From the sequence record PP919962.1: a stretch of DNA of 64,000 nucleotides; one strand, given 5' to 3'. A program made the position numbers and the translations under genes. This DNA is from Klebsiella phage KP2025. Positions 1-64,000 of this stretch are shown piece after piece; positions within the stretch are counted from its first letter, which is position 1; each line of letters begins with the position of its first letter. Below the pieces are notes generated by a model. That model had not been told where the DNA came from. It saw only the letters and a program-made list of their open reading frames with translations, and did no database searches.

Positions 1-148
1 GGCAATAATTTCCCCTGTTTCATGACTTTCACATACAATACAATGCATGTCAAAACTATCTTTTAGTCGATAAGGGCTTGACAGGTAATCCACACTCTCA
101 TCATTTAATAAGTTATTACTTTCAATGTCGAAAGTGAATGCTCCCATT
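1..148 (-). CDS. DNA polymerase N-terminal fragment (DnaQ-like 3'-5' exonuclease Exo I motif); gene runs off the window
   Basis: AAGGAGG 7 nt before ATG at 148; N-terminus MGAFTFDIESNNL resembles the FDIET Exo I motif; sits downstream of primase-helicase as in T7 (gp4 then gp5). Confidence 0.35.
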
Positions 149-159
149 TTTCCTCCTTA

Positions 160-477
160 TTATTTAAGAATAGCCATTAATTCTTGGAATTGATTATAAA
201 TTATTTCATCGCCTTCTTCATACGCCCCACGGGCTTCGTAATATCCTGAGTAATGACTTCCACGATCTTCATACTTTTTAAAATAATACCCCATACTTGC
301 GGTATAGCAAAGTTTAATATCTGAATCAAGACCTTTACTACCTAACCACTTAAGATAAGCCATTTGTACAATTTCAAATACTGTAAAATTTTTCTGCGTT
401 TGAGTTGAGAGTTCTTTCGGAGTTATTTCTACATCCATTTCTTCTACTGTAGTAACAGAACCTTTTAACTTTATCAT
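160..477 (-). CDS. hypothetical protein (105 aa) between primase-helicase and polymerase
   Basis: ORF with RBS (AGGAGAAAATTATG); no recognisable motif. Confidence 0.5.
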   Translation of the reverse strand: MIKLKGSVTTVEEMDVEITPKELSTQTQKNFTVFEIVQMAYLKWLGSKGLDSDIKLCYTASMGYYFKKYEDRGSHYSGYYEARGAYEEGDEIIYNQFQELMAILK

Positions 478-497
478 AATTTTCTCCTCTATGTCAA

Positions 498-512
498 GGG
501 GGCTTTCGCCCC
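498..512 (-). promoter_or_regulatory. GGGGCGAAAGCCCC hairpin (GAAA tetraloop) copy 1
   Basis: identical 14-nt hairpin also at 5447-5462 and 16185-16200, all between minus-strand genes. Confidence 0.5.
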
Positions 513-516
513 TGTC

Positions 517-2286
517 TTAGTAACTCCCTTCCGGGATATTGTTTGGATTACTTGTGTATTGCTCGTAGTCATACAGAGTAGCTGTTTTAATTTCATAGAA
601 GAAACTTCCAGCTTTACCAGTTTCAGAGAACTCACGATTCTTCAAGATATAACAGTATGTACGATTACGTTCCATAGGGTCTTCTGCTTGCTTATCACGT
701 TCCAGAGCAATAGTAATACCTGCACCTTTAGCAAGGAAGCTACTCCCCATTGCATCATCCTCAGTAATATGCTCATCACTATTATTCGAAGATTTCTTAA
801 CGTGGGAAATAACAATAATCGTAATACCATACTCTTTCATAATACGTTTTAACCAAGTAGCCAGCTCTTCCTGCTCTTGTACAGACATACCTGAAAGCAA
901 ATCAGAATAAGGGTCAATTACAAGAATTGTAACACCATAATGGATGATCATTTCCAGTACTTTTTCTTGGATGCTTTCAACATTAGCGCCACGGTCATCA
1001 CAAACATAGAAACGAGGACTACCGTCAGGACGTTCATAAAATCTAACAATCTTATCTTTATTTTCTTCGAGAATGCGTTGCTTTTCTTCCGCTGTTTTTC
1101 TATGTAAAGGAACATGCAAGTATGCAGAAAGAAGGTTTCTGGAATACTTTTTATACGTTGCTTCCAAAGATAATATGCCTAACGTATGTTCTGGATGCGC
1201 TGTGATTATATGTTTAGTGATCTCATTCACTAGGAGAGTTTTACCGATACTTGTCTTAGCTAAAATAACAGTAATCTCTTCCTCAACTAAACCGCCTCCA
1301 AGCATGTTAGCAGCCACGCGCATGAAGCTAGGTAGGGTGATAACCTTTGCTTCTAAACATTCCAGTGCAGCCTCATACAGGACGTTTGAGGCATATACCC
1401 CAGCCGGAGTGTACAGTTTAGCTCCCCAGAAAGCTTTAACAAAATCTTTTTCTCGACCTTCTTCAAGATATTTATTAGCATCCTTCAGTTCCATCTTCAT
1501 TAGATAAACTTTATTCCGAGGTAACACTTTTAAGATATTCTGAAATGCTTCCTCTCCTGCTTTATCATTATCCATGCAGATAATGATTTTCTTAAATTGG
1601 CTAAGAAAATGGTATTGGGCTTGAATCTGTTTATATGCACTAGTTTCACCAGTAGTACCACATACAACAGCAGGCACCTCATATTTTTTATCCATATTCT
1701 CGGAAAGCATTTGGTAAGCGGCTAGTACGTCATGTTCGCCGCCTGTAATAAGAATGGTATGATTCCTCTCCTTAAATTTTACTTGCCCAAACAACTCTAC
1801 GTCTTTTCCTACTTGTCCAATTGGCTTACTAAAATCTTTAGGATGAATACGTTTTTTAAAACCTACTAAACTTCCATCGATAGTTGTAGGATATAATACA
1901 GAAACAACATTTCTTTCATTATCGTATTCATAACGAACAGCATAAAACTTAGAGTATTCTGTTTTTATACCACGATAATTTCTGGAGTCAGTTCCTGTAC
2001 TCTCTACAATAAGTTTACGAATTTCAGGATTAAACTCTGATCCCACTATTTCCTCCTCTTCCTCAAGCTCTTCCCCGTTTTCTCTTAGCCACTCTACGCT
2101 AGGTATCGTGTAATGACAAGCAAAACACTTAGCTCCTCTGTGTTCCAGATTTTGGTCTAGACCATACACCATTAGGTTATTACGTGACCTGTCATTACCA
2201 TTACTTATGCATCGTGGGCAACCTGTATGACCTTCTCGGCTTAAATCTATTGTTATACCAAATCTTGTGATTAAGTTTTCAGACAC
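517..2286 (-). CDS. T7 gp4-like bifunctional primase-helicase
   Basis: N-terminal Cys4 zinc ribbon (CPRC...CFAC), TOPRIM-like segment, C-terminal DnaB-type helicase with Walker A AKTSIGKT and Walker B ILVIDPYSDL. Confidence 0.85.
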   Translation of the reverse strand: MSENLITRFGITIDLSREGHTGCPRCISNGNDRSRNNLMVYGLDQNLEHRGAKCFACHYTIPSVEWLRENGEELEEEEEIVGSEFNPEIRKLIVESTGTDSRNYRGIKTEYSKFYAVRYEYDNERNVVSVLYPTTIDGSLVGFKKRIHPKDFSKPIGQVGKDVELFGQVKFKERNHTILITGGEHDVLAAYQMLSENMDKKYEVPAVVCGTTGETSAYKQIQAQYHFLSQFKKIIICMDNDKAGEEAFQNILKVLPRNKVYLMKMELKDANKYLEEGREKDFVKAFWGAKLYTPAGVYASNVLYEAALECLEAKVITLPSFMRVAANMLGGGLVEEEITVILAKTSIGKTLLVNEITKHIITAHPEHTLGILSLEATYKKYSRNLLSAYLHVPLHRKTAEEKQRILEENKDKIVRFYERPDGSPRFYVCDDRGANVESIQEKVLEMIIHYGVTILVIDPYSDLLSGMSVQEQEELATWLKRIMKEYGITIIVISHVKKSSNNSDEHITEDDAMGSSFLAKGAGITIALERDKQAEDPMERNRTYCYILKNREFSETGKAGSFFYEIKTATLYDYEQYTSNPNNIPEGSY

Positions 2287-2298
2287 TTAAAATCTCCA

Positions 2299-2562
2299 TT
2301 AAAAGGATGCATTGTGCTCCATTACAAATTCAATTTCTTTTTCTTCTAGATACTTTTTAAATTGATATTCAATTTCTTTAATTGGAAGATCAATATTAAA
2401 AACCTCTTTCTGTTCATGGAAAGCTCTTACAGCATCAATATATAAACCACCAGAGTAGTCCCAATCATTGTCTGCATATGGGTCTGGTTCTGTATAATAA
2501 AAATCTACTTCAATTGTAAGAGACATTCCGTCCATGTTATATAAAAAATCAAACGTATTCAT
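2299..2562 (-). CDS. hypothetical protein (87 aa)
   Basis: ORF in tight minus-strand operon spacing. Confidence 0.5.
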   Translation of the reverse strand: MNTFDFLYNMDGMSLTIEVDFYYTEPDPYADNDWDYSGGLYIDAVRAFHEQKEVFNIDLPIKEIEYQFKKYLEEKEIEFVMEHNASF

Positions 2563-2573
2563 ATTGCTCCTAA

Positions 2574-3536
2574 TTATAAACTTTCAACCACTTGGCGACG
2601 TAATTCATTAGCATCTTCTAATGCATAATGTAAACGAACATGTTCTGCTAGAGCCTCACCTTTATCTTTTCTATAGTTTGGATTTTTTAGTAATTTGTCA
2701 ACCTCTTGCTTCCATTCAAAAGTATTTTCAGCGTAAATTACTACTTTTTCATCTACAGGATTGTAGTAGGGTAGCACTTTAGAGCAAACAATAGGCAGAC
2801 CTTTAGCGCCAGCCTCTAAGATTTTAAGATTACTTTTACAAGCATTGAACTCATTCTCTACCAAAGGCGCGATTGCTATTTGATGACCATTATACACATT
2901 CATATACGTATTTAAATCTTTAACGGCTTTTACGTAATTGCTTGCTGGAAATTTAGTCATTACTTTAGCCCATTCAGAGTGTACTAAACATTCAATTGAT
3001 CCGGGCTTTGCGGTTGGATAAATATCATACCCGGCAATAGTGAATAGCCCTGCTGGAAAAGAATTTAAAACTAAACTCAAATCCCGTTCATGACTAGCAC
3101 CTCCCGCCCAAACGACAGGTGTGCTTGATGTAGTGTCTTCACTTAAAGTGAATTGCAGTTGATCAAAAGGCAATGCATTTTTAATCACCACAATATTTCT
3201 ATTTAAATGACGAAGTTTGTATGCTAAGTATTCTGTTGTAACAGTAACAACATCTGCCAACTTAACCATCTCTTCAATTACTTTAGCATGTTCTGTAAAA
3301 TGCTTGGCTAAATAGTGTTCTTTATTTAACTCATAATAGTCATCCAAATCCACAATTATTTTATAGCCCTTTAACTTAGCTATTTTTACTTCCTCGGCAC
3401 CAAGAGAAAAAACTCTATTAAAAACCAGTACATTTTCTTTTGGTTTAAAATTGCTATTAGCATAGGGCAGAACTATTCTATGATAATCGCAACCACTACC
3501 AAATTTGTTATCAAAATACAACTGTGGTTCTTGCAC
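2574..3536 (-). CDS. putative GT-B fold glycosyltransferase (GT1/GT4-like)
   Basis: C-terminal motif KILEAGAKGLPIVCSKV matches the E-x7-G-x-P-V-V nucleotide-sugar binding motif of GT4 enzymes. Confidence 0.5.
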   Translation of the reverse strand: MQEPQLYFDNKFGSGCDYHRIVLPYANSNFKPKENVLVFNRVFSLGAEEVKIAKLKGYKIIVDLDDYYELNKEHYLAKHFTEHAKVIEEMVKLADVVTVTTEYLAYKLRHLNRNIVVIKNALPFDQLQFTLSEDTTSSTPVVWAGGASHERDLSLVLNSFPAGLFTIAGYDIYPTAKPGSIECLVHSEWAKVMTKFPASNYVKAVKDLNTYMNVYNGHQIAIAPLVENEFNACKSNLKILEAGAKGLPIVCSKVLPYYNPVDEKVVIYAENTFEWKQEVDKLLKNPNYRKDKGEALAEHVRLHYALEDANELRRQVVESL

Positions 3537-3546
3537 AAAGTCCTCC

Positions 3547-4116
3547 TTAATATTTGATTACTTTTTCCATATCTTGGCAATGTATTAGATGTGAAATTGA
3601 CATTTGAGGATTTTGTGATCCTAGGCGATAGGTATGAAAAAGATACATCCCTCGCATGATACCTAAACGTTTCCCCTCTGAATGTAATTTATTTGAGAAT
3701 ATTAGATCGAACTGAATAGACCTTTCTTCGAAAGGTATTTCTTGCCAGAGTGATTTTCTGAATAAAAGGAAGAAACCTGCTAGCGGTACACCATAAGGAA
3801 CTTCTTCTATATCACCACCAAATACCAAACGAGCTACTCTGGCCTTTTGGATATGATTCTCTATGTTTGGGTCTTCGCTACGCTCTCCATCGAATAATTG
3901 GTATGTTGATCCTAGCCTATTACATGATGCCCCAATTACATCATACTGTGGATTAGAACGAACTAATGTTTCAATCCACATTGGTTGTTCAGGTAATAGG
4001 AACATCGTATCGATATCCCTTAAACAAATCCAACTATCTTCTGGTAACACCCGTATAGTATCATTGATACCTTTACCAATGTCTCCAGTGAGATAGGGAG
4101 TGATGTGATAAATCAT
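3547..4116 (-). CDS. hypothetical protein (189 aa)
   Basis: ORF; no confident motif. Confidence 0.5.
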   Translation of the reverse strand: MIYHITPYLTGDIGKGINDTIRVLPEDSWICLRDIDTMFLLPEQPMWIETLVRSNPQYDVIGASCNRLGSTYQLFDGERSEDPNIENHIQKARVARLVFGGDIEEVPYGVPLAGFFLLFRKSLWQEIPFEERSIQFDLIFSNKLHSEGKRLGIMRGMYLFHTYRLGSQNPQMSISHLIHCQDMEKVIKY

Positions 4117-4179
4117 TCTCCCTCTCCTGTATTGTTAATGTATCACCAATCAGAGCGAATGTCCAATCGGTATTGCCTA

Positions 4180-4377
4180 TCAATCTTTAGGTTTAATGAT
4201 TCCACGATTCTGTAGTTCTAACTGAATTGCAATACTACGATCACGTGCTGCCATATATTCTGTGAATGTATCTCGGAGATGATCCCCAGCTACATCACGT
4301 AACTTTAGCAACTTTTCATCTGTTACCGCAGTAAGGTCAACAAAGTGTTCTACATCATACGTCCCATTTGTTTTCAT
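4180..4377 (-). CDS. hypothetical protein (65 aa)
   Basis: ORF in operon context. Confidence 0.4.
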   Translation of the reverse strand: MKTNGTYDVEHFVDLTAVTDEKLLKLRDVAGDHLRDTFTEYMAARDRSIAIQLELQNRGIIKPKD

Positions 4378-4579
4378 CTACAATCCCCTTAATCTCTACT
4401 GAACATTCTTTACAAATACATTGCCCTTTACTTTTATTTAACTCAATAAAAGGCTCATTATCTTCCCTTCTAGAATCATATAATACAGAATTGAAACAGA
4501 TAATGCAAATGTGTTTAGTTAGAACATATTTTTGAACTTTTTCTTTCTTTTTGAAATTTACTTCAATAATATCGCCCAT
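4355..4579 (-). CDS. hypothetical zinc-ribbon protein (74 aa)
   Basis: CIIC...CICKEC cysteine pairs. Confidence 0.4.
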   Translation of the reverse strand: MGDIIEVNFKKKEKVQKYVLTKHICIICFNSVLYDSRREDNEPFIELNKSKGQCICKECSVEIKGIVDENKWDV

Positions 4580-4860
4580 TAATGTAATGCTCCTAAAATA
4601 TTATCCTGAGCTACAACACAAGAGAATTCCACCAGGTCATGAGTTCTACTGAATCTTTCCCAAACCTCAGTTTTAACTTGTAAGGTAAGACAAGGATAAA
4701 TACTATCACTCATTACAACAATTGAAAAACAATCCGCAGATTCCTCATCTGTGATGAATAAGGTTGCAAACTTTTCCAAATGTTTTCTTACATTGTGTAA
4801 ATCCTCTTCTGTTAGACCAATCATCAGATAACTGGCAACAACAATTGCATCATCTTCCAT
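4579..4860 (-). CDS. hypothetical protein (93 aa)
   Basis: ORF, RBS GGAGG upstream. Confidence 0.45.
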   Translation of the reverse strand: MEDDAIVVASYLMIGLTEEDLHNVRKHLEKFATLFITDEESADCFSIVVMSDSIYPCLTLQVKTEVWERFSRTHDLVEFSCVVAQDNILGALH

Positions 4861-4868
4861 ATAACCTC

Positions 4869-5384
4869 CTACCGGTAAAATTGATGTTCTTTATATCTGT
4901 ACACTAAAGTCATATCTTTTTCCCAATGGACACGAATACTTTTTTTCTTAAAGTATTTTGCTCCTTTAGTAAAGTCCGTAGCATCTCTAGCTTCAGGGAA
5001 ATTACGATTTAAGTAAAGTAAACGGTCTGCAATATGTTTTGCTTCTTGCCATTTATCTTTTTCTACTACATTGAAAGCCCCTTTGTTGGTATAAGAAAAC
5101 TGTCCGGGTTGGAACAGAACATCTTTTACAGTTTTAGGGAATTGTGGGTCATTAACGCGATTCAAGACCACATTGCCAACCGCCGCCATTCCTTTTTTAC
5201 CTTGGCCTCGGCTTTCGGCATACATCGCACAAGCTAAAAGATTTTCTTTCGTATCTCGCTTTGTACATTTGTGAACTACTTTAGCGGTCTTTACGTTTGC
5301 AGCTTCGGCAATGCCGATTACAGGTGTAAATGTAAAAGCAGTTAATGATAGTAACGCAATTGTTACAAAGTTTCGTATTAGCAA
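4869..5384 (-). CDS. secreted SleB/CwlJ-family cell-wall hydrolase
   Basis: N-terminal signal peptide; CAMYAESRGQG...AVGNVVLNRV matches the hydrolase_2 (SleB) signature; own promoter TTGCAA-17-TAGAAT upstream. Confidence 0.65.
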   Translation of the reverse strand: MLIRNFVTIALLSLTAFTFTPVIGIAEAANVKTAKVVHKCTKRDTKENLLACAMYAESRGQGKKGMAAVGNVVLNRVNDPQFPKTVKDVLFQPGQFSYTNKGAFNVVEKDKWQEAKHIADRLLYLNRNFPEARDATDFTKGAKYFKKKSIRVHWEKDMTLVYRYKEHQFYR

Positions 5385-5446
5385 ATTTGCCTCCTTTTTA
5401 TTTTACGAACTATTATTCTAACATAAGAAGGACTTTTTTGCAAGAA

Positions 5447-5462
5447 AAGGGGCTTTCGCCCC
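5447..5462 (-). terminator. GGGGCGAAAGCCCC hairpin copy 2, followed by TTTTCTTGC on minus strand (terminator-like)
   Basis: downstream of 5470..6096 and just upstream of the TTGCAA-17-TAGAAT promoter. Confidence 0.45.
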
Positions 5463-5469
5463 TCTGATA

Positions 5470-6096
5470 CTACAGTGTGAAAGTGGTAGTGAAGTCCACT
5501 TTAGTTCCGTCTTCGTTGACGGTAAGTTTGAGATTATCGCTCTGAACACTTTCCAAACTTTCCAGTTTAACAGTCACACGCTCGTAAGCTGGCTGACCGT
5601 CTTTTAGGAAGGTACGCTCGGTGATCACTACACGACTTGCCACATTGAACGTAGCTTTACCATCGTGCTCAAGATGATAAGTGCTACCATCTTTATAATT
5701 AATAACAACTACTCCGCCGCTAATAACTAGATCTCCACTTAGGGTATCACTTGCCGGTAAAACGGAAGAAACATTTTGTGCTTCTTTTTGAGCTGAAACA
5801 ACAATCTCCTCAAGCTCTTTTACTGTCAGCGCTTCATCATCACCCCAACTACCGTCACTGAGGAAGGTATTACCATTAAGAATACCAAAATATCCCCAGC
5901 CATTGAGACTGTAAGCATCGTTTGCTGTGTTGGTCATCCAAGTATCGTGAAATGCTTCGTCGATACAGTAGTGGATGCCAAGATCCCGTACTACTTTAAA
6001 TAGGTCAATGACTTTTCGGCTATTGGCTTCGTTAAAATCTACATCAATTGCAAAATTGCTGTTGAACAAATCTTTTAGTTTAGAAATTGCGCTCAT
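5470..6096 (-). CDS. hypothetical protein (208 aa)
   Basis: ORF with 5' leader hairpin GGAGGGTGAAAACCCTCC and RBS. Confidence 0.5.
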   Translation of the reverse strand: MSAISKLKDLFNSNFAIDVDFNEANSRKVIDLFKVVRDLGIHYCIDEAFHDTWMTNTANDAYSLNGWGYFGILNGNTFLSDGSWGDDEALTVKELEEIVVSAQKEAQNVSSVLPASDTLSGDLVISGGVVVINYKDGSTYHLEHDGKATFNVASRVVITERTFLKDGQPAYERVTVKLESLESVQSDNLKLTVNEDGTKVDFTTTFTL

Positions 6097-6155
6097 TTTA
6101 TTCTCCTTTTATTTATTAAAAATGGAGGGTTTTCACCCTCCGATGTAGGTAGTGA

Positions 6156-6758
6156 TTACGGGCATTCGTACCAAGTTTTATCACCGCCGAATGCTACCAC
6201 CACATCACAGATATCCATACCTGCTTTACCAACACCGTAGGCTTTCAGTTTCCATTCGCTGTCTTCACGAACGAGTGAAGCTACGTGGCAGATGGTGTTA
6301 CCAGCAACTTCCGGTGCGAGGAAGTCGAAGTCTAGGATCTCAACATTACGTTCTGCGTCGAAGATTTTCAGCATACCTTCGGAAGCATGACCGAGGCGCT
6401 TCTGACCAGTTTCATCGTCGATGGTGATGACGAATGCGATTTCATCTGCGTTCTGGGAGATTTTATCCAGAGTCACATCGATCTGCTCCAGGTTGCCAGT
6501 ACCATCACGAACATCTTCGCCAGCGAAGGTTGAACGCTCTGGGTCAACTTTGTTGCCGTAGCAAACCAGGTGACGGGCAGACAGCATTTCTGGATTACCG
6601 GAGGCGTTATGACGGCAGATTAGCGCGCTAACATCCAGATCGAGCTTTGAGCTTGATTTCCAGGAGAATTCCAGACGAATCTCTTTCAGCAGGGGTGCGA
6701 TCTTTTTCAGGGAAATCTTTTCGGTGGAACCTTTTTTCAGGGAAATTTTCTCAGACAT
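6156..6758 (-). CDS. terD: TerD-domain protein
   Basis: MSEKISLKKG...ISLKK N-terminus, LDLDVSALI core and Ca-binding-like DG-TGN / DDETG motifs typical of the TerD family. Confidence 0.6.
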   Translation of the reverse strand: MSEKISLKKGSTEKISLKKIAPLLKEIRLEFSWKSSSKLDLDVSALICRHNASGNPEMLSARHLVCYGNKVDPERSTFAGEDVRDGTGNLEQIDVTLDKISQNADEIAFVITIDDETGQKRLGHASEGMLKIFDAERNVEILDFDFLAPEVAGNTICHVASLVREDSEWKLKAYGVGKAGMDICDVVVAFGGDKTWYECP

Positions 6759-6817
6759 GTATATTCTCCTTTATTTTTGTTTACTGGGGAGAGCCATCTC
6801 TCCCCTTTGTGAAACTT

Positions 6818-6845
6818 ATTCTACTCTTTTCTTTCTAAGTGTCAA
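6818..6845 (-). promoter_or_regulatory. sigma70-like promoter for terD (TTGACA-16-TAGAAT) followed by leader hairpin GGGGAGAG-CCAT-CTCTCCCC (6786-6805)
   Basis: same promoter / hairpin / RBS architecture as plus-strand early cassettes. Confidence 0.45.
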
Positions 6846-6853
6846 GAAATATT

Positions 6854-7648
6854 TTAGCTTTTTGCACCAACTTTCTCAACCCACTGACCAAATTCGTCAG
6901 ACAGAAGCTTATCATACAGTTCTTCATCTGACAGGTCAAGGTCATCTACACCAATAAAATCGACGTTATCGTAATCACGGGCGAGTTCTTTCAGGAAGCT
7001 GAAGCTTTCCTGTCCTACGCCCACCATAAACCAATAAATAGGTTTACCACGATTACGAGAAAGCAAGCTACGTACAGCCTCTTTATCCGAGTTATCACCG
7101 TCTGTCTGGAAGAATACCATAGCAGGTGTTGTATCGACTGGTACAGAAGTATCTGGTACTTGTTCAGTGATAGTTTTCTTCACAGTTACAGTTTCGGTTT
7201 TGCCTGTCAGCTTAGCAAAGAAACCACTCACAGGACGTTTTTCTTGTACTTCGATTTCACGAGTAACAGTTTTCATTGGAACATTACCAAAGTACTCATC
7301 GTAAATCTCTTGCATTACCGGAGCATAGGCTGTACCGCCTGAGATTGAAATACCACGCATACACTTGCCTACATAATCATCATAGACAGACGCTGTTGCA
7401 GGAGGCAGCTCACGACAGCCGTGGTCAAACGCCCACATATCAATCTGAGCATTATCGTCAAATTGCATACCGAACGGTAAAAGTTTACCTACAAAATCAC
7501 TTACAGTGCCATTACGATACAGGCTACCCATACTACCGGAGATATCCAGCGCAGATGCTACACGCAGGGTGATCTGTGCAATCTTTTTCTTTTTGAGGCT
7601 GATTACCAGTTTCTCTTGGCGTTTAACCAGACTAATTTTTTCGCTCAT
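6854..7648 (-). CDS. vWA-domain protein with TerD-like N-terminal leader (TerY/TerF-like)
   Basis: MIDAS motif D-I-S-G-S-M; N-terminus paralogous to the adjacent TerD gene (MSEKISL...). Confidence 0.6.
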   Translation of the reverse strand: MSEKISLVKRQEKLVISLKKKKIAQITLRVASALDISGSMGSLYRNGTVSDFVGKLLPFGMQFDDNAQIDMWAFDHGCRELPPATASVYDDYVGKCMRGISISGGTAYAPVMQEIYDEYFGNVPMKTVTREIEVQEKRPVSGFFAKLTGKTETVTVKKTITEQVPDTSVPVDTTPAMVFFQTDGDNSDKEAVRSLLSRNRGKPIYWFMVGVGQESFSFLKELARDYDNVDFIGVDDLDLSDEELYDKLLSDEFGQWVEKVGAKS

Positions 7649-7798
7649 TCTTTATCTCCTTTTTCAACTTCTTTTAAGTCATCTGCACGGCGTGAATCAC
7701 GCCATGCAAACCATGTGTGAAACTTAAGTTCTTCTTTTTCTTCCTTTGTAAAGTAAGGTTTACTTTCATAAAAGCGTTCAAACCAAGTCAAAAATTCT

Positions 7799-8212
7799 TC
7801 ACTCATTATTGCCCTCCATTAAGTTTTTAAGTGCAATAGTTGTTTCACACTCATCACCATATTCATTGTGATGTTCAAGATATGCCTCCGCAGAGGCCCA
7901 ATCATTATCTTGCGTATTCCAACCGTCTATGAAAGCGTCTTCGATGATAGTCTTTAACTCAAGGCGTGTCAAGACAATTTTATCATGCATATTCTCGGAC
8001 TTTTCAGTCAAAATATCCTCCTCTAGGAGGATTTCTAGACCCGCTAACTGCTTTTCACTAATAGGATCATAAGAATATGAATATCTCAAATCTGTAACCA
8101 TCGAGATAAAACCTCTATCTAATTCAGATAGTGATAACATAGGTGCTACACGTAGTTCCTCATCATATCTAACTAAAATTGCGTCTTTGCCTTTGTATAC
8201 ACGAATAAGCAT
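7799..8212 (-). CDS. hypothetical protein (137 aa)
   Basis: ORF. Confidence 0.5.
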   Translation of the reverse strand: MLIRVYKGKDAILVRYDEELRVAPMLSLSELDRGFISMVTDLRYSYSYDPISEKQLAGLEILLEEDILTEKSENMHDKIVLTRLELKTIIEDAFIDGWNTQDNDWASAEAYLEHHNEYGDECETTIALKNLMEGNNE

Positions 8213-8221
8213 AATTTCTCC

Positions 8222-9319
8222 TTAGACTAAACCAGCTTTGACTTTCTGTACCATCCCATCCTCCAGGGATTGTACTTCATTGATGTAGTCAATACGGGCA
8301 GCACGCGCTTCAGTATTGATTCGGTTTGTTTCTTCCAGCATACGTACCAAGTTTTCCTGATCTTTACGCAGGGTTTCAATATCTAGGATCTGACGGTTAG
8401 ACAGAGCTGTAGCATTGATAATGTTTTGTGCAGCCAAATCACTTCCCATTTGAATTGCAGTATTGAATTCATCCAATACATTAGCTTGAGTTTGACCAGC
8501 TTCTGCTTGACGCAAACTCTCAATATACATTGAGAAGTTGGCAGAGTACGCTGGAATAACATTGTTCACGATGTTACGTGCAGAGCGCATAAGCATTTCG
8601 CTTACTTTGATCATACTATTAACACGTGGCCCCATTTGGACACAAAGAAGACGCAGTGCTTTTAAGTCAGCAATACGGATCTCCAGAATGTCTAAAGTAT
8701 CACGCACAGCCTGACGTTCTTCAACCTGATCCTCTGGTAATGTATTGAAACGTGCTTCTTCTTTCTCATAAGTATCTGTCAAAAGTTCTACATCTCGATT
8801 TAAACTTAATGCATATTGTCCAATAGCCATTTTAAGTTTTTCGAGATAAACAAGAGAATCTTCTTCTTTTCTAACATCGCCTTCAAGTTCTTTGACAAGA
8901 ACATCAATACGATTATTAATAGTATCGTACTCTGCAAACAGGTCTTCTTTCATACCCATCAACTTTTTGATGAATTTGCCAACACCTTTCGATTGTTTAA
9001 TCGAGCTGGGGTCTAATTGTTTTGCTTGTTTAATAAGAGCGGTGAGACGTTCATTCATTTCTCCGCCCTGATTACCACGTTGATGTTTCAACACTTCATT
9101 GTTTAAACTACGTAGAGTTAATCCGGCCTCTGCACCCACATTATCAATTTCTTTACGAGTCATTGCCGGAAGTTCTGGAACAGGTTTTACTACAGCAGGC
9201 GCATACACAGGGCTAGAATCAAAGACAGTTGGGGCTAATGCCGACCGTGTATCTTCTTTTGCAGCCAATGCACTCTTGCTTGGAGTTGTTTTAACAGCAG
9301 TTAAAAATGGACTAGACAT
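8222..9319 (-). CDS. TelA/KlaA-like (toxic anion resistance family) protein
   Basis: About 365 aa, helical and coiled-coil rich, size and composition like TelA; sits inside the TerC/TerD/vWA neighbourhood; assignment by context and weak similarity only. Confidence 0.4.
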   Translation of the reverse strand: MSSPFLTAVKTTPSKSALAAKEDTRSALAPTVFDSSPVYAPAVVKPVPELPAMTRKEIDNVGAEAGLTLRSLNNEVLKHQRGNQGGEMNERLTALIKQAKQLDPSSIKQSKGVGKFIKKLMGMKEDLFAEYDTINNRIDVLVKELEGDVRKEEDSLVYLEKLKMAIGQYALSLNRDVELLTDTYEKEEARFNTLPEDQVEERQAVRDTLDILEIRIADLKALRLLCVQMGPRVNSMIKVSEMLMRSARNIVNNVIPAYSANFSMYIESLRQAEAGQTQANVLDEFNTAIQMGSDLAAQNIINATALSNRQILDIETLRKDQENLVRMLEETNRINTEARAARIDYINEVQSLEDGMVQKVKAGLV

Positions 9320-9328
9320 GTTGCCTCC

Positions 9329-9907
9329 TTATTTTCTGTCTTCATAGTATGGAGAAATCCCCATAGCTTCACACTTCTTAAGCCATTCTTCCCAAGACAA
9401 TAACCAAATTTTATCAATGGTTCCTTCCTTATCTTTACTAAGGTAGGTTCCCCACATTATACTATTAGGTTTTTGCCTAGAAGGACGGCGATTATACCCT
9501 CTGATAAATCTTAATTCGTTATCTGATATGAGAGCCATTACCCAAGGGTATTCTGTTTTAACAGAACGCTTTGATACAGCTTTAGGAATAGCCCCTATTT
9601 CCTGCGCTATTGCTTTCCATGCAGCACCATGATCAGACCTACCTCTTTTACAAAAATCTATTGCATGGGCTATCTCATGTAGCATAGTATCAACAATGTT
9701 ATGCTCTTCCGAGTTTTTATGCAGATGCCAATTGATAATAACTAACTTACTTCTATTATCTGCCCAACCAAAGGATTTATTTCTTTTTTCTCTAACGCCT
9801 GCCCGCCATCCGTTGGCCTTTAGCAGGGCATCGTATTCAGGAAAGTCTTCTTTAAATTTACATAATGTAGTTTTCCATAAATTTAGAATATCCCTTGTAC
9901 TATACAT
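9329..9907 (-). CDS. SprT-like zinc metallopeptidase domain protein
   Basis: HEIAHAID (HExxH) motif in a SprT-like arrangement. Confidence 0.45.
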   Translation of the reverse strand: MYSTRDILNLWKTTLCKFKEDFPEYDALLKANGWRAGVREKRNKSFGWADNRSKLVIINWHLHKNSEEHNIVDTMLHEIAHAIDFCKRGRSDHGAAWKAIAQEIGAIPKAVSKRSVKTEYPWVMALISDNELRFIRGYNRRPSRQKPNSIMWGTYLSKDKEGTIDKIWLLSWEEWLKKCEAMGISPYYEDRK

Positions 9908-9909
9908 CT

Positions 9910-10452
9910 TTATACCCTAACAGTCAATTCGGATAAAATGATCTCCATGCCCTCTTGTTGCCATACCAAATAACCGTTATTAGTTAAAGACATATCCAAT
10001 AAAAATTGGTGATTAATCCCACGAACTTTAACTTCCACAACATCATCATTAGGCACAGTGATAGCCTGACGATAGTTTACCGTATCTTTCCAGTTATCTT
10101 CCATGATAAAGACAACCTTCTCCGCCGTTGCTTCAATAGATACAAAGTCTTTGATAGTGTATGTTTCACCGCTCATGAACAGGATGGTTGCCTTGTTCAC
10201 ACTTGGTGCTTTACGCGACGGGCCTTTCTTACGCTTAGAACGTGCTGGATGAAATGGCTTGATTTCAATTTCTCCACTATCAAGCATATCTTGAGTAGCC
10301 CATTGTACTACATTAGTCTTCGTGCCTCTAAACACCCAATCACCATGATCGTCCGTATGATAGAATGTGAAAAGATTATTGTTATTCATTAAGGCAGATT
10401 CAGCAAAGCCCTCTCCGCTTAGATGATAGATATTACCTTCAATAAAGTTCAT
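9910..10452 (-). CDS. hypothetical protein (180 aa)
   Basis: ORF. Confidence 0.5.
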   Translation of the reverse strand: MNFIEGNIYHLSGEGFAESALMNNNNLFTFYHTDDHGDWVFRGTKTNVVQWATQDMLDSGEIEIKPFHPARSKRKKGPSRKAPSVNKATILFMSGETYTIKDFVSIEATAEKVVFIMEDNWKDTVNYRQAITVPNDDVVEVKVRGINHQFLLDMSLTNNGYLVWQQEGMEIILSELTVRV

Positions 10453-10522
10453 ATTTTCTCCTTGATTTATTTATTTCTCTTGACAAGGGACACTATGAAG
10501 CATCCCTAAGCAAAAGTCAACC

Positions 10523-10762
10523 TTACTGCGGAATGATTTCTTTAATTGCTGGCTCACGTCCTGCCAACTTACCGTTGAAGTCAATACAGAAGCTGTATTC
10601 AACACCGCTGGCATGTTCGAAAAGGAGTCTGTCATTCGGATCATAGACGTAGATACCCTCTTCGTCAACTAGGACAATCTCCAGTTGATCTTTATCTCCG
10701 TGTGCTGAAAAGTCCGTATCTACCATTACCGCGATATCACCTTTCTTTGCATTATCAAACAT
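10523..10762 (-). CDS. hypothetical protein (79 aa)
   Basis: strong RBS AAGGAGG before ATG. Confidence 0.5.
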   Translation of the reverse strand: MFDNAKKGDIAVMVDTDFSAHGDKDQLEIVLVDEEGIYVYDPNDRLLFEHASGVEYSFCIDFNGKLAGREPAIKEIIPQ

Positions 10763-10774
10763 GTTTCCTCCTTA

Positions 10775-11338
10775 TTAGCGACGACGACTAGAGCTATAAC
10801 TTTTACGGCTAGAAGAACTACTGTAGCTACGAGAAGAACTTAGTGGGCTAGAGTAGGATTTTTTAGTAGTATAACTACTGTTAGTATTCATAGTAGGACG
10901 TGAATACGTTTGGGTGCTCATTGAACGTGGTTGGCTTTGATACACCTGTTTATTTGTTGAATAAGAGCTACGGCTATTTGAGGAGTAGCTACTGCGTGGT
11001 TGAGCCACAGTGTTGTTATTGATGATCGTGGTACGGCTAGAATTATTGCTATAGCCACCGCCATTGTTACCACCACCAGACATCATGTGACCTAAAATCA
11101 TACCTGTTGCAAAGTCTCCAACACCGGAATCATGACTACCACTCTGCACGATAACAGGCGCAGGAGCAGACTGAATCACTTGTGGAGGTTGTTGGTTAAC
11201 ATACTGCTCGTCCACTTGTTGTTGCTGTGGAGCAGGGATGTATTGGGTTTGTGCTGGGACATCATCATCACATGCGCTCAGCATTGTAACACCCAGGCCG
11301 ATAATGATTGCACCGATCACCAGTTTAGTTTTGTTCAT
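10775..11338 (-). CDS. lipoprotein with Q-rich and S/Y-rich low-complexity regions
   Basis: lipobox LGVTMLSAC after signal peptide; long QQQ and SSRSYSS repeats. Confidence 0.55.
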   Translation of the reverse strand: MNKTKLVIGAIIIGLGVTMLSACDDDVPAQTQYIPAPQQQQVDEQYVNQQPPQVIQSAPAPVIVQSGSHDSGVGDFATGMILGHMMSGGGNNGGGYSNNSSRTTIINNNTVAQPRSSYSSNSRSSYSTNKQVYQSQPRSMSTQTYSRPTMNTNSSYTTKKSYSSPLSSSRSYSSSSSRKSYSSSRRR

Positions 11339-11531
11339 GTTTTGTTTCCTCGCTTAAAGTGTTAATACATTGATTGTTATCTAACGAGTAGCAAAAAACT
11401 GGCTTCTCGTCTTTACTGATGCTAATACTACCACCGCTTACCACTGCTGTCAATGCTACAACTAAAATAAATAAACCTACACCGAAACAAATACTTTCAA
11501 ACACAAACCACACTGCTTTCAGGATTTTCAC
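11325..11531 (-). CDS. small membrane protein (68 aa, GTG start)
   Basis: hydrophobic helix; RBS AAGGAG; start overlaps upstream stop as GTGA. Confidence 0.4.
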   Translation of the reverse strand: MKILKAVWFVFESICFGVGLFILVVALTAVVSGGSISISKDEKPVFCYSLDNNQCINTLSEETKHEQN

Positions 11532-11707
11532 TGCTGCACTCCTTCATTAATGCACTGACTATAGCGCAGATATAGATTATCATTACCTGCCTCAAAATTA
11601 CGAATTTGCTGCGTACACTCTTGGTAAGTGAGGTGTGGGACAGTTAAATGTTCCGTACCTCCATTTGAGTTGGTTGCAATGCTCCAAATCAGAATCAAAG
11701 TATACAT
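11528..11707 (-). CDS. small protein (59 aa) missed by ORF track
   Basis: AGGAGAGAAACATG RBS; MYTLILIWSIATN hydrophobic N-terminus. Confidence 0.4.
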   Translation of the reverse strand: MYTLILIWSIATNSNGGTEHLTVPHLTYQECTQQIRNFEAGNDNLYLRYSQCINEGVQQ

Positions 11708-11748
11708 GTTTCTCTCCTGTAGAAAGCCTCCCGAAGGAGGCTATTTCA

Positions 11749-12729
11749 TTAAGCTGTTGCTTCTTCTTTCTCAGGGAAGACCAGACTTGCCAGTACACCC
11801 AGCGCCAGAGTACCCAGTACGATATACAGACTTACGTTAGCTGAGATATCGTGTGGCATGAACGCCCACTTAGCATGTAACGCTTCGCCAAACGGGTGAT
11901 ACATCAATTTCGCACCTACAAATACCAGAACTACAGCTACTGCTTTCTCCAGGTGAACCAGATACTTAACCGCAACACTTAGTACGAAGAACAGAGCACG
12001 TAAACCCAGGATTGCGAAGAGCATCGCAGAGTAAACTAGCAGAGGTTCTTGTGTCACACCGATCACCGCAGGTACAGAGTCGAAGGAGAAAATCACATCA
12101 GTGAATTCTACTACGAACACACACAGCAGTGCTGGAGTTGCATATTTAATACCATTTTTAATCGTGATGAACTTCTCACCATCCAGAGCGGGATGAACTG
12201 GAAGAATCTTACCAACCAGACGAGTCGCCCAGTGTTTAGAGTAATCAACTTCATCTTCCTCATCATCACCGCCTTTGATAATAGCCAGTGCAGACCATGC
12301 TACAATCAGACCGAACAGCACTTGGAAAAACCAGTGTAAATTAAAGATTGCCGTACCTGCTGCCACAAAGATACCTCGAAATACAATGGCACCAGCAATA
12401 CCCCAAAGTAGAATCTTATGCTGTAAGTGTGTTGATTTAATACCGAAACTCGCAAAGATTGCCATGAATACCATCAGGTTATCCACCGACAACGACTTCT
12501 CTAAAACATACCCACTCAAGAACAGGGATGCAAATTCTTTACCGTACTCAATCCAGATGAATGCGTAGTAACCAAACGCTAGGGCAATCCAGAACACCGA
12601 CCAGAGCAATGCGCTCTTGATACCGATTTCTTTATTTTCCTTATGCCCGAAAAAATCAACTACAATTGACAGTGCCAGCACACCTACGAGCACAGCAATG
12701 TCCAACAGTGGGAATCCAAAATGGTGCAT
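11749..12729 (-). CDS. terC: TerC-family integral membrane protein
   Basis: Multiple TM helices; LSVDNLMVFMAIF and EFTDVIFSFDSVPAV signature motifs of the TerC family. Confidence 0.75.
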   Translation of the reverse strand: MHHFGFPLLDIAVLVGVLALSIVVDFFGHKENKEIGIKSALLWSVFWIALAFGYYAFIWIEYGKEFASLFLSGYVLEKSLSVDNLMVFMAIFASFGIKSTHLQHKILLWGIAGAIVFRGIFVAAGTAIFNLHWFFQVLFGLIVAWSALAIIKGGDDEEDEVDYSKHWATRLVGKILPVHPALDGEKFITIKNGIKYATPALLCVFVVEFTDVIFSFDSVPAVIGVTQEPLLVYSAMLFAILGLRALFFVLSVAVKYLVHLEKAVAVVLVFVGAKLMYHPFGEALHAKWAFMPHDISANVSLYIVLGTLALGVLASLVFPEKEEATA

Positions 12730-12775
12730 GTTTATCTCCTTTTTGAGGAGGGAGCCTATCTCCCTCTTGACACAT

Positions 12776-12803
12776 ATATTACGCTAATTTAATTTCTTGT
12801 CAA
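12776..12803 (-). promoter_or_regulatory. sigma70-like promoter for terC (TTGACA-16-TAATAT)
   Basis: read on minus strand; followed by leader hairpin GAGGGAG-N5-CTCCCTC (12748-12766) and RBS AAAGGAG. Confidence 0.45.
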
Positions 12804-12809
12804 CTACTT

Positions 12810-13076
12810 TTATTCCACAATTTTGAAGTTTACACCGATAGTACCTGCAACATCACACGCACAATCGCAGTCTGTATCATCAAGGAATAGTACCGCTTGG
12901 TCTTCATCGTTCGTCTGACCTGGATAACCAGCAAAGCGCTTAGGTACTACTTCACCTGGCTCCAGAATAATAGCGTCATATTCTTTGTTCACTGTGGTGT
13001 CAATAAATGACCAGTGATCTTTGTTCAGAACAACAATCTTAACATTTTTCATAATTTCTCCTTTGTTAGTGAGCAA
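12810..13076 (-). CDS. hypothetical protein (88 aa)
   Basis: ORF. Confidence 0.45.
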   Translation of the reverse strand: MLTNKGEIMKNVKIVVLNKDHWSFIDTTVNKEYDAIILEPGEVVPKRFAGYPGQTNDEDQAVLFLDDTDCDCACDVAGTIGVNFKIVE

Positions 13077-13176
13077 CTCATTTCGTCTTGATGTAATGAA
13101 GTTTACGCTCTTCTCAGATTAAGTCAACAATTATTTTCAAAATAATTAAGCCTCCCGTAGGAGGCTCATGTTCCAA

Positions 13177-13389
13177 TCATTTTCTTGCAAATATGCCGCG
13201 CAACGTTGCTAGTATGAGTGTGACACACACCACACTCCAAAACGTTACAGGGACTTCCCAACTAACATGCCCCATCAGCGAGACAATATAGTTATAGGCC
13301 AACATCACTAGCCACGTTGGTATCAGGCAGATTAAGAACGCTACCACCACCATAGCTAAGAACATTACAACTCCAGCAATAATTTCCAT
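13177..13389 (-). CDS. small membrane protein (70 aa, two TM helices)
   Basis: hydrophobic profile. Confidence 0.45.
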   Translation of the reverse strand: MEIIAGVVMFLAMVVVAFLICLIPTWLVMLAYNYIVSLMGHVSWEVPVTFWSVVCVTLILATLRGIFARK

Positions 13390-13397
13390 AATTTCTC

Positions 13398-13859
13398 CTA
13401 ATTTAATTTAAAAATAGTAACTTCCAGACCTTTGGCGACGAGTGTCTCCTGAATCATAGCTTCAACTACAGACCACTTTCCGCCAGCTAATCCACAACCA
13501 ATGAGAGGGAGTCCTACCGTCTTCCCGCCACATGCAATTACGTCATCACCCATTGCGTCCAATGCATCAAAGATAGCGTCATAGTCTAAGTCACGAATAC
13601 CTGAATCACGTTTACTGTAGCCGTACTGTCCGTACAGATTGTAGACGGTTAGTTCACCATCCTCTACAATAGCTTTCGTGAAGGTTCCCAGTTTCGTGCT
13701 ATCACCTTTACGTGTTGCACAATCAGCAGCATACACTTCGGGCCATTCTTTTTTAATCTTAGGGGCTATGCCCTTGCCCATCGTGCAAAAACAATTGCAG
13801 CAGTGCCCAATAGCATCTACTTCAGCTTGAAGCAGATCTCCGATTTTATACTTTATCAT
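13398..13859 (-). CDS. macro-domain (ADP-ribose binding/processing) protein
   Basis: GDLLQAEVDAIGHCCN...GKGIA and CGGKTVGLPLIGCGLAGG resemble macro-domain ADP-ribose pocket motifs. Confidence 0.55.
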   Translation of the reverse strand: MIKYKIGDLLQAEVDAIGHCCNCFCTMGKGIAPKIKKEWPEVYAADCATRKGDSTKLGTFTKAIVEDGELTVYNLYGQYGYSKRDSGIRDLDYDAIFDALDAMGDDVIACGGKTVGLPLIGCGLAGGKWSVVEAMIQETLVAKGLEVTIFKLN

Positions 13860-13868
13860 TCTTTCTCC

Positions 13869-14726
13869 TTACTTATTCAGAACATTACCTTCGAAGAAAT
13901 GATGAAGAAACGCAAAGTTCTCCTCATACTTCGTAATTTTATTATATCCTTCTGCCAAGCAACCAAAATACAACGCCTCAACGTAAGATAGTGGAAGTTG
14001 GCTCAGTGCTACCTTAAAGGTCACTTCTGGTTGGCTCATTAGGTATTTGATTGGACGAACCAAACACTGGGCATCAGGCTCATCTTTAATCATCTGCACG
14101 AAAGCGGAAATAGTGTTAATGTCACTGAAATTCAGTGCCGCTTCTGTGTTGGCCTCAGTCCCATTGTACTTGGCGAAGTAGAGGAAGAATGTGTCATTAG
14201 TTATATTCTCTGCATCTAAGATCTCAATGAGCTTGTCTTCGTGTGTTCCGGTAATATTTACATCATCGATGAAGATCAGGTTTTTGTTTCCCCAGAAATC
14301 TTTGTTGATCGAGAAAGTATCACCGTCAATCAGAGCTTTGCGGTCTTCCTTACTGAGGAAGCCATAATCATTGATATAACTCACCTTACGATGAATGATA
14401 TCCCACTCTACAGCCTTGCCATGATTACTGTTCACAGCTACCAAATGGTTAAGATGGTCTACAAAATGCTCTGAGAGCAACGTAGCGGCGTTTTTAACGT
14501 AGTTATAGGGCGAAGGTATCACCACAAACTGACTATGTACCAAACGGCTCCAGTGGGCCTCAAAGAAGCTTTCTGCAAGAATGCGCCCCATACGCTTAGC
14601 TGCTTGATTGCTACCAAACTTCAGCCGGGAATAATCCGCTGTATTGAAACCGGCATTTTCTAAGGTAGAAAAAGTATGGGCAAAGTGTTGAGTTTGATTA
14701 CGCATTAATGATTTCTCCTTTTTCAA
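13869..14726 (-). CDS. phosphoribosyltransferase (PRTase) family protein
   Basis: PRPP-binding motif LIFIDDVNITGTHEDKL (hhhhDD-x2-TG-x-T). Confidence 0.6.
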   Translation of the reverse strand: MKKEKSLMRNQTQHFAHTFSTLENAGFNTADYSRLKFGSNQAAKRMGRILAESFFEAHWSRLVHSQFVVIPSPYNYVKNAATLLSEHFVDHLNHLVAVNSNHGKAVEWDIIHRKVSYINDYGFLSKEDRKALIDGDTFSINKDFWGNKNLIFIDDVNITGTHEDKLIEILDAENITNDTFFLYFAKYNGTEANTEAALNFSDINTISAFVQMIKDEPDAQCLVRPIKYLMSQPEVTFKVALSQLPLSYVEALYFGCLAEGYNKITKYEENFAFLHHFFEGNVLNK

Positions 14727-15378
14727 GTTTCTCTAGTAGGTCTTGTGGGTTTTTAACATGACAAAACTTAAAACCTAAATCAACACATTTCCCATCATAA
14801 ATTTCACTATCTCCAATATGCAAAATTTCATAGTTCGCTAGGCTAGATAGCTTACTAGAAAGCAGAGTTTTAGCAAAGAATAAAATGTCAGGCTTACAAA
14901 GCAGATGTTCGTCCGAAAAATGCATAAAACTCCACCAAGGCATTCTATCAAAGCCTACAGCTTGAGACAAGATTCTACCTGAGATAAAGTTAGTATTGCT
15001 TTTGATACTCAATTCATACTTGTCATCGAGGCTTATTAATTGATCAACTAAATCTTCATTTAAACGTGGTGAGAATGCAAGAAAAGCTTCTTCACATTCG
15101 CGTTGCATTTGAGTAATTGCTTTTGGTTCCATGTTTAAATTTTTACCTAAAACATGCCAAGCAGTCGAGGTAAAACTACAAATACCTTTTTCTGCGTTTT
15201 GGTCTAAATATTTCTTTACCTTCCTATACATTGTACCTGCTTCACGATCAGTTACATTTGCATATTTTGCAATTATTTTAGTACGAATTTCACTATACCA
15301 AGGATTTGCAGTAATCAAAGTATTCCATACGTCAAAAGAGATGTGTTTGATTATCATATTAAGCCCACCATGCGTCAA
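14698..15378 (-). CDS. HAD-superfamily phosphatase-like protein
   Basis: ISFDVWNTLI (motif I-like) and HIGDSEIYD (motif IV GDxxxD); motif I is non-canonical. Confidence 0.5.
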   Translation of the reverse strand: MTHGGLNMIIKHISFDVWNTLITANPWYSEIRTKIIAKYANVTDREAGTMYRKVKKYLDQNAEKGICSFTSTAWHVLGKNLNMEPKAITQMQRECEEAFLAFSPRLNEDLVDQLISLDDKYELSIKSNTNFISGRILSQAVGFDRMPWWSFMHFSDEHLLCKPDILFFAKTLLSSKLSSLANYEILHIGDSEIYDGKCVDLGFKFCHVKNPQDLLEKLEKGEIINA

Positions 15379-15964
15379 GGTTTAAGTTACTGTCCACTAT
15401 CACTTGTTCTACGTGATAGCTTTTCATTTCAATTCCACTTTCCAGAAGCATACCATACGCCTCATTAAAACGCAACTTATCTTCTGCGGAATATAGACGC
15501 GCATTATAGAAGCGATAATCCACCTCTTCAGCATTGGAAGAGACACGGAAGAAGCCAGTGTCAATCTCCGGCGCACTTGCAGGAGTCTTGATATGAACTT
15601 CACCATAATGCTCTTTACTCAAATCCATAAACATTACACACGCAATGTGTCGGAACATCTGTTCCAGTTTATAGCGTACAACTTTGAATCCAGCGGCTTG
15701 CAGTTTTGCTACACAATCCAACATAAGATCTGTTTCGATACCTGCCTGGTACTTAGTTAGCATACGGTCACGCTGTGATTGTGTATCACGGTGCAGATCA
15801 ATTGTAGTACATTTTGCACCAATCAGTTTTGCTGCATCCATGAGTTGCTCACTACTTACGTCTGCTAATGTAAGATGAAAATGTGCTTTCCATACTTTAT
15901 CCACAGGAACACCGAGAGGTTCATCGTTAGTTTGTGGTAGGTTTGCGATCAGCCTATGTTGCAT
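15359..15964 (-). CDS. hypothetical protein (201 aa)
   Basis: ORF. Confidence 0.5.
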   Translation of the reverse strand: MQHRLIANLPQTNDEPLGVPVDKVWKAHFHLTLADVSSEQLMDAAKLIGAKCTTIDLHRDTQSQRDRMLTKYQAGIETDLMLDCVAKLQAAGFKVVRYKLEQMFRHIACVMFMDLSKEHYGEVHIKTPASAPEIDTGFFRVSSNAEEVDYRFYNARLYSAEDKLRFNEAYGMLLESGIEMKSYHVEQVIVDSNLNLDAWWA

Positions 15965-15974
15965 TGTTTTCTCC

Positions 15975-16184
15975 TTAAAAAGGTGAGCGTTCTAATTCGT
16001 CTGGTTCAATACCAATAATATTAGCGATATCTCTATCAGAAAGCAACTCCTTTCTTTGCAGAATTTCTACCAGCGTACCAAGCATTTCACGAGTATCTCG
16101 ATCACTGCTCTCTACCAAACCTTTTGCACTATCAATCTGGTCTTTATAAAAATAAAATTGAATCATAAATCCTCCAAACAACAA
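15975..16184 (-). CDS. hypothetical protein (69 aa)
   Basis: ORF. Confidence 0.4.
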   Translation of the reverse strand: MLFGGFMIQFYFYKDQIDSAKGLVESSDRDTREMLGTLVEILQRKELLSDRDIANIIGIEPDELERSPF

Positions 16185-16200
16185 AGGGGCTTTCGCCCCT
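16185..16200 (-). terminator. GGGGCGAAAGCCCC hairpin copy 3, followed by TTTGTTGTTTGG on minus strand
   Basis: between AAA+ ATPase gene end and next gene; TTGACA immediately upstream. Confidence 0.45.
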
Positions 16201-16216
16201 TGTCAATTACTTCAGC

Positions 16217-17377
16217 TTAGTAGCTACGACCCTGAAAAGCGTAGTCAGTGTAGCTTTTCTGCTCTTTTGTTTTGATAACCAGTTCGATGACATTCTCACC
16301 TTCTTTGAACATGAAGTGGAAGCCATCTACGCCCATACTCTTAACATTTTGCTCGTTGTAAGAGATGGTGAACAGGTCAGAATCCCAGTGCCAATCTTCT
16401 GTCTCGTCATCGTAGATATCGAGAGTAATGTTTTCCATTTCCGGCAGACGCGCCTTACCTTTGTGGTGTTTAACACGGAAGTCAAACGTGCGGCCAGCGA
16501 ACAGACGCTGCGGAGCCAGCTCGTAAAGTTCGTACTCGTCCGTAATGTCATCCTTACGCTCAACACCGTTCACCTTGAAGGTTACAATTTCCTTCGCAGA
16601 ACGAGTACCGCCATCATTGATGGTAATACCCATCAGGTTCAATGCATCGGTAAACTTATCGTCAGGATAACGATTCAGTTCTTCAACCAGGGACTGAACA
16701 ACGTCGAAGTTCAGATCAGAGGACAGGTTGTACAGGGTTTCAAAGTCACCCACGAACGCTTTGTTTTCCAAGTTTTTAGCTAAGTAATCATCCAGCGTGG
16801 ACTTAGGCAGTTTCTTATAGCTAAAGCTATAGAAGATACGGCTTGGTCGGTTACGCAGAAATTCAGACACATAACCATCGTTCTTAGTCAGAACGAACAG
16901 TTTGTTATAGCCACCTACACCATCCAACAGAGTAAGCAGACCGTCCTGATGCTCTTTCTCGGCGTACAGCTTATCAAATTCATCAACCATCACCATAACT
17001 GGTTGCTTGATCTTAGACATGAAGTTGATAAAATCTTCACCGTTGAACGGGCTACCGATGGAGATGGTAGGGATACCGATCTTACGCAGCGCTACAGAGA
17101 GCATTTTTGCTTGCAGAGTTTTACCGCTGCCTTTAGTACCTTCAAGAAGGATACCAGTGTTCTTACCTTGACGGCTCAGGAACGTTTTGATAATACGATC
17201 AGATTTATCGTCGGTATCACCGTAGGTTACACTTGGTACTTCCATATCGTTTTTAGGGTAAAGGAACCACTCGCCATGCTGAGTAACACCAATACCATAA
17301 GTACCCGCTGGAATTACATCGATATCAATACCAGACTTCTGACGCAGGAAGATTTGACTACCAAATTGTGTGAACAT
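16217..17377 (-). CDS. AAA+ ATPase (paralog 1)
   Basis: Walker A GILLEGTKGSGKT, Walker B VMVMVDEFDKL; start set at ATG 17377 with AAGGAGAAATACATG RBS; full-length paralog of 35348..36472. Confidence 0.7.
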   Translation of the reverse strand: MFTQFGSQIFLRQKSGIDIDVIPAGTYGIGVTQHGEWFLYPKNDMEVPSVTYGDTDDKSDRIIKTFLSRQGKNTGILLEGTKGSGKTLQAKMLSVALRKIGIPTISIGSPFNGEDFINFMSKIKQPVMVMVDEFDKLYAEKEHQDGLLTLLDGVGGYNKLFVLTKNDGYVSEFLRNRPSRIFYSFSYKKLPKSTLDDYLAKNLENKAFVGDFETLYNLSSDLNFDVVQSLVEELNRYPDDKFTDALNLMGITINDGGTRSAKEIVTFKVNGVERKDDITDEYELYELAPQRLFAGRTFDFRVKHHKGKARLPEMENITLDIYDDETEDWHWDSDLFTISYNEQNVKSMGVDGFHFMFKEGENVIELVIKTKEQKSYTDYAFQGRSY

Positions 17378-17444
17378 GTATTTCTCCTTCTTTCTCTTTA
17401 AAGTGTAGGAGAAGTATATCAACCTCTCCTATGAAAATCAACCC

Positions 17445-18410
17445 TTATTTTTTAAAAACTCGCCCAAGCTGTTTACCGCTATTGATCACCGTACCATCTT
17501 CGGCCTGGAAGTCCCAAGTACCGTCAATGTTGCGGAAGAAGTTAGAACGATTACCCACTTCGTGGATCACTACCGCCATCACCAGATCGGAGTTGATTTC
17601 CGACTCAATGCTCTCTTTGATGCCTTCTGTGATATCCCGCTCATATTGGATATACACCTTATCATCAATGATCTGCACACTACGAACATTCTTGAACGTA
17701 TAAACCTGCTGTGTGGTGTACAGCACCCGTACAATTGTCTTAGCAACAGTAGGTTTTTGACGATTACGTTTACGATAACGTGGGCGCGGGTTTTTTGCAG
17801 TAGCCTGCTCTGTAACACCATAGTGTTCTTTAAGCAATTTTAAAAATTCTTCATAGCTTACTAACACTTGATTTCCAGTAATACCCCTCATATAGCCATC
17901 AATACCACACTCATCCGAGAAATAGGTAACATGTTTATCTTCGTAATTCTCCACATAACGCATGAAACGACTTCCGTCACTCCAGAAAGTTTTACCTTGC
18001 TCACGACAAATTTCCACTAGGAGTTGGATTTCATTCGAGCCTACCGATTTTGTGAGGAAAGCTGCTTCATGAATTGTTGGTTTTACTTTTGGTTTTATTT
18101 TGTCCATAATAACGTCAAACATCTCCTGTCCTGTAATAGTTTTTGTTTGCATATCCCATTTCTGAATAGTTCCTAAGTCAGCACCATCCATAATACCTTT
18201 ACTATCAAAGAAGATATGAGAAAATGGAGGCTCTCGCCCATTGTCGTTTGTAATGAACATAGAACGAACATCTGCTACGCTGTACAAGTCCTCATCATCA
18301 CCAGAAAAAACTTTAGCCAAAGCTTCGAAAAAACGCTCTTCTTTATTTACACTGCGGGCATATGCCAGCACATCAATCTTCGAGGCATTAATACTTACTG
18401 GAATGGTCAT
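17445..18410 (-). CDS. hypothetical protein (321 aa)
   Basis: RBS AAAAGGAG before ATG. Confidence 0.55.
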   Translation of the reverse strand: MTIPVSINASKIDVLAYARSVNKEERFFEALAKVFSGDDEDLYSVADVRSMFITNDNGREPPFSHIFFDSKGIMDGADLGTIQKWDMQTKTITGQEMFDVIMDKIKPKVKPTIHEAAFLTKSVGSNEIQLLVEICREQGKTFWSDGSRFMRYVENYEDKHVTYFSDECGIDGYMRGITGNQVLVSYEEFLKLLKEHYGVTEQATAKNPRPRYRKRNRQKPTVAKTIVRVLYTTQQVYTFKNVRSVQIIDDKVYIQYERDITEGIKESIESEINSDLVMAVVIHEVGNRSNFFRNIDGTWDFQAEDGTVINSGKQLGRVFKK

Positions 18411-18684
18411 TATGTTCTCCTTTTAGTGTTTTCATGGCTTCTTCGTACCAAACATCAAAGTCAACTACTTCTCTGCCGCCTGGTTTCAAACCATTACCAT
18501 TTAAATCAAATTTATCCCCATCCATTTCAAGCCAACTATAACCACCACCCAATCCGGCAAAGAACATGTAGTCTTCAGCATCCTCCCAGAAAGTTGAACC
18601 CCGCAGATGCAATTCGTCAATAACTTCCTGAATTTTATCTTCTTCTATGTCCTTGTCGGAAAAACAGATTTTAAAAATATTCAT
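18388..18684 (-). CDS. hypothetical protein (98 aa)
   Basis: ORF. Confidence 0.45.
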   Translation of the reverse strand: MNIFKICFSDKDIEEDKIQEVIDELHLRGSTFWEDAEDYMFFAGLGGGYSWLEMDGDKFDLNGNGLKPGGREVVDFDVWYEEAMKTLKGEHNDHSSKY

Positions 18685-19115
18685 CCTAAGATCTCCTTAG
18701 CAATACTAGATGCCAGTTTACCATCATACTGATTAGGGAAGACAGTACGTAAGTGTTTCATCATATCTGGCATCTTACGCCCCTGCGCACGCATTGCTTC
18801 GGCAATTTCACGCAATGTTTCTTCGTCTAGCATTTCCGGTAGGTAATTTTCCAGTACGATAATATCGCGCTCTGCACGTTCGATACGAACTTGCGGTGCC
18901 GACACAGCTTTCAGGGATTCAAGTTCTTCTTTTGCATGAGCGATCCCTAGTTTAACGATACCAATCATAATGTCGTCTTCAGATTTACCCAGATTTGCTT
19001 TCTGAGTACGAGCGAGATCAAACTCACCGATAATGTTAGTTAACAAGGCAAATGCACCTTTATCCGTGGTGCGTGCCAGAATACGATCTGCTTTCATTTG
19101 AGTTACAATACTCAT
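18681..19115 (-). CDS. GatB/YqeY-domain protein
   Basis: Alignment-quality match over the length to the YqeY fold (TDKGAFALLTNIIGEF...IERAERDIIVLENYLP...). Confidence 0.65.
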   Translation of the reverse strand: MSIVTQMKADRILARTTDKGAFALLTNIIGEFDLARTQKANLGKSEDDIMIGIVKLGIAHAKEELESLKAVSAPQVRIERAERDIIVLENYLPEMLDEETLREIAEAMRAQGRKMPDMMKHLRTVFPNQYDGKLASSIAKEILG

Positions 19116-19417
19116 TCTTTCTCTCCTTCTAATTCAGCCTTTTGTGCTCGGATGCGTTCCAGGTAGGTGTCGAGGTGTTCTCCTTCATACTGCACATCAC
19201 CTTTACACATCATCATGCTCTTTTCAATGTTCTGTGCGAGTAGATGTGCTGCTAAGTTCGGGGCATCTTTCAAGATACAGCCTTTATCATACCAGACTTT
19301 ACCAATCTTGCAACCTTTATTTTCGTCAATTTTGCTCACTTCGCCCTTATGCCAGAACCAAGGGCTAACTTTACCCATAAAGAAAACAACCTCACATACC
19401 TCGAATGTATGTTCCAT
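19112..19417 (-). CDS. hypothetical protein (101 aa)
   Basis: ORF. Confidence 0.45.
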   Translation of the reverse strand: MEHTFEVCEVVFFMGKVSPWFWHKGEVSKIDENKGCKIGKVWYDKGCILKDAPNLAAHLLAQNIEKSMMMCKGDVQYEGEHLDTYLERIRAQKAELEGEKE

Positions 19418-19764
19418 TATTTGTCACCATAATGGTAGAAGTTAATGATTAGGTTCGTAGGATTATCATAGATACAAGTACCCTTTGGTACAGAGGCTAC
19501 AATCCAATCCCGAATCATTTTCCAGTCAACTAACTGGCTGGTCGCTTCAACGTGCAGAACTTTAGCTCCACCTATTTCATGAATCAGTGGTGCGATACAG
19601 ATAGGGCGACTGTCAATTTCTCCGAGAGTGATCAGTGAGCCACTCATGTCTTGCACATACTTATATCCAGCAGCAGTTAGCTCTCGGTAAATACCAATTG
19701 ACTCATAGCCAGAGTTAATTAACACTACAACATCCACAGATTGGAAATCTTTTTCATGAGACAT
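19417..19764 (-). CDS. hypothetical protein (115 aa)
   Basis: ORF. Confidence 0.45.
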   Translation of the reverse strand: MSHEKDFQSVDVVVLINSGYESIGIYRELTAAGYKYVQDMSGSLITLGEIDSRPICIAPLIHEIGGAKVLHVEATSQLVDWKMIRDWIVASVPKGTCIYDNPTNLIINFYHYGDK

Positions 19765-19804
19765 AGGTTTATCCTCGCTTAGAATGCCCCCGAAGGGGCA
19801 TGTA

Positions 19805-19996
19805 TTATTTCTTCAAACTGTCTTCAGTACCATCCCACTTCTCAACAAGTTCAATGAGTTGTTCTTTGGTCTTTGTCCAGCCAAGTTTCAAAAGTGACTC
19901 TACTTTAGCATCCACAGAAGGATCATGCAAGCCCTTTTCTACTTCTTGTTCAATCCAGGTTAACACTTTATGTAAAATTGCATTACCGTCCATCAA
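19805..19996 (-). CDS. hypothetical protein (63 aa)
   Basis: ORF overlapping helicase start by 4 nt. Confidence 0.4.
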   Translation of the reverse strand: MMDGNAILHKVLTWIEQEVEKGLHDPSVDAKVESLLKLGWTKTKEQLIELVEKWDGTEDSLKK

Positions 19997-22872
19997 TAAT
20001 CATCTCCCATGAAGTTATCTTGGTCTATCTTACGTTCGAGAATTTCTAAGAGATGACAGTCTCCAGATGATCCACTAAGCTCGGTTTTTAGTCGAGACAA
20101 ATTAGGCATCATATTTATTTCACCAAAGAAATCCCCTTCACCATCTTCTAGCCAACTTTCGTAGGCTTGGATATGGTTATCATTACCATCGAAACTGTCA
20201 GCTATAAACTGTTTTATTTGGTCTGGTGTTGTGTACGCAGCACCAAAAACACCTAAGCGAACATTTTCAATGGGGATGCCGCCGTTAAGCAGCTTCTCCT
20301 TTGGGGCAGTGTGTTTCTCTCCCTCCACACGCTTAATATCTATAATTTCCTGGACAGTACTATTCCATTGTAGACATTTTATACATCGTGTATGTGCTAC
20401 ATAGAGCAGATTACGCTCTGCTTCTTCAAGCCCTACCCACTCCCTTTCTTTATTATAGTTAGAAGGGAAGTCATTTGCAACAACAACTTGATCCCATTCT
20501 AAACCTTTTGATTTATGCGCTGTTGTAAGAGTTACCTTTGCAGTTGGTGAATTTCGATGTGTCCGTAGAGTATGTGCGATTGTATTAGCTTTACCGCTGA
20601 CAACAACGTTTAACAAACGTTTAGCATCAGGATCACTTTCTGCACAGTCTACAAATTCTTCCCAAGTGGCATAGGGCAGTACAGTTTCATGTTTTACTTT
20701 TTCAATATCCCCTCGACGTAAAGCATTCACGCTATCTACCATTGAGATAAAATCTTTGGTGTCAACGTTAATGATAATATCTTCACCATCTGCGATACGA
20801 TCCATTGCTTCCATAAGCAAAGTTAGATTTTTACGGAAGATGATTGTATATGGTTTAGTATAATCTACTATATCAGATACATAGCTGCCTACAATCGTAT
20901 CATAACCCTTACCAACTAAAGGATGTGCCAGAGGTTGTTTATCTTCTAAGATCATATTAGCGACATCTGCCACTTTTGGGCCAAAACGGAAACAAGCTGT
21001 AAGAGGAAGTTCGACACCATAGGTGGCGGTTTCAACCATCATATTAGAACTTCCCCGGAATTGATAGATACAATTGTGACTAAGAATATCATTGCCAAAA
21101 AAGTTAGCTGTATCTTCCACTTCAATATCATAATAGATACCCTCACTATCTACAATGTCCACAATTTCTTCTGCCGTTACAGTATCACCATCTTTTACCA
21201 ACACAGACATACCTTTAAATAAACCCGCCGCAGGAATTAAATTATATTTAGTAGTGTTCACAGAAGACATGCACTCTTTCAATGATGCAAATGGAACTAT
21301 CTCCAATACTTTATTAGCAAAAGTTAAAGCATCACGGTAAGAGCTAAAATACTTACGCACACGAAAACGACCTTCATTTTTCGCATTTGTCACCTTAATA
21401 CCGGATTGCGTTAAACTTTCTATGATGTTCATTTCTACTTCTGTCCACTCAAAGTGAACTTGGGTTCCTTTTTTACATTGTGCTCGCAAAGTCACTGTTA
21501 ACATTTTTCTTTCATCTGCTGCACAATTGAGGCTGTGCCAATGTGGATAAGCAAAATGATAATCTTTATCATCTAAAAGTTTAAAACCATTTTGTCCAAA
21601 TTGTTCAAAGATGTTATTGATCCTTTCTTGATTAATACCGCGTGAACTTGCTTCAAATACACAAGTAGGAATGCCATATTGTAAACTGTATGCCATTTCT
21701 TTTTCCATAGCCGCTTCACGGTTTTCAACAATATCCAACACCCACAATTTCTGTGCTCTTTCAGAACGTGTACGTTGCCCCAGTTTAGAAAAACCTTCTT
21801 TATCATCGAATTTGTTAGTGATCCCTACTCGGAAACCTAGATCTTTCCTCCACATTAGGTATACCACCATCTGATCATCTTTCAGGGCATAAGGTGAAGC
21901 CCAAATACGATGGTTATGTGTCATATCTAAAGTTTTACCCTTGGTAGTAATAATATTCCTACCTTTTGTACGTGTAGATAAAGTCTTATTTGTTACTTTT
22001 CTAAATGTAACTTTACCGTTAGAATAAGACTCTACCTTATCACCGATTTGCAGGTCTTTCATTGCAACCTGACCATTCTCGGTATTAAGTACCGTGTTTT
22101 CTGACGCACATTGGAATTCATCACCAACAACCACAATTCGTTTAGCTGCCTTGGCATTACGCAGAATGGATAAGAAAGCAGGGTTAACGTCCTGGAACTC
22201 ATCGCCAAAGATAATATCATACCCCAAGTCTTTACCGGACAATTCAAACAACTTGACATAAGTATCGTGCGTCATGATCGTCTCAGATTTAGGGTCAATA
22301 CGCTCACGCCAAAGCTGTTTAGCATATGTCACTACTTCAGTGATCAGTTTATTCTCATTAATGTTCTTACGCTTGAGGTCTGCGAGATAAACTGTAGGAA
22401 AATGCTTACGCCCCAGATGAGCATCATCTGAAAATTCAAACTTACCTACAGTTTGTTTAACCATCAGCCCAATCATTGCACGAGTGAGTAGGGTTTTACC
22501 ATTCTTATCAATCAAGTTATTGATTTTGAACTTCTTGGCAATCTCATTACCAGTACCTGCTACATTCACATATGCACCCTCTGGACGTGTCAACTTGTGA
22601 CGCAGAGATTGATCAAGTTGTTGATAGCAAATAGAGTGAAGAGTACGACACTCCACATTATCCGGCATCTTGCGTCGGGCTTCCTCTGCCATGCTCTTGT
22701 TGAATGCAAGATACAGAATCTTATCCTCTGTACCATTAGCCAACATATAGAGTGTTGATGTTTTACCACTACCAGATTTGGCTTGAATAGTAGTAAAACG
22801 GTTTTCTTTGAATGCACCTTCGATTGCAAATTGTTCATCCGTAGGTGTAAAACTTAGTTCACTCTTAGCCAT
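19993..22872 (-). CDS. UvrD/PcrA-family SF1 DNA helicase interrupted by an intein
   Basis: Walker A AKSGSGKT, DEFQD motif II, motif III VVVGDEFQ / CIYQFRGSS split by a 346-aa insertion. Confidence 0.75.
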   Translation of the reverse strand: MAKSELSFTPTDEQFAIEGAFKENRFTTIQAKSGSGKTSTLYMLANGTEDKILYLAFNKSMAEEARRKMPDNVECRTLHSICYQQLDQSLRHKLTRPEGAYVNVAGTGNEIAKKFKINNLIDKNGKTLLTRAMIGLMVKQTVGKFEFSDDAHLGRKHFPTVYLADLKRKNINENKLITEVVTYAKQLWRERIDPKSETIMTHDTYVKLFELSGKDLGYDIIFGDEFQDVNPAFLSILRNAKAAKRIVVVGDEFQCASENTVLNTENGQVAMKDLQIGDKVESYSNGKVTFRKVTNKTLSTRTKGRNIITTKGKTLDMTHNHRIWASPYALKDDQMVVYLMWRKDLGFRVGITNKFDDKEGFSKLGQRTRSERAQKLWVLDIVENREAAMEKEMAYSLQYGIPTCVFEASSRGINQERINNIFEQFGQNGFKLLDDKDYHFAYPHWHSLNCAADERKMLTVTLRAQCKKGTQVHFEWTEVEMNIIESLTQSGIKVTNAKNEGRFRVRKYFSSYRDALTFANKVLEIVPFASLKECMSSVNTTKYNLIPAAGLFKGMSVLVKDGDTVTAEEIVDIVDSEGIYYDIEVEDTANFFGNDILSHNCIYQFRGSSNMMVETATYGVELPLTACFRFGPKVADVANMILEDKQPLAHPLVGKGYDTIVGSYVSDIVDYTKPYTIIFRKNLTLLMEAMDRIADGEDIIINVDTKDFISMVDSVNALRRGDIEKVKHETVLPYATWEEFVDCAESDPDAKRLLNVVVSGKANTIAHTLRTHRNSPTAKVTLTTAHKSKGLEWDQVVVANDFPSNYNKEREWVGLEEAERNLLYVAHTRCIKCLQWNSTVQEIIDIKRVEGEKHTAPKEKLLNGGIPIENVRLGVFGAAYTTPDQIKQFIADSFDGNDNHIQAYESWLEDGEGDFFGEINMMPNLSRLKTELSGSSGDCHLLEILERKIDQDNFMGDDY
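21073..22110 (-). mobile_element. intein (Hint domain plus central linker/putative endonuclease region) inserted in helicase motif III
   Basis: Starts with Cys after GDEFQ, block B TLDMTHNHRIW, ends ...DILSHN followed by extein Cys (CIYQFRGS); aa 255-600 of the ORF. Confidence 0.6.
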
Positions 22873-23359
22873 TCAATCCTCTCTTAATTTCTTCCACTAA
22901 CATTGGAACCAGATCACGTTGTAAGATTTGTTCCATGATGTGAGATGGCAGCTTACGGAACTGCCAGTTGTATGCCACACTCCCGCCGTTCGGCGTATAC
23001 ACCCGTAGGTAGAGCATTTCGCGTAGTTTATCGACTTCAATATCATACTCGATAGATTCTAAGCGGTGCAAGGTGAGTTCCATTTTCAGGATACGTTCTT
23101 GCATCTCATAGGGCGTAGGGTTAAATGGCCCATAGCTGCGGACTGAGAAGCTACCATATGGAACTTCGCGAGTTTGTGGCATGAGGGTTGGGAAGTATTC
23201 TCCCAAAAGGTCACATGTCATTTGTAGACATTCGCGCTCCATTCTATTCTCATTACGACTATTATCAAGATCTCTCTGCAAATTATTTAATTGTTTTTCC
23301 TGTGCAGCCAGAGATTCACGCATTTTTCGTTTTTGATTTCTTCCAAATCGCTTGCTCAT
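22865..23359 (-). CDS. hypothetical protein (164 aa)
   Basis: ORF. Confidence 0.5.
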   Translation of the reverse strand: MSKRFGRNQKRKMRESLAAQEKQLNNLQRDLDNSRNENRMERECLQMTCDLLGEYFPTLMPQTREVPYGSFSVRSYGPFNPTPYEMQERILKMELTLHRLESIEYDIEVDKLREMLYLRVYTPNGGSVAYNWQFRKLPSHIMEQILQRDLVPMLVEEIKRGLNG

Positions 23360-23368
23360 TGTTCCTCC

Positions 23369-23905
23369 TCAATAGAATTTTTCTACCTGATGTAATCTTC
23401 TCATAGTGATCCATGCAAATTCCTGATTTAACTCTTCAGGTAAATTTGCCATAATGTAGGCATATTGTTCTTCCCATGTCCATTTATTAGGGTTATCAGG
23501 AATTTTATCTGAAGCTTTTGTATTATCTTTCTGAGTTTGAATAATCCAATTAGAAGGGAAATGAACACCACCCTTTTTGAAAGGCATGTAATGGCCTAGA
23601 GTGAAGCTACGCTTACCTTCCAGACCACCCAGTTTATTTAAGTGGATGATTAAGCTACGAAATACATAATATTCGTAGACATTATCTACAGTGTAGAAAG
23701 CATAATATTTTAAGATGCCTGTATCCCGTTTGAAATTATGCACATCCAAACTACACCAGTTAACATTGTCTGGATCATAACTGTGATTCTCAATCCATTC
23801 CTCACGTTCGTCCCATTCTGGATAAATTACAGATTGACTTGAAGAGTCCACTAAAGGGGAAAAAACATCAAAAAACATTATAATCTCCTTTAACTTAGTT
23901 TTCAA
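23369..23905 (-). CDS. hypothetical protein (178 aa)
   Basis: ORF. Confidence 0.5.
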   Translation of the reverse strand: MKTKLKEIIMFFDVFSPLVDSSSQSVIYPEWDEREEWIENHSYDPDNVNWCSLDVHNFKRDTGILKYYAFYTVDNVYEYYVFRSLIIHLNKLGGLEGKRSFTLGHYMPFKKGGVHFPSNWIIQTQKDNTKASDKIPDNPNKWTWEEQYAYIMANLPEELNQEFAWITMRRLHQVEKFY

Positions 23906-24260
23906 TATCTACCAAAGCATTTCCCACCTTAAGTAAGATAATATCGTTGACAGCATCCTCATCATCTCCTTCTATCTGGGCAAACTTTTCGGTTGCAAAC
24001 ATAACCATATAATGTTCATCCATCTGGAAGACTTTCATATAACCATCCAGTTTAATCTCTTCGCTGAAACGGAAACTGAGGAACTTTTCAGACAGAGGAT
24101 GATCCCCTGAGCGGGCTAGTGCCATCGTATTTGGCGGGATGACATATTTATCAGATCCTACGTAGACATAAGTGTCCTGTTCACCATAGCTATACAGTGT
24201 TGCAGCTTTATCTTGAATCACGGATAAAGAAAAAATATCAAAATCTTCTACTGTTTTCAT
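23895..24260 (-). CDS. hypothetical protein (121 aa)
   Basis: ORF. Confidence 0.5.
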   Translation of the reverse strand: MKTVEDFDIFSLSVIQDKAATLYSYGEQDTYVYVGSDKYVIPPNTMALARSGDHPLSEKFLSFRFSEEIKLDGYMKVFQMDEHYMVMFATEKFAQIEGDDEDAVNDIILLKVGNALVDIEN

Positions 24261-24270
24261 GACACACTCC

Positions 24271-24522
24271 TTACTTGAAAATAAAATAAATAACTACACA
24301 AGCAATAAAAGTAAATAATAAACCTTTACCTGAAGTTCTGCTTCTTTTTGTCTCATAACTCAAGCCTATGCCATGAGCGCCTACCGTGTGCTTGACACCC
24401 TTACTATTGATGTTGGAAGTAAACCACCCAGCTTTTACACTTGTTGAATTTATTCCCTTTTTACCGAGATTAATATACACCCCAGGTATAATTTTAATTC
24501 TCTTTCTAAAGCGAAACCCCAT
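24271..24522 (-). CDS. small membrane protein (83 aa)
   Basis: C-terminal TM helix. Confidence 0.4.
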   Translation of the reverse strand: MGFRFRKRIKIIPGVYINLGKKGINSTSVKAGWFTSNINSKGVKHTVGAHGIGLSYETKRSRTSGKGLLFTFIACVVIYFIFK

Positions 24523-24896
24523 TAAAAATTTTCCTCCCAGTTCCAGTAATCGTCTTTATAATTTCTCCTGTTATATTCTTTCCTAGCCCATTCTACGGCA
24601 GCAACGAGAACATCCCCATGACAAGCAACCTCTTTATTAGGTTGTTTACAAAAGCAAACTAAGTCTTTTCCTTCTAATGCTAATAAGTCTTCCAATGTTA
24701 TCTTACCAGAGCGAATCTGCTCCCACAACCATTCTTTATACCGTTGTATAGTAGCACCACGAGGCTCATCCTCGGTTAGCTTAAATGGATTAGCAAACTT
24801 AGAAGCCTTCAGACCATAATGAGGCATTGCCCGTCCGATATACTCTGCGCCAGGAGGAATAACTTTTCCAAGGTGGTAGAAATTTAAAACTTTCAT
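24522..24896 (-). CDS. DUF4326-family protein
   Basis: KVLNFYHLGK...YIGRAMP...GNPF...LVCFCKQP..CHGDVL matches the DUF4326 pattern. Confidence 0.5.
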   Translation of the reverse strand: MKVLNFYHLGKVIPPGAEYIGRAMPHYGLKASKFANPFKLTEDEPRGATIQRYKEWLWEQIRSGKITLEDLLALEGKDLVCFCKQPNKEVACHGDVLVAAVEWARKEYNRRNYKDDYWNWEENF

Positions 24897-25255
24897 TTCT
24901 TTTCATCCTCCTTATATTCCAAGAATAAGTCTACCTCATATGTGTGTCTCTGATCAAATTTATTTGGGTCAAGAACAATAAAAAGAACACGATTAATATC
25001 GAGATATTCTTTCACAACAATGAACAGGTCTTTGCGGCAAGAGAATCCGGTGGCTTTAAAGGCATCGCCCCACTGGTCTACAGACTTTACACTCTTATCC
25101 AGTTTACAGCGAATGTCCTTACCTTCGTCTTGGTATAAAGCTACACCACCGTACCAGGTGAAGAATTTAGTGCCATTGGCAACCACTTTGAATCCTTCCC
25201 GCGCATTCACGCCAGTAGAAATGAGCAGCGTGATCACCAATAGCAACTTAATCAT
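24893..25255 (-). CDS. secreted protein (120 aa, signal peptide)
   Basis: MIKLLLVITLLISTGVNA signal sequence. Confidence 0.5.
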   Translation of the reverse strand: MIKLLLVITLLISTGVNAREGFKVVANGTKFFTWYGGVALYQDEGKDIRCKLDKSVKSVDQWGDAFKATGFSCRKDLFIVVKEYLDINRVLFIVLDPNKFDQRHTYEVDLFLEYKEDEKK

Positions 25256-25533
25256 TCAATCTCCAGTCGTTTACGTTTATCAAAAACAACATCATACTTA
25301 TCACCACACCCATTGTCAACATAAAACTTGATAAACTGGTCATCCTGTTCCACTGTATACCCAACTTCCAAACACAAGCCGTTGCCTGTATCTTCCAAAA
25401 TATCCTCAACTAAGTGACTATAAAGGATACTATCACCAGTGAATGCCCAGAAGTAGTCTGAGAGATTTTCGAAAGATAAGTTCAGTTCAGGATTTTCTTG
25501 GTGAAGTTTAACTGCCTTTGTTAAATAACTCAT
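25252..25533 (-). CDS. hypothetical protein (93 aa)
   Basis: ORF. Confidence 0.45.
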   Translation of the reverse strand: MSYLTKAVKLHQENPELNLSFENLSDYFWAFTGDSILYSHLVEDILEDTGNGLCLEVGYTVEQDDQFIKFYVDNGCGDKYDVVFDKRKRLEIE

Positions 25534-25754
25534 TCAACCTCCTCAAAATCCCAAAGATTTCCGTTTAATGGGCAACCATAGGCACCAACAAAGCCCGCTT
25601 CATTTGTCATCATGTAATCTCCATCTTCATCGTAACCTAGGATAGTATATTCGTTGCCTTTAATAAAGGCATGACTACGGGAGTCATCACGAGTACATCT
25701 TAAAGTAGACCCAATTGGAATTACTCTAGTTTCTTTATTTTCTACATGATTCAT
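25530..25754 (-). CDS. small protein, paralog family member (74 aa)
   Basis: ATG with GAGGAGAG RBS; pattern ...RC...Y.V.G...G.......ND.G......W.FEEVE shared with 26601..26915 and 27109..27333. Confidence 0.45.
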   Translation of the reverse strand: MNHVENKETRVIPIGSTLRCTRDDSRSHAFIKGNEYTILGYDEDGDYMMTNEAGFVGAYGCPLNGNLWDFEEVE

Positions 25755-25886
25755 AATTCTCTCCTCACTTCTACATGTCGCCAGGTGGCAAGATAATGTT
25801 CTTAAGAGCCACTTGCGCCGGACTAAGATTTGTGTACAGACAAACTGGCTCGCTGTCCCAACCCATTCTCCCATACAGGGAGTATT

Positions 25887-26582
25887 TTACTTGTTTTGCT
25901 TGCGCCATTGGTACACTCCAAACAGAGAGTTAAGCAGATATGCAACCCACATCGCCAACACTGCCGCTCCTCCGCCCTCGTGGTGCATGGTAGCCTGAAT
26001 CCACATGACGACGGCTACAATGTTTACCAACACCCAGGCGTACCATTGCTCCGCATAGCGGTACATCATCAGAGTTGTAGCCAGGATGGACAGAATCGCT
26101 GTAGCGGAGTCTAACCCAGGTATACTACCTTTCAGTTCAGCTACGAAGAGAGCATACACCCCAATCGCTACCAGCGTACCAATTGTTACCCAAACACGTT
26201 GTTTGGTGGTAAGCCATTTCTTTTCAACATCGGCACGATCCCCGTTTACGTTGAGTTTGCGACTCCAAACGACAGCACCCCAAAACTGCATCGGAAGGAA
26301 GACCAGTGTGTACATGATCGCTTCTCCGAAGAGTTGGTACTTATAGGAGATCCATGCGTACAGTGCGGTGGCTATTACGCCCCACCAGTAGCTGGAGATT
26401 TTACCCTTGGCTACCAGAATTGCACCGACGATACCTGTTACAGAGGAGATAAACTCCAGAGCAGAACTTTTCATCAGGATTGAGGTTGCAGCGATAGCCG
26501 CCGTACAAACGAACAGCCATACATACTCTAACTTTGTCCACCCGTAGAAATCTGTCCAGGTTGATTTAACGTATAAATTCAT
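25887..26582 (-). CDS. pnuC: PnuC-family nicotinamide riboside transporter
   Basis: About 7 TM helices; W-rich motifs (YWWGVIATALYAWISY, FWGAVVW) typical of PnuC. Confidence 0.65.
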   Translation of the reverse strand: MNLYVKSTWTDFYGWTKLEYVWLFVCTAAIAATSILMKSSALEFISSVTGIVGAILVAKGKISSYWWGVIATALYAWISYKYQLFGEAIMYTLVFLPMQFWGAVVWSRKLNVNGDRADVEKKWLTTKQRVWVTIGTLVAIGVYALFVAELKGSIPGLDSATAILSILATTLMMYRYAEQWYAWVLVNIVAVVMWIQATMHHEGGGAAVLAMWVAYLLNSLFGVYQWRKQNK

Positions 26583-26600
26583 GTTTACCTCCTCGTAAGG

Positions 26601-26915
26601 TTAGTCTTTTTTCGTGCGCCCTTGCGCTAAACCTTCCAGTGCTTCTTCGCGAGTCATTACGCGACCAGCCGCTACGTCAGCTTGGGAGAGTTCCAGCAGT
26701 TTGATTAGAGCCTCAGTTTGCTCATCTTCATCAACTGGTTCAAAGCCCCAAATAGCCCCATCCATCGGGATAGGAATAGGATCAAGATCGCCTTGGTTAT
26801 CACGCAACAGCATACCATTTACCCCTGCCAACCCTTCCACTTCGTAGAGAGTACCTACAGAGTAGAGTGATTCGCTATCACTACGAATACATCTTACACG
26901 AGTACCGATTTTCAT
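26601..26915 (-). CDS. small protein, paralog family member (104 aa)
   Basis: see 25530..25754. Confidence 0.45.
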   Translation of the reverse strand: MKIGTRVRCIRSDSESLYSVGTLYEVEGLAGVNGMLLRDNQGDLDPIPIPMDGAIWGFEPVDEDEQTEALIKLLELSQADVAAGRVMTREEALEGLAQGRTKKD

Positions 26916-26924
26916 GCAACCCCC

Positions 26925-27098
26925 TTAGAGTCTTTCGAATTCAATTTTGGCAAGGTGCATCTCTTTAACAGGAACAAACCCGTTGTAACCGTCAACAATC
27001 CACTCTTTACCATGTCTAACAACAATTTCATATTCACGCAGTTCCAGTTTAGGTACTGCTCGTTCTGTAGCCACCACTTTAAGACGTTTTCCAGACAT
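26925..27098 (-). CDS. small protein (57 aa) missed by ORF track
   Basis: AAGGAG RBS before ATG. Confidence 0.35.
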   Translation of the reverse strand: MSGKRLKVVATERAVPKLELREYEIVVRHGKEWIVDGYNGFVPVKEMHLAKIEFERL

Positions 27099-27108
27099 TG
27101 TCAACTCC

Positions 27109-27333
27109 TTACTCTACGATCTCCCAAACACCAAACAAGCATTCTGGATACAAAGCATAAATCTTAACGCCACGATCATTGGTAAGAATCATACCATTTT
27201 CCCCCACAGTACCACCAAAAACAATATCAGGATCACCAGATCCAGCTTCAACAGTATACAAACGGTCTTCTGTAATATAATCAAACCGGGATTGAACACA
27301 ACGTACAACATTACCTTTCTTCATTACTCGCAT
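27109..27333 (-). CDS. small protein, paralog family member (74 aa)
   Basis: see 25530..25754; ends GVWEIVE. Confidence 0.45.
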   Translation of the reverse strand: MRVMKKGNVVRCVQSRFDYITEDRLYTVEAGSGDPDIVFGGTVGENGMILTNDRGVKIYALYPECLFGVWEIVE

Positions 27334-27334
27334 A

Positions 27335-28402
27335 TTAATTCTCCTCTAAGAGCTTGTCAATGGCTTTGATAGCCTGATTGATACGATTTTCATAGTCCGT
27401 ACCAGTAATATGTACTACCGGAACGTCACGGTATAGGTCATGCACCATGTCCCACAATAAAGTGTTAGTGTACTCTCGCTTACTATCTGTATCTTGCAGA
27501 CGGAGAGGATCAGCCACCCATTCCACTTCTGGGGAAAGGTATAACACCATATCATAGAAGTTATGAGCTTCTTCAACAGCTAACGACATAAACATACCAT
27601 CATTATAGCCCACTTTACCAGCACAAATTGCAGAAAAATGCGTTATAAGATTGGTTGTATCTGAAATATGCACCACATGTGCCTGATTTGAGTTACTAAA
27701 TTCCTCAATACGATGGATCATAGCAATCTTAAGATATGCTTCACGATCCATTAAAAATTCACTGCCATTGTACATCTGTTCGCAAATATGCCGCCCTACT
27801 TCGGGTGTTGATGTTGTTCCATAGTGTTGTGCTAGAAGCTCAGTCATAGTGGATTTGCCAGTGCTCTCAACACCAATGATAGCTACACGTTTTACAAAAC
27901 GAGGACGAGCTTGATCTGACAGATAATCGAAGTTGTCGCGTAGATTAGTACGAATACGTGTTGCAGAGATATCCACTCCTGTACGCTCTGCATCCAACAC
28001 AACATGCTCCACCTCCGGGAAATGCTCAGAGAAGTATTCAGTATACTCCGGCTCAGAAGAGAAAGCATGAGTGAGGATCTCACCTTCTGGGATTTTAGCA
28101 CGAATCAACTCGGCATAAGCCTTACCACCTTCTGGATAGCCAGGGATATTAGACTCATCAACATAATCTACAATCACTCTGTGTTGTAATCCTGAATCTT
28201 GAATTAAAGATTTAAGATCCAATAAACGCTGGGTTAAACCAAGACGGTCTTGCATCCAAGGTGTTTGAGTGTTGTTAAACTTCTGGTCAAACGACAGAAA
28301 CAGGTATAGCCGATCAATACCTGAATCTACAGCCATACGAATGAAGTTGACGTGTCCTGCTGTTAGTGGTGCAAATTTACCGAAAATTAAGCCTACGTTC
28401 AT
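27335..28402 (-). CDS. nadR: NadR-like bifunctional NMN adenylyltransferase / ribosylnicotinamide kinase (no HTH domain)
   Basis: N-terminal nucleotidyltransferase motif GKFAPLTAGHVNFI (H-x-GH); C-terminal P-loop GVESTGKST as in NadR kinase domain. Confidence 0.75.
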   Translation of the reverse strand: MNVGLIFGKFAPLTAGHVNFIRMAVDSGIDRLYLFLSFDQKFNNTQTPWMQDRLGLTQRLLDLKSLIQDSGLQHRVIVDYVDESNIPGYPEGGKAYAELIRAKIPEGEILTHAFSSEPEYTEYFSEHFPEVEHVVLDAERTGVDISATRIRTNLRDNFDYLSDQARPRFVKRVAIIGVESTGKSTMTELLAQHYGTTSTPEVGRHICEQMYNGSEFLMDREAYLKIAMIHRIEEFSNSNQAHVVHISDTTNLITHFSAICAGKVGYNDGMFMSLAVEEAHNFYDMVLYLSPEVEWVADPLRLQDTDSKREYTNTLLWDMVHDLYRDVPVVHITGTDYENRINQAIKAIDKLLEEN

Positions 28403-28419
28403 GGGATCTCCTTTATTAA

Positions 28420-28872
28420 TCAGTCTTCATCGGAACTGTCTTCGACTGAGAAGACAATTTCCACACCATGCTCTTTCAAGATTTGGTTAACAATGCCAAC
28501 AGTAAGTTCAGCGATTTCCATGCCATCCATCATATAATCAAAATCTTCTTGGCACAAGCTAATTGTGAAGTCCATCGGAGCTTTAGTAACATTAGCAGAA
28601 GGATATGCAATACATCCGTCAGCTAAACCCACTACAGCGCCATCAACAACAACCAACAAAGCTTCAAGGTGGTCATCTGCCAGCGGAAGATATAAATTTT
28701 GATGTAATGGGGTTTGCAAGTAACCCATGAAAGATACACATGTCCAGTAACGTTTTGTATATCTTTGACCAGGATCAGAATGGTACATATTGATCAGCCC
28801 ATCGGCGTCCTGACTGACGAACTTAACATCAGGTGGGAACACTGTATCCTGTAACATCTCAAATAATTTCAT
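28420..28872 (-). CDS. hypothetical protein (150 aa)
   Basis: ORF. Confidence 0.5.
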   Translation of the reverse strand: MKLFEMLQDTVFPPDVKFVSQDADGLINMYHSDPGQRYTKRYWTCVSFMGYLQTPLHQNLYLPLADDHLEALLVVVDGAVVGLADGCIAYPSANVTKAPMDFTISLCQEDFDYMMDGMEIAELTVGIVNQILKEHGVEIVFSVEDSSDED

Positions 28873-28881
28873 ATTTTCTCC

Positions 28882-29082
28882 TTATACAATATTTACATCA
28901 TAAGTTTGCATAATATAACTAGCCAAGAACAATGCTTGCTCCTTGGTAAGGGCCATAGACTCATATTCCCAATTCTCCACTCCTTGCCTCTCCAGTAACA
29001 CCATATCATCGTACACAGTGAGTTCATACTTACGATCACAGGTAGCTGAGGGATTTTTAGGTAACATAACATTTACAAACAT
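28882..29082 (-). CDS. hypothetical protein (66 aa)
   Basis: ORF. Confidence 0.4.
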   Translation of the reverse strand: MFVNVMLPKNPSATCDRKYELTVYDDMVLLERQGVENWEYESMALTKEQALFLASYIMQTYDVNIV

Positions 29083-29296
29083 GATATTAATCCTTCTTAT
29101 AGTTAATTAATTGGGTACTTAGGTATGTAGTTTGTTTTACACTTACAATGATACACCTCTAGGTAGGATAATCAAGGAAATAATAGTAAATCGTATAACT
29201 ACTATGGACATAGTATCCATAATACCTCCTATAAAAGAAAAGCTATCCGTCCCTTCCTATCTAACGATAGTCAGGAACGAATAGCTACAGAATCTC

Positions 29297-29342
29297 CCCT
29301 CGCTTCGCTCGGCACCTTGTAGGGTTAGGGTAGCATATTTTT
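29297..29342. repeat. conserved intergenic element copy A (CCTCGCTTCGCTCGG...TAGGGTAGCATATTTTT)
   Basis: about 45 nt shared with 60739..60782 and partially 51599..51618. Confidence 0.55.
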
Positions 29343-29373
29343 CAGCGAAAGTCAATATCCCTGAGACATTTAT

Positions 29374-29649
29374 TTAAGGCAGTGGGAAGTAAATTGTATT
29401 GGACTCGTAATCGTAGTAGTATTGTACTCCAGTTTCACGAGATACACGTAGCGCCAGCTTAGCTCCTGCAATCAGTTTGTCCATTTCAGCAATCTCTTTA
29501 CGGAAGCGTGTTACGGTGTGAGAGAAAGCGCTGTGACTCACCCATTCACGATTTACACGATCACGTTTGAAGTGACGAAAATCTTCGATGACATCGTTGC
29601 GTTGTTTACGTAGTACCGCCACCAAGTAGTGGTATGGATGTTTTTTCAT
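29374..29649 (-). CDS. hypothetical protein (91 aa)
   Basis: AAGGAGG RBS. Confidence 0.5.
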   Translation of the reverse strand: MKKHPYHYLVAVLRKQRNDVIEDFRHFKRDRVNREWVSHSAFSHTVTRFRKEIAEMDKLIAGAKLALRVSRETGVQYYYDYESNTIYFPLP

Positions 29650-29660
29650 TATTTTCCTCC

Positions 29661-29939
29661 TTACTTAGGGAACACAGAGCCAGGGTTAGCTTCTTCCATT
29701 TGTAGAATCCGTTCACACATACTATACACCTCTCCGTATGTGATCTTGGTTATGCCTGTGTCGTCACAAATCATTTCACACAGTTTATTAATATCTATGC
29801 CACCGAAACGCTGCTCGGATTTACACATCTCTTCACCTTCTTTCCAGTCAACTGGAGACGGAAGGAGAATCAGTTTCCCATTAATCAGTTCAACTAGGTA
29901 ATCTGTAATATTTTCGCGCGGGGTATATTGTTCAGTCAT
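29661..29939 (-). CDS. hypothetical protein (92 aa)
   Basis: ORF. Confidence 0.5.
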   Translation of the reverse strand: MTEQYTPRENITDYLVELINGKLILLPSPVDWKEGEEMCKSEQRFGGIDINKLCEMICDDTGITKITYGEVYSMCERILQMEEANPGSVFPK

Positions 29940-29943
29940 TTTC

Positions 29944-30372
29944 TTATCCTTTCATAAATTGTTCTGCACGATCAAACCAGATAGTACAATGCTTATCAGT
30001 GGCATTCATTAAAGCATCAATAGCTTCTGCTGTCAACTCCACCGGAGTAAATTCATTTGGTCGAGCATAATACAAACCGTAAGCGTTTGAGTTACCTTCT
30101 TCAAAATGTTTCTGACGCTCTTTCAGGTCTTCAATGGTAAATCCTACCATGTATCCATCCTGTTTACAACCCCACCCAGCCTCTGATTCAATAACATTGA
30201 TATAGAAGCCATAACGACGCTCTGTAACGCCCTCTGGCGGGTTTTTAACAGAAGCCGCACCGTTTTCCCAACCTTCTTTAAAAATCGCATACAGTGAGTT
30301 ACGGAGGCTCTGGTTCATGCTTGGTGCATTCGGGTGAAGTTCTTCAAATTTGGCACGGATCACATCAGTCAT
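29944..30372 (-). CDS. hypothetical protein (142 aa)
   Basis: ORF. Confidence 0.5.
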   Translation of the reverse strand: MTDVIRAKFEELHPNAPSMNQSLRNSLYAIFKEGWENGAASVKNPPEGVTERRYGFYINVIESEAGWGCKQDGYMVGFTIEDLKERQKHFEEGNSNAYGLYYARPNEFTPVELTAEAIDALMNATDKHCTIWFDRAEQFMKG

Positions 30373-30384
30373 AAAAACCCCCTA

Positions 30385-30519
30385 TTCTAAGAGTGATAGA
30401 AGTAAGCAAACAACCTGGCAGCCCAAGAAGATGAGTCCCAAGCCAGGGTTATTGAATAGCCAAACAGCAATATTACATGCAACCATGAACATCAGGTTCA
30501 TTCCAAAGAAGACGGACAT
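30385..30519 (-). CDS. small membrane peptide (44 aa) missed by ORF track
   Basis: AAGGAGG RBS; fully hydrophobic. Confidence 0.35.
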
Positions 30520-30845
30520 TAAACACCTCCTTTTGGGATATACTCAGGCATAGGCATGTATGCTACCACTGGTTCCAGGTCAAAGTAGAAGTGACCATTG
30601 ATCACTGCAAACTTCCCACTACCACCTTGGGCCACTTCACAAACACCATATTCACCATCAGCCATGATGACAATCCAGTTGCCAAACGGCATGTTGTCGA
30701 TGCCGTCTACATCAATCCAAGGATGTTGTAAACTGTAAATTTTGTTTACGACCTCTGAGAAGTCTGGATCATACAAACCGAGGTCATGTGCAATGTTCAA
30801 CAACATTTCTTTGTACAGTTCTTCACGTACCATAGATTCAGCCAT
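30519..30845 (-). CDS. hypothetical protein (108 aa)
   Basis: ORF. Confidence 0.5.
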   Translation of the reverse strand: MAESMVREELYKEMLLNIAHDLGLYDPDFSEVVNKIYSLQHPWIDVDGIDNMPFGNWIVIMADGEYGVCEVAQGGSGKFAVINGHFYFDLEPVVAYMPMPEYIPKGGV

Positions 30846-31222
30846 TAGCGTACTTCCAAGCTTGGGATTAAGGTTTGTGGAGCAAAGATAACACGAGTGT
30901 GATCAACACTCACCTGAGCACCATCAATCTGCTCAATGAAATAGGTGGTGTCAGTAGATAGCCCCATGTAGTGTTTCTTCACAGAACCGTTCGCCTTATC
31001 ACGACAAGTGATGATTAGTGTACGATCAGTGCTACTGTTATCTTTCGCACAGTAACCTTCAATACGCATCAGCTCTTTGTCTGTACGAGTATTGATGAAG
31101 TGGGTAGAACGCAGCACTTCGAAGTTATCACCAGCGGTGGCGATGTTACGACTTGCAACGTCAGCAGCTTGTTCACAACCAGCTAAACCCAGGCATAAAG
31201 CAATCAGCAGAATCTTTTTCAT
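30845..31222 (-). CDS. lipoprotein (start set at MKKILLIAL...)
   Basis: lipobox LGLAGC; RBS AAGGAGAG supplied by end of upstream small gene. Confidence 0.55.
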   Translation of the reverse strand: MKKILLIALCLGLAGCEQAADVASRNIATAGDNFEVLRSTHFINTRTDKELMRIEGYCAKDNSSTDRTLIITCRDKANGSVKKHYMGLSTDTTYFIEQIDGAQVSVDHTRVIFAPQTLIPSLEVR

Positions 31223-31226
31223 TTTA

Positions 31227-31388
31227 CTCTCCTTCTTTATTGACAATTTTGTAGTATGGAAGTTTCTTAATCAACTCTTCCGGTGTACCGCTTTCAGACC
31301 AAGTGAATCCACCATCTAGAGAAGCGTAGCCCTTGTTACCAATGTATTTGCGCATGATAGCACGAAACTGGTTCTGATAGATAGTCAT
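31227..31388 (-). CDS. small protein (53 aa) missed by ORF track
   Basis: GGAGAATAAGTAATTATG RBS. Confidence 0.35.
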
Positions 31389-31390
31389 AA

Positions 31391-31570
31391 TTACTTATTC
31401 TCCAATGTAACGGCTGGGGCTTCTACAACCTCAAAGATATTTGGATTATCTGAAAGATCACGCTCAGTAAACGTAGAGGGCCACCAAATTATTCCGTCTT
31501 TACTGTAAGACACTCCGCCCCTTCTTACCCTATAATACCGCAGGTTGTACTTGTTTCTATAGAGAGTCAT
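31391..31570 (-). CDS. small protein (59 aa) missed by ORF track
   Basis: GAGGAAGAAAAAATG RBS. Confidence 0.35.
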   Translation of the reverse strand: MTLYRNKYNLRYYRVRRGGVSYSKDGIIWWPSTFTERDLSDNPNIFEVVEAPAVTLENK

Positions 31571-32004
31571 TTTTTCTTCCTCTTCTGCAATTTGTTGTGA
31601 CCACGACCTTTCGTAATGCGGAAGTTATAGTTCTGCTTCTCACGAGCGACTCTGGCAGACCGTGGGATGCCTGAAAAACAATCCGTAGTTTTCATATTAT
31701 AACCTTGGTTTGCATAAAAAGAAACTACCCGCTCTTCCAAAGAACCAAAATCTGCGTGTAATGGCATACCAGACCCTGTAACTTTAGTCAAAGTATCCTG
31801 ATCTTCTGAAACCGAGTCAATTACCATCCAACCTTCATCCTGCCAATCGTAGCCACGATACCAGCCAGCCATCGGATAACCTTCTTCATCCCACAACTGC
31901 CCGTTCTCCATATAAAAGAACTCGTCATCGGTGAAGCGACGGTTCTTAACACGTTTACCTTCACGCATTGCTTCTTGAGCTTGAGTCCAGTTCAGATTGT
32001 ACAT
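31567..32004 (-). CDS. hypothetical protein (145 aa)
   Basis: ORF. Confidence 0.5.
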   Translation of the reverse strand: MYNLNWTQAQEAMREGKRVKNRRFTDDEFFYMENGQLWDEEGYPMAGWYRGYDWQDEGWMVIDSVSEDQDTLTKVTGSGMPLHADFGSLEERVVSFYANQGYNMKTTDCFSGIPRSARVAREKQNYNFRITKGRGHNKLQKRKKK

Positions 32005-32372
32005 TAAAGTTTCCTCATTTTGTGAATGTGTTTAGGGGCAATATAACTTACAGTGTTAAAAATTTCCATCTCTTCTTTATCTACATGTACATTACCAGTT
32101 TCAGCACAAAACACACTTCCTAACCACACGTACATACAACGGCTATCACCAACGCCAAAGCAAGGCTTATCATTCATATCCCCAAAAATAAAATTCTCCT
32201 CTTTATTCATAGGAACACCATCAATGAACAGAATGTACCCTGCATCCTTAAGTTCTTGCATTTCAATTGCTCGTGTAAGCCCTTTCACGAAGCGACGATA
32301 TGAGAGTTTGTTTCTGAAATCACCCTCTTGAATTTCCGTTAGATGGCTTTTATTGATTTTAACATTTTTCAT
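32004..32372 (-). CDS. hypothetical protein (122 aa), first gene of leftward transcription unit
   Basis: ORF adjacent to divergent promoter region. Confidence 0.5.
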   Translation of the reverse strand: MKNVKINKSHLTEIQEGDFRNKLSYRRFVKGLTRAIEMQELKDAGYILFIDGVPMNKEENFIFGDMNDKPCFGVGDSRCMYVWLGSVFCAETGNVHVDKEEMEIFNTVSYIAPKHIHKMRKL

Positions 32373-32488
32373 GATTTGTCCTCTTGACTAGGTATGCAAC
32401 AATCTTATCAAACCGAAAAAGAAAGTCAAGACTTGACAGAAAATAAATTTCAGATAAGATGAAGCTATCTTAACAAAAGGAGGAACCC
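32373..32488. promoter_or_regulatory. divergent promoter region at strand switch
   Basis: leftward TTGACT-16-TAAGAT on minus strand; rightward TTGACA plus palindrome TAAGAT-gaagct-ATCTTA before RBS AAGGAGG of 32489 gene. Confidence 0.45.
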
Positions 32489-32719
32489 ATGAAGAAACTT
32501 ATTCTGATCGCAGCACTGCTGCTTGCTGGTTGTGACGCTTACACCGATGATGTAAGTGGTCGTTATGAACTGCCTAAAGGTCTAAAAGATTGTGAAGTGT
32601 ATCGTATGACCGCCTCACGAGGCAAAGATCTTTATGTTGTACGTTGTCCTAACAGCACAACTGGTGTATCATACACTGAAAACAAAAACACGGTATCCAC
32701 CACAACCATTTCGGAGTAA
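32489..32719 (+). CDS. small lipoprotein (76 aa)
   Basis: lipobox LLLAGC. Confidence 0.55.
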   Translation: MKKLILIAALLLAGCDAYTDDVSGRYELPKGLKDCEVYRMTASRGKDLYVVRCPNSTTGVSYTENKNTVSTTTISE

Positions 32720-32721
32720 TA

Positions 32722-33015
32722 ATGAATATCACTGCGTCTACTAAGAACATCTCAGAAACCGCAGAAGGTTATGGCATCATTATTGCCATTCACGGTGTTA
32801 ATGAGAAGTGGTTAGCTTCTTTCGAGGAGGACGAAGAGCGCAACATTCGTCTGGATGCACCAATCAAGGTGCTGCATCAAATTGGTGAGGAGAAGACATG
32901 CTTGCGTTCATATCAAGAGTGGAGTGTCACCAACGAGTTGATTAAAATGCTTGACTTTGTGATCGACTTGTTCGATACTGCACCTACCGAAACGAAGAAA
33001 GTGTTGGCATTCTAA
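32722..33015 (+). CDS. hypothetical protein (97 aa)
   Basis: ORF with RBS. Confidence 0.5.
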   Translation: MNITASTKNISETAEGYGIIIAIHGVNEKWLASFEEDEERNIRLDAPIKVLHQIGEEKTCLRSYQEWSVTNELIKMLDFVIDLFDTAPTETKKVLAF

Positions 33016-33028
33016 GAGGAGAACTCAA

Positions 33029-33499
33029 ATGGCTATTCCTGATTACGCAGACGAACGTTCATACGGTAACTTTAGTCGTGGTTTTGTTGGCACAGCACAC
33101 GGGGACAATGGTTCTAGTTATCGCACCAGTTGGAATACCCAGTGTGATGCAGAACCCACTAAAATGATTCTCACATATGGGCGTCCAGTATGCGCCTATT
33201 GTGGTAATATGGGCTTGGCTCTTCAACCCAATATTGATCGGTTCCGGGACTACGACGTCGTAGGTTACACTTGCGTATGCAAGGATGCTATGGATGAAGC
33301 AGAGTGGCGAAACGAAATGATAGCTCTTCAAAATAAGCATGAAGAAGAAATCCAAGCATTAAAATGTCGTGAGCCAAAGACAAACCCAGATGTAATTAAA
33401 CGCATCATTACACGCTTGACAAGCAAGCTTGAAGACGCTAAAACTATGTCAGAAGTGCAAGATATCCTAGAACAACTAAAAGCTGTACGCGAGGAGTAA
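33029..33499 (+). CDS. hypothetical Cys-rich protein (156 aa)
   Basis: CAYCGN...CVCKD. Confidence 0.5.
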   Translation: MAIPDYADERSYGNFSRGFVGTAHGDNGSSYRTSWNTQCDAEPTKMILTYGRPVCAYCGNMGLALQPNIDRFRDYDVVGYTCVCKDAMDEAEWRNEMIALQNKHEEEIQALKCREPKTNPDVIKRIITRLTSKLEDAKTMSEVQDILEQLKAVREE

Positions 33500-33503
33500 G
33501 AAT

Positions 33504-33896
33504 ATGAAGAATGAGAAAGGCGATACCATTACCGAAGTGATCCTGGAGAAAGAAGATGTGTTGGATCTGGATACTACTCTCGCCACCATCATTTTTCAGG
33601 GGTTGTGTCAGTTCCGGGTAGTGATTGCAAATGATCCATTCCGCGCTGTTCCTAGTCTGCTGTTGCGTGAGATGTTCCCAACTGTTTCACAGGGAGAGCA
33701 TACGGAAGAACAAATTGAACAGGCTGATAAAGAGTGGTTGCGGATTGTTGACCGCATGATTGAGGCATTTGATCAGAGCAAAGGCATCATTCATCATTCA
33801 GACCCTTATTATGTTGCAAAACGTACAGAACGTCTTGACATTGAACGAGAAGGGCGTATACTCTTTGCTAAATACTTCAACAGCCTCTATAACTAA
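33504..33896 (+). CDS. hypothetical protein (130 aa)
   Basis: ORF. Confidence 0.5.
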   Translation: MKNEKGDTITEVILEKEDVLDLDTTLATIIFQGLCQFRVVIANDPFRAVPSLLLREMFPTVSQGEHTEEQIEQADKEWLRIVDRMIEAFDQSKGIIHHSDPYYVAKRTERLDIEREGRILFAKYFNSLYN

Positions 33897-33905
33897 GGAG
33901 AAAAT

Positions 33906-34241
33906 ATGTTTAGCCCAAACGTACTGGAAATGTTTGAACACTTGGTTGATAATGATATTGACGTGTCTTTGCATAAACGCGAAGATGGGATTTACTACGC
34001 TGATCTACATAGCTTAGCTAAGAGCCACTTGCACGTTTTCGAGCAAAATGGTAAAGTGGTGTTTGATATGCGTTATGGCAGACAGGAAGAGGTTTCTCGT
34101 GAGGAAGATGCAGAAGCTCTTCTTTACCAAGCTGCTTGCTGCTTCGCTTACCACTGTATCTGTGGGCGTAGCTTCGGTAATCATGCGTGGAATAAACTTT
34201 GTAGAGAATTGGATATTACCGTTAATTATGGAGAACTGTAA
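33906..34241 (+). CDS. hypothetical protein (111 aa)
   Basis: ORF. Confidence 0.5.
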   Translation: MFSPNVLEMFEHLVDNDIDVSLHKREDGIYYADLHSLAKSHLHVFEQNGKVVFDMRYGRQEEVSREEDAEALLYQAACCFAYHCICGRSFGNHAWNKLCRELDITVNYGEL

Positions 34242-34483
34242 TGAACTTCGGTAAAGGTCAGAAGATAACGGTTTATTGCGAAGACGATATGATCTTTGCA
34301 CTGGAACTGCTTGAAGATGCAGGTTTCAAATGGATCAACGGTAATGAGAAGCCGACAGAATGGCTTCCACATGAAAAAATTGCTGGACATACGTTTCCTG
34401 ATAGCATAAACTGGCATTCAGACGGCAAGATTTGCCGAGGAAACTATCCGTCAGGTAAAGAGTGGACGACGAGGGTATTTTGA
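34241..34483 (+). CDS. hypothetical protein (80 aa)
   Basis: ORF, ATGA overlap with upstream gene. Confidence 0.5.
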   Translation: MNFGKGQKITVYCEDDMIFALELLEDAGFKWINGNEKPTEWLPHEKIAGHTFPDSINWHSDGKICRGNYPSGKEWTTRVF

Positions 34484-34731
34484 TTAAAGTTAAAAAGAAA
34501 ATGATCTCCGAAGATGCAGCAGACCATTTGTACCTCTGCGGCAAGGTATGGCGTGAGTACGTCGCTGGTAAGGAAGTAGTGGTTGTCACCGAACATAAGA
34601 TCTGCGCCACAGAGTTATTCGGAGATTATTATAAAATAATCAAGTTAGGTATTGACAAAGGACTAGTACAACTAGTAACCTTGTCTCAAGTTAAAGCAGA
34701 ACACTTTGATAAGTGTTTGGTAGAATTCTAG
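34462..34731 (+). CDS. hypothetical protein (GTG start; alternative ATG at 34501)
   Basis: ORF; start ambiguous. Confidence 0.4.
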   Translation: MDDEGILIKVKKKMISEDAADHLYLCGKVWREYVAGKEVVVVTEHKICATELFGDYYKIIKLGIDKGLVQLVTLSQVKAEHFDKCLVEF

Positions 34732-34745
34732 CAGAGGGGACTGAC

Positions 34746-35138
34746 ATGGATAAACAATTAGAAGTAAAAGCAAGTGAATTACTCGTCAAAATGATCGATG
34801 TTACCGTTCAATCCGTTAGTGATGTAGTTGAATTTGGTAAGCAGCAAATACCAGAGGTTATTCATCAGCTTCTGATGTGGAATGCACTCAAAGCCAGTAT
34901 CTGGGTGGTTGTTGCAGTAGTATTCAGCATCTTTCTCTGTACAGTGGTTAACCGTGCGAAGCCTGTACTCAACGAGTCAGAATCCGGTTTCGGTACTTTC
35001 ATACAGATTCTGGGTTGGCTGATTGCGATGGTAGTTGGCGGATCGGTGTTCATGATTAACTTGCTGCAAGCAGCATACATCTTGATTGCACCGAAGGTAT
35101 GGCTCATTGAATACGCAGCAGAGTTGATTAAAAAATGA
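34746..35138 (+). CDS. membrane protein (about 3 TM)
   Basis: GAGGGG RBS before ATG 34746. Confidence 0.5.
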   Translation: MDKQLEVKASELLVKMIDVTVQSVSDVVEFGKQQIPEVIHQLLMWNALKASIWVVVAVVFSIFLCTVVNRAKPVLNESESGFGTFIQILGWLIAMVVGGSVFMINLLQAAYILIAPKVWLIEYAAELIKK

Positions 35139-35338
35139 CAGAATTATTTATTCAAAAACTAACCTTGGTAGTCTTTTTGATTGGTTGGTTGTGTGGCTCC
35201 ATCTGGTTCTGGTTCAAAGGGGATTGGGTGATAAGGAAAGACTTTGTTTTATCCTTTTTGGCTGGTCTTATATGTAGCGCGGGAGCAATCATAACAGTTT
35301 ACAGTATTATTTTCACAGTCTTATTTTTAATTTCATAA
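35135..35338 (+). CDS. small membrane protein (67 aa)
   Basis: two TM helices. Confidence 0.45.
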   Translation: MTELFIQKLTLVVFLIGWLCGSIWFWFKGDWVIRKDFVLSFLAGLICSAGAIITVYSIIFTVLFLIS

Positions 35339-35347
35339 GGAGGCAAT

Positions 35348-36472
35348 GTGTCATACACAATTTATGGGGATATTGCAGTAGTGGATAAAGAGGCGGGTGT
35401 TAAGAGTGAAACTCTCCCCGCTGGTTTCTGGACAGTGAGCCGTGATCCACTGGGGAACTACTTCCTGAGTCGTGGTGATTTGACAGGCGTACCAAGCGTC
35501 TTGTATGGTGAAACAGAGAAACGTGCCGCGCATATCATTTCCACCTACAAACGTCGTGCAGAGCAGGGCAAGAACACAGGTGTTCTCCTGTCAGGCACAA
35601 AAGGTAGCGGTAAAACCATGCTGGCTAAAGTAATTAGCCGTAAGCTCGCCGCCGAAGGTTTGCCAGTGATTATGGTAACGCAAGCGTATAGCGATGCCAA
35701 CTTCATTGAACTGATGAGCAAGATTGCAGAAAAAGCCATCATCATCTTCGATGAGTTTGACAAAGTGTACGAGAAGAAACAGGATCAGGAGGCGCTGTTA
35801 ACGCTTCTGGATGGAACTGGTAGCGGTAATAAACTATTCATTCTCACGAAGAATAGTGGTTTTATCTCCGAGTTCTTCCTGAACCGTCCAAGCCGTGTGT
35901 TCTATAGTTTCAACTATGATAAGATCTCCTTGGAAACAATGCTTGATTATCTGGATAAGAATCTGGATAATAAGGAGCATCAGGCAAGCTTCCAGCGTCT
36001 GTGGGATGTGAGTTTAGAACTCTCCTTCGATGTGATTCAAGGCATCGTGGAAGAGCTTAACTTCTACAAAGACATGACCTTCAAAGCATGTCTGGATATG
36101 ATGGGTATTTCCCTGGGCGGTGAAGCCAAGTGGGATATCAGTAGTATCACCGTGAACGGCAAACTGGCAGAAGTGAACTGGGTTAGCAACTGGCATGGAT
36201 TCAATCCAATGTCATTCCTGAGTGGCATCAAAACCCTTGATGTTTACCTGCGTCCGGCAACGCAGGACAATCAGGAAGCATTCGAAGACTGTTCCGCAGT
36301 CACCATCGATGACGAAGGTGATCCACGCATTCACCTGAACGCCACGAAGTGGAAAACAGACCTGATTGCAGGTGGTAAACTGGTGGTTTACAGTGATGTG
36401 CCAGGTGATAGTTTCCGAATTGTGTTAGAGCCAAGTACAACACGTTCAGCAAATCTGTCACTGCTTTACTAA
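35348..36472 (+). CDS. AAA+ ATPase (paralog 2, GTG start)
   Basis: Walker A GVLLSGTKGSGKT, Walker B IIIFDEFDKV; AAGGAGG RBS; collinear with 16217..17377 over full length. Confidence 0.7.
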   Translation: MSYTIYGDIAVVDKEAGVKSETLPAGFWTVSRDPLGNYFLSRGDLTGVPSVLYGETEKRAAHIISTYKRRAEQGKNTGVLLSGTKGSGKTMLAKVISRKLAAEGLPVIMVTQAYSDANFIELMSKIAEKAIIIFDEFDKVYEKKQDQEALLTLLDGTGSGNKLFILTKNSGFISEFFLNRPSRVFYSFNYDKISLETMLDYLDKNLDNKEHQASFQRLWDVSLELSFDVIQGIVEELNFYKDMTFKACLDMMGISLGGEAKWDISSITVNGKLAEVNWVSNWHGFNPMSFLSGIKTLDVYLRPATQDNQEAFEDCSAVTIDDEGDPRIHLNATKWKTDLIAGGKLVVYSDVPGDSFRIVLEPSTTRSANLSLLY

Positions 36473-36476
36473 AATA

Positions 36477-36497
36477 AGCCCCGGAAGGGGCTTTCTT
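36477..36497 (+). terminator. rho-independent terminator (AGCCCC-GGAA-GGGGCT + TTCTT)
   Basis: GC stem with tetraloop followed by T-rich tract. Confidence 0.5.
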
Positions 36498-36513
36498 CAT
36501 GTGGAGGGTTAAA

Positions 36514-36861
36514 ATGAAAGTAGAAGTTGCAGTTGCAGTTGTACGTTGGGAAGAAGTAGACCTCGTAGAAGCAATGGAGTTTCATCGTATTGCTTGGGAC
36601 TATGACATTATTACAGGTAATTTTGCAGAACGCTACTATCCTGCGGAGAGGGATGATGTTATTCTGGAGATAAACCAAGAGCTAGTTAATACATGGGGTG
36701 GAGGTAATGACAGCCATAGTATTGCATGGTTGGAGTGTGCTTCGTTATTACCTATTCTTGAAGGTCTGCGCGGCAGTGATATTAAACGTGCAGTGGTACA
36801 GTATGTTAAAGACAATATCGAACGTGTGATTGACACAAATAAAACAGGAGGTTATTGGTGA
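36514..36861 (+). CDS. hypothetical protein (115 aa)
   Basis: GGAGGG RBS. Confidence 0.5.
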   Translation: MKVEVAVAVVRWEEVDLVEAMEFHRIAWDYDIITGNFAERYYPAERDDVILEINQELVNTWGGGNDSHSIAWLECASLLPILEGLRGSDIKRAVVQYVKDNIERVIDTNKTGGYW

Positions 36862-37475
36862 AATTTGATAACCTAATCGTAGTGGGTATGCGAGACAAAA
36901 TACCGGAAGGGTTTACAGTGGTTAACACTACGAGTCGTGATAAAGAGGGCTATGGACAGCAGCTTAGCCCGTTCTATTTACGTAATATACCAATGTACGA
37001 TGGCATAATAGCAAAGAATATGGAGAACGCCTGGCAGTTTAGTAAAGTGTACGAAGAGCACGTAGACGAGAATGGTGATCCGACGGAAGCGTATTACACG
37101 TGGGCGCGAGCTGGTTGGGCCAACTGGAGAGCAGAACGCTACCCTATGGGTAAGGGTAGAAAGCCTCTATACAACCTATGGGACGGCAAGAAACTGGACT
37201 ACATCTCCGCTCGTCGTAATCTCTACTTCCCAATGTACGCTCGTGCAGTGGTGCAAACAGAAACGTTCAAAGATCTGTGGAAACGGGTTAATGATGGTGA
37301 AAAGATTGCACTATTGGACTTTGACGGCTATCATTACCAAAAGTTAAGTATGGATTATTATGATGTAATTCATGCTGAGGACAAAAAGTGTGGTCATGGT
37401 TTCGTTATCTACGGGTTAATTCAAAGAGAACTAATTCTAAGTGGCGACCGACTTTTCCTACCAATGCTAGGCTAA
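36858..37475 (+). CDS. hypothetical protein (205 aa, GTG start)
   Basis: ORF; no confident motif. Confidence 0.5.
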   Translation: MKFDNLIVVGMRDKIPEGFTVVNTTSRDKEGYGQQLSPFYLRNIPMYDGIIAKNMENAWQFSKVYEEHVDENGDPTEAYYTWARAGWANWRAERYPMGKGRKPLYNLWDGKKLDYISARRNLYFPMYARAVVQTETFKDLWKRVNDGEKIALLDFDGYHYQKLSMDYYDVIHAEDKKCGHGFVIYGLIQRELILSGDRLFLPMLG

Positions 37476-38060
37476 CCTGATATTATCTGATATTTTAAAA
37501 ATTTTATTTTTAGAATAAAGGGGGCGGGGGTTCAGATTTCCAGAGCCTCCAGCTTTCTAATCTAAATTACTACGTATTCTTAATAAATGATAACCGAATG
37601 TTCTCCCTACTTAAAACCAATTTGGAGCGAACATTTTTTGTTGCATAAACAGGTCATAAAACATAACCCTACCTTAGTTATAGAACAAATCAAAGGAAAA
37701 GTTTCTAAAATTATTTAAAGTTTCTACAGATTTCTTTGAACTTTTACCTAAAAACAAAATTTAAAATTTCCCTAAATTATTTAAACTTTTTCTGTATCTT
37801 ACTACAGAAAAAACGTAAACTAAAATTTAAAATTTCCAAAAAATTCCCCAATTATTAAAAGTTTTTCAACTTTTCGATCTGCATTTTTCCAAAAGCAAAA
37901 TTTAGAATTCTCTAAAAATTTCCAGATGCATATGATAATCATTATTATTTGCAAATGAGAATCATTCCCATTTAAAAAGTTGAATGAGAATCATTCTCAT
38001 CTACAAACCGAAATGATTCTCATTCGCATCTGCGGAATGACAGGCAGGTTCGGTGTTTGT
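37476..38060. repeat. AT-rich non-coding island with direct repeats and palindromes (ori / regulator-site candidate)
   Basis: AAAATTTAAAATTTCC at 37757 and 37822, variant at 37897; Fur-box-like TGATAATCATTATTAT at 37933; ATGAGAAT-C-ATTCTCAT perfect palindrome at 37984-38000; related half-sites at 37955 and 38012. Confidence 0.6.
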
Positions 38061-38063
38061 CTC
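38042..38063 (-). repeat. 22-nt repeat GAGACAAACACCGAACCTGCCT (inverted partner of 49354..49375)
   Basis: exact 22/22 match in opposite orientation, both followed by AATGAGAAT. Confidence 0.7.
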
Positions 38064-38246
38064 GCGATTCCCGTTACCCCTCGCCATGTAGAAATAATAA
38101 CACAACCAACACCAGGATCAAGCGTCTTTACATTTCTTTACAAAACTCATTAAGGCGATCTACCGGCGATCTACCTTACATCCAGTGCCCTGGTATGCTA
38201 GCCCCGTTTAACGCCAGGGGCGGCGCTTCCTCTTCTGTATGTGATG

Positions 38247-38276
38247 ATTATAGCCCAGCTTGCGCCAGGCTGTCAA
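38247..38276 (-). promoter_or_regulatory. leftward sigma70-like promoter (TTGACA-18-TATAAT) reading into the non-coding island
   Basis: minus-strand TTGACAGCCTGGCGCAAGCTGGGCTATAAT. Confidence 0.45.
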
Positions 38277-38281
38277 CACGT

Positions 38282-38476
38282 TTAATGAGAATCCTGGGAC
38301 AATCTTTTCTCGATCTCTCGTTTAGCCCGCTCCAGGCCTATCTCACCTTTATAGCCGATGATAGCGCAACGTGTGGAATGTGTGATCCCTGTCTTATACA
38401 CGTCATAACCGTATCCAACAATCTTTACCCAATATTTACCGCAAGGTGATTCGTAAGCAATATCTGACTCTTTCAT
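38282..38476 (-). CDS. hypothetical protein (64 aa)
   Basis: GAGG RBS 9 nt before ATG; preferred over the overlapping plus-strand ORF. Confidence 0.4.
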   Translation of the reverse strand: MKESDIAYESPCGKYWVKIVGYGYDVYKTGITHSTRCAIIGYKGEIGLERAKREIEKRLSQDSH

Positions 38477-38581
38477 TTTATTAACCTCGTTATGCCTCCA
38501 CCGTGGCGGCTTGATAACTACTATATACTAATGAAGGTAAAACGCAAGCGAAAAGATTTAGAAAATATTTGCATCCAAGTA

Positions 38582-38610
38582 TTGACGCGAGGATCACACC
38601 GAGCTATTAT
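38582..38610 (+). promoter_or_regulatory. sigma70-like promoter TTGACG-17-TATTAT
   Basis: upstream of 38663 gene. Confidence 0.5.
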
Positions 38611-38662
38611 TTCCTACACAAGGCGAGGCGATAGGCGCTGCGCGCACTAGGAAGAAAAGAAA

Positions 38663-38884
38663 ATGGCAACATTACACGTCGTAGTTTATAAGCACGCTGT
38701 AACGGGTGATGATATGATCCAGGTGCTTGTTAATGGCTTTTGTGAAATGGAAAGAGAAGGCGATTTTAACGGTTATTGTATTGTGTGTGCTTTCCTTGAT
38801 TCCCTGGTCGAAATGTGCGTGATCACTCACGACCAGCGCGAAGCGAAGATCAACCGCCTGAAAAAACTTTTAGATATCGAATAA
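38663..38884 (+). CDS. hypothetical protein (73 aa)
   Basis: ORF. Confidence 0.5.
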   Translation: MATLHVVVYKHAVTGDDMIQVLVNGFCEMEREGDFNGYCIVCAFLDSLVEMCVITHDQREAKINRLKKLLDIE

Positions 38885-38891
38885 AAACCGC

Positions 38892-38950
38892 TTGACAGAT
38901 TCACACAGTAACGTATAATTCACTTCATAGGCAGCGGGAATGGTTCCCGC
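38892..38950 (+). promoter_or_regulatory. early cassette: TTGACA-16-TATAAT promoter plus leader hairpin GCGGGAA-TGG-TTCCCGC
   Basis: hairpin 38934-38950 ends 23 nt before ATG 38974. Confidence 0.55.
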
Positions 38951-38973
38951 GCCGATACAAAGAGATTAAAATT

Positions 38974-39510
38974 ATGTCTGACATCATCGAAACTTTCAAA
39001 TTCTCCCGTAATAACATCGACTTTACTGTTAATGTAGTATGTGCACAATGTTATGATGGTTTTGGTGATCAATGGAAGATGACCGATACGCACGAGGGCG
39101 GCGTGACTATCAAAAATGCCGACGCCGGGCGGAATAGTTATAAATATGCCATTCCCCAGCAAACTACCCTGGCGGAGCTGGCAAGCTACTACGCTGCACA
39201 AGGGCGAGAAAACCCTAGCCGCGAAGCCTATGAAAGTTTACAGCGGCAATTATCACGAGATATTAACGCAAGTGATTATTATTTCACGGTTGACGCTAGC
39301 GCCGGATCTCATACCCTGTTAGATGGTGCGGTGATCGCTTGCGGGTTCGACTACTCATATGATGATGAGGGATCATTGTTAGACGCCGCCCAGGAAGTGT
39401 GGAAAGAGCACGATGGGGAAGCCGAAGCCCTGGAAGAGGCAACAAAAGCGGCGCGTGTTCTCTTGGAAGCTGTGGATGTGTTGAAAAGTATTGTTGAAAA
39501 CGCGCAATAA
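38974..39510 (+). CDS. hypothetical protein (178 aa, acidic C-terminus)
   Basis: ORF. Confidence 0.55.
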   Translation: MSDIIETFKFSRNNIDFTVNVVCAQCYDGFGDQWKMTDTHEGGVTIKNADAGRNSYKYAIPQQTTLAELASYYAAQGRENPSREAYESLQRQLSRDINASDYYFTVDASAGSHTLLDGAVIACGFDYSYDDEGSLLDAAQEVWKEHDGEAEALEEATKAARVLLEAVDVLKSIVENAQ

Positions 39511-39513
39511 TAC

Positions 39514-39542
39514 TTGACGCGCCCAAAGAAAGGGCGCATAAT
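39514..39542 (+). promoter_or_regulatory. promoter TTGACG-[GCGCCC aaagaaa GGGCGC]-CATAAT with palindromic spacer
   Basis: 17-nt spacer is an inverted repeat. Confidence 0.55.
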
Positions 39543-39572
39543 TCTCCTACACCAACAAAAGAGATTTGAAAA

Positions 39573-39863
39573 ATGAAAATTTCAGAGAACAAAGATTTAA
39601 TTTTCACCGTTAAAAATTATATCCGCCACCCGTATGAATTTGGCGGATATCCGAAAATTTTAATTATGCGTGATGGTAGTTGCCTTTGCTCAAAGTGTAC
39701 GCATGAAAATTTTCCCCGCCTATTGGAAGAATTAAGAGATGAGAGTGATCTAGCATGGATGCCCGCGGACGTGGATGTTTTCTGGGAAGGTGCGGATTTC
39801 CCGTGTGGTAATTGCGGGACTCCGATCCATAGTGCATATGGAGATCCCGAAGAAGAAGAATAA
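39573..39863 (+). CDS. hypothetical Cys-rich protein (96 aa)
   Basis: CLCSKC...CGNCG, acidic tail. Confidence 0.5.
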   Translation: MKISENKDLIFTVKNYIRHPYEFGGYPKILIMRDGSCLCSKCTHENFPRLLEELRDESDLAWMPADVDVFWEGADFPCGNCGTPIHSAYGDPEEEE

Positions 39864-39866
39864 ATA

Positions 39867-39924
39867 TTGACAAGCATCTAAAAGATAATAAACTGTTAAT
39901 CAAAGGGCGGGAATGGTTCCCGCC
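39867..39924 (+). promoter_or_regulatory. early cassette: TTGACA-16-TAAACT promoter plus hairpin GGCGGGAA-TGG-TTCCCGCC
   Basis: near-identical to cassette at 41452. Confidence 0.55.
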
Positions 39925-39944
39925 ACAATAAAGAGAGAAAAATT

Positions 39945-40091
39945 ATGAAACAACGTGTAATGAAAATCCACACCAACACCGGATCAACCGTTGTAACTCC
40001 CTCCCGTTTCGCTATCGCAAGCCGTTGCGCTCGTTTGAAACGTGAGTTAAAATCTAACCAGGGCGCGGGGTTTACCAGATGGGGGAAATAA
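39945..40091 (+). CDS. small basic protein (48 aa) missed by ORF track
   Basis: ATG 21 nt after hairpin; AGAGAGAAAAATT leader. Confidence 0.4.
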   Translation: MKQRVMKIHTNTGSTVVTPSRFAIASRCARLKRELKSNQGAGFTRWGK

Positions 40092-40098
40092 TAACGTA

Positions 40099-40359
40099 AT
40101 GAAGCCACTGTTTTTAAACTGTGAGGGCGAGGTGATCGCCTTCATGGATTCAACAGCCTACGATCTGGCACGGTATGCAATGACGTTTAAAGAGAACGTT
40201 TACAAACGGATTGGCGGCGGATACACTATCTTTAATCATCGTAATGCTGAGGTAAAGGACGTCACAAAGGTCGAGATAGGCAAATATCGGATCGGATGGA
40301 TGCCGTCAAGAGACGCGGCGAGCCTTTACCGTGTTTGCGAGTTAGTAACAAGGGGTTAG
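40099..40359 (+). CDS. hypothetical protein (86 aa)
   Basis: ORF. Confidence 0.5.
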   Translation: MKPLFLNCEGEVIAFMDSTAYDLARYAMTFKENVYKRIGGGYTIFNHRNAEVKDVTKVEIGKYRIGWMPSRDAASLYRVCELVTRG

Positions 40360-40362
40360 CCT

Positions 40363-40911
40363 ATGGGGCGCGAGCATGTTGTACAATCTTGGGTAAAACA
40401 TGATGAGGATGATTGGCGGGTAATACCGCCCCACCTCCTAGAAACTGCCAGCGGATACAGTGGCGAGCAAGTGGGGCAACGTGTAGCCCGTAACAACGGG
40501 AACACGGCGATTCGCGCCACGATTCCTGGTTGGCTGCCAAATGGCCGCGCCGACATTGCAGGGGCGGCAGATCCAGCGGATGAAGCAAAAGGTGATCCGC
40601 TACTGCTAGTAGATCCAGCGTTTAAGACGCTGTTAGAATACCCTAGCAAGGTGGCGGCACTGGAAGCGGCGTATCGGGCGGGTAAATTGCCGGATAGCTT
40701 ATATCGTAGCGCCTTGCGCGTCTTAGACGTGAAAGCAGATAAGGCACAGCGTAAAATTGATAAGCTGATTGGATCTGTCCTCCTGGAGGAAGAGAACGCG
40801 CCGGAGGAAGAGCCGGAGCTTGACCCGGTAGTCCTGGAAGAGGACGCGATCACGCCGTATCATCCTACGCCGGAAGAGGCAGCGCAAGCCCTGCGAAATT
40901 ATTTCAAATAA
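40363..40911 (+). CDS. hypothetical protein (182 aa, acidic Pro/Glu-rich C-terminus)
   Basis: ORF. Confidence 0.5.
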   Translation: MGREHVVQSWVKHDEDDWRVIPPHLLETASGYSGEQVGQRVARNNGNTAIRATIPGWLPNGRADIAGAADPADEAKGDPLLLVDPAFKTLLEYPSKVAALEAAYRAGKLPDSLYRSALRVLDVKADKAQRKIDKLIGSVLLEEENAPEEEPELDPVVLEEDAITPYHPTPEEAAQALRNYFK

Positions 40912-40915
40912 GGGA

Positions 40916-40976
40916 TTGACAAGCGCCCAAGAGGGGCGCATAATTCATCACATAGGGCGGCAATGATGCCGACACC
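40916..40976 (+). promoter_or_regulatory. early cassette: TTGACA-[GCGCCC aagag GGGCGC]-CATAAT plus GGCGGCA-like leader hairpin
   Basis: palindromic spacer; hairpin 40956-40976. Confidence 0.55.
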
Positions 40977-40990
40977 AAAGAGGATAGATT

Positions 40991-41107
40991 ATGTTAATCA
41001 AGAAAGAAAACTGCTTTTTCACTGGTATTATTAATGCGCTGATCCTTTCGGTTCCATTGTGGGTAGTTATCGGTTTTACTTTGTGGTTAGTATCAAAAGC
41101 AGCGTAA
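40991..41107 (+). CDS. small membrane peptide (38 aa) missed by ORF track
   Basis: hydrophobic helix. Confidence 0.35.
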   Translation: MLIKKENCFFTGIINALILSVPLWVVIGFTLWLVSKAA

Positions 41108-41114
41108 AAACTAG

Positions 41115-41175
41115 TTGACAGGCAGATCCAAAGGGTCTAATATTCATATCAAGGCGGGGAGATAGGCGAACCGCC
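41115..41175 (+). promoter_or_regulatory. early cassette: TTGACA-17-TAATAT plus leader hairpin GGCGG...CCGCC
   Basis: upstream of 41197. Confidence 0.5.
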
Positions 41176-41196
41176 AAAGCTGAAAAGGTTAGCATT

Positions 41197-41424
41197 ATGG
41201 CAAAGTCAAAAGGTTTTAACGGTCACAAAAACTGGAATCATTGGAACGTTTCATTATGGATCAATAATGACGAGGGATTATACCGCCTTGCAATGAATTG
41301 CATTTCATCCACTGACAACCGCGACGAAGCCGCCGCCAAAATGTTGCGCAGCGTGAGCAAGAAAACGCCGGACGGCGCACCGTACAGCAAAACCACGATC
41401 CGCGCTGCGATGGTTGGAATGTAG
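41197..41424 (+). CDS. hypothetical protein (75 aa)
   Basis: ORF. Confidence 0.5.
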   Translation: MAKSKGFNGHKNWNHWNVSLWINNDEGLYRLAMNCISSTDNRDEAAAKMLRSVSKKTPDGAPYSKTTIRAAMVGM

Positions 41425-41451
41425 AAAAATCGTCAATCTTATAAAATAAGG

Positions 41452-41507
41452 TTGACAACCTTCTAAAATAAAGTAAACTGTTAATCAAGGCGGGAATAGT
41501 TCCCGCC
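41452..41507 (+). promoter_or_regulatory. early cassette: TTGACA-16-TAAACT plus hairpin GGCGGGAA-TAG-TTCCCGCC
   Basis: paralog of 39867 cassette. Confidence 0.55.
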
Positions 41508-41526
41508 ACAACAAAGAGAGAAAATT

Positions 41527-41688
41527 ATGATTGCCATGAATACTCGCGAAGCCGCTCGCAACGTAGCCCGTAAAGTTAACGCCGTTGCACCTGCTAAATT
41601 GAAAGCACCAGTGAAAGGCGAAAACGGCTGGATCTTCCCTGGCTTGTCTCATGCTGACGGAAAAGGCACCTTGAGCCTGAAAAAATAA
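41527..41688 (+). CDS. small basic protein (53 aa) missed by ORF track
   Basis: ATG 20 nt after hairpin. Confidence 0.4.
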   Translation: MIAMNTREAARNVARKVNAVAPAKLKAPVKGENGWIFPGLSHADGKGTLSLKK

Positions 41689-41689
41689 G

Positions 41690-41726
41690 TTGACTTTTCG
41701 TTATGCCGTGCTATCCTGTACGGCAT
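41690..41726 (+). promoter_or_regulatory. promoter TAAGTTGACTTTTCG...TATCCT with -10 inside palindrome ATGCCGT-N10-ACGGCAT
   Basis: first of three paralogous promoters (41690, 42034, 42290). Confidence 0.5.
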
Positions 41727-41782
41727 AGAGAAAAAGAAACATCCGGCAATAATGCCAAAATCATCAATAAAGGAGATAAACA

Positions 41783-42027
41783 TGACTACTACTAACCTGC
41801 TGAAAACCCCGCGTATCGGTGATTCTGTATTCATTGGTTTTGCCACTAATGGGGACGGCAAAATGGTTAAAGGTGGCGCTGAAATTCCGTTCGATAAGGT
41901 GGCGGCAATCTACGCCGAAACTTCCACCACTAAGGACGGCAAAATCATGCATCATGTACGCACAGCAAGCGGCGACGCCGTTGCAGTGATCGGTTGTTCA
42001 AAAAACTACTGGCACGCTGTTAAATAA
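41783..42027 (+). CDS. hypothetical protein (81 aa)
   Basis: AAGGAG RBS. Confidence 0.5.
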
Positions 42028-42033
42028 ATATCG

Positions 42034-42070
42034 TTGACTTTTCGTTATAGCGTCCTATAATGGGCGCTAT
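42034..42070 (+). promoter_or_regulatory. promoter TTGACT-16-TATAAT with -10 inside palindrome TATAGCG...CGCTATA
   Basis: paralog of 41690. Confidence 0.5.
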
Positions 42071-42108
42071 AGAGAAGAGAAACTAGCCCAACAAAAGAGA
42101 GTAAGAAA

Positions 42109-42282
42109 ATGGAAATTATCGCAGAACTTAGAATAAAAGGTATCGATCCGGTCATTATGACTTATGAGGATCTGCAATATACCGTAACATATGGTGAACA
42201 ATCTGAAACTTACGATTATTACGATGAAGCGGAGCAGGCTTTTAACGCGTTTGCCGAGATTGCCCTAGATGAATATCGTTAA
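42109..42282 (+). CDS. small acidic protein (57 aa) missed by ORF track
   Basis: ORF. Confidence 0.4.
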   Translation: MEIIAELRIKGIDPVIMTYEDLQYTVTYGEQSETYDYYDEAEQAFNAFAEIALDEYR

Positions 42283-42289
42283 AAATAAG

Positions 42290-42326
42290 TTGACTTTCTG
42301 TGATGCCCCTTTATAATAAGGGGCAT
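42290..42326 (+). promoter_or_regulatory. promoter TTGACT-16-TATAAT with -10 in loop of ATGCCCCTT-TATAAT-AAGGGGCAT
   Basis: perfect 9-bp arms flank the -10 hexamer. Confidence 0.55.
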
Positions 42327-42362
42327 TGAAGAGAGAAGACCAACAATCTAACGAGGTGTAAA

Positions 42363-42584
42363 ATGGTTACATTTGCAATTATTTCCCTGGTGGCTGGCAA
42401 CGTGTTTATCAATGATACTTTCGCGGCGGATGATAGCAAGCCAGGAGAAATCAGCACAGCTTATGCAGATTGTAAAGCCGCTGAACGTATGTTATCGCCT
42501 TGCCTGCTGATGAGTGAACGCGAGGACGGGAAAATCGTATTCACCAACGTTGAAACCTGGTATCAATTGGTAGTTGCAAAATAA
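42363..42584 (+). CDS. secreted or membrane small protein (73 aa)
   Basis: N-terminal hydrophobic segment. Confidence 0.5.
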   Translation: MVTFAIISLVAGNVFINDTFAADDSKPGEISTAYADCKAAERMLSPCLLMSEREDGKIVFTNVETWYQLVVAK

Positions 42585-42632
42585 ATTTCATCTGATAGAA
42601 TACTGACATCACTTAAGTAAAAGGGAAATAAT

Positions 42633-42860
42633 ATGAAACGCAAAATCACTATTTCTTATGAGTGGACGCAAGCAGATGGTAGTGAAGTACTGGATCACCA
42701 CAAAGAGTACTTGGAAGAGTCAGCCGATGAGCGTATCCGGGAACAGATTGGAGCAGGTTGTATTAAGGGGCAATTGCTCGACAACATCCACACGCAGGAA
42801 GATCCCGACGACCACGAAGGGACAGAGTATAAAGGTTGGTGGACTTTAATTATCGAGTAA
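42633..42860 (+). CDS. hypothetical protein (75 aa)
   Basis: ORF. Confidence 0.5.
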   Translation: MKRKITISYEWTQADGSEVLDHHKEYLEESADERIREQIGAGCIKGQLLDNIHTQEDPDDHEGTEYKGWWTLIIE

Positions 42861-42947
42861 AATTAGTGGCAAAATAAATTTAGTACTTTATAATACTTAC
42901 CTACAGACAGATAGTCTGTTCTTATTTGACTACAACAGAGTAATGAA

Positions 42948-43100
42948 ATGAATCCTAATCATAAAATGATGATGGAAGCAAGCCGTTTTATCAATAAAAC
43001 AGAAAAAAGAAAATGTTTTGTTTTATGTCTCATAACGCTTGCAATTGGTTTAGCTTGTGTTATTATTACTTACGCTGATTTATCAAATACCACTAAATAA
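42948..43100 (+). CDS. small membrane peptide (50 aa) missed by ORF track
   Basis: ORF. Confidence 0.35.
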   Translation: MNPNHKMMMEASRFINKTEKRKCFVLCLITLAIGLACVIITYADLSNTTK

Positions 43101-43111
43101 GAGATAAGATT

Positions 43112-43468
43112 ATGAATAACATCCTGATCGAGAAACGCGCCGAACTGCTGGAAGTTAAACAGGCTATCTATGCAAAACAGAGGGAGATCCGCAACTTCTC
43201 TTATGAGTCAACTGATGATGAGTATGATTCTTATTTGGATGGATGCTATGGCGATCTTGACGTTTGCGGCAGCACTTTCAGCGCGTCCTATGCTCTTAAA
43301 AACCTTGACCCTACGGCGTACCGTTGCGGCAAGTCAGATTATGACAGCGAAAAAGATCTTGACGATGTGCCGGAGTATGTTACACTCACGGAAGAGCTGG
43401 AAGAGCTGGAAGAGCTGGAAAGCGATCTTGAAAGTGAGATTGAAGAGCTGGAAGAGAGCGAAGAATAA
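43112..43468 (+). CDS. highly acidic protein with LEELEE repeats (118 aa)
   Basis: C-terminus TEELEELEELESDLESEIEELEESEE. Confidence 0.55.
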   Translation: MNNILIEKRAELLEVKQAIYAKQREIRNFSYESTDDEYDSYLDGCYGDLDVCGSTFSASYALKNLDPTAYRCGKSDYDSEKDLDDVPEYVTLTEELEELEELESDLESEIEELEESEE

Positions 43469-43481
43469 TTTTAAAAACAGG

Positions 43482-43537
43482 TTGACACGGTAGACGGTTT
43501 AAAGTAGATTAGTATTCAAGGGGGAGCGGTTCCCCCC
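43482..43537 (+). promoter_or_regulatory. early cassette: TTGACA-17-TAGATT plus hairpin GGGGGA-GCGGT-TCCCCC
   Basis: upstream of 43561. Confidence 0.5.
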
Positions 43538-43560
43538 ACTAACAACAAAGGCGATACATC

Positions 43561-43932
43561 ATGAAATCAGCAGAGAAAATTAAATCTTACATCCTGGCGG
43601 CGATTGATTTTGAAGGTGAGAACGGCAAAACGTTTACCACCGAGGGAGAGAAGATCACCGAACTGATGCGCCGCTTTAAATGTGAATATTGGTATCCAGC
43701 AAATCAGCAGCGCTACGGCACCATGACAAAAGCAATGGCCTCGTGGTTGCAGGGATTGCCGAGTGAAATCGGCATTGCATTCTATTATGATGAGATTGAT
43801 TCTCTTTTGATTGAGTGGGGTTATCTGAAACATACTAGCCGCGAAGCAACAATTGACCGCGAGCGGGATCAATACTGGCTTTATCTGGCAGGTTCACTAA
43901 TGAGCCTTGCGAAGCGGTATAATCTAGCTTGA
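43561..43932 (+). CDS. hypothetical protein (123 aa)
   Basis: ORF. Confidence 0.5.
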   Translation: MKSAEKIKSYILAAIDFEGENGKTFTTEGEKITELMRRFKCEYWYPANQQRYGTMTKAMASWLQGLPSEIGIAFYYDEIDSLLIEWGYLKHTSREATIDRERDQYWLYLAGSLMSLAKRYNLA

Positions 43933-43961
43933 GATTGAATCTGGCATAAGATACACAATAA

Positions 43962-43979
43962 GAGCGGCAGCAATGCCGC
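43962..43979 (+). promoter_or_regulatory. leader hairpin AGCGGCA-GCAA-TGCCGCT (GNRA tetraloop family)
   Basis: upstream of small gene 44009. Confidence 0.5.
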
Positions 43980-44008
43980 TAACATTAAAATAAAACGAGG
44001 GTTTAAAA

Positions 44009-44143
44009 ATGAATGGTAGCCACCACGTCGAAAAAATGGCAAGCGATAAACAGCGAAAAGCATGGGACGATGAAACCGGGCGCAAAGGAGACAAGCGCAA
44101 CAAAACAAAACGAGATCGAAGTCAAAAACGGAATTGGGAATAA
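44009..44143 (+). CDS. small very basic protein (44 aa) missed by ORF track
   Basis: ORF. Confidence 0.35.
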   Translation: MNGSHHVEKMASDKQRKAWDDETGRKGDKRNKTKRDRSQKRNWE

Positions 44144-44145
44144 TA

Positions 44146-44178
44146 AGGAGGGGCGCTGAATGCGCCTCTTTCCGTTTA
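44146..44178 (+). terminator. rho-independent terminator AGGGGCGC-TGAAT-GCGCCTCT + TTCCGTTT
   Basis: GC stem plus T-rich tail. Confidence 0.5.
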
Positions 44179-44260
44179 TACAGCGTTTTCTATAGTGAGC
44201 CATACAAACACCAGGGAGCACCATAAAAACCGCTTAGAACGCATTACAGGAGCTTAGACA

Positions 44261-44443
44261 ATGACATTAGAACAGATTCAAAAGGCACTAGCCCAGGGCG
44301 GCAGACTTTCAGCACGTTACCGTGATCAATGGGGCTTTATCATTAGCGGCGTGATCCTGGCTATTGAGGGCGGCGACCTGCTGATCGATACCCTGAAAAA
44401 CCGAGTGAAGCCGGAGATGGTGATATCTATCAAGTACCTTTGA
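44261..44443 (+). CDS. hypothetical protein (60 aa)
   Basis: leader contains conserved CCGCTTAGAACGCATTACAGGAGCTTAGACA block. Confidence 0.45.
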   Translation: MTLEQIQKALAQGGRLSARYRDQWGFIISGVILAIEGGDLLIDTLKNRVKPEMVISIKYL

Positions 44444-44534
44444 TTGATAGGTTTAAACGATTAGACACTGCATCGATAATGGCACATAGTGAATACATAA
44501 AGCGGGGCAAAGGCCAGCTAGGGGAGGAAACGAA

Positions 44535-44918
44535 ATGAAAAAATTTATCATCGCCGCTATGCTGGCAGCAGTAAGCGCCAGCGCAGCAGCAGACACCGAG
44601 ATCAACGTGATGAGCGCAAGCCGTGATTTACGCGCCAGCATTGAAAAAATGTTAATTGTATCAGGCGATAATAACGCAACGTTACGATCTTACACCTTAT
44701 CAAAAACCTTTGAGGACGCGCTTGATTCTCAAATGATACCTATTCTCAATAATAACCCTGATGCATCATGCGAGCTTATCGCAGCGCGGATCGCGGAAAA
44801 CGGGCGGCAGAACTACGCGCCTTATCAGGTTAACCCACTTATGACAAGGGCTATCGATAATATGATCGGTAAAATGGTTGTTTATACTATGGCGCGGTGT
44901 TATTACTTAAAGGGTTGA
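44535..44918 (+). CDS. secreted protein (127 aa, signal peptide)
   Basis: MKKFIIAAMLAAVSASAAA. Confidence 0.55.
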   Translation: MKKFIIAAMLAAVSASAAADTEINVMSASRDLRASIEKMLIVSGDNNATLRSYTLSKTFEDALDSQMIPILNNNPDASCELIAARIAENGRQNYAPYQVNPLMTRAIDNMIGKMVVYTMARCYYLKG

Positions 44919-44943
44919 CAGGAAGCACTTGATCGATTATCTT
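44915..44943 (+). promoter_or_regulatory. promoter TTGACA-17-TATCTT
   Basis: upstream of 44974. Confidence 0.4.
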
Positions 44944-44973
44944 TAAGCCAGGCAAACAAAAGGGTAAAGAAAA

Positions 44974-45249
44974 ATGATTCAGGCTAACACTTTAATGATG
45001 TTTCAGGAAGTGCAAAACGCCGCTGTAATGGTTGAGCAATTCCAGGACGGCGACACCATGATCGCCACGTTGAAAGAGAACGCCGAAAGCATCCTAATCA
45101 TTAGCTTGAAAACAGTTTCAAAAGGTTACTACTCCCTTGCTTATCATTTCATTACTAATGATGATGAAACAAGCCAGGATTTTTCCTTGCCTTTCCCGGC
45201 AAATTATGCGCCTTCTTTTGTAGCGGCAATTGTTAATGATGTTTTCTAA
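44974..45249 (+). CDS. hypothetical protein (91 aa)
   Basis: ORF. Confidence 0.5.
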   Translation: MIQANTLMMFQEVQNAAVMVEQFQDGDTMIATLKENAESILIISLKTVSKGYYSLAYHFITNDDETSQDFSLPFPANYAPSFVAAIVNDVF

Positions 45250-45532
45250 TGGGTAACGAATAAAGAAAGTCAATAGCTTTTCCAGTTATTTTTCATTTTT
45301 GCGTTATGCAAAAAAGTGAATTTAAAGACTTCTCACGCAAGATGATTAAGGGTATGGCAAACGGTTAGAGCCTCTTAGAATGCGTTTTAGAGCGTTTTAG
45401 AGGGTATTGACTTTTCCCGAAATACTCAAAGCGTCTTAAATTTAGTTTCATCGTGTGATTATTTGCATACGGGTGCATTTCTATGCAATTTAGTGAATAA
45501 TGTAAAAATGCAGAATATTACATTCCTCCCTA

Positions 45533-45598
45533 TTGACTACCGCGCCCAATTTGTTATGATTTATCACATAGGGCGGGGCAATAATGCAGCGCCACAAA
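45533..45598 (+). promoter_or_regulatory. early cassette: TTGACT-16-TATGAT (half-palindromic spacer ACCGCGCCC) plus GGCGGGGCA...GCGCC leader hairpin
   Basis: upstream of ATG 45616. Confidence 0.5.
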
Positions 45599-45615
45599 AT
45601 CCGAAGGATTGCATC

Positions 45616-46074
45616 ATGAATAAATTCTGTGTAGGTCAAAAAGTTATTGATTGTTTCAATGATCGTAAACTGTTAACGATTGTTAAAACTTTTGAATCTG
45701 GTCAAATCGAGCTTGAAAACGGCGTGATCACCTATACGGATCGGGTTCAACGCCAAGAGCATTACCTTGACCATACAAATTACCTGTACCATCATTCTCG
45801 TTTTGGTGATGCTGTATGCATGATCAATGAAGCGTTTCAAGAGTACATTTCAGCACTTGCCGAAATGGGAGATTTATGCTCTTATCCTGGGGAATCTGTT
45901 TTCATAATGAAAGCGCGTACCATGTGCCAAACGTGGATCGACGAAGCCGCCGCGAGGATTGAGCATGGTTTAGCCTGGAAGCGTACAGCAGAACATAATT
46001 TATCACAGTGGTATCGTGTACCGCTTGATCATCACTTCCCATTCCTTAACCCTGAAAATGTGACAGACTACTAA
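45616..46074 (+). CDS. hypothetical protein (152 aa); ORF-track start at 45463 rejected
   Basis: AAGGA RBS 8 nt before ATG 45616; upstream extension would span the promoter. Confidence 0.5.
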   Translation: MNKFCVGQKVIDCFNDRKLLTIVKTFESGQIELENGVITYTDRVQRQEHYLDHTNYLYHHSRFGDAVCMINEAFQEYISALAEMGDLCSYPGESVFIMKARTMCQTWIDEAAARIEHGLAWKRTAEHNLSQWYRVPLDHHFPFLNPENVTDY

Positions 46075-46083
46075 AAAATAGTG

Positions 46084-46143
46084 TTGACAGCGCCCAATAA
46101 AGGGCGCATAATTCATTACATAAGGCGGGGAGTGGTTCCCCGC
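46084..46143 (+). promoter_or_regulatory. early cassette: TTGACA-[GCGCCC aataaa GGGCGC]-CATAAT plus hairpin GCGGGGA-N5-TCCCCGC
   Basis: palindromic spacer promoter class. Confidence 0.55.
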
Positions 46144-46161
46144 TAAATGAGAGATTTAATT

Positions 46162-46386
46162 ATGTTCGATTTAGACAGACTGGCAACAGCGATTGAAAAA
46201 GCAGGTGATGCAAAGTATGGCATCCAAGATCATTACTTTATCGGTCAATATCCTGATGGTACTTACTACGGTGTATTGTCTAATAAAGTGAAAAGCCGTA
46301 GCAGCGCCGCGCAACTGCGAAGCCCGGAATTTTTCGAACAAAAAGGCATTAAAGCGATCAAGGTTATGAAGCGTAAAGCTAAATAA
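46162..46386 (+). CDS. hypothetical basic protein (74 aa; alternative start 46147)
   Basis: ATG 19 nt after hairpin as in sister cassettes. Confidence 0.45.
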   Translation: MFDLDRLATAIEKAGDAKYGIQDHYFIGQYPDGTYYGVLSNKVKSRSSAAQLRSPEFFEQKGIKAIKVMKRKAK

Positions 46387-46388
46387 AT

Positions 46389-46418
46389 TTGACAACGCGC
46401 CCGGTAAGGGCGCATAAT
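46389..46418 (+). promoter_or_regulatory. promoter TTGACA-[ACGCGCCC ggtaa GGGCGC]-ATAAT with palindromic spacer
   Basis: upstream of 46448. Confidence 0.5.
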
Positions 46419-46447
46419 GCTACCAAGTCAATAGCGAGAGCGACAAT

Positions 46448-46684
46448 ATGAAAACGAAAAGCATTCTCATTAACAAAAAATTTCCCAATCGTGTATGGGA
46501 GATCAGCGAAGTGATCAACGCGGGGACGATTGAACAATATAACCGTTTGATCGGGTATATCCGGGAAACTGAATGCGGTTATGTGTGGACTCATTCTGGA
46601 CTAAACCGCGAAAGCGCAAGCTATTTCCCAACAAAACCCCTTGCGCTGGTAGGTTTAAAGCTGGTGCATCAAGATTATAAATAA
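46448..46684 (+). CDS. hypothetical protein (78 aa)
   Basis: ORF. Confidence 0.5.
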   Translation: MKTKSILINKKFPNRVWEISEVINAGTIEQYNRLIGYIRETECGYVWTHSGLNRESASYFPTKPLALVGLKLVHQDYK

Positions 46685-46691
46685 TTTATTT

Positions 46692-46725
46692 CGCCCCGGG
46701 GCTTGATCTCCCTGGGGCGTTTTGC
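46692..46725 (+). terminator. rho-independent terminator CGCCCCGG...CCTGGGGCG + TTTTGCTAT
   Basis: GC stem plus T run. Confidence 0.55.
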
Positions 46726-46740
46726 TATCCTTATTTTGTG

Positions 46741-46759
46741 GGCGGGAATGGTTCCCGAC
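46741..46759 (+). promoter_or_regulatory. leader hairpin GGCGGGAA-TGG-TTCCCGAC
   Basis: 19 nt before ATG 46778. Confidence 0.5.
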
Positions 46760-46777
46760 ACATAACGGGGATTTAAC

Positions 46778-47077
46778 ATGCAACCTTTACAATTACTTTC
46801 CACTTTACGCGCTATCGCCAACAACACTCTGATCGCTTGCCAGCGCCAGGAGTTTAAACCTGAATTCATCTATAAGAATCATAACCAGCAGTTAGCCACA
46901 ATTGAACAGGCAATTAGTGGTTACAAAATGGGGGTAAAGGTTAACGCGAAATATAAAGCGGAGATCAAGAAAATAACGCTTGCACCAATGAAGGAAAAGA
47001 CCTATTATCTAATCAGCGAGCAGGTGAAAGGCGGCGTAAGCCAGTTAACAAGCGCCATAGAATTTATGAAGCGCTAA
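46778..47077 (+). CDS. hypothetical protein (99 aa)
   Basis: ORF. Confidence 0.5.
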   Translation: MQPLQLLSTLRAIANNTLIACQRQEFKPEFIYKNHNQQLATIEQAISGYKMGVKVNAKYKAEIKKITLAPMKEKTYYLISEQVKGGVSQLTSAIEFMKR

Positions 47078-47088
47078 CAATCCAGGAG

Positions 47089-47106
47089 GGCGGCAGCAAT
47101 GCCGCC
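47089..47106 (+). promoter_or_regulatory. leader hairpin GGCGGCA-GCAA-TGCCGCC (GNRA tetraloop)
   Basis: perfect 7-bp stem. Confidence 0.55.
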
Positions 47107-47117
47107 AACAATGAAGA

Positions 47118-47381
47118 ATGAAAAACATCATTTACCGATTGACAAAACGCAACATTCTGATCGCTACTGTGATCGCTTGCCTTTTCGCTTTCGTTAGTAA
47201 CGCAACGTTTAACGCTGTGGGCGGGATGATGTTTAACGCTGGCAACGTTTCAACAGCTAACACAATGATCGACCTTTTGCAACTTTTCTTTTATGTTGCC
47301 TTTCGTTTAAAAATAGCTTGCAAACTGGATCGCTATGATGTACCTTTTATTTGTGGCGGCGTGATAGCTATTGTATGTTAA
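47118..47381 (+). CDS. small membrane protein (87 aa)
   Basis: hydrophobic helix; alternative 28-aa ORF from ATG 47111. Confidence 0.45.
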   Translation: MKNIIYRLTKRNILIATVIACLFAFVSNATFNAVGGMMFNAGNVSTANTMIDLLQLFFYVAFRLKIACKLDRYDVPFICGGVIAIVC

Positions 47382-47395
47382 CCGGAGTAAAAACA

Positions 47396-47688
47396 TGTTA
47401 AGATCTAACAAAAATTTAAAATTACGTCAATCCCTCGTTAATATGGCGATCAGTGTTGAGCCGTACAAACGAAAAGAGCCTAAGCAAGATATGCGAGGAC
47501 GGAAAACAACCTGGACAGATCAACAGGTATTAGAGATCCGGGCCTTACATAAATATGGCGGCATGTTACCCGCCGAAATTGCAGAACGTTACAACACGAC
47601 AAAAGGCGCAATAAATAGCTTGCTTTCTTATGTAACCCGCGTACACTTAGAGCCAGAAAGAAAACATTTACCAGCGAGAGAGGCTTGA
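47396..47688 (+). CDS. putative HTH DNA-binding protein (about 97 aa)
   Basis: GGAG RBS before ATG 47396; LPAEIAERYNTTKGAINSLLS resembles a helix-turn-helix. Confidence 0.4.
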
Positions 47689-47763
47689 CAATAGCAGCGG
47701 GTCTGGTAAAGTGTATCACGTAGGCCGAGGAATAAGCCGAAGCCCGTCAAAGAGGTTAGAAAC

Positions 47764-47961
47764 ATGTTTACTTACTTGCTAATTAATGATTCATCTAATG
47801 AAGTGGTACATACTGATAAACCATCTTTACCGGGTTTTCGTCATTTTGGTAAATATGAAAATTGCAAGCAAATTTCGTGCTTTACTGGAAAGGTCATTTC
47901 CACCGTTGAGGATGATTTGGAAATCCTCACAAAAATTTGTAACTTGCGTTTAACTAAATAG
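47764..47961 (+). CDS. hypothetical protein (65 aa)
   Basis: ORF. Confidence 0.45.
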   Translation: MFTYLLINDSSNEVVHTDKPSLPGFRHFGKYENCKQISCFTGKVISTVEDDLEILTKICNLRLTK

Positions 47962-47963
47962 GA

Positions 47964-48356
47964 ATGATTCTCATGTCCAACTTCGATATCTTTTTAGCGG
48001 CTTATATTGAGGCTATGTTGTGGAGTAGTAGCGGGACAACCCCGGACGGGGAAGATCTGGAAAGTCTGGAAGGGTTCGAACTTTCCACCGAAGCAAAACG
48101 CAAGGCAAAGGAAGAATGCGAACAATTCTTATTTGTATCACAGATCCTTTTCCTGGGGCTGCCTGAATGGTACGGAAAAGGCGACGGCGGGATCTATACT
48201 TATGCGGGGCATGATTTTTGGCTTACTCGCAACGGTCACGGCGCTGGATTCTGGGATCGTGGGCTTGAGGATATAGGCGACCGCTTAACAGAAGTTAGTA
48301 AAACTTTTGGGGAGCTTGATCCATACATTGGCGACGATGGGAAAATTTATTTTTAA
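47964..48356 (+). CDS. hypothetical protein (about 127 aa; start 47964 or 47973)
   Basis: leader contains GAATGATTCTCAT half-palindrome. Confidence 0.5.
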   Translation: MILMSNFDIFLAAYIEAMLWSSSGTTPDGEDLESLEGFELSTEAKRKAKEECEQFLFVSQILFLGLPEWYGKGDGGIYTYAGHDFWLTRNGHGAGFWDRGLEDIGDRLTEVSKTFGELDPYIGDDGKIYF

Positions 48357-48362
48357 AAACGC

Positions 48363-48419
48363 TTGCAACGCTGATCGCCGTTTGCTATAGTTACTTTGAA
48401 GGGCGGGAACTTCTCCCGC
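48363..48419 (+). promoter_or_regulatory. early cassette: TTGCAA-17-TATAGT plus hairpin GCGGGA-ACTTC-TCCCGC
   Basis: upstream of 48442. Confidence 0.55.
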
Positions 48420-48441
48420 TCAATCCTCAAAGGGTAAGAAA

Positions 48442-48705
48442 ATGGAAATCATCCTGGAACGTTACACCGTCAAAGAAACTGGCCTGATCGCTTTCAAACG
48501 TTTGGTAGTGGTTCAAAATGCAAATGGACTCTTTGAGGTTGTTAAAGAAGTTGATTATGGTCGGGGCGCTGGTGTGACAGTGGCAAAGATGCCTATCAAG
48601 CCTTATAAAACCCGTAAGGGCGCAGAAAAGGCGATGCAAGCCTATCAGCCTAAACGCTATCAAATGACCCTAGTCGAGGGTTTAATGATGGAAGGTAAAA
48701 TCTAA
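48442..48705 (+). CDS. hypothetical protein (87 aa)
   Basis: ORF. Confidence 0.5.
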   Translation: MEIILERYTVKETGLIAFKRLVVVQNANGLFEVVKEVDYGRGAGVTVAKMPIKPYKTRKGAEKAMQAYQPKRYQMTLVEGLMMEGKI

Positions 48706-48712
48706 CAATTCA

Positions 48713-48734
48713 GGGGAGCCGCTACGGTTCCCCA
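48713..48734 (+). promoter_or_regulatory. leader hairpin GGGGAGCC-GCTAC-GGTTCCCC
   Basis: 18 nt before ATG 48752. Confidence 0.5.
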
Positions 48735-48751
48735 TCTTTGGAATAATAAAA

Positions 48752-48946
48752 ATGACTAGTAGCGAAGAAATTAGAAAAGCCATAGCTGTTTTACGCTATC
48801 ATAACCGATTAAAGGTTATTAATGACCCTGATTATGTAGGATCAACATTTGAGGCGGATACATTGGACAGTATATCATCGTTAGCAGAGTTACATAAACG
48901 TATGACCGAAAGTAACAGATCGGATTTTATCGGTGGGGAAATATAA
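48752..48946 (+). CDS. hypothetical protein (64 aa)
   Basis: ORF. Confidence 0.45.
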   Translation: MTSSEEIRKAIAVLRYHNRLKVINDPDYVGSTFEADTLDSISSLAELHKRMTESNRSDFIGGEI

Positions 48947-48947
48947 T

Positions 48948-49274
48948 ATGATTATCTTTTGCAACATTCTCAAAAAGTATGTTTTCCAAATGTCAAGTTT
49001 TCGTGTCTATTGGTCTAAGCGTGGACACTACACTGCCAGCAGTAAAGCGGGAGCTATGCCAGGCACTGGAAACGGAGAGATCGAAAGCACAGGAGCCACA
49101 ACAGGAGAGGCCGTTAAAAACTTACATTTAGCCTTGATCCAACGTAGAGCAGCATTGCAAGCCAAAATTGAAGAGGTGGAGGAAGCAATGTATCAAGTCT
49201 CCCGTAATGGATGGAAAGCAGAGGATTTGTTATTGTTACCGAAAGAAGGCGAGATCGGCAGCAAGAAACGCTAA
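48948..49274 (+). CDS. hypothetical protein (108 aa; ATG 48948 preferred over GTG 48933)
   Basis: TAATATG junction with upstream stop. Confidence 0.45.
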   Translation: MIIFCNILKKYVFQMSSFRVYWSKRGHYTASSKAGAMPGTGNGEIESTGATTGEAVKNLHLALIQRRAALQAKIEEVEEAMYQVSRNGWKAEDLLLLPKEGEIGSKKR

Positions 49275-49287
49275 AATCTTTACAATT

Positions 49288-49318
49288 CCAGGGCTTGCTT
49301 TTTGCCCTGGTTTTGCTA
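49288..49318 (+). terminator. rho-independent terminator CCAGGGC-TTGCTTTTT-GCCCTGG + TTTTGCTATT
   Basis: paralog of terminator at 46692. Confidence 0.55.
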
Positions 49319-49353
49319 TTATCTTTTATAGGCGATGGCACCTGATGCAGGGG

Positions 49354-49375
49354 GAGACAAACACCGAACCTGCCT
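49354..49375 (+). repeat. 22-nt repeat GAGACAAACACCGAACCTGCCT (inverted partner of 38042..38063)
   Basis: exact match; second ACCGAACCTGG half-copy 20 nt downstream. Confidence 0.7.
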
Positions 49376-49661
49376 AGCATTCAGGGAAGCTAACCGAACC
49401 TGGACGCCTCCCTTCAAATGAGAATTACTCGCAACAAACATCGTGCCAACTTTACTTTCTAAATGAGAAAAATTCTTATTAGTGAGATCTATTTGTTTAT
49501 GAGCTAGGGTATTGCCAGGACACAAAAGCGCTTAAAATCGATTCTAGAGCGTTTTAAAGGTATGTATGTTTATACAGGACTTGAAAATAAATTTGACAAA
49601 GATTTTATAGTGTGCTATTCGCATATGATTGTTTTCTTTACAGTTCTTTACAAATCTACTC

Positions 49662-49689
49662 TTGCATGAAATATCGGTTATGGTATTAT
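49662..49689 (+). promoter_or_regulatory. promoter TTGCAT-16-TATTAT
   Basis: upstream of 49739; long leader with AGCGTTTTAAAGG motif at 49545. Confidence 0.5.
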
Positions 49690-49738
49690 TTATCTCGTAG
49701 GGCAGGAACACGAAATCAACTTAACGAGGTAAACGAAA

Positions 49739-50107
49739 ATGACTATCATCAATCTGAATACTACTATTAAAGGTAAAGATTTTGGCGGCGTAGTAGATCA
49801 TGATCCGATGTGGTCACTTTCTGTTTTCAAAGGTGATTTAATCGATGTTGTAACCATTGACAGCGGGTCAGATGATTATAAGTGTGAAATTCATCTTACA
49901 AACTGGTACACTGGCAAAGTTTACGCCCTGGATCGCGTGATCATCGGTCGAATCGAAACATTAGAGGACGAAGAAACCGGAGAAACCTTTGATTATTATA
50001 TCAATAGCACTAACCGCGCAGAACGCTTGTTAGAGAAGATGAAAGAAAAAGGAACTATTGATTTATCTCACTGGGTGGACATTACAAACGATCCAGCCTA
50101 CAAATAA
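49739..50107 (+). CDS. hypothetical protein (122 aa)
   Basis: ORF. Confidence 0.55.
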   Translation: MTIINLNTTIKGKDFGGVVDHDPMWSLSVFKGDLIDVVTIDSGSDDYKCEIHLTNWYTGKVYALDRVIIGRIETLEDEETGETFDYYINSTNRAERLLEKMKEKGTIDLSHWVDITNDPAYK

Positions 50108-50118
50108 AACACCATTTC

Positions 50119-50147
50119 AAAGGGGCGCACAAAGCGCCCTTTCTTTT
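50119..50147 (+). terminator. rho-independent terminator AAAGGGGCGC-ACAAA-GCGCCCTTT + CTTTTT
   Basis: 10-bp stem and T run. Confidence 0.65.
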
Positions 50148-51670
50148 TGCCTATCGTTTAATGATAGCTTTTACCGATTGAAATCACTCACAGCAGAAAA
50201 GTGAATAAATCGCGTTATGAGGTTTTCTAAGCAAGGTTGACTAACTACCAGGGGCAAACGGTAAGCCGCTTAGAATGGCTTACAGGAGCTTTAAAGGGCA
50301 TAGCCACTATCTAAATAATCAATAAGTCCATAAATCTAACGATCTAATCAATAATGATAATCAATCTCATATATCCGTGATTAATTATGCAGAATATTGC
50401 ATAGTGTGATAGTGAGAATCATTTACAATCAAAGTAACAATTGACAATTTATCCAATCATAAACAATCAAATAATAAATAGATAAATAGTTATCTTGCTA
50501 ATCTATGCACCTGATATCATTTCAATAATTAACAATAACACAATAAAACAATCAACTAGTCAATAATAAGCAATGAAACTATTATTAACACTATTAATCT
50601 ACAATTCATTCTTACAATAATAATCTATGAAATAATTAGCAAAGAATGTATTAGCAAGCCTACGCGGGAAACGTAGGCTGCTAATAATAACACAACTACA
50701 CCACCTCATTTCGGAATAATCCCTGATTATCCCTCATGTGATTATGTAGCTTGCAATGCTTGCAAGCGTAATGATGTATGTGATACATCATAACACTCAC
50801 AATCATTACGTGTGTTATTATTAGCATATAAAGTAATTAACATTCTAACAGAATCATTCATTGTGAAACAATTAGCACACTATCTATTTGCGGAGGAATT
50901 ATTGAGTGAATAACGAAAATAATTCTATAGCTAATGATTAATGATAGAACTATTACGCAGCGAAAATATTACACGCTGAAGCGTGGAATGTTGAGCATTA
51001 ATGAGAATAAGAATTAATATTATTCGGGCGAGCAAATGCCCACGAAGTGGGCTATTGTTGAGCCACTTCTCTTAAAAGAGAAATTTTTAGGAATTATCTT
51101 GATTTTCGAGCCGTTTGATGCTATGCGCAGCATACCACTGTTCACTTATACAGTGGATTTGTCATGAGAATCGTTATCAGTCGCCTTTTGTGGCAATTTG
51201 GCACCTTGTAAACACATGTTTATTAATGCCAAACTATTGATTTATAAGGATTTATTGTCAGTTTATCGTGATGGGCATGGAATACGGTCAATCTTTGACC
51301 AAAAGTGTCGTAAGTTATTGAATGATATTAAGAATGAGAATGATTCGCATTGATATTTGGGACTCGCGGAAATTTGAAAATGGGGGTGCCCGAAAATCGC
51401 GTTAAGCACCTCTCGCAAGCGAGCCATATTACCGCCAACATATTGATATTATTGACATTTCTTTGCCAAATAGGGGGTGGCTTAAAAATTCCGGATATAT
51501 GGGAGAAATTTTGTAGTTTTTGTGGTAAATTGTATGTAAAATAATCAGCAATAATAATGTTTAATTGATAGATATTTCCGATGATAATCCTATGTAAATA
51601 GGGTAGCTTTTTATTTCCGGGTGTTGTAGGATGATTGTCATGAAAGATTGCTATGTGTAAGGAGAGAAAG
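50148..51670. other. 1.5-kb AT-rich non-coding island lacking ORFs, dense in short palindromes and hairpins
   Basis: hairpins AGCCTACG-CGGGAAA-CGTAGGCT (50657), GCTTGCAA-TG-CTTGCAAGC (50749), ATGATGTAT-GT-GATACATCAT (50771), CACGC-TGAA-GCGTG (50984), GCCCAC-GAAG-TGGGC (51037), GGTCAA-TCT-TTGACC (51286); GAGAATGATTCGCATTG at 51345; no ORF over 60 aa. Confidence 0.5.
51599..51618 (+). repeat. partial copy C of conserved element (TAGGGTAGCTTTTTATTTCC)
   Basis: shares the TAGGGTAGC-T-run core with 29326 and 60766. Confidence 0.4.
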
Positions 51671-51766
51671 ATGGAAGCGTTAATGATACTTGGTGCTATA
51701 GTTGTGTTGCTGCTGGTACTATATTTTGCTCCAAGAGATGGTTCAGACTGGGATACATATTTCTAA
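51671..51766 (+). CDS. small membrane peptide (31 aa) missed by ORF track
   Basis: strong RBS AAGGAGAGAAAGATG. Confidence 0.4.
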   Translation: MEALMILGAIVVLLLVLYFAPRDGSDWDTYF

Positions 51767-51780
51767 GAGAGGAGAGTGCA

Positions 51781-51924
51781 ATGACGTATAGAACACGTAC
51801 AGAATGGTTGAAGAAAGGGTTGTATGTCATTCCTCATGCAAAGCCCACTGCTAAGACGAATAAAGGTGAGAGCTTGTTTAAAAGATCTCAGGTGCAATAT
51901 AGTTTCGAAGGGAGAGAGTCATGA
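51781..51924 (+). CDS. small basic protein (47 aa) missed by ORF track
   Basis: GAGAGGAGAGTGCAATG RBS. Confidence 0.4.
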   Translation: MTYRTRTEWLKKGLYVIPHAKPTAKTNKGESLFKRSQVQYSFEGRES

Positions 51925-51973
51925 CAAAGGGTGAAGACGACTATTATGAAAAATTGCTAGAGGAGAGTGTTAA

Positions 51974-52285
51974 GTGCAATATGAGAGTAAAAATTTAAGA
52001 CTGGCTACGAAAGTTCTGCAAGATATGGCGAACACGCCGAATCCGCCCTTCAAGAGAAGGAAAGTAGAGAAAGTATCACTGTGCGAAGAAGAGAAAGAAA
52101 TCCTTCTTATACGATTGCTCTATGAGCAGGCTGGATGGAATGTGAAACAACTGCAAGATTGCTTCGGGAAACAACTATCTACAGTGCAGAGGATTGTGAA
52201 CTACGAAAACTATAAACATATCCTCACCGAAGGATTCCGTTTATCAGAGGAAGCTTTGATAATGTCTCAAATGGAAGTCATGTAA
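51974..52285 (+). CDS. putative DNA-binding protein (103 aa, GTG start)
   Basis: KQLSTVQRIVNYENY resembles an HTH recognition helix; weak. Confidence 0.35.
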   Translation: MQYESKNLRLATKVLQDMANTPNPPFKRRKVEKVSLCEEEKEILLIRLLYEQAGWNVKQLQDCFGKQLSTVQRIVNYENYKHILTEGFRLSEEALIMSQMEVM

Positions 52286-52317
52286 TAGGCAGTGATCGTC
52301 ATAACAAAGGAGAAATT

Positions 52318-52515
52318 ATGTATCAATTGAAAGTGAACAGTGTGATTAATCATCCGATTAATCTGGTGATTAATGGTGCAATTGCCACAGGCTTCGGGGT
52401 GTATTATTATGATGGCTGGGATGCTGTAACTTATAGCTTGGCTATGTTTGCAATGATGCAAATGTTTGATGCTTTATGGGTTTACATCAAAACTAAGTGG
52501 TGCAATAAGGAGTGA
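52318..52515 (+). CDS. small membrane protein (65 aa)
   Basis: AAGGAG RBS. Confidence 0.5.
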   Translation: MYQLKVNSVINHPINLVINGAIATGFGVYYYDGWDAVTYSLAMFAMMQMFDALWVYIKTKWCNKE

Positions 52516-52520
52516 TTAAC

Positions 52521-52685
52521 ATGCAAGAAGAGCGTAGTGTTTGGTATGCTGAGGGATTTGTCCATGCTCTTTCATATGGGCGATTCTATCGTCGTAATCC
52601 CTACAGGGTGGGGAGCAGACCATTTAATGAGTGGGAAGCAGGTTTTGATCATGGTGTACGTAAATATTCTGAGGAGAAGGTATGA
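52521..52685 (+). CDS. small protein (54 aa) with ribosome-modulation-factor-like motif
   Basis: AEGFVHALSYGRFYRRNPYRVGSRPFNEWEAGFDHG loosely matches RMF G-Y/F-x-AG...P-Y...W..GW..G; low confidence. Confidence 0.3.
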   Translation: MQEERSVWYAEGFVHALSYGRFYRRNPYRVGSRPFNEWEAGFDHGVRKYSEEKV

Positions 52686-53392
52686 TCAGTAAAGAAGAGT
52701 TAGAGAAGTGGGCTTTTCAGCTAAATATGGATGGTGATTGTGATGCAACAGATAAAGATATTGAAACTCTCATTACTCAGGCGCTGGACACAATGGAAGA
52801 GCTTGAAAAAGCAAAACGTTGTTTGCCTGTAGATAAAGAATTCGAAGTGAGAGGTTCATGGATTGGTTCTGTGCAAAACTACATTGTTCACCTTGAAGAG
52901 TCTTTGAAGGATGCAACTGCTTATATTGAAAAACTACGGGAGTGGAATGCAGGCTTAGCTCAAGAATCTTTTGAAAGGCAGGAACGAATTGCAGAGTTGA
53001 CAGCGGGGAAGGTTGGTAATGCTTTGCTTGAAAGAGAAAATCATCATGCCGAAGTTGTTGGACATTTGGTTGATCTGATTATTGAGCTTAAAGCAAAACT
53101 CTCAGAGTCTTCTGAGAGCGAGTTAGATCGTAACCCTGTACTAGCGTATGCCGACAGTTATCGTGATATGGCGAAACAAGGTGTCGAGTCAGTCCCAATT
53201 TGGAGCGTCATCACCGACCTAGAGCGAAACATAGCGCCGCTATGTCGCCACACGCAGCCAGCGCCGGAAGTGCCAACGTTTGATGAATGGCTGGAGCTTA
53301 GCGGTAATAAGCCACTTGGTTGGGTCAAAGACGCGATGCGCGAATCTTATGACGCCTGCCGTTCTGCCATGCTTAACGGAGGTAAATTATGA
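52682..53392 (+). CDS. hypothetical protein (236 aa)
   Basis: ORF, ATGA overlap upstream. Confidence 0.55.
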   Translation: MISKEELEKWAFQLNMDGDCDATDKDIETLITQALDTMEELEKAKRCLPVDKEFEVRGSWIGSVQNYIVHLEESLKDATAYIEKLREWNAGLAQESFERQERIAELTAGKVGNALLERENHHAEVVGHLVDLIIELKAKLSESSESELDRNPVLAYADSYRDMAKQGVESVPIWSVITDLERNIAPLCRHTQPAPEVPTFDEWLELSGNKPLGWVKDAMRESYDACRSAMLNGGKL

Positions 53393-53754
53393 AGTTCGAA
53401 GAATGGTTAGCACAACAGGATGGGGTTATTGAAGTAGATTGCGGCTGTGTTACCGCAGAAGCTTTTTATCACTGGATGCGCGTAGCTTATGAGTCGGGCA
53501 ACTCTCTGGCACAATCTGATTGCTATCCGGTGCAAAACCAAGGATGGATTCCCGTAAGCGAGCGTCTACCAGAGAATAAACCGGGAGGTTACGAATACTT
53601 GGTATTTGAAACACTCAACGGATGTGTAAATCATGATTACTGGGCTGTGCCAGATACAGGACAGGAATTTACTCCTTTCTGGAACCGTTATGGCGACTAT
53701 GTAACCCACTGGATGCCACTGCCCGCTGGGCCAAAGGAGCAAGATAATGTTTAA
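53389..53754 (+). CDS. DUF551-domain protein
   Basis: WIPVSERLPE...VTHWMPLPAGP matches the phage DUF551 C-terminal pattern. Confidence 0.55.
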   Translation: MKFEEWLAQQDGVIEVDCGCVTAEAFYHWMRVAYESGNSLAQSDCYPVQNQGWIPVSERLPENKPGGYEYLVFETLNGCVNHDYWAVPDTGQEFTPFWNRYGDYVTHWMPLPAGPKEQDNV

Positions 53755-53944
53755 TCCTAATGAAAGTTTTACTTCTGTATTCATTGTGCTAGGAATTGTT
53801 TGTGGGGTTGTTGGATGGGCAGCCATCGAACTCCTCTGTTGGTTGTTTTCCTTCGTGCATATCACTTTTGGGAGATAAACAAGCCTTGCAATTTCTTATG
53901 AATGTGTATAATGTATGTACAAGATATAGAAATGGAGGTGGAAG

Positions 53945-54448
53945 ATGAAAATTCGTTTATTACACGATGGTGGTTATGAGGGATTAGCTAACGTGCAATT
54001 CCCTGTAGAAGTGGAAGTTGAGCGTGAGGGTTACGGCGGCGGCGTCTATGTGGGGTGGGATGCAATCTCTGCTATTCCTGAGTGGTTCTACAATAAAAAT
54101 GATGCTTACGTAGGAGGTTCTTATTATTTCTGTAAGCATGAAGTGGAACTCGTTGGCAGCGAGGTAGAGGAGCGTATCTCTGCTCTACGTGAAAAAGGCA
54201 TAACTATGTTCCCTAACCTCTCGAAGGAAGAAAAGATAGACGTGTTGTATATTGAGGATGAACCTGCGGTATCCGCTGAATGCTGTGTTGATACACGGAA
54301 AGACAAACTGATCTCGCTTGTGAGAGATTACGGGGAGATCATTACCGAGGGATACAAACACGACTCTCTTCTAGCTATGCTTGCTTGTCACGAAGAAGAG
54401 AAGCGTCTGTTGAAAGAGATCATTAAGATGATTAACGAGGGTGTTTAG
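53945..54448 (+). CDS. hypothetical protein (167 aa)
   Basis: GGAGGTGGAAGATG RBS. Confidence 0.55.
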   Translation: MKIRLLHDGGYEGLANVQFPVEVEVEREGYGGGVYVGWDAISAIPEWFYNKNDAYVGGSYYFCKHEVELVGSEVEERISALREKGITMFPNLSKEEKIDVLYIEDEPAVSAECCVDTRKDKLISLVRDYGEIITEGYKHDSLLAMLACHEEEKRLLKEIIKMINEGV

Positions 54449-54456
54449 GAGGGTAT

Positions 54457-54696
54457 ATGAATGTATACCGTGTAGAGTTTGACGTGGTGGACTCTGTATC
54501 ATTACTGTACCCTGCTATTCCAAGTAAAACAGGGCGTGAAGCGCTATTTATTAATGCAGAGAACCCGCAAGATGCAATGTTCTATGCTGGTATGGTGTGG
54601 ATGGAGCAGTGTGTTATTAACGGTTTCCAAATCAGATGGAAGACCTTAGAAAACGTGACTGCGATTTTTCTGGAAGAGTTGAAGGAGGGCTTATGA
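54457..54696 (+). CDS. hypothetical protein (79 aa)
   Basis: ORF. Confidence 0.5.
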   Translation: MNVYRVEFDVVDSVSLLYPAIPSKTGREALFINAENPQDAMFYAGMVWMEQCVINGFQIRWKTLENVTAIFLEELKEGL

Positions 54697-54707
54697 GAGG
54701 TAATAAG

Positions 54708-54923
54708 ATGAAAGTGAAAGATGTACCTAGTGCATACACCTTATGGTTGGCACGTCTTATTCATCAGTCGATGGTGACAAAACACCGTATGCCTCTTTCT
54801 AAGCGTATGCTGAAAAAGGGACGTACCACCTTTGGCTTCACGGCTACTGCCAGAAAGATGAGGGACTTGGGGTATATTCCCAAATATGCCCGTTATCCTT
54901 CTACTTATGCTGGGTTTGATTAA
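54708..54923 (+). CDS. small basic protein (71 aa; internal ATG of ORF 54636..54923)
   Basis: avoids overlap with upstream gene. Confidence 0.45.
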   Translation: MKVKDVPSAYTLWLARLIHQSMVTKHRMPLSKRMLKKGRTTFGFTATARKMRDLGYIPKYARYPSTYAGFD

Positions 54924-54934
54924 CAGGAGTAAAT

Positions 54935-55120
54935 ATGGAAAAGCCAGAACAAAAATTTAAGATTGGGGATCGTGTAGCGGATATTCACACAGGTAAAGTG
55001 GGAAATATCACAGCTATCCACTGGAGTGAAGGCGATAAACATAACCCAGCAGGGTTGGCATACTCTATGGATAAAATGGGGTGGTTATTTATTGGGGAAT
55101 CAGATTTAGTAGCAGTGTAA
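54935..55120 (+). CDS. hypothetical protein (61 aa)
   Basis: ORF. Confidence 0.45.
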   Translation: MEKPEQKFKIGDRVADIHTGKVGNITAIHWSEGDKHNPAGLAYSMDKMGWLFIGESDLVAV

Positions 55121-55130
55121 GGAGGTAGTG

Positions 55131-55301
55131 ATGCGTGTGTTTATAGATGAGTTTGATAGAGATTACAGAACTATTACCAATAACTTTGAGAAGGAGTTTG
55201 CTTCTATCCAGGAAGCAGAAGAGTGGTGCAAAGAAGCCTCTGGGTCAGGGTACACTTACCTTATTGATATGAGCTTGACAAAAGCTATAAATGAGGGTTA
55301 A
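55131..55301 (+). CDS. small acidic protein (56 aa) missed by ORF track
   Basis: GGAGGTAGTGATG RBS. Confidence 0.4.
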   Translation: MRVFIDEFDRDYRTITNNFEKEFASIQEAEEWCKEASGSGYTYLIDMSLTKAINEG

Positions 55302-55381
55302 ATATGCTTGTACACTTCTTGATGGATGTTTGGTTTATTATACTTATAGCTTGGGTCTTTGTATCAAGGGGAGAATTTTGA

Positions 55382-55672
55382 ATGAACGTTAAGAAACAAT
55401 CTAAAATAAAGTCTCTAGGTCGTTATAAACATTATAAAAGTTTTGGATGGTTGGCTAGAGTAGTTTATCGTCTACGCGGTGATAAAACTATTCGCCACTA
55501 TCTTGCCACTGGTAAGTATGTCAGAACAGAGTCGGAAGAAGCCTATGAACTTGTGCCAGGATCTGGTATGTTGTTCAAAGATTTATTTATCACCAGCAAA
55601 GTGAGGCGTTCACGTGTTAAAAATGTTCCTGATGGTGCGCGATTTGTGGGTAAAACATATGGTTTATCGTGA
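55382..55672 (+). CDS. hypothetical basic protein (96 aa)
   Basis: ORF. Confidence 0.5.
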   Translation: MNVKKQSKIKSLGRYKHYKSFGWLARVVYRLRGDKTIRHYLATGKYVRTESEEAYELVPGSGMLFKDLFITSKVRRSRVKNVPDGARFVGKTYGLS

Positions 55673-55732
55673 GTATCTCATTGATAATGCACAGTATAAA
55701 CAGCTTGGGATATCTTAGGGAGGTGTTAAACC

Positions 55733-55900
55733 GTGGAGATTGAGAAAGTAAAGGTTGCCCCGAAGGAACGCACTCGTTTATGTGATTGTGGTCATACTAT
55801 GATTGAAACAGAGGTGTTATACTCTGATCTTTATGAGTGCTGCGTTGCATTCTGGGAATGCACACATTGTCACGATGTTTATGAGGAGTGGTTGGAGTAA
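55733..55900 (+). CDS. small zinc-ribbon protein (55 aa, GTG start) missed by ORF track
   Basis: CDCGH...CCVAFWECTHCHD; TAATG overlap with next gene. Confidence 0.35.
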   Translation: MEIEKVKVAPKERTRLCDCGHTMIETEVLYSDLYECCVAFWECTHCHDVYEEWLE

Positions 55901-57108
55901 TGGTTGCAAAGGCTTGGGAAGAGTATAAAGCAGAGTGTGAAGCAGTAGCTAAACCTGGGATAACCATCTTGGGTTGGGTTGGAGAATGGAAGGGACATGT
56001 TACAAAATTAAGATGCGTATGTGCAAAACATGGAGAGTGGCAGAGTACAACTATCCATAATTTTAAGAGTGGGCGTAGTTGTCCTGGTTGTAAGAGAAGT
56101 TTGCTTAGTCAAAATAACTCTAAAACTTGGGAGGAGTATCTCCCCTCTATTAAATCTACAGCAGAGGTAAAAGGGTATACTATAGAGGGGTATGAAGGGT
56201 GGAACGGAAATCAGACGCGGTTACGATTAGTTTGCCCTGTTCATGGAAGATTTAATAGTACCACCATCGGCAATTTCCTGCAAGGTAGTGGTTGTCCTAA
56301 ATGTGGTAAAAAAACCGCAGGGGAGAAGAATAGCAAACCTGATGAAGAGCATGTTGCAGAGTTTTTTGCGACAGGGATGTTTAAGGATGGGTGTAAGTTT
56401 TGGAGAAGTCCGAAGTTGACTGCACGGGGATGGGCGCAGTATTGGTATCACACATGCCCTATTTGTTCGGAGGACGAGTTTGTTAAAGCCGGACTTTGCA
56501 CAGGGGTTTTTGAGTCGCATACGAGTCAGTTGAAAAGAGGGGGATTACCTTGTCGGTGTTCAGGTATCTATCGTTTCACAAAAGCTCAATGGGAATGGCG
56601 TTTAGTTAAAGAATGTGAAAATAGGGGCTATGTATTCGTAGGCTGGAGAGGTAAACGTTGGGGCCGTAAGTTTAAATTTAGTTATGAATGCACTTTACAT
56701 GGAGAACAAAGTATCACTCCACATAATTTATTCGCGGGTCATGGTTGTCCTTTGTGTGCAGGTTATAATCAACAACAATGCTACATTAACTTAGTGAGCG
56801 ACCAGAACATTCCTTTGGCATGTAAAATAGGCATAGCTAAAGATTCAGAGGCTCGTTTAAAATCACAAAACCAACGTAATCTTTTTCAGATGCAACAGTT
56901 AGCCGTGTACGAATTCCCAACAGTAGAAGATTGCAAAGCCGCAGAAAGAGCTTGTCTGTCTGAGCTTACTTGTGGAGTTTTATCAGCGCAGGAACTTCAA
57001 GATGGCTATACAGAAACTGTAGCCTTGACAGACTACGATAAAGTGGTTAGTATCTATGAAAGATTCGGTGGTGCGCGTGTGGATACCCTTGCGGAGGAGG
57101 ATGAATGA
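55900..57108 (+). CDS. protein with four tandem zinc-ribbon repeats and C-terminal T5orf172/GIY-YIG-like domain (homing-endonuclease-like)
   Basis: four repeats of C-x2-HG-x16-GxGCPxC; C-terminus YINLVSDQNIPLACKIGIAKDSEARL...YEF resembles the T5orf172 (GIY-YIG superfamily) motif set. Confidence 0.45.
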   Translation: MVAKAWEEYKAECEAVAKPGITILGWVGEWKGHVTKLRCVCAKHGEWQSTTIHNFKSGRSCPGCKRSLLSQNNSKTWEEYLPSIKSTAEVKGYTIEGYEGWNGNQTRLRLVCPVHGRFNSTTIGNFLQGSGCPKCGKKTAGEKNSKPDEEHVAEFFATGMFKDGCKFWRSPKLTARGWAQYWYHTCPICSEDEFVKAGLCTGVFESHTSQLKRGGLPCRCSGIYRFTKAQWEWRLVKECENRGYVFVGWRGKRWGRKFKFSYECTLHGEQSITPHNLFAGHGCPLCAGYNQQQCYINLVSDQNIPLACKIGIAKDSEARLKSQNQRNLFQMQQLAVYEFPTVEDCKAAERACLSELTCGVLSAQELQDGYTETVALTDYDKVVSIYERFGGARVDTLAEEDE

Positions 57109-57431
57109 CAGATCGTGAAATGGTAAATTTTATGAGAAACTACTGTTTCTCTATTGGTCATACAGACGGGACACCGTTTGATGAGGCCACAGTGACAATT
57201 CATGATGTTCGTCCTAACAGTATGAACATTATCTCAATGAAAGAGATACGGGAACTGTTAGACTACTATGGCAAGCTAGCTATGATGCTGGATTTAGGAC
57301 ATATTATCAGTCCTCCAGAGAAGTTTGTCTACTGGATGTTAAAGGACATTGGCCTCATTGATGGGTATGCTGCTCTTCAAGATGCTTTATCACATGAAGA
57401 AAATGATATTTCAAATAACATAGGAGAATAA
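57105..57431 (+). CDS. hypothetical protein (108 aa)
   Basis: ORF. Confidence 0.5.
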   Translation: MTDREMVNFMRNYCFSIGHTDGTPFDEATVTIHDVRPNSMNIISMKEIRELLDYYGKLAMMLDLGHIISPPEKFVYWMLKDIGLIDGYAALQDALSHEENDISNNIGE

Positions 57432-57432
57432 T

Positions 57433-58011
57433 ATGTCAAATTATGATATTTTTGCAATAGAACCACGTCAACGTGGAGGAGAACGTAACTGGTATCCGGT
57501 TCCTCATGGTGCAGCGCCATTACCGCTTACCCTGAAAGTCTTACCTCTGCCAAAAACATATGTAACAAATTTAAGTGACGTTTTTCATGACGAGTTTATG
57601 GATCGGATTAGCCCCTATCTTATCCCAGGGGATAAGCTTGTGTTCACAGGAAACGCAAACTACCATACATATTACCCTTTAGATACTACATACAGGGCTG
57701 GAGATTTTACATTTCGCCTGGAAAATTCCTCTTGTTCTTTTAATGAGGTGTTATACGCAGCGCAGGAAGGGGTCATCTTGGAGGAAGGATATATATCTGC
57801 AATGATCGATTGCCATGTAAAGACACTGATTATGAAAATGTCAGAATTTCGCCCAGGCAATGTTGAAGTATCTTTTGCTCTTCCTGACCTTATCGATCCG
57901 AGACAGTATGGTGATAAAACCTTGTATGCCTTCTTCATGTTTGAACCCCGCCATGCTAGGCTGGAAACAGAAATGTCTTTTAACGTCAGAAGTATTAAGG
58001 CAGATGAGTAA
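57433..58011 (+). CDS. hypothetical protein (192 aa)
   Basis: ORF. Confidence 0.55.
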   Translation: MSNYDIFAIEPRQRGGERNWYPVPHGAAPLPLTLKVLPLPKTYVTNLSDVFHDEFMDRISPYLIPGDKLVFTGNANYHTYYPLDTTYRAGDFTFRLENSSCSFNEVLYAAQEGVILEEGYISAMIDCHVKTLIMKMSEFRPGNVEVSFALPDLIDPRQYGDKTLYAFFMFEPRHARLETEMSFNVRSIKADE

Positions 58012-58261
58012 AACTATTTGGTTAGTCCAAATACAGCGGCATGGAAGCTGCTGGCAACCAGTAGAGCCTACTTGTCGTGTAGTGTGTGCTTGCGATAGTG
58101 AAGAAGCAGCACACAAAGCAGGGCAACAGATTACATGGATGTATAATAATCCTCGGTTTAATCCTGATGCAAATCTTGCTGGAGTTGTTACACAGGATAT
58201 TTTAATCCCAGAGCTTGAATACAGGTATGCAGTTAAAAAACACGAAGGAGAATGGCATTGA
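58004..58261 (+). CDS. hypothetical protein (85 aa; internal ATG of ORF 57860..58261)
   Basis: ATG overlaps upstream stop. Confidence 0.4.
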   Translation: MSKTIWLVQIQRHGSCWQPVEPTCRVVCACDSEEAAHKAGQQITWMYNNPRFNPDANLAGVVTQDILIPELEYRYAVKKHEGEWH

Positions 58262-58479
58262 GAGAACAAATTGAATTCCATTTTATGGATACAGAAGATC
58301 CGTTGGTAATCGACCCAAAGGATATCCGACTTGTGTATAAACACCTTAATGGTTGTATTATCAGGACTTCGTGGAATGAAGAGCTGGTACTGAGTGAGAG
58401 TTATGAAACAGCGAAACGCCGTATAGCCGACTTCTATAAGCCACTGGAGAATGTTTCTGGGTGGCCTTATGGAGAATAA
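58252..58479 (+). CDS. hypothetical protein (75 aa)
   Basis: GAAGGAG RBS. Confidence 0.5.
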   Translation: MALREQIEFHFMDTEDPLVIDPKDIRLVYKHLNGCIIRTSWNEELVLSESYETAKRRIADFYKPLENVSGWPYGE

Positions 58480-58951
58480 ATATCCCGTTTACCATTGGCG
58501 AGTGAAGTCTCATTGGTTGAGTGGCACTACATCTTTTGATGATGTGTACATTGCGCTTCCTGATCTGGAATTGGCAAGAGATTTCATTCAGGCTCATGTG
58601 CGGCTGCACTATGCTACTTCAGATATTCGTGTAGCTACATGCGTGTCTTTGATGAACATCATCCCACAAGTCGAAACCCTCCCTGCGGCGTACCGCCTGG
58701 AAAGTGAAGCCGTTTGGGGCGAACAAGATGTACTGGACATGTACCCTGCTATTCGTAATTATTGGGTGAGTAAAGGTTTCACAGATATTCGTATAATGCC
58801 TTGTAGACCTGTAGACGAGGATTGTCTTTATCTGGATGGTAAATGGCACAGTTACTGTCGCCATGCACACGAATGGATGCAACCAGAGGATTTATGTGCT
58901 GAATTAAAGCCTCGGCCTGCAAAGCAGCGCCGCCGTAACTGTACGGTGTAA
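58469..58951 (+). CDS. hypothetical protein (about 160 aa)
   Basis: ORF. Confidence 0.5.
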   Translation: MENKYPVYHWRVKSHWLSGTTSFDDVYIALPDLELARDFIQAHVRLHYATSDIRVATCVSLMNIIPQVETLPAAYRLESEAVWGEQDVLDMYPAIRNYWVSKGFTDIRIMPCRPVDEDCLYLDGKWHSYCRHAHEWMQPEDLCAELKPRPAKQRRRNCTV

Positions 58952-58960
58952 GGAGAAGAG

Positions 58961-59116
58961 ATGGTGAGTGAACACTTTGTTATTCTTTGTATGTTCGGGT
59001 GGATTGCTTGGTGTTGCATTATAAATGCTGATAAGTATTCTACTCCGAAAGAAAGAGCTTTACAACTAATTCCAATTCCAGTATGCTTCCTGCTAATGGG
59101 GTTGACACTTACTTAG
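58961..59116 (+). CDS. small membrane peptide (51 aa) missed by ORF track
   Basis: AGGAGAAGAGATG RBS. Confidence 0.4.
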   Translation: MVSEHFVILCMFGWIAWCCIINADKYSTPKERALQLIPIPVCFLLMGLTLT

Positions 59117-59361
59117 GAGGCGCTATGCGACGTATACTGTGTTGGTTTTTAGCTGGGGTTTTAGGGCTTTCTTTTTAGTAGTGTGTGATAAGCTGGCAGA
59201 ACTTGCAAGTGGTGCTGCACATAAGCAGAAGGTACAAACAGAAGAGTGTATCTATCTAAAATACAAAAAAGATGCTGAAAAGTTCCTTGACAAGGATTGT
59301 CAAAGGTATGTAAGATATAAGCAAGATAACTGACTAGGTAATTAACTTAGAGAGGTAGAGT

Positions 59362-59625
59362 ATGACTCTGGCAGACAAAGTGCTACAAAACGTTAAGAGT
59401 AAAGCCATAGTGTGTAGAGCTAAAGCTTTCGAATCCTATTACTATGATTTGAAGAAAATGGTGAAAGATCCTGACCTACTAGAAACAGGGGTTGTACACT
59501 ACTATCATCGTAACCATTTAACTAATCAAATATTCAACAATAGAGGCACGAATAGCAGATGGTATGCAACTACTACGTATACCACTGAAAATAAAACTGG
59601 TATTAGTCTTTCTTTAATGAGATAA
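59362..59625 (+). CDS. hypothetical protein (87 aa)
   Basis: ORF. Confidence 0.5.
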   Translation: MTLADKVLQNVKSKAIVCRAKAFESYYYDLKKMVKDPDLLETGVVHYYHRNHLTNQIFNNRGTNSRWYATTTYTTENKTGISLSLMR

Positions 59626-59633
59626 GGAAGTAT

Positions 59634-59876
59634 ATGAACATATTCACTGAGCAACGTATGGGTACACCAATTACAGAAGATGAAAGATTCGCTATTTCTA
59701 CAGAGCTTAACAATCTGGAAGCCCTGTGTCATGATGAAGCATGGATTGCTAAGGAGGTAGCCGCTTGCACAGATTTGATGGGAAGTTGGGATAAAGATCT
59801 AGTGCTATTGTGTCTTGAGCATGACATAAACATGTTGCGTCGTACTCTCGAAACAGGTATAGTGACAGAACATTAA
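59634..59876 (+). CDS. hypothetical protein (80 aa)
   Basis: AAGGAAG RBS. Confidence 0.5.
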   Translation: MNIFTEQRMGTPITEDERFAISTELNNLEALCHDEAWIAKEVAACTDLMGSWDKDLVLLCLEHDINMLRRTLETGIVTEH

Positions 59877-59901
59877 CGCTACATACAAGGTGTCTTCCAT
59901 A

Positions 59902-60192
59902 ATGAATGATATAGTTAAGTTTGCTCTGGTGATTTCAGTGTTAAGTTTGTTTGGATGGCTTATTCTCACCATAGCTTCACATTTCTTGATGAGAGAGTTA
60001 AGAAAGGAAGAGAAAGCATATGAAGAGACAATGAGACATTTAAGACTATTATGCAGACATGCAAGTTTTGCAGGAGCATATTCTGCCTATAGGGATTACT
60101 ATAAAAAGGATGAAAATCATCTTCCAGCAGATTTATTAAGAAGACACTACCAAGCCGCACGTATAGAATGGTTAGCACGTAACCCAAGATAG
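59902..60192 (+). CDS. membrane-anchored protein (about 96 aa; GTG alternative at 59890)
   Basis: N-terminal TM helix. Confidence 0.45.
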   Translation: MNDIVKFALVISVLSLFGWLILTIASHFLMRELRKEEKAYEETMRHLRLLCRHASFAGAYSAYRDYYKKDENHLPADLLRRHYQAARIEWLARNPR

Positions 60193-60202
60193 GAGAATAG
60201 AT

Positions 60203-60631
60203 ATGAATTTTAAAGTAGGCGATACGATTGTTTTTCAACCGCAAGGTAATAATATTGAAGATTACTTCCTTAACGGAGTACAAGAAGGGGATACTGGAAC
60301 TGTTACTTACGTAGATGAAGAAGACGTTGCTGCGGATATGACTACCCAGTGGGGAGAGGTTGTTGAATGTTTTTATCTTAACCCTGAAGATTGTATTGTT
60401 CAGGAGGAAACTCTTCCTTCTGTGGAAGCTACTCTACATCTAGATGCATATGGTAAGCTAGTGTTAGTTGAGCGTAGTAATTGGGAGGATGTATTCATTG
60501 CTGTAGGTAATGACTATAAGAATGGATGCCTACCTACTGGAGAAGGTATTCACCTTACAGCAGAAGAAGCTCTACAGTTAGCTTATGACATTAAACGTAT
60601 GGCTCTAGCTGTACAGAGAGGAAAACTATAA
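60203..60631 (+). CDS. hypothetical protein (142 aa)
   Basis: ORF. Confidence 0.55.
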   Translation: MNFKVGDTIVFQPQGNNIEDYFLNGVQEGDTGTVTYVDEEDVAADMTTQWGEVVECFYLNPEDCIVQEETLPSVEATLHLDAYGKLVLVERSNWEDVFIAVGNDYKNGCLPTGEGIHLTAEEALQLAYDIKRMALAVQRGKL

Positions 60632-60738
60632 TTAATAAATAGATAGTTAATTAGTTAATAATTAATTAGTTTATTAGTTAATTGGTTAATAGGTAGTAGA
60701 TAGATTAACATAACATGTTTCTCATAACAAATCTACTA

Positions 60739-60782
60739 CCTCGCTATCGCTCGGTATATAATACTAGGGTAGCATGTTTTTT
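60739..60782 (+). repeat. conserved intergenic element copy B (CCTCGCTATCGCTCGGTATATAATACTAGGGTAGCATGTTTTTT)
   Basis: shared with 29297..29342; contains TATAAT; preceded by TTAATTAGTTAAT-type AT repeats. Confidence 0.55.
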
Positions 60783-60841
60783 CTCAAAAGTAAAACAGAT
60801 AATTCCTATTAATAAGGGGAAGATTGACAGTTGGAGGCTAT

Positions 60842-61075
60842 ATGGCAAAGAAGTCTAAAAAAGTGAATGAAGAAACCTCTGAACAAGAAACCTTTGCACA
60901 GATTGAAGATCTGTGTAATGAACCAGCGGCTCCTACAGAGGCGCTGGAAGAGGTTATGTCCTGCAAAGAAGAAAAAAGATTTTGCCCTGTTTGTGGTGGA
61001 ACAGGTTTTGTCTTTGTTGGAGAAGGACAGCTAGAAAGATGCTGGCCTTGTGAAGGCATCGGAATAGTAGTTTAA
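60842..61075 (+). CDS. small zinc-ribbon protein (77 aa)
   Basis: CPVCGG...CWPCEG. Confidence 0.5.
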   Translation: MAKKSKKVNEETSEQETFAQIEDLCNEPAAPTEALEEVMSCKEEKRFCPVCGGTGFVFVGEGQLERCWPCEGIGIVV

Positions 61076-61168
61076 GCGTTTACAATGTGCGGCTACCGCA
61101 CAGAAGTAAATCGCTATATACTAAAGATCGCGCCTTCGGCGCTCGGATAAATCCTAAGCGGGGGTCAA

Positions 61169-61360
61169 ATGATTAGAAGTTATCACAGATGGTTAACCAT
61201 CCAAGAGAAGAATACCCTCCGTGGTGTTCCAGGGTACAGCCCAAGCACGGATGATATCTTAGATAAGATGGAGGAATTCTTCAACGAGCCTCGTTCTCAT
61301 CTAAAAGAGGTACTTGGGGCATGGGATGGTACGCCGGAAAGTGTAGGAGAACGTGGATGA
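61169..61360 (+). CDS. hypothetical protein (63 aa)
   Basis: ORF. Confidence 0.45.
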   Translation: MIRSYHRWLTIQEKNTLRGVPGYSPSTDDILDKMEEFFNEPRSHLKEVLGAWDGTPESVGERG

Positions 61361-61764
61361 TTACCTTAGAGCAATTCCAAAACATGGAGCGAGGTACTAT
61401 CTTCTACGTTTGTTGTGGAGGTAACGCCAATAACCTCGTGGTAGAACGATTCCATTCACTAAAAGACTTGGACAGAGGTGAGGATAGTGTTATGGTGTTG
61501 ACTTATTGTGGTGGCAGCACTTTCCAAGGTCATCTGCACGGCGGCAATGGGTTATACCTGAACGAGGAAGAAGCCAAAGAGCACATGGCAAAACGTGCCA
61601 AATGGATACATGATCGCAGAACGGAAAATTTAAAATCCATGTTGCTTAACTTACAAGCTGACCTGGATAAGCATCTTGACAGTGAGCCTAAATTAGATTA
61701 TGTTTATCTGGACAGAACAGATGAACCTGAACCAGAGGGGTGGTGGTATGACAAAACAATATAG
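61357..61764 (+). CDS. hypothetical protein (135 aa)
   Basis: AGGAGA RBS before ATG 61357. Confidence 0.5.
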   Translation: MITLEQFQNMERGTIFYVCCGGNANNLVVERFHSLKDLDRGEDSVMVLTYCGGSTFQGHLHGGNGLYLNEEEAKEHMAKRAKWIHDRRTENLKSMLLNLQADLDKHLDSEPKLDYVYLDRTDEPEPEGWWYDKTI

Positions 61765-62032
61765 GATTTTAGAACGCCCACAATTCGAAAAAGAAAGTGT
61801 ATATATTGTTCAACGGACTCGAAAATTCCTTTGGTTGTTTCCTTATTGGGCTACCTATCAAGGCTACACATTAGCCGGTAATGAAGATTGTATCTTCAAT
61901 ACTATAGAAGATGCTAAAAGTTTTATTAAAGATACTGCAAAGTTTAATCGCTGGTGCGCCGAGAGAGGTGATCGTGTGATTGCTGTGTACCAGCTAAATA
62001 ACGATGGTGAACTGGAGGAAGTTGAAACATGA
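61748..62032 (+). CDS. hypothetical protein (94 aa)
   Basis: GAGGGG RBS before ATG 61748. Confidence 0.5.
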   Translation: MTKQYRILERPQFEKESVYIVQRTRKFLWLFPYWATYQGYTLAGNEDCIFNTIEDAKSFIKDTAKFNRWCAERGDRVIAVYQLNNDGELEEVET

Positions 62033-62187
62033 AAATAGCCCTTGTGTTTTTGGTAGGATTTGTGGTATCATTCTTTATGCTTTGTGGAGGTAGTGTTCTC
62101 TTTCATTATGGACTCGATGGTTTTGCTGTCTTTTTAGGGAGTCTTGCCATTGGATCTATTACCGCGATTATTGCAGCCAATAACTAA
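62029..62187 (+). CDS. small membrane peptide (52 aa) missed by ORF track
   Basis: two TM helices; ATGA overlap. Confidence 0.4.
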   Translation: MKIALVFLVGFVVSFFMLCGGSVLFHYGLDGFAVFLGSLAIGSITAIIAANN

Positions 62188-62203
62188 TGAAGGATATTGC
62201 AAA

Positions 62204-62836
62204 ATGAAAATTGGTATCGGTGTGATCACTATGGGTGTTCGCACCATTAATAGAAAACTATTTGAAAACAGTGAACATGGGATTTTTATCTACACAGATA
62301 AGGAACGTTTAGGCCCAAGTCATGCTCGTAATAAAGTGTTAGAGCACTTTGACGGTTATGATCATATTTTTATATTTGATGATGATTGTTTCCCTACAAA
62401 ACTTGGTTGGGAAAATTATTTCATCACTCAAGCTTCTGAGCATAACATCCATTATATGGCTATTCCAGAAGTATTTGGTGGTCAGTTTGTATCTAGTGAC
62501 AAAGAAATGCAGTATTGGTTTAGCGCATTAGGTTGTTTCGTGTATCAAGATAAGGTTGCAATGGATGTTATTGGTGGGTATAATACTGCGTATAACAGAT
62601 ATGGTTATGAAGATGCAGGGCGATCTCGTAGAGCATTACAGGCTGGCTTAACAGGACATAACAATGCTTGGGGCTTTCCTGTGCGAGGGTTGTCTTACAT
62701 ACATTCTGAAGATGTATTCGGAGAGAATCCTGCCCCGAACATTCAGACTTCTGAAAAGCTGGCGTATATCGCACAAAACCAACCGATCTACCAGAAAGAG
62801 ATTGAAGGTAAACAACTTTTCTACCCATACAAATAA
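62204..62836 (+). CDS. putative GT-A-like glycosyltransferase (210 aa)
   Basis: IFIFDDDCFP acidic D-x-D-type motif after a beta strand; weak. Confidence 0.35.
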   Translation: MKIGIGVITMGVRTINRKLFENSEHGIFIYTDKERLGPSHARNKVLEHFDGYDHIFIFDDDCFPTKLGWENYFITQASEHNIHYMAIPEVFGGQFVSSDKEMQYWFSALGCFVYQDKVAMDVIGGYNTAYNRYGYEDAGRSRRALQAGLTGHNNAWGFPVRGLSYIHSEDVFGENPAPNIQTSEKLAYIAQNQPIYQKEIEGKQLFYPYK

Positions 62837-62846
62837 GGAGAGAGAA

Positions 62847-63056
62847 ATGGAAATGCCAAACCAAGAGATTATCGAGCAAGCAATTATCCTCCTAGCTGAA
62901 AGTTGCCAGGCAGACATGGCGGTTCTGTTTGTTGCAGAGCCAACTCAGGATGCTATTGATCGTATGATCGCAGCAGACACTGCGTGGAGAGAGTTTAGCG
63001 CTGCTCACCCTGAGATTGAACAGTACGTTGATTGGAAAGAGTTGCAGGGGGATTAA
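62847..63056 (+). CDS. hypothetical protein (69 aa)
   Basis: ORF. Confidence 0.45.
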   Translation: MEMPNQEIIEQAIILLAESCQADMAVLFVAEPTQDAIDRMIAADTAWREFSAAHPEIEQYVDWKELQGD

Positions 63057-63057
63057 C

Positions 63058-63423
63058 ATGTTAATTAAAGAAAACTACAAAAACTATAGCAGCAGCATAA
63101 ACTTCATTGACTCCAATGATAACTTCGTTGGTTTCGATATGGGTGGTCAGTATTGCGAACAGTTCGGCTGGTACATCAGTCGTGAAGCGATTGCTTTCGA
63201 CGATTATGGAAGTTCTGTCGAACTTCAAGAAGAAGATCTGGTAGGTTATCGTTTTGATACCACTTTTGTCGATAACTACAATTTTGATGAAACTGTAGTG
63301 TTTCGTCTGGTGAGTGATAAAGGCGGTGTTGCATACCTGCATCTGTTCAACTCTCATAATGGCTACTACAGCCACGGTTGGGAGTCTACAATGGATGGCA
63401 TTTCTCGTGAAGGGTATCTATGA
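63058..63423 (+). CDS. hypothetical protein (121 aa)
   Basis: ORF. Confidence 0.5.
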   Translation: MLIKENYKNYSSSINFIDSNDNFVGFDMGGQYCEQFGWYISREAIAFDDYGSSVELQEEDLVGYRFDTTFVDNYNFDETVVFRLVSDKGGVAYLHLFNSHNGYYSHGWESTMDGISREGYL

Positions 63424-64000
63424 GTGATGCTAATTACTGGGACAGGGTGAAACCCCTCGTTCCAGGTGTAGTAGTGAAGTACGCTGGGTCAAAAAGCAGC
63501 GATTTTTACCTACTACCTGAGCTAGGTACACTACTAACTCTTATTGCAGAAGATATTCAGATGGGTTTCAACCCTGTTTGGATTTGTCTCTGGTATGATG
63601 AGGCTGGCAGAGTGAATCTCGTCCCTCTTTTGAAGAATGTGCTAGCGCCTGCCGAAGAACCGATTGATCCACGTACACAGGAAGTAGCTGATCGTTATTA
63701 TCCGTGGACAGGCAAAGCCTTAGATCTGAAATTCTTACAGAAGTCTCTTGACTCCCTGTTGAATCCAGTGCAAAATGAACCTGTTCCTGATGAGAAACCT
63801 GCCTCAAAGTTTTCTGAGGTAACGTTCCTCACTGATGGAGGTAGTGCAGCATTAAGTAACGTTCGCTTCCCTGTCACTCTACGATTGACGGACGAAGAAC
63901 ATAAACTATACCCAGAGCTAGATGGTGTTACCATCCTTGGTGGAATACTTAACATGCTTCCTGGTATTGATAAAGACCATAAATTCGATGATGATAAGTT
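63420..64000 (+). CDS. hypothetical protein, 5' part (open to window end)
   Basis: ATG overlapping upstream stop (ATGA); frame open for 193 codons. Confidence 0.5.
   Translation, partial: MSDANYWDRVKPLVPGVVVKYAGSKSSDFYLLPELGTLLTLIAEDIQMGFNPVWICLWYDEAGRVNLVPLLKNVLAPAEEPIDPRTQEVADRYYPWTGKALDLKFLQKSLDSLLNPVQNEPVPDEKPASKFSEVTFLTDGGSAALSNVRFPVTLRLTDEEHKLYPELDGVTILGGILNMLPGIDKDHKFDDDK

Follow-up and report, generated by a model that had tools for sequence, protein, structure and literature searches.

The question raised by this locus is whether five genes of Klebsiella phage KP2025, a Stephanstirmvirinae myophage with 95% nucleotide identity to phage KP13-26, make up one system for rebuilding NAD+. 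An earlier note on the 64,000-nucleotide stretch analyzed here (PP919962.1; hereafter the window) had proposed such a toolkit, in which a macro-domain protein would process ADP-ribose products, a phosphoribosyltransferase (PRTase) would convert nicotinamide to NMN (or NAD+), a HAD hydrolase would trim phosphate, and PnuC with a NadR-like enzyme would provide a route from nicotinamide riboside (NR). The NAD+ half of this proposal, PnuC and NadR, holds, but the macro, PRTase, and HAD genes fit other modules. Sequence comparisons make it likely (a probability of roughly 0.7) that the flagged stretch comprises three independent modules, namely NARP3, a macro de-ADP-ribosylase, and a Ter-linked HAD-PRTase_3 pair; that all five genes rebuild NAD+ jointly is regarded as very improbable.

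Organization of the Region

The five ORFs were found at the positions claimed, on the minus strand, as are all features given below, and co-oriented in one early-gene block of ~15 kb, an arrangement that speaks for joint action. The macro, PRTase, and HAD genes are adjacent as described, 9 nt separating the macro gene from the PRTase gene and the PRTase gene overlapping the HAD gene by 29 nt. Two terminator-like hairpins were recognized, both by pattern match only: one (13147..13168; a 9-pair stem with 5 GC pairs) is predicted to close a unit orf69-p22504-HAD-PRTase-macro-orf70, and the other (16184..16201) follows an AAA ATPase gene upstream of this predicted unit. Overlooked previously was a gene for a DUF4326 protein (24522..24896; PF14216, 2.3e-18) located between the two clusters. 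DUF4326 has been proposed to be a rhodanese-phosphatase clade whose substrates would be the terminal phosphates of ADP-ribose products (Iyer et al., 2022; PMC9503650), and its predicted function and location would suit a shared NAD+ role for the five genes.

The NadR-Like Enzyme and PnuC Transporter

The NadR-like protein (27335..28402; NF005988, 1.5e-51) is a bifunctional enzyme with NMN adenylyltransferase and ribosylnicotinamide kinase domains, although its score lies below the NCBIfam equivalog cutoffs (175.8 vs 201). Its motifs are located at residues 8, 145, and 177, the first and last being the GKFAPLTAGH and GVESTGKST sequences reported earlier. The alignment covers model positions 65-408 of 411 and, since it starts only at position 65, bears out the claim that the protein lacks the HTH repressor domain. 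PnuC (25887..26582; PF04973, 1.5e-39) scores 116.9 bits against TIGR01528, for which the cutoff is 42.45, and matches the validated transporter of N. mucosa (4QTN) with E=3.4e-39. The description of PnuC as "next to" NadR is accurate only loosely because three small ORFs (26601..27333; 104, 59, and 74 aa, one with DUF7244) intervene; a similar split is seen in relatives, with two ORFs in KP13-26 and five in Mydovirus Seu621.

The two genes match NARP3, so that the NAD+ part of the locus is an already known system. NARP3 was experimentally demonstrated as a phage counter-defence in August 2026 (Yan et al., Sci Adv 2026, PMC13464706) with the NadR-like Bas30_86 and PnuC-like Bas30_87 of Escherichia phage TrudiRoth (PDB 9X6H/9X6F), a pair that imports NR and turns it, by way of NMN, into NAD+. 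The window holds members of both protein families, its enzyme again combining NMNAT and RNK domains without an HTH, and the gene order agrees, with pnuC downstream of nadR on a common strand; both systems occur in phages of enterobacterial hosts, Klebsiella included. The enzyme aligns end to end with the crystal structure of Bas30_86 (9X6F/9X6H; 36.6% identity across 336 residues, E=2.1e-52), and of 17 residues singled out in that study, 12 are identical (K10, F11, S37, E80, P84, G89, F110, S112, V139, I141, E230, and D275), a set that includes every residue whose mutation abolished function. The transporter is 38% identical to the PnuC protein encoded by phage Sw2 (the NadR of that phage shares ~99% identity with Bas30_86), and Q99 and N187 of the window protein are counterparts of Bas30_87 Q94 and N180. 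The differences lie in the modest identity (~37% for the enzyme and 38% for the transporter), in the phages themselves (a Stephanstirmvirinae myophage here, T5-like Demerecviridae for Bas30), in the small ORFs that split the window genes, and in the NR-binding residues: one of three NR contacts in the transporter (N45) is Gly here, and four to five named NR-pocket residues of the enzyme are changed (K163P, D164R, R167K, K168R, and D115E), four of them basic or acidic residues of the modeled pocket. The experiments were performed on the Bas30 pair.

By analogy with these demonstrated steps, we infer that PnuC would bring NR into the cell, that the C-terminal kinase domain of the NadR-like enzyme would phosphorylate it to NMN, and that the N-terminal adenylyltransferase domain would join NMN and ATP into NAD+, refilling a pool drained by Sir2-, TIR-, or DSR-type defences. 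The conserved domains and essential residues support the pathway first suggested for this pair. The biochemistry would be identical if the genes were auxiliary metabolic genes that supply more NAD+ for phage replication rather than dedicated counter-defence, as NadR-like genes were annotated for years, and their spread over 745 phage records of very diverse kinds suits such a role. Against this, in hosts armed with Sir2-HerA or DSR1 the homologous Bas30 pair specifically rescued infection, while otherwise carrying almost no cost (PMC13464706), and the module is accessory in Stephanstirmvirinae, relative FKP3 lacking pnuC, a distribution that fits the pattern expected for conflict genes. A purely auxiliary role is therefore considered unlikely, and counter-defence of the NARP3 type is preferred.

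NARP2 and KVP40-type systems (NadV NAMPT with NadM/NatV NMNAT-Nudix) likewise reach NAD+ by adenylylation of NMN but start with nicotinamide through a type II PRTase, whereas the window route would use imported NR; neither NAMPT nor an NMNAT-Nudix protein was found in the window.

The PRTase_3 and HAD Pair

The phosphoribosyltransferase (13869..14726; PF15610, 4.1e-41) is a PRTase_3 protein, a ComF-like type I enzyme with an additional C-terminal helical domain, whose PRPP loop (DDVxITGTHE) is invariant among 34 homologues. By sequence it had no match among solved structures, NAMPT-type enzymes included. Its AF2 model (pLDDT 92.4) has the type I fold, and the top Foldseek matches shown were HG(X)PRT, ComF, and PyrR, placing the modeled protein nearest purine PRTases, ComF, and PyrR. 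This fold, the missing NAMPT match, and the Ter genes nearby do not support the nicotinamide salvage function first assigned to it.

The HAD-superfamily hydrolase (14698..15378) was recognized through TIGR02252 (2.8e-7), phrog_14393 'hydrolase' (2.8e-90), and PDB 2OM6 (0.004), while Pfam returned nothing at 0.01. Motifs I-IV are discernible in an alignment of 46 loci, and motif I reads DVWNT, with Trp in place of the Asp+2 general acid/base; because this residue is absent, it is uncertain whether the enzyme is a simple phosphatase. Were a phosphatase to act on NMN, moreover, salvage would be reversed. Overlapping the start of the HAD gene is a gene overlooked previously (15359..15964), which encodes a 201-aa protein (phrog_22504) whose domain is found elsewhere fused with NUDIX or SpoT-type HD domains.

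A full Ter cluster (6156-12729), also overlooked, lies directly downstream. It encodes TerD (6156..6758; PF02342, 9.7e-29), a vWA-TerF-like protein (6854..7648; PF10138, 1.1e-41), TelA (8222..9319; PF05816, 4.1e-34), and a TerC/Alx-family membrane protein (11749..12729; PF03741, 6.3e-41; TIGR03718, 2.5e-95, above cutoff).

PRTase_3 and HAD form an almost obligate gene pair, the HAD gene lying directly upstream in 46 of 47 loci, and across these loci the PRTase goes with the HAD gene and Ter genes and not with NadR or PnuC. In a set of 24 loci that leaves out the subfamily of the window phage and the Rhizobiales, Ter genes lie within 10 kb of the pair in 14, NadR in one (a jumbo-phage contig with a NadR homologue 8.8 kb away, which favors a joint NAD+ role), and PnuC in none. 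The pair occurs near TerD, TerC, TelA, and vWA-TerF in phages, Bacteroidales, and one actinobacterium, and gene order varies, which favors functional linkage over inherited synteny; unrelated phage contigs have the order TelA-vWA-TerC-HAD-PRTase-TerD, and a Dysgonomonas locus adds PP2C and kinase genes typical of Ter systems. Its enclosure by Ter clusters in unrelated lineages argues against a NAD+ function, as does its presence at >60% identity in ~130 Stephanstirmvirinae records, compared with only five phage records holding a close NadR (>80% identity).

These observations accord best with the nucleoside-like metabolite module of Ter systems, which the earlier note had itself mentioned. PF15610 PRTases with HAD enzymes near TerD, vWA-TerF, TelA, and TerC belong to the Ter biosynthetic module of Anantharaman, Iyer & Aravind (2012), and Iyer et al. 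(2021; PMC7824862) list such enzymes, for phages, as the component of Ter systems that makes the signal. A layout similar to that of the window has been reported for Acinetobacter phage ME3 and was seen here in several metagenomic phages; the window differs from the described module in the flanking phrog_22504 and macro genes and in the HAD lacking the Asp+2 residue, and ATP-grasp, TerB, TerY-kinase-phosphatase, and other accessory Ter genes were not detected in the window. Under the scheme predicted by those authors, the PRTase would couple a base with PRPP, and from the product the HAD enzyme would form, presumably by removing phosphate, a nucleoside-like metabolite whose role may be tied to the membrane-associated Ter proteins.

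The pair can also operate without Ter genes, since none occur in 14 Rhizobium/Sinorhizobium/Ensifer loci. This absence, the resemblance of the fold to purine PRTases, and the company of the pair in some loci (a DCD/dUTPase with a second PRTase in one; in Rhizobium phage Y65, DHFR with PurA-like and Nudix proteins) would suit ordinary nucleotide metabolism, with an unusual nucleoside made or salvaged that the phage would use in DNA synthesis or base modification. Given the recurrence of Ter genes beside the pair in varied order, and with no evident DNA-modification genes flanking it in the window, this is thought quite improbable, and the link to Ter is preferred.

The Macro-Domain Protein

The macro gene (13398..13859; Pfam Macro, 3.7e-6; NCBIfam DarG N-terminal macro, 1.1e-16) encodes a stand-alone protein of the subclass of T4 Tk.4/AdfM and SCO6735/BT1257, and is a predicted ADP-ribosyl glycohydrolase. 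Matches to solved structures (PDB 2FG1, 2.6e-18; 5E3B, 7.8e-17; TARG1, 6e-11) identify BT1257 and SCO6735 as its closest structural relatives, with the essential Gln at the catalytic position kept: Q78, H19, N22, and K29 align with SCO6735 Q85 and its substrate residues H24, N27, and K34. Like Tk.4 it comprises ~150 aa, and the two are 32% identical (E=6e-21).

Members of the TARG1/DarG/SCO6735/T4-Tk.4 class remove ADP-ribose from DNA or protein; SCO6735 strips thymidine-linked ADP-ribose off DNA, and T4 requires Tk.4 on DarTG2 hosts. The window protein, which differs from DarG2 in having no DarT-binding domain and whose DNA-ADP-ribose activity is predicted by homology, thus most likely reverses ADP-ribosylation of DNA by DarT2, and would take off ADP-ribose placed by DarT2-type toxins on thymidines of phage DNA.

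That macro domains act on ADP-ribose, and that a macro phosphatase extends NARP1 in other phages, could be taken in favor of a NAD+ rebuilding role. NARP1 and NARP1-AP (Adps, Namat, and the Adpp macro phosphatase; Osterman et al.) also belong to NAD+ conflict and, as here, are phage systems in which a macro protein accompanies an enzyme of the phosphoribosyl-transfer type. Adps is PRPP-synthetase-like and Namat NAMPT-like, however, and PRTase_3 is neither; the larger ORFs of the window yielded neither Adps nor Namat. A Poa1p-like ADPR-1''-phosphatase feeding NARP1, as in NARP1-AP, was considered for the macro protein and rejected, Adpp being Poa1p-like and the window protein DarG/TARG1-like.

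The macro family is represented in 2,888 phage records, most of which lack PRTase_3, and in relatives of the window phage insertions of mobile genes separate the macro gene from the PRTase gene; both observations favor a module of its own. Because the macro gene adjoins the pair in every Stephanstirmvirinae locus examined, as it does not in T4, a functional link between them is possible. The structural matches assign the protein to a de-ADP-ribosylase class and not to NAD+ rebuilding; its activity on DarT2 marks would represent a counter to a NAD+-consuming defence rather than a step in salvage.

A probable NARP3 system with separated genes

The PnuC (25887-26582) and NadR-like (27335-28402) genes of the window, both on the minus strand, are as judged by sequence a NARP3 system, for which the reference is the pair from Escherichia phage TrudiRoth, comprising the PnuC-like nicotinamide riboside (NR) transporter Bas30_87 and Bas30_86, a NadR-like enzyme without an HTH domain (PMC13464706, August 2026). 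The TrudiRoth pair depends on NR to restore NAD+ and to let phages overcome Sir2-HerA and DSR1, which holds in Klebsiella as well (PMC13464706). All five ORFs that the earlier note had described are present, and its proposal that PnuC and NadR form an NAD+ rebuilding module was right; the module is bona fide but of a previously described kind, and these genes already carry the names nadR and pnuC in GenBank relatives.

The window PnuC covers the full PF04973 model (1.5e-39), passes TIGR01528 (116.9 bits against a cutoff of 42.45) and matches the PnuC structure of N. mucosa (4QTN) at E=3.4e-39. It shares 38% identity (E=7e-45) with the PnuC of phage Sw2, a homologue of Bas30_87 from a phage with a NadR ~99% identical to Bas30_86. 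Two of the three NR-contact residues of Bas30_87 (N45, Q94, and N180) are kept as Q99 and N187, and the N45 position is occupied by G50. Gly also stands at this position in the PnuC of N. mucosa, a proven NR transporter.

The NadR-like protein lacks an HTH domain, as the earlier note had held, because its alignment to the 411-residue NadR model (NF005988) covers only positions 65-408; the adenylyltransferase and kinase motifs quoted there are found at residues 8 and 177, and an AAA_28 kinase domain spans residues 172-340. Its best PDB match is 9X6F, the crystal structure of Bas30_86 (E=2.1e-52, 36.6% identity over 336 aligned residues), in an alignment extending from residue 3 to 352. With the chain offset of the structure verified, every residue shown by mutation to be essential in Bas30_86 (K10, F11, S37, E80, P84, G89, F110, S112, V139, I141, E230, and D275) is identical in the window protein; among the residues considered, the differences are confined to D115 (here Glu) and, in the modelled NR pocket, K163, D164, R167, and K168 (P, R, K, and R, respectively). 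The homologue in Klebsiella phage FKP3 (L002 17893-19899), annotated as an 'RNA ligase', contains an intein of ~312 aa in the kinase Walker A loop (GVES/C...N/CGKST); no pnuC was found in the examined FKP3 region.

Strand and gene order are those of described NARP3 members, in which the two genes are directly adjacent, whereas in the window nadR and pnuC are split by three small ORFs (733 nt). A pattern scan between them detected, on the same strand, a single weak terminator-like hairpin of 5 pairs (27243-27230), and the split arrangement recurs in Klebsiella phage KP13-26 and in the Vequintavirinae phage Seu621. Two DUF7244 paralogues (25530-25874 and 26601-26915; 30% identity, E=3e-7 to each other) flank pnuC. 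Neither NARP1 (Adps and Namat) nor NARP2 (NAMPT and NMNAT-Nudix) was found among the scanned ORFs, including all of at least 178 aa, an absence that applies to the window only, the remaining phage genome lying outside it.

A putative AdfM-type macro protein

In profile searches the macro protein (13398-13859) hit Pfam Macro (3.7e-6) and the NCBIfam model of the DarG N-terminal macro region (1.1e-16), and its fold is of the ALC1-like (TARG1/DarG/SCO6735) class, with PDB matches to 2FG1 (BT1257; 2.6e-18), 5E3B (SCO6735; 7.8e-17), TARG1 (6e-11), and DarG (7e-9). SCO6735 strips DarT-installed ADP-ribose from DNA thymidines and loses this activity when Gln85 is mutated; the window protein has Q78 at the Q85 position and H19, N22, and K29 at the other positions tested. 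It is also related to T4 Tk.4 (32% identity, E=6e-21), which was named AdfM in a 2025 preprint and is required by T4 for growth on DarTG2 hosts. These matches identify the window protein as a putative member of the AdfM type, and its predicted role is most likely the reversal of ADP-ribosylation, not salvage.

The salvage step in ADP-ribose handling that the earlier note had assigned to this gene is not supported, its closest solved relatives being BT1257, SCO6735, TARG1, and DarG and not a Poa1p-like phosphatase. The related possibility of a Poa1p-like ADPR-1''-phosphatase extending NARP1 was ruled out by structure matches and neighbors: ADPR-1''-phosphatase structures match weakly (E~0.09-0.8), and Adpp, the Poa1p-like macro phosphatase of NARP1-AP, lies no more than two genes away from Adps and Namat, whereas the window gene adjoins PRTase_3 and a 70-aa ORF. 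No Prs-like or NAMPT-like ORF was found among the scanned ORFs of the window. The macro family is present in 2,888 of 50,697 phage records, most of which have no PRTase_3, and in relatives an HNH gene or other ORF sits between the macro and PRTase genes.

The PRTase_3/HAD pair and its linkage to Ter genes

The phosphoribosyltransferase (13869-14726) matches PF15610 (PRTase_3) over 257 of 264 model positions (4.1e-41), and 51 positions, including the PRPP loop DDVxITGTHE, are invariant in 34 homologues down to 47% identity. Sequence searches against solved structures returned no match; in an AF2 model (pLDDT 92.4) a helical domain is appended to a type I PRTase core, the nearest folds being those of 6-oxopurine PRTases, ComF, and PyrR. 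Some GenBank labels in relatives are misleading, PRTase_3 appearing as 'DNA methyltransferase' or 'Zot-like toxin' (L001 7022-7858, L002 7157-7993); a 321-aa protein without a Pfam match (L001 10587-11558) is labelled 'ribonucleotide reductase'.

The HAD ORF (14698-15378) overlaps that of PRTase_3 by 29 nt and gave only weak library matches (TIGR02252, 2.8e-7; PDB 2OM6, 0.004); homologues at other loci match PF00702/PF13419, and motifs I-IV are readable in a family alignment of 46 sequences. Conservation extends to the nucleophile Asp and to motifs II-IV. In nearly all of the sequences motif I (DVWNT) carries Trp at the Asp+2 general acid/base position, and the chemistry is uncertain because this Trp replaces the acid/base of phosphatases. 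The HAD gene abuts PRTase_3 in 46 of 47 loci from phages, metagenomes, and bacteria, and the pair is strikingly conserved, at about 50% identity across unrelated phages.

Directly downstream of the macro, PRTase, and HAD genes, and on the same (minus) strand, lies a complete phage-borne Ter cluster (6156-12729) encoding TerD, a vWA-TerF-like protein, TelA, an SprT-like metallopeptidase (9329-9907), and TerC/Alx, with TerC, TelA, vWA-TerF, and TerD 1-8 kb from the pair. Ter genes are under-detected by tblastn alone, so iterated profiles were used for neighborhood counts. Among 24 loci outside Stephanstirmvirinae and Rhizobiales, Ter genes were found within 10 kb of the pair in 14, NadR in one, and PnuC in none. 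Unrelated phage contigs hold the pair inside Ter clusters (e.g., TelA-vWA-TerC-HAD-PRTase-TerD), and a Dysgonomonas locus includes genes for a PP2C and a kinase, as is typical of Ter systems. Fourteen loci from Rhizobium, Sinorhizobium, and Ensifer (L010-L023) have the pair without Ter genes; the Ensifer context (aminotransferases, LysE, ClpP-like) offered no functional clue. In Ensifer aridi a ClpP-like gene comes after the pair, and one Rhizobium plasmid has two PRTase_3 copies, beside one of which no HAD gene was detected (L021).

Judged by its gene neighborhoods, the window pair is Ter-linked. Its product was reportedly predicted in the original Ter paper of 2012. Iyer et al. (2021) list PRTases and HAD enzymes as the components of phage Ter systems that would make the metabolite, and literature searches found no demonstration, for any member, that this module makes a nucleoside-like metabolite. 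A connection of the pair to NAD+ through an 'NMN adenylyltransferase/NUDIX' gene beside it in Rhizobium phage Y65 was discarded, that gene having a weak Nudix match only and no NMNAT domain. As for the five-gene toolkit of the earlier note, the PnuC/NadR portion survives as NAD+ rebuilding, but the macro protein and the PRTase/HAD pair are better placed outside it as predicted AdfM-type and Ter-linked components, and a single toolkit is an improbable reading that none of the comparative evidence favors.

The phrog_22504 protein and the predicted operon

The start of the HAD gene is overlapped by a gene for a 201-aa protein of phrog_22504 (15359-15964). Its close relatives are few, and a full profile search reached 239 clusters; among these, fusions to NUDIX recur, and there is one fusion each to a SpoT-type HD domain and to an HTH (homologues noted were P0154, P0168, P0195, P0200, P0231, and L052 7001-8021). 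The domain has invariant HxHxT, RDR, RxK, ExHxK, and RFYNxR motifs, and no fold was assigned to it. In another phage contig the gene of one homologue overlaps that of Acb1. We regard the domain as a candidate nucleotide-ligand domain in the conflict loci of phages. No support was found for the 'MazG-like' label that it bears in GenBank relatives.

Two terminator-like hairpins on the minus strand (16201-16184 and 13168-13147), both pattern matches only, bracket orf69, the 201-aa gene, HAD, PRTase, macro, and orf70. An AAA/nSTAND3-like ATPase gene (16217-17422) lies directly upstream of the predicted p22504-HAD-PRTase-macro unit, and another (35348-36472) is located across the strand switch. It is conceivable, and in our estimation highly improbable, that the predicted operon orf69-p22504-HAD-PRTase_3-macro forms a fourth route, of new chemistry, in the NAD+/ADP-ribose conflict. 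In such a route PRTase_3 might, for example, re-attach nicotinamide or another base to defence-released ribose-phosphate, intermediates might be processed by the atypical HAD together with the p22504 domain, itself associated with Nudix and HD, and the products might feed the NadR enzyme, or an ADPR-derived immune signal might be destroyed.

Phage and genome context

Klebsiella phage KP13-26 is 94.9% identical to a 15-kb query from the window over 83% of the query length, and phages phi1_175008 and FKP3 are about 91-93% identical to the query; all three are ~145-kb myophages of the Stephanstirmvirinae. The minus strand carries every gene from the window start to about 32 kb, and at ~32400 both the direction of transcription and the sign of the GC skew switch, genes on the left lying on the minus strand and those on the right on the plus strand. 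Small ORFs make up most of the right arm, which also encodes a CapR plus T5orf172 protein (55888-57108) and one with DUF6939 (36855-37475); no tRNA genes occur in the window. A UvrD-like helicase gene (19993-22872) contains a 346-aa intein (nt 21073-22110) in the motif GDEFQ/C...SHN/CIYQFRG, and its homologue in phi1_175008 is intein-free at 613 aa. Between the macro/PRTase/HAD and PnuC/NadR clusters is a gene, absent from the earlier note, for a stand-alone DUF4326 protein (24522-24896), a domain predicted to process the terminal phosphates of ADP-ribose derivatives (Iyer et al., 2022).

Implications

With the assignment made here, NARP3 reaches a second phage lineage, whose host is a priority pathogen, and has a variant in which the two genes are split. 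Its presence in Klebsiella phages is relevant to predicting which therapeutic phages may escape Sir2-, TIR-, and DSR-type defences. The compact phage version of the PRTase_3/HAD pair would be a convenient system in which to identify the product of the pair. Three predicted conflict modules, for NAD+ rebuilding, de-ADP-ribosylation, and Ter, are stacked in one early-gene block.

Follow-up and report, generated by a model that had tools for sequence, protein, structure and literature searches.

Each of the two 22-mers that form a perfect inverted repeat in Klebsiella phage KP2025 is the core of a separate putative small non-coding unit with its own predicted promoter, located at the borders of the early-gene block. 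The window, that is, the whole stretch of 64,000 nucleotides that was analysed, belongs to a Klebsiella myophage of the Stephanstirmvirinae and contains the 22-mer GAGACAAACACCGAACCTGCCT exactly once per strand, at 38042-38063 (minus) and at 49354-49375 (plus), just as the original prediction had it. The chance expectation for such a pair is 0, 100 shuffles that preserve the dinucleotide content produced no match even when 3 mismatches were tolerated, and the arms of the repeat reach 29 nt at 93% identity. Both copies point outward from the early block, which forms the last ~13 kb ahead of a terminal repeat of ~343 bp, and the 11.3 kb between them does hold the cassette array that it had been said to bracket, with families D1, D3, D5 and D8 (repeated cassettes of the promoter/hairpin type) all at 38.9-48.4 kb. 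The equivalent of the direct terminal repeat, and with it the physical genome ends, lies at ~51061-51403 according to the records of phi1_175008, whose first 343 nt equal its last 343 nt (100%) and map to 51061-51403, and of FKP3, which opens with this same segment duplicated; the distance to the right genome end is ~2.0 kb for the right copy and ~13.3 kb for the left one.

The conserved box and its promoters

A 13-nt box, GAGACAAACACCG, forms the conserved core of the element, usually with CCTGC behind it. The box occupies 38051-38063 (minus) in the left copy and 49354-49366 (plus) in the right one, and it was found in 33 independent contexts, unrelated phage contigs among them. The left copy is kept across well over a hundred related phage genomes, and its 22-mer in phages of Klebsiella, Salmonella, Cronobacter, Escherichia, Erwinia and Pectobacterium. 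Phapecoctavirus UP17, Phapecoctavirus anhysbys and Henunavirus Hena1 carry the left copy only, and such single-copy Phapecoctavirus and Henunavirus relatives retain the same layout; absence from relatives with the same gene order, proposed beforehand as a reason to dismiss the repeat, was thus found for the pair but not for the element. Judged from the sequences of relatives, 22/22 identity is not a conserved property: the copies are identical in three genomes (this window, EspYZU12 and UViG_3300048919_000048), those of the near relatives of these three differ at 1-6 positions, and differences among relatives in general amount to 0-6 positions, 1-6 in most.

The box is strictly invariant regardless of the 5' leader, of which at least three distinct types exist (ATGGCGAGGGGTAACGGGAATCGC, GGCACCTGATGCAGGGG and ATAGCGGGGAGAATTGACCCG, types i to iii), and its orientation relative to the promoter is constant in every context. 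In fact, an unrelated 46.8-kb IMG/VR contig has four box copies, each co-oriented with a promoter, and the same co-orientation is seen in GC-rich contigs of 86-88 kb, there without Fur boxes. Moreover, the ~60 nt between the predicted start and the first Fur-box-like palindrome are nearly identical across Klebsiella, Salmonella and Cronobacter phages, while the promoter spacer and the flanking genes diverge in the same comparison, a pattern more in keeping with a transcribed unit than with a single protein site.

In 33 distinct contexts, a promoter of the sigma70 type precedes the box and ends 23-40 nt (mostly 27-31) before it, with a mean best score of 8.64/12 against 6.53 +/- 0.25 in shuffled upstream sequence, a value ~8.5 sd above the shuffles and reached by 0 of 300 of them. 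The own promoter that characterizes a stand-alone bacterial or phage sRNA is therefore predicted from sequence in all 33. The left-element promoter (38094-38121, minus; TTGATC-16-TATTAT with TG before the -10; predicted start ~38087) keeps its hexamers among relatives with a variable spacer. The right-element promoter (49295-49322, plus; TTGCTT-16-TATTAT; predicted start ~49329) scores 8/12 in the window and 9/12 in relatives, its -35 being TTGACT in CR8 and FKP3, and it overlaps a terminator-like hairpin of the upstream operon (49288-49310). The closer left promoter, 38121-38094 (minus), had been overlooked in the earlier description of the region.

No intrinsic terminator was found downstream of either copy on its own strand; in the unrelated 46.8-kb contig, U-runs lie 7-10 nt after the box, but no clear GC-rich stem goes with them. 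Transcription of the left unit would enter an AT-rich region and then run antisense to plus-strand genes, so that the unit serves no obvious gene. As to the immediate flanks, AATGAGAAT, said to follow both copies within 15-35 nt, starts 17 nt after the left copy (38016-38024, minus) and 41 nt after the right one (49417-49425), so that the range is only approximately right for the latter, and the related sequence said to precede them can be recognized loosely (CATGGCGAGGGG... on the left, TAGGCGATGGCA...GGGG on the right). The second half-copy reported near 49.36 kb is present at 49393-49403 (plus) as ACCGAACCTGG, that is, ACCGAACCTG(G), with 3 matches in the window against 0.11 expected, and could form a second hairpin in the right-type element; in Salmonella and Cronobacter phages both half-copies of the right element read ACCGGACCTG.

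Palindromes and CpxR-type sites beside the repeat

The copies had also been suggested to be regulator sites marking the domain, and matches to the Fur- and CpxR-box consensuses, as putative binding sites, do adjoin the repeat in two blocks that bound the early region. In this phage group, the box has 19-bp palindromes after it that are the same as a published consensus for Fur, the iron regulator of the host. Four such Fur-box-like palindromes begin at 37931, 37954, 37983 and 38012 (37931-38030; spacing 23, 29 and 29), in an array whose start lies 12 nt beyond the left 22-mer as transcription runs, and the right-hand sites (49417-49480) comprise a half or weak site at 49417-49435 and a palindrome at 49462-49480. 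The 9-1-9 palindromic arrangement of a Fur box is present, and AATGAGAATnATTCTCATT has 10 matches with up to 3 mismatches against 0.08 expected. The consensus AATGAgAATcATTctCATT is listed as a Fur box, and AATGAGAATnATTCTCATT is the Xanthomonas Fur-box consensus, 84% identical to that of Shewanella and Bacillus (PMC1790865); moreover, 37931-37949 includes ATGATAATCATTAT, matching the classic E. coli Fur-box type. The palindromes are putative Fur sites on this evidence, and a phage protein might bind the same palindrome. The spacing from the box to the first of them is constant, ~10 nt, in leader types i and iii.

Exactly two CpxR-box matches occur in the window against 0.31 expected, a number reached by 3 of 100 shuffles. 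The left one, TGTAAAGAAATGTAAAGA (38125-38142, minus; GTAAAGAAATGTAAA at 38127-38141), is exact to GTAAA-N5-GTAAA, the consensus as cited in PMC9603713, is near-invariant in relatives and stops 3 nt before the -35 hexamer of the left-element promoter begins, so that tandem GTAAA-N(4-8)-GTAAA upstream of a promoter is found here as a sequence match. The second lies at 49635-49652 (minus; GTAAAGAACTGTAAA at 49637-49651), and 25 nt downstream of it there is a -10-like TATAAA (49604-49609, minus) without a -35; the combination at 49604-49652 resembles a promoter of the activator type, directed back at the right copy. The TATAAA and the segment downstream of it are kept in the left terminal repeat (LTR) of the T5-like phage Slocum.

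A possible RNA hairpin

The explanation that we favour, tentatively and with somewhat less than even confidence, is an RNA element, short and transcribed by the host, which would form a hairpin with a AGACAAACA loop and act co-transcriptionally or as a small RNA. Two paralogous transcription units, read by the host RNA polymerase, would face outward at the outer borders of the early block, and the 22-mers would appear as an inverted repeat because of this opposite placement. The polymerase would start from a sigma70-type promoter, with ~28-31 bp between the end of its -10 and the box, and the transcript would run through a G-rich leader of ~20 nt, the invariant GAGACAAACACCG and CCUGC(C). The leader would then pair with the C-rich 3' part (CCG, CCUGC), presenting (G)AGACAAACA as a hairpin loop of 9-17 nt within the first ~45 nt of the RNA, just ahead of at least one Fur-box palindrome. 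The invariant loop would be a signal at the RNA level for a reader common to many hosts, possibly the transcribing polymerase or an associated factor, in the manner of pausing, anti-termination or termination; alternatively, the hairpin might be the body of a small RNA of 60-90 nt. Fur bound downstream would gate the extent of transcription. No transcript data for this phage group were found in the literature searched.

The evidence for RNA structure in the element is weak. A helix of 3-5 bp closing the box is possible in 16 of 18 contexts tested (UCG/CGA, GCG/CGC, GGCG/CGCC, CCGG/CCGG and GGUG/CACC, for example), the other two allowing 2 bp only, and the summed helix length of 61 compares with 52 +/- 4.1 in shuffles, of which 135 in 5000 reach 61, a marginal result uncorrected for shared ancestry. 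Left copies of Klebsiella and E. coli phages differ by one U-A to G-C double change, of which EspYZU12 has the U-G intermediate, and the covariation tally consists of this compensatory pair and several wobble-compatible changes, with thermodynamic z-scores that are not significant. In fact, single-sequence folds were not more stable than shuffles (z = +0.86 to -1.9), duplexes of leader and 3' flank were no better than shuffled ones (mean z = -0.32), and RNAalifold found almost no compensatory changes across the alignments, since they vary so little in sequence. The diverged homologues TH18 (AGGAU-AAGACACUG-AUCCU) and Mydo (CCGG-AGUACAAAACA-CCGG) still have a hairpin whose loop is A/C-rich. Rfam 15 gave no gathering-score match anywhere in the window; when E values of up to 10 were allowed, the only matches were hairpin look-alikes at the palindromes, and neither 22-mer was matched; no tRNA or tmRNA was found in the window.

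Alternative explanations and known systems

The DNA site of a promoter-associated protein would be expected to look the same, with 13 invariant nt at a set distance from a promoter, and this was counted against the RNA element. The box could be a double-stranded DNA site for a host or phage protein just downstream of promoters, an explanation we regard as rather unlikely, in which box and Fur-box array would together make up a composite operator or boundary at either edge of the early region. This boundary would restrict early transcription as a roadblock or insulator, or else belong to an origin or entry-control region. Such a site would suit the weak thermodynamics of the RNA, the near-constant distance from the -10 hexamer, the constant gap to the first Fur box in leader types i and iii and the invariance of the 13-mer whatever leader type flanks it, and the two ACCGRACCTG half-copies of the right element switch from A to G together, fitting a single reader. 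Nevertheless, the conserved stretch of ~60 nt around the box is rather long for a single protein to recognize, the box lacks symmetry and keeps one orientation relative to the promoter throughout, it occurs without Fur boxes in unrelated phages, the leaders differ yet stay complementary to its 3' part, and no candidate binding protein is at hand. An improbable variant at the RNA level is a matched antisense pair, where the RNA of one border would be complementary to opposite-strand transcripts crossing either border, with the hairpin loop as a first-contact ("kissing") loop and the 22/22 identity selected. Convergent promoter-like sites do exist at both borders with Fur boxes in between (a plus-strand site at 37919-37948, overlapped by a Fur box, and the minus-strand CpxR-box site at ~49604-49652), and identity in three genomes, among near relatives off by 1-6 positions, implies repeated homogenization or selection for identity; these opposing promoters are, however, weak consensus matches, many relatives are single-copy, neutral gene conversion would account equally for identity in three lineages, and the invariance of the 13-mer across unrelated phages is left unexplained, since a cis-antisense partner co-varies automatically.

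The perfect repeat around a discrete 11.3-kb block had led to the proposal of crossover sites in an invertible or swappable early-gene module, which is now largely refuted and very improbable indeed, although there are signs of occasional gene conversion between the copies in its favour. Gene order, orientation and junction types were identical in the 10 genomes compared (this window, FBKp34, KP13-26, phi1_175008, FKP3, SPLA5a, EspYZU12, CR8, POP17 and UViG_3300048919_000048), without any inversion isomer, and the right-type leader was always joined to the right-type 3' flank. Furthermore, most genomes show 1-6 differences between the copies over the 22 positions, the layout is retained in relatives with one copy only, and an inversion would set ~45 co-oriented early genes against the flanking transcription. 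A Pfam scan of the 10 largest or nearest ORFs at 34.7-50.1 kb matched an AAA ATPase, DUF6939 and gp30.8 only, and no recombinase. Invertible segments of the Hin/Gin/Cin type likewise have short inverted repeats around a discrete DNA segment, but occur in both orientations with a recombinase nearby, and GAGACAAACACCGAACCTGCCT has no internal dyad symmetry and is not the ~26-bp imperfect palindrome of hix/gix crossover sites.

With regard to architecture, one of the closest likenesses is to nutL/nutR of lambda and putL/putR of HK022, where two short identical inverted copies, each transcribed outward from its own early promoter at the edges of the early control region, form a hairpin with a sequence-specific loop read co-transcriptionally, as proposed here. 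The put RNAs have a two-stem-loop architecture, and the likeness to them is one of architecture. Unlike lambda nut, neither leader here (AUGGCGAGGGGUAACGGGAAUCGC, AGGCGAUGGCACCUGAUGCAGGGG) has a boxA (CGCUCUUA) or boxA-like sequence, the predicted loop of 9-17 nt is not a GNRA-like pentaloop, the phage group has no known N-like protein, and downstream of the left copy there are no genes that anti-termination could reach.

The left terminal repeat of T5 contains untranslated repeat regions, including the injection stop signal region (Davison, bioRxiv 10.1101/866236). A large non-coding block likewise lies here at the inner edge of the terminal (pre-)early region, ~10-13 kb from the genome end. 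Arrays of the same 19-bp palindrome are shared (4 in 520 bp in a T5-like LTR), as are stretches of 62-75 nt 77-86% identical to the palindrome array of the window and a ~94-nt segment (49484-49577) 84% identical in the LTR of Serratia phage Slocum. T5, too, has inverted repeats, a long pair between two of its repeat regions. However, neither the 22-mer nor the 13-nt box turned up in the T5-like locus that was examined, the terminal repeat of this phage measures ~343 bp and not 10 kb, two-step injection is unreported for this group, and the inverted repeats of T5 bear DnaA boxes, whereas the window has no DnaA-box match at 23.7-52.9 kb and hence none near either copy. Fur-regulated promoters and sRNAs such as RyhB also couple a short non-coding unit to palindromes of the published Fur-box consensus (PMC1790865), but the boxes here lie downstream of the start (~+55 to +150) and not over the -35/-10. 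No Rfam match was found for the element, and it is not known to be similar to RyhB in sequence.

The strong outward promoter noted upstream of the left copy (38247-38276, minus; TTGACA-18-TATAAT) scores 12/12 and is conserved. The non-coding transcript proposed to arise from it would be another one: each copy of the repeat has its own conserved promoter, and the strong promoter would drive RNA-A, a conserved structured non-coding RNA of ~100 nt (38140-38241, minus) without an Rfam match. RNA-A is laid out as CGCC-loop(CCCC)-GGCG ... GGGG, an arrangement which could form a pseudoknot, followed by a hairpin with a variable loop and by a 3' hairpin with a U-run, and one of its pairs changes from A-U to G-C in 4 of 11 sequences.

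Two conserved copies of a 13-nt box

The 22-mer GAGACAAACACCGAACCTGCCT occurs exactly twice in the window, at 38042-38063 on the minus strand (left copy) and at 49354-49375 on the plus strand (right copy), as the original prediction of an inverted repeat had stated, and the inverted arms reach 29 nt at 93% identity. Dinucleotide-preserving shuffles gave no match to the 22-mer, even with 3 mismatches. The half-copy ACCGAACCTGG described beside the right copy was recovered at 49393-49403, as was the outward promoter of perfect consensus at 38276-38247, and every one of the repeated promoter/hairpin cassettes lies within the bracket formed by the two copies. AATGAGAAT, expected within 15-35 nt of both copies, is present after each of them, with a gap of 17 nt on the left and of 41 nt, beyond that range, on the right. 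The genome is that of a Klebsiella myophage of the Stephanstirmvirinae, the closest records being phi1_175008, KP13-26, FBKp34 and FKP3.

Both copies sit in non-coding blocks which are 70-86% identical among relatives while the flanking genes diverge, and this conservation spans phages of Salmonella, Cronobacter, Escherichia, Erwinia, Pectobacterium, Enterobacter and Proteus. The left block is matched by 359 phage records, including a minority of T5-like phages that match the palindrome array only, and the right block by 90. The invariant part among these relatives is a 13-nt box, GAGACAAACACCG, of which position 8 varies rarely, and CCTGC usually lies 2-4 nt after it. Only the left copy was found in the Phapecoctavirus phages UP17 and anhysbys and in the Henunavirus Hena1 (within ~10-19 kb on the early-array side), and the versions of the rV5-like phage TH18 and of Mydo have diverged.

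The two 22-mers match each other fully in the window, EspYZU12 and UViG_3300048919_000048, and differ at 1 position in SPLA5a, at 2 in FBKp34 and KP13-26, at 4 in CR8, at 5 in FKP3 and at 6 in phi1_175008 and POP17. Since the left copies of the three genomes with identical copies carry right-copy states that near relatives lack, the sequences suggest that short tracts have been converted from one inverted copy to the other, occasionally or repeatedly. In the close relatives of EspYZU12 and UViG_3300048919_000048, the 1-6 differences are clustered.

The further proposal that the pair bounds an invertible or recombination-prone module was rejected, with orientation, junctions, recombinase and symmetry all against it. 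In the window and nine other two-copy genomes the copies point outward, 7.7-12.5 kb apart, and a right-type leader (the short sequence between the predicted start and the box) occurs only with a right-type 3' flank; therefore, no inversion isomer is seen among the ten genomes. No recombinase was found among the ten largest or nearest ORFs, and the 22-mer has no dyad symmetry. The repeat should not be taken as a sign that the module can invert or be swapped.

Promoters preceding the box

The idea of a non-coding transcript at the left copy was partly right: each copy has a predicted sigma70-type promoter of its own, and the strong promoter to which the transcript had been ascribed belongs to another RNA. 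The left-copy promoter is TTGATC-16-TATTAT (38121-38094, minus strand) and the right-copy promoter TTGCTT-16-TATTAT (49295-49322, plus strand), the latter with TTGACT in CR8 and FKP3; among relatives the hexamers are kept and the spacer is variable. In all 33 distinct contexts scanned, the box has a sigma70-type promoter on its 5' side, ending 23-40 nt away (27-31 in most). The mean best promoter score is 8.64 out of 12, compared with 6.53 +/- 0.25 for shuffled upstream sequence, and none of 300 shuffles attained the score of the real sequences.

These contexts include copies on GC-rich 86-88-kb contigs and the four GAGACAAACACCG copies of an unrelated 46.8-kb viral contig, IMGVR_UViG_3300027123_000194 (L019 246-265; L209 1783, 2695-2714 and ~3333). 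On the latter, each box starts 23-24 nt past the last base of a TATAAT-like -10 and occupies an intergenic gap, with a terminator on one side and the promoter of the next gene on the other; a U-run follows 7-10 nt past the box in three of the four copies, and Fur boxes are absent at all four. For the genes adjoining the element in unrelated contigs, PHROGs gives only families of unknown function. Since a promoter precedes the box in all contexts, unrelated contigs included, the box is, as read from sequence, a promoter-proximal element, predicted to be transcribed, whose range extends beyond this phage group. Within the general class of promoter-proximal non-coding signals of phages, the element is a member not described before.

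Wider scans added little to this range. In bacterial genomes the pattern GAGACAAACACCGNNNNNGC proved too loose, and nearly all of its matches fell within genes by chance; on viral contigs the same pattern gained only a few true members (L162, L209 and L216), and a metagenome scan with the box plus AATGAGAA gave 2 true members only and no new diversity.

The strong promoter, a perfect sigma70 consensus separate from the left element, is predicted to drive RNA-A, a conserved, predicted non-coding RNA of ~100 nt at 38140-38241 on the minus strand (38140-38276 with its promoter). RNA-A consists of CGCC-(CCCC loop)-GGCG followed by GGGG, a variable-loop hairpin, and a 3' hairpin with a U-run; the CCCC loop and GGGG could form a pseudoknot. 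One hairpin pair changes from A-U to G-C in 4 of 11 phage sequences, and no Rfam match to RNA-A was obtained. Its promoter has the same hairpin-in-spacer form as those of the early array (38930-48420), where the repeated cassettes carry promoters with a GC hairpin in the spacer (TTGAC-GCGCCC...GGGCGC-ATAAT; repeat families D5, D8 and D19) as well as GGCGGGAATGGTTCCCGCC hairpins (D1 and D3).

RNA hairpin or DNA site

That the box works at the RNA level, as a hairpin with an invariant loop recognised by a conserved component of the host, is given slightly less than an even chance, and a serious rival is that a promoter-associated protein binds the box as DNA. At least three leader types precede the box, yet a closing helix of 3-5 bp is possible in 16 of 18 contexts, and one of 2 bp in the other two (for example UCG/CGA, GCG/CGC, GGCG/CGCC, CCGG/CCGG and GGUG/CACC), which counts for the hairpin and against the DNA site. 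In addition, one pair that is U-A in the left copies of some phages is G-C in those of others, with U-G as an intermediate, and TH18 has AGGAU-AAGACACUG-AUCCU in the homologous place. The summed helix length of 61, compared with 52 +/- 4.1 in shuffles, was reached by 135 of 5000 shuffles, a figure uncorrected for shared ancestry. Other results are against the RNA hairpin or neutral to it: neither single-sequence fold energies nor leader/flank duplex energies were significantly better than those of shuffles, RNAalifold gave almost no compensatory pairs, and no intrinsic terminator follows either copy. No Rfam match was found over the element (at the gathering score, then at E up to 10), and the scan for tRNA and tmRNA gave none.

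Other identities were tried and rejected. Mimicry of a type I-E CRISPR repeat was dropped, as the likeness to Klebsiella repeat ends is only partial and the element is kept across hosts with different repeats; a complement of the tRNA T-arm or of SRP RNA came down to just 9-nt matches. A CsrA or Hfq site, a boxB-like GACAA loop and a consensus pause element were dropped on reading the sequences, and a small ORF was dropped for lack of a start codon 3' of GGAG.

Since the 13-nt sequence is invariant even in unrelated phages, it points to a putative host partner that is itself conserved. Should the box act as an RNA element, it would represent an undescribed promoter-proximal non-coding element in a large, therapeutically popular group of Enterobacterales myophages, which includes relatives of rV5, phi92 and PVP-SE1.

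Regulator-type sequences and the genome end

The original prediction of regulator sites at the domain borders stands in part, as putative regulator sites matching the Fur-box and CpxR-box consensus adjoin the copies. AATGAGAAT makes up one half of the 19-bp palindrome AATGAGAATnATTCTCATT, which has 10 matches in the window versus 0.08 expected. The Fur-box consensus established for Xanthomonas is exactly this palindrome, and the one for Shewanella and Bacillus shares 84% identity with it (PMC1790865). Literature searches on the motif, on lytic-phage Fur boxes and on transcriptomes in these genera yielded no other useful paper. Four Fur-box-like palindromes, spaced by 23, 29 and 29 nt, form an array starting 12 nt past the left copy (37931-38030), the others lying at 49462-49480, 50353, 51333, 46453, 47957 and 48115; in other phages such a palindrome occurs at a constant distance, ~10 nt past the element. 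Just beyond the left array, an AT-rich stretch (37697-37923, GC ~25%) has two interleaved AAAATTTAAAATTTCC-like repeats, three copies each at a spacing of 66-75 nt; iterons, an unwinding element and a DNA bend are all conceivable.

The window has just two exact CpxR-box matches (GTAAA-N5-GTAAA), at 38125-38142 and 49635-49652 on the minus strand. In either case the match can be lengthened to TGTAAAGAnnTGTAAAGA, and a -10 element follows 25 nt downstream. On the left, TGTAAAGAAATGTAAAGA matches the consensus exactly, ends 3 nt 5' of the -35 hexamer of the left promoter and is near-invariant across phage genera; on the right, the -10-like TATAAA reads back toward the right copy.

The phi1_175008 record has the same 343 nt at its start and end, the FKP3 record opens with this 343-nt segment duplicated, and in Hena1 a 519-bp terminal repeat is annotated at the corresponding place. 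The equivalent of the 343-bp direct terminal repeat lies at ~51061-51403, and therefore the window runs across the physical genome ends. From these records the early block is taken to be the terminal ~13 kb of virion DNA, with the element at both of its borders: the end is ~2.0 kb away from one copy and ~13.3 kb from the other. A long terminal repeat covering the early block, hinted at by some oversized records, was displaced by the direct evidence for the short one.

This arrangement resembles that of T5. In T5-like phages, the left terminal repeat has at its inner end an untranslated repeat region in which the proposed injection stop signal lies; this region has 62-75 nt at 77-86% identity to the palindrome array of the window and holds four consensus palindromes in 520 bp (L004 1586-2100). 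Davison's palE and palG-J lie in this region, in an analysis of T5 which makes no mention of Fur (bioRxiv 10.1101/866236). In addition, ~94 nt of the left terminal repeat of the T5-like Serratia phage Slocum (L250 1501-1594) are 84% identical to window positions 49484-49577. DnaA boxes, part of the T5 iss model, do not occur at 23.7-52.9 kb, and the total of 8 in the window is that of chance.

By analogy with the T5 injection-stop region (palindromes, shared segments, position near the genome end), both non-coding blocks together might form a control system for entry and the early phase, a reading considered improbable, made up of the hairpin box, Fur-box arrays, CpxR-box promoters, RNA-A and the T5-like segments. 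The terminal ~13 kb, which is the early block beside the 343-bp terminal repeat, would enter and be expressed first; the inner block (37.5-38.3 kb), with host Fur and the envelope-stress sensor CpxR bound there, would then hold or gate the remaining genome, and what comes next would be driven or licensed by its strong inward-reading ORF-less promoters and their conserved RNAs. Were this so, staged genome delivery would be tied to host iron and envelope-stress regulators and be common to Demerecviridae and rV5/phi92-like myophages, and Fur would be a concrete candidate for the long-unexplained T5 palindromes. The Fur/CpxR-type sequences, the border position and the T5-shared segments offer handles on the timing of early transcription, possibly on DNA entry, and on what the T5 palindromes bind.

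The segment matched by Slocum (49484-49577) is non-coding; within it are a hairpin (AAAGCGCT...AGCGTTTT), the sequence GGTATGTATGTTTATACAG and a -10-like element that is conserved. In Slocum the segment lies between T5.008-like and T5.011-like genes, and T5-like phages of Pectobacterium, Yersinia and Vibrio give similar matches. Furthermore, five copies of a 24-nt AT-rich, CAATAATAAGCAATGAAACTATTA-like repeat occupy non-coding DNA at 50454-50653, between a gp30.8-like gene and the terminal-repeat region.

Follow-up and report, generated by a model that had tools for sequence, protein, structure and literature searches.

The question raised by this locus is why a long run of small genes in a Klebsiella Stephanstirmvirinae myophage is separated by repeated promoter and hairpin elements, and what these elements do. 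In the window, which is the whole stretch of 64,000 nucleotides that was analysed, 32 open reading frames of 38-182 aa lie between 38663 and 50107, all on the plus strand, and intergenic DNA makes up 25% of the array. This bears out the array of about 31 small genes in the original prediction. Its acidic, membrane or secreted products were also found, as 11 of the 32 have a pI of 5 or less, three are hydrophobic and two are signal-peptide-like. The higher local GC content that had been claimed holds at 38-42 kb (0.446-0.485) and fails at 42-50 kb, where the value of 0.41-0.425 equals that of the rest of the window. The array is probably a variable early-gene region containing about 20 diverged copies of one intergenic expression cassette of 60-95 nt. 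Its design matches that of the promoter-early stem-loop (PeSL) cassettes described in the T4-like phages RB49/phi1, PST/T4 and nt-1/KVP40 (Arbiol et al. 2010, PMC2839356; Comeau et al. 2014, PMC4122927). The cassette runs from an A-rich tract, including the upstream stop codon, through a strong sigma70-type promoter, a GC stem-loop with a G-rich 5' arm and then a leader, unstructured and rich in A, to a Shine-Dalgarno sequence of AAGAG type and the ATG. Such cassettes recur between the small ORFs, in agreement with the modular layout proposed earlier. The features are as follows.

38582-50150 (+), whole array: 32 small genes (g1-g32), about 20 intergenic cassettes, three T-tract terminators
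38582-38662 (+), cassette g1: TTGACG-17-TATTAT; weak leader hairpin 38623-38643 (z -1.04)
38892-38973 (+), cassette g2: perfect TTGACA-16-TATAAT; leader hairpin 38930-38953, GCGGGAATGGTTCCCGC (z -3.70)
39514-39572 (+), cassette g3: TTGACG-17-CATAAT; spacer hairpin GCGCCC-N7-GGGCGC 39519-39537
39867-39944 (+), cassette g4: TTGACA-16-TAAACT; leader hairpin 39906-39924 (z -4.14); paralogue of g9
40916-40990 (+), cassette g7: TTGACA-17-CATAAT; spacer hairpin 40923-40939; leader hairpin 40955-40976 (z -2.57)
41115-41196 (+), cassette g8: TTGACA-17-TAATAT; leader hairpin 41153-41175 (z -2.35)
41452-41526 (+), cassette g9: TTGACA-16-TAAACT; leader hairpin 41489-41507 (z -5.66)
41690-41781 (+), cassette g10: TTGACT-16-TATCCT with TGn extended -10; hairpin 41703-41726 around the -10
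42034-42108 (+), cassette g11: TTGACT-16-TATAAT; hairpin 42046-42071 around the -10
42290-42362 (+), cassette g12: TTGACT-16-TATAAT; 9-bp hairpin 42303-42326 with the -10 in its loop
42574-42632 (+), cassette g13: TTGCAA-16-TAGAAT with TGn; promoter alone; 76% paralogue of cassette g14
42866-42947 (+), cassette g14: GTGGCA-17-TATAAT; weak AT-rich leader hairpin 42903-42919 (z -0.70)
43482-43560 (+), cassette g16: TTGACA-17-TAGATT; leader hairpin 43520-43536; orthologue stems differ and are still paired
43963-44008 (+), promoterless hairpin 5' of g17: AGCGGCAGCAATGCCGCT; FKP3 and phi1_175008 have GGCGGGAACTTCCCGCC instead
44915-44973 (+), cassette g20: TTGACA-17-TATCTT; begins within the end of g19; without hairpin
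45533-45615 (+), cassette g21: TTGACT-16-TATGAT (TGn); half spacer hairpin (GCGCCC only); leader hairpin 45572-45593 (z -1.65)
46084-46161 (+), cassette g22: TTGACA-17-CATAAT; spacer hairpin 46090-46107; leader hairpin 46125-46143 (z -3.62)
46389-46447 (+), cassette g23: TTGACA-18-CATAAT; spacer hairpin 46397-46413
46692-46777 (+), terminator/promoter composite 5' of g24: 10-bp hairpin 46692-46719 and TTTT, TTGATC (-35) in the loop; TGcTATCCT and then leader hairpin 46743-46757 follow 3' of the terminator hairpin
47089-47117 (+), promoterless hairpin 5' of g25: GGCGGCAGCAATGCCGCC; left edge of a unit common to E. coli Vequintavirus phages
47685-47763 (+), cassette g27: TTGACA-16-TAAAGT (TGn); hairpin not significant (z 0.24)
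48363-48441 (+), cassette g29: TTGCAA-17-TATAGT (TGn); leader hairpin 48403-48419 (z -3.28)
48711-48751 (+), promoterless hairpin 5' of g30
49288-49322 (+), second terminator/promoter composite: hairpin and TTTT, TTGCTT in the loop, then TGcTATTAT; it faces a 464-nt conserved non-coding stretch
50120-50150 (+), array-closing terminator with T tract, 3' of g32

The cassettes are repeated far beyond chance. A sigma70-like promoter precedes about 19 of the 32 genes and 17 score at least 10/12; plus-strand matches at this level number 17 in the array (1.45/kb) against 13 elsewhere (0.25/kb), a density about 6 times higher. There are 18 perfect GC-rich hairpins, 16 of them intergenic, whereas shuffles give 3.9 +/- 1.9 (4-5-fold enrichment), and a promoter with an attached hairpin was found 10 times against 0.09 +/- 0.35. 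The paralogy of cassettes noticed earlier was confirmed: 39867-39903 and 41452-41488 are 86% identical, 39906-39941 and 41489-41524, again from cassettes g4 and g9, are 94% identical, and 41689, 42033 and 42289 form a single repeat family. It is most improbable that the locus consists of ordinary small-gene operons in which promoter and hairpin matches arise by chance or composition. Permissive consensus scans do give 58 promoter sites against 33 expected in shuffles, and 13 genes are without a convincing promoter, but the excess of composites, the paralogous families, the covariation of stems and the conservation of positions over seven loci refute such a reading on sequence statistics. The first observation on this array is real, though overstated. 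Its claim of an own promoter for nearly every gene stands for about 19 of the 32; among the rest, g5, g6, g15, g26, g28 and g31 are each closely coupled to the preceding gene, and g17, g25 and g30 have a hairpin without a promoter. Similarly, a 5' hairpin had been claimed for most genes, whereas among 19 predicted leaders seven fold at z < -2.3 relative to shuffles, four are borderline and eight are without a hairpin. That just about 19 genes have promoters, and just 7-11 leaders fold clearly better than shuffles, counts against the PeSL-type explanation.

What the genes encode bears on the early-gene reading. Many near-consensus host-type promoters on ORFans are the classic signature of immediate-early phage genes, a comparison that supports this assignment. 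The earlier statement that no product has a recognisable domain is nearly right, as Pfam gave four matches (DUF7249, DUF7177, Phage_1_1 and Phage_30_8), and the function of all four families is unknown. The genes for T7 gp1.1 and T4 gp30.8 are early genes in T7 and T4, and the matches of g17 and g32 to these families lend partial support to early expression.

38974-39510 (+), g2: 178 aa, pI 4.3; 12/12 promoter upstream
44009-44143 (+), g17: 44 aa, basic; Pfam Phage_1_1 (T7 gp1.1 family)
47118-47381 (+), g25: 87 aa, hydrophobic; about 90% nucleotide identity to the rV5-like coliphages FV3 and PD06
49739-50107 (+), g32: 122 aa; Pfam Phage_30_8 (T4 gp30.8 family)

The suggestion that anti-defence genes are best sought in the array, ahead of all other parts of the window, is doubtful. 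Known anti-defence proteins were not matched by the array products in Pfam or PHROGs, by g2, g6, g21 and g28 in PDB sequence searches, or by g2 and g28 in fold searches; the structure model of g2 is confident and matches no known fold. Better-supported candidates (NAD salvage, Macro domain) sit outside the array, in a minus-strand module at 1-32 kb coding for a Macro domain, a PRTase, PnuC and a NadR-like protein. The sole published anti-defence gene of the subfamily, MazG-like Atd1, adjoined methyltransferase and NAD-biosynthesis genes (bioRxiv 10.1101/2022.06.09.495361). In the relative phi1_175008, MazG-like genes lie within the counterpart of this module; two positional counterparts in the window gave no Pfam match when tested for a MazG-like gene.

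The hairpins occupy four fixed sites. Some lie right after the predicted start and others in the spacer that separates -35 from -10, and the remaining two sites surround the -10 hexamer and the -35, respectively. Leader hairpins begin 9-13 nt past the -10 hexamer, which places them at about +3 to +7 from the predicted start, and end 11-28 nt 5' of the ATG; this agrees with the position near the start that was originally proposed. Spacer hairpins (g3, g7, g22, g23) and hairpins enclosing the -10 hexamer (g10, g11, g12) had been missed, and g7 and g22 have two hairpins each, spacer and leader. In the window and 7 related loci, hairpin starts fall into classes at +9 to +14, -22 to -24 and -15 to -17 from the -10 end. 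In seven loci, drawn from two subfamilies, the promoter and hairpin elements keep their position; the fixed hairpin positions could be explained by shared ancestry of the cassettes without selection on position. The conserved feature of the hairpins is pairing rather than sequence. Stems stay paired via compensatory changes, which occur at 10 of 16 pairs in the -10-loop class; the g12 hairpin of FBKp34 and FKP3 has one compensatory C-G to T-A change, and orthologues of the g16, g29 and g17 cassettes hold different stems at the same site. Native arms gave -12.7 kcal/mol against -6.9 +/- 3.0 for swapped arms, in hairpins that had been picked for being hairpins. It is improbable, then, that the hairpins are RNA or DNA binding sites for a phage protein, acting as nut/boxB-like antitermination sites, translational repressor sites or operators that shut early promoters at the middle phase, because the 24 leader hairpins differ among themselves, with 20 stem sequences and about 20 loops, spacer loops vary from 5 to 7 nt, and relatives carry TAGCCCC/GGGGCTA and GGCC/GGCC stems at the same position. 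Such a role would fit the two recurring sequence families (CGGGAAtgGTTCCCG and GGCGGCAgcAATGCCGCC), the GCGCCC...GGGCGC found in nearly all spacer hairpins, and g26, an array gene whose small basic product has a region resembling a helix-turn-helix and a weak match to PHROG 323.

The authors of the PeSL concept first proposed that the stem-loops are transcription attenuators or terminators. If all stem-loops in the array were of this kind, their position relative to the start site would be incidental, and each hairpin would stop or dampen polymerases arriving from upstream cassettes, so that a gene is mainly driven by its own promoter. One RB49 PeSL stem-loop showed strong terminator-like activity, cutting lacZ expression as strongly as rrnB T1 (PMC2839356), and this favours attenuation over 5' stabilisation. 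Nearly all long intergenic spaces have one G-arm-first hairpin, whatever its place relative to the promoter, and the spacer and around -10 hairpins can be transcribed only from upstream. However, the cassette hairpins are not ordinary terminators, since a mean of 1.65 T is found in the next 8 nt, whereas the three real terminators (46692, 49288 and 50120) have TTTT. The paired hairpins of g7 and g22 would be redundant if the function were single, and a terminator-type leader hairpin would also stop the transcripts of its own promoter. Attenuation as the only function is possible, but we consider it rather unlikely.

For the PeSL-type expression cassettes preferred here, host RNA polymerase would transcribe each gene separately directly after infection. 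With a hairpin that begins near +3 to +7, the mRNA would have a base-paired 5' end, on which RppH and RNase E may act more slowly in 5'-end-dependent decay, and the leader hairpin could keep the translation start region constant whichever ORF comes next. Promoter-internal hairpins (spacer, -10, -35) would be present solely in read-through RNA from the upstream gene, where they would act as a cap or an attenuator. In this scheme, the use of promoters, the start sites and the expression timing are predictions.

It is at the cassettes, too, that the genomes of relatives differ, through loss, gain or replacement of one gene or a short series of genes. KP13-16, in which g4-g8 are absent, has a chimeric cassette made of the left half of cassette g4 and the right half of cassette g9. 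The chimeric cassette of FBKp34 joins the g9 end to cassette g12, with g10-g11 absent. Cassette g10 is the left parent of this chimera. FKP3 is without g2-g3; its left junction is cassette g2. KP13-26 has a 340-nt insertion at cassette g14, flanked by a 27-nt duplication, and one of about 500 nt immediately 3' of the cassette g23 -10 (46418); its g29-g31 are replaced, with cassette g29 as the left boundary. PeSL-type cassettes appear to double as crossover points for gene shuffling, which is the main point that the original prediction missed. Shared cassette sequence of 20-80 nt would serve as a homology patch for the phage recombination system, and crossovers in cassettes would move whole genes that are still expressible. 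There is little reason to prefer cruciforms or targets of a structure-specific recombinase or nuclease, by which hairpins would act as DNA in truly mobile cassettes with expression secondary. Junctions do lie in or at the edge of hairpins in FKP3 (20 nt, within the hairpin), in the g25 unit common to coliphage FV3 (left edge exactly at the hairpin, right edge at the stop codon) and in KP13-26 at 48409; two phage subfamilies hold cassettes in common, and mini-circles were reported for RB49 PeSLs (PMC2839356). But the G-rich arm is always 5' on the coding strand (67% G against 14%), which argues for a strand-specific, transcript-level role. Moreover, the chimeric junctions of KP13-16 and FBKp34, two of the three, fall outside the stem within ordinary homology (-35 region and leader), and Pfam and PHROGs searches of the array found no recombinase. 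Of 86 homology-block boundaries, 66 lie between genes or no more than 6 nt from a gene end, against 26.8% expected; any mosaic region under selection should show boundaries at gene ends, and this counts against the PeSL-type explanation. Cassettes are not needed for gene turnover, because the operon-like 52.3-64 kb block, with few promoters, is as variable between relatives as the array (coverage 70/50/36% against 90/57/56%).

Bacillus phage SPO1, in its host-takeover module, and T4, T5 and T7, in their early regions, have clusters of phage-unique small genes with several strong host-type promoters. These modules are expressed first, are mostly dispensable and are believed to serve host takeover or defence; they are defined by measured expression and phenotypes. 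The array resembles them in its many small phage-unique genes with host-type promoters, as read from sequence alone, and homology to them was found in the T7 gp1.1 and T4 gp30.8 families and in no other case. SPO1 units are short operons with terminators, whereas the array is built of repeated promoter/hairpin cassettes. The 5' UTR of E. coli ompA contains a 5'-terminal stem-loop that stabilises the mRNA. Array leaders likewise have a stable hairpin a few nucleotides from the predicted 5' end and, after it, a ribosome-binding region free of structure; this likeness is functional only, and with about 2-6 nt predicted to be unpaired at the 5' end, the leaders reach or exceed the tail length reported as still protecting. 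Morons and integron cassettes are also single-gene units gained or lost between conserved flanks, but morons have their own promoter and terminator with no repeated linker in common, and integron cassettes require attC sites and an integrase, the array being without either.

The PeSL cassettes differ from those of the array in lineage, as they were described in T4-like phages and the array belongs to Stephanstirmvirinae, with cassettes also in Vequintavirinae. The hairpin after the predicted start is commonest in the array, whereas spacer and -10 positions dominate in phi1 and RB49. Some array cassettes have two hairpins, and two composites join a true T-tract terminator to an extended -10 promoter. 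Promoter and terminator activity and mini-circles belong to the PeSL work, the array cassettes being known from their sequence. The two have in common a near-consensus sigma70 promoter, an A/T-rich upstream tract including the upstream stop codon, a stem-loop of a G run and then a C run placed between -35 and -10, over -10, over -35 or 3' of -10, and a 3' end with Shine-Dalgarno and ATG. Both are concentrated between small ORFans of variable regions, include degraded 'half' copies, and differ between close relatives by indels or replacements with crossovers inside cassettes. The gain, loss and swapping of genes already described for PeSL cassettes in T4-like phages is matched by the behaviour of this array.

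The array of small genes at 38.6-50.1 kb, which comprises 32 plus-strand ORFs of 38-182 aa (g1-g32; 38663-50107), is a real and statistically solid feature. A consensus scan found 58 promoter-like sites as compared to 33 ± 5 in shuffles. Plus-strand promoters matching at least 10 of 12 consensus positions numbered 17 in the 11.7 kb of the array (1.45/kb) against 13 in the remaining 52 kb (0.25/kb), and one of those in the array matched 12/12. Perfect hairpins (at least 6 bp with at least 4 G-C pairs) were enriched 4.6 times in the array, 18 being found as compared to 3.9 ± 1.9 in shuffles, and 16 of the 18 are intergenic in a block of which intergenic DNA makes up 25%. Composites, that is promoters with an attached hairpin, occurred 10 times against 0.09 ± 0.35 in shuffles. 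Repeat finding confirmed that the cassettes (the intergenic units of promoter, hairpin, leader and Shine-Dalgarno sequence, each named after the gene it precedes) are paralogous, as had been proposed. Cassettes g4 and g9 are 86-94% identical, a hairpin-plus-leader repeat is present in seven or eight copies, a promoter-with-spacer-hairpin repeat in four or five, and the TTGACTTT promoter in three.

The promoter, hairpin and repeat checks therefore leave the original prediction standing as an observation, though its wording that 'nearly every gene' has its own promoter and 'most' have a 5' hairpin was too strong. Promoters are indeed enriched, but only about 19 of the 32 genes have one, even when weaker plausible sites (extended -10) are counted. 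The remaining genes begin 2-14 nt after the preceding stop codon and must therefore be co-transcribed. Hairpins are likewise in clear excess, but when the 19 predicted leaders were folded, seven lay far beyond shuffles (g2, g4, g7, g8, g9, g22 and g29; z -2.35 to -5.66), four were borderline (g1, g10, g16 and g21) and eight were without structure. The raised GC content holds at 38-42 kb only and not across the block. Outside the array only two composites of the same design were found, both on the minus strand, at 12803 and 6845. These promoters of the metabolism module carry a G-arm-first hairpin 10-13 nt past the -10 (GAGGGAGATAGGCTCCCTC and GGGGAGAGATGGCTCTCCCC), so that cassettes of this type also occur outside the array.

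With the last base of the -10 hexamer as the reference point, hairpin starts fall into tight positional classes, both in the window and at seven related loci, and two further elements of the array lie over the -35:

Leader class: +9 to +14, which is about +3 to +7 of the predicted start; g2, g4, g7-g9, g16, g21, g22, g24 and g29
Spacer class: -22 to -24, between -35 and -10; g3, g7, g22 and g23
-10-enclosing class: -15 to -17; g10-g12, for example ATGCCCCTT-TATAAT-AAGGGGCAT
Over -35 class: 46692-46719 and 49288-49310; true terminators, TTTT after each

The spacer, -10 and -35 classes, together with double hairpins, are anatomy that the original prediction missed. Spacer hairpins are nearly always GCGCCC-N5-7-GGGCGC immediately 5' of ATAAT. 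Cassettes g7 and g22 have two hairpins each (spacer and leader), g21 retains just half a spacer hairpin, and at g17, g25 and g30 a hairpin is present and the promoter absent. The two terminators over the -35 hold a -35-like hexamer in the loop, with a TGn extended -10 downstream. The start region is conserved (TCAyyACATAGGGCGG), and so is the leader after the hairpin (CACAACAAAGAGAG...ATG), which is 50% A. The 15 nt 5' of the -35 are 71% A+T (45% A) as compared to about 58% A+T window-wide, and stop codons lie 1-30 nt upstream. G makes up 67% of the 5' arms of the stems, as C does of the 3' arms. A scan of IMG/VR for CGGGAATGGTTCCCG returned 103 matches, single and scattered, a number that by estimate is roughly the chance expectation for a 15-mer and is uninformative on distribution.

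Pairing in the stems is retained while their sequences change. For the -10-enclosing class RNAalifold predicted 16 pairs, 10 of which have pair-keeping changes on both sides. Cassette g12, otherwise identical, has C-G in the window and in the Klebsiella phage phi1_175008 against T-A in the Klebsiella phages FBKp34 and FKP3. At orthologous sites with the same promoter and gene, stems differ with pairing kept: GGGGGA/TCCCCC against GCGGGA/TCCCGC for g16, three stem types for g29 and two for g17. Alternative spacer stems occupy the same position in phi1_175008 (TAGCCCC/GGGGCTA) and KpS8 (GGCC/GGCC), and 20 distinct stems were counted among 24 leader hairpins. RNAalifold found no consensus structure for the spacer class because differences in loop length shift the left arms out of register, and for the same reason the leader alignment (33 sequences) did not yield a single consensus structure. 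An arm-swap test took the place of a consensus structure, and in it native arms gave -12.7 kcal/mol as compared to -6.9 ± 3.0 for swapped arms, in a set preselected as hairpins.

The cassette hairpins are not ordinary intrinsic terminators, as the 8 nt that follow them include 1.65 T on average and no T tract; a GC hairpin with a T tract is found only at the three array terminators (46692, 49288 and 50120). T7-type RNase III sites need stems longer than 6-9 bp, and the cassette stems, being only 6-9 bp, rule them out. Sites of the lambda boxB type were ruled out by loops that are too variable and not conserved. No Rfam family matched at gathering score in the whole window, and a tRNA scan of the whole window found none. 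The missing T tracts bear on the main rival explanation, taken from the original view of the promoter-early stem-loop (PeSL) cassettes of the T4-like phages RB49 and phi1, which is that all stem-loops attenuate upstream transcription. We regard it as unlikely, the double hairpins also arguing against it, and it keeps some weight because one PeSL stem-loop acted as a terminator in vivo (PMC2839356). The preferred reading is that host polymerase would transcribe each unit straight after infection, and that a 5'-terminal hairpin could protect and standardise the mRNA 5' end. Hairpins embedded in promoters would act only on read-through RNA arriving from upstream.

By megablast, 38880-49400 matched Klebsiella myophages of 137-150 kb. 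Phage KP13-26 covers 90% of it at 93.6% identity, and coverage was 57% for phi1_175008, 56% for FKP3, 35% for vB_KpM_FBKp34 and 23% for KP13-16. The closest records to the array are all classed as Stephanstirmvirinae. The neighbourhood, laid out from one relative's annotation and Pfam, is as follows:

1-32 kb, minus strand: replication and nucleotide-metabolism module (relative's annotation, Pfam)
32-37.5 kb, plus strand: genes upstream of the array (relative's annotation, Pfam)
50.15-52.3 kb: about 2.1 kb of AT-rich non-coding DNA (GC 0.35), directly after the array
From 52.3 kb, plus strand: tightly packed genes resume after the AT-rich gap

Just upstream of the array, 35348-36472 encodes a 374-aa AAA/STAND-like ATPase (AAA, nSTAND3 and NACHT-like matches), which is unusual for a lytic phage. 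A perfect TTGACA-18-TATAAT promoter on the minus strand (38276-38247) is directed away from the array towards small minus-strand genes at 37.8-38.5 kb, and with the first array promoter at 38582 it makes up a divergent promoter region. The AT-rich stretch (50150-52300) has short 8-11-nt tandem repeats and is without a convincing ORF. When coordinates are extrapolated, the linear records for FKP3 and phi1_175008 start or end close by, and the stretch may represent either a terminus of the genome or an equivalent of the rV5 'non-coding' box.

Homology-block boundaries were drawn by blastn against five relatives. In the array 66 of 86 boundaries (35 of 49 distinct positions) fall between genes or at most 6 nt from a gene end, against an expected 26.8%. 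Any mosaic region under selection would by itself be expected to show such an excess, and more is learned from the junction sequences. KP13-16 has a chimeric cassette, of which the left part is the g3 end with cassette g4 and the right part cassette g9 with the g9 start, g4-g8 being missing. In FBKp34 the g9 end is fused to cassette g12 within AAAAATAAGTTGACTTT and g10-g11 are missing, and in FKP3, which is without g2-g3, a 20-nt overlap falls on the hairpin GCGGGAATGGTTCCCGC. KP13-26 has a 340-nt insertion between a 27-nt cassette duplication (42881-42908), an insertion of about 500 nt immediately 3' of the -10 at 46418, and replacements with limits at 42083/42282 and 48409/49275. The DNA that runs from the hairpin of g25 (47087) up to the stop codon of this gene (47382) has about 90% identity to E. 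coli Vequintavirus phages, FV3 and PD06 among them, which have nothing else in common with the array. In the alignment the homology starts exactly at the hairpin and stops at the stop codon. Exchange evidently crosses subfamilies, and the early regions of FV3 (Vequintavirinae) and Mydovirus KpS8 have the same cassette anatomy. It should be noted, as a caveat on the role of cassettes in shuffling, that the promoter-poor block at 52.3-64 kb varies to an equal degree among relatives. These comparisons show the cassettes to be repeated units, selected for pairing, and sites of exchange.

It is a long shot that the G-arm-first stem-loops do not serve only as passive homology but are recognition sites of a dedicated mechanism, for a structure-specific enzyme or for mini-circle formation and re-insertion, the hairpin-to-stop units being mobile gene cassettes between subfamilies. 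If true, this would mean an integron-like gene-exchange system for lytic phages, with units circulating between Klebsiella Stephanstirmvirinae and E. coli Vequintavirinae.

The block had also been put forward as a source of new anti-defence proteins. In 30 of the 32 products (all except g27 and g30) the only Pfam matches were DUF7249 (g8), DUF7177 (g10), Phage_1_1 (g17) and Phage_30_8 (g32), and PHROG matches were all of 'unknown function' except those of g3 and g26, the latter a weak regulator match. Neither Pfam nor PHROGs matched any of these 30 products to known anti-defence proteins (Ocr, Ard, Tad, Acb, Gad, Atd1 and others). No related PDB sequence was found for g2, g6, g21 and g28, and the AlphaFold models of g2 (pLDDT 93.5) and g28 (pLDDT 95.2) matched no solved fold (best E 0.05, TM below 0.3). 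Thus, the anti-defence reading of the block remains a guess. The Cys-rich 96-aa product of g3 (39573-39863) is labelled 'DNA ligase' in several records and in PHROG 18452; a ligase of this size is implausible and the label doubtful. The gene has about 90% nucleotide identity to genes of Klebsiella Vequintavirinae (KpS8, KNP2). The g2 product (38974-39510; 178 aa, pI 4.3) is encoded by the first gene behind the sole perfect 12/12 plus-strand promoter and has 98 homologues, of which many lie on contigs about 140-157 kb long. The acidic g28 product (47973-48356; 127 aa) has 6545 database proteins at E <= 0.001 and belongs to a very large, unnamed family with a near-invariant motif, AGHDFWLTRNGHGAGFWDR, and no Pfam domain. 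In g15 (118 aa, pI 4.1) a 9-nt tandem repeat, GAAGAGCTG (43391-43464), encodes an (EEL)n acidic tail.

Better-founded anti-defence candidates than the array products lie outside the block, on the minus strand at 13398-14726 and 25887-28402, where a Macro domain protein, a ComF-like PRTase, a PnuC NMN transporter and a NadR-like protein are encoded. It is plausible that these NAD-salvage and ADP-ribose genes are counter-defence genes. Atd1 of Stephanstirmvirinae is a MazG-like enzyme encoded beside methyltransferase and NAD-biosynthesis genes (bioRxiv 10.1101/2022.06.09.495361). The MazG-like genes of phi1_175008 are located in the metabolism module, and none was confirmed within the 64-kb window.

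Other elements accompany the genes. A 464-nt non-coding stretch (49275-49738), just 3' of a terminator and extended -10 composite, is 97% identical to FBKp34 and KP13-26, the flanking genes being less so (92-93%). At 49329-49560 the predicted fold does not outperform shuffles (z -0.49), which leaves a structured RNA at this site unsupported; Rfam gave no match. The 367-nt non-coding gap before g21 (45250-45615) contains 3.6 tandem copies of TTAGAGCGTT (45365-45402), to which a copy at 49531-49560 is related (80%), and the repeats may together form an array of protein-binding sites. A direct repeat of 29 nt, AARCCGCTTAGAAYG..TTACAGGAGCTT (86% identity), is found just 5' of g18 (44227-44255) and just 3' of the array-closing terminator (50263-50291).

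The finding is of use in phage genomics and in the picking of early genes. The cassettes could serve as a simple sequence marker of probable immediate-early genes and of the boundaries of exchangeable units, and thus guide the selection of candidates to be screened for host takeover or anti-defence. Exchange of single-gene, ready-to-express units at repeated linkers would explain why it is mainly small early ORFans that differ among therapeutic Klebsiella and E. coli phages of the Stephanstirmvirinae and Vequintavirinae. The variety of hairpin positions (leader, spacer, -10 and -35) is a ready test set for initiation, read-through and mRNA stability.

In RB49 and phi1 a PeSL consists of a sigma70 promoter close to consensus, preceded by an AT-rich tract that contains the stop codon, a polyG/polyC stem-loop in five positional subclasses (in the spacer, over the -35, over the -10, upstream, or downstream of the -10), and a Shine-Dalgarno sequence with ATG at its 3' end. 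Measured promoter and terminator activity and excised mini-circles also belong to the description of PeSLs. PeSLs are enriched in hyperplastic regions, occur as degraded half copies and have crossovers in or beside the stem-loop (PMC2839356, PMC4122927). The array likewise has strong sigma70-like promoters (TTGACA-N17-TATAAT or close), an A/T-rich tract with an upstream stop 5' of the -35, and stable stem-loops with G-rich then C-rich arms, placed in the spacer, over the -35, over the -10 or downstream of the -10. Its cassettes lie between small ORFans in a variable region (coverage in relatives 23-90%, nearly all products function-unassigned) and are rare elsewhere, and indels and replacements have crossovers inside them in KP13-16, FBKp34 and FKP3, while in KP13-26 an insertion is flanked by a duplicated cassette. 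Unlike PeSLs as described, the leader position predominates in the array, which also has double hairpins and composites of a terminator with an extended -10. The host phage differs too, being one of the Stephanstirmvirinae and not a T4-like myovirus, with the same anatomy in the Vequintavirinae FV3 and KpS8; this is a matter of where PeSLs have so far been described, T4-like myoviruses being the only such group, and not of mechanism. For rV5, 33 predicted promoters were given and no cassettes (PMC3606486), and promoters in the FBKp34 record are software-predicted only. The rV5-like and Stephanstirmvirinae literature yielded only such predicted lists, with neither cassettes nor transcriptomes (PMC3606486, FBKp34 preprint), and the literature searched gave no description of PeSL-type cassettes outside T4-like phages. 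Cassettes of this type are hereby extended from T4-like phages to two more subfamilies of large enterobacterial myoviruses. The array is not a new kind of system, and is best explained as PeSL-type cassettes for recombination and, probably, early expression, in a lineage that is new for them.
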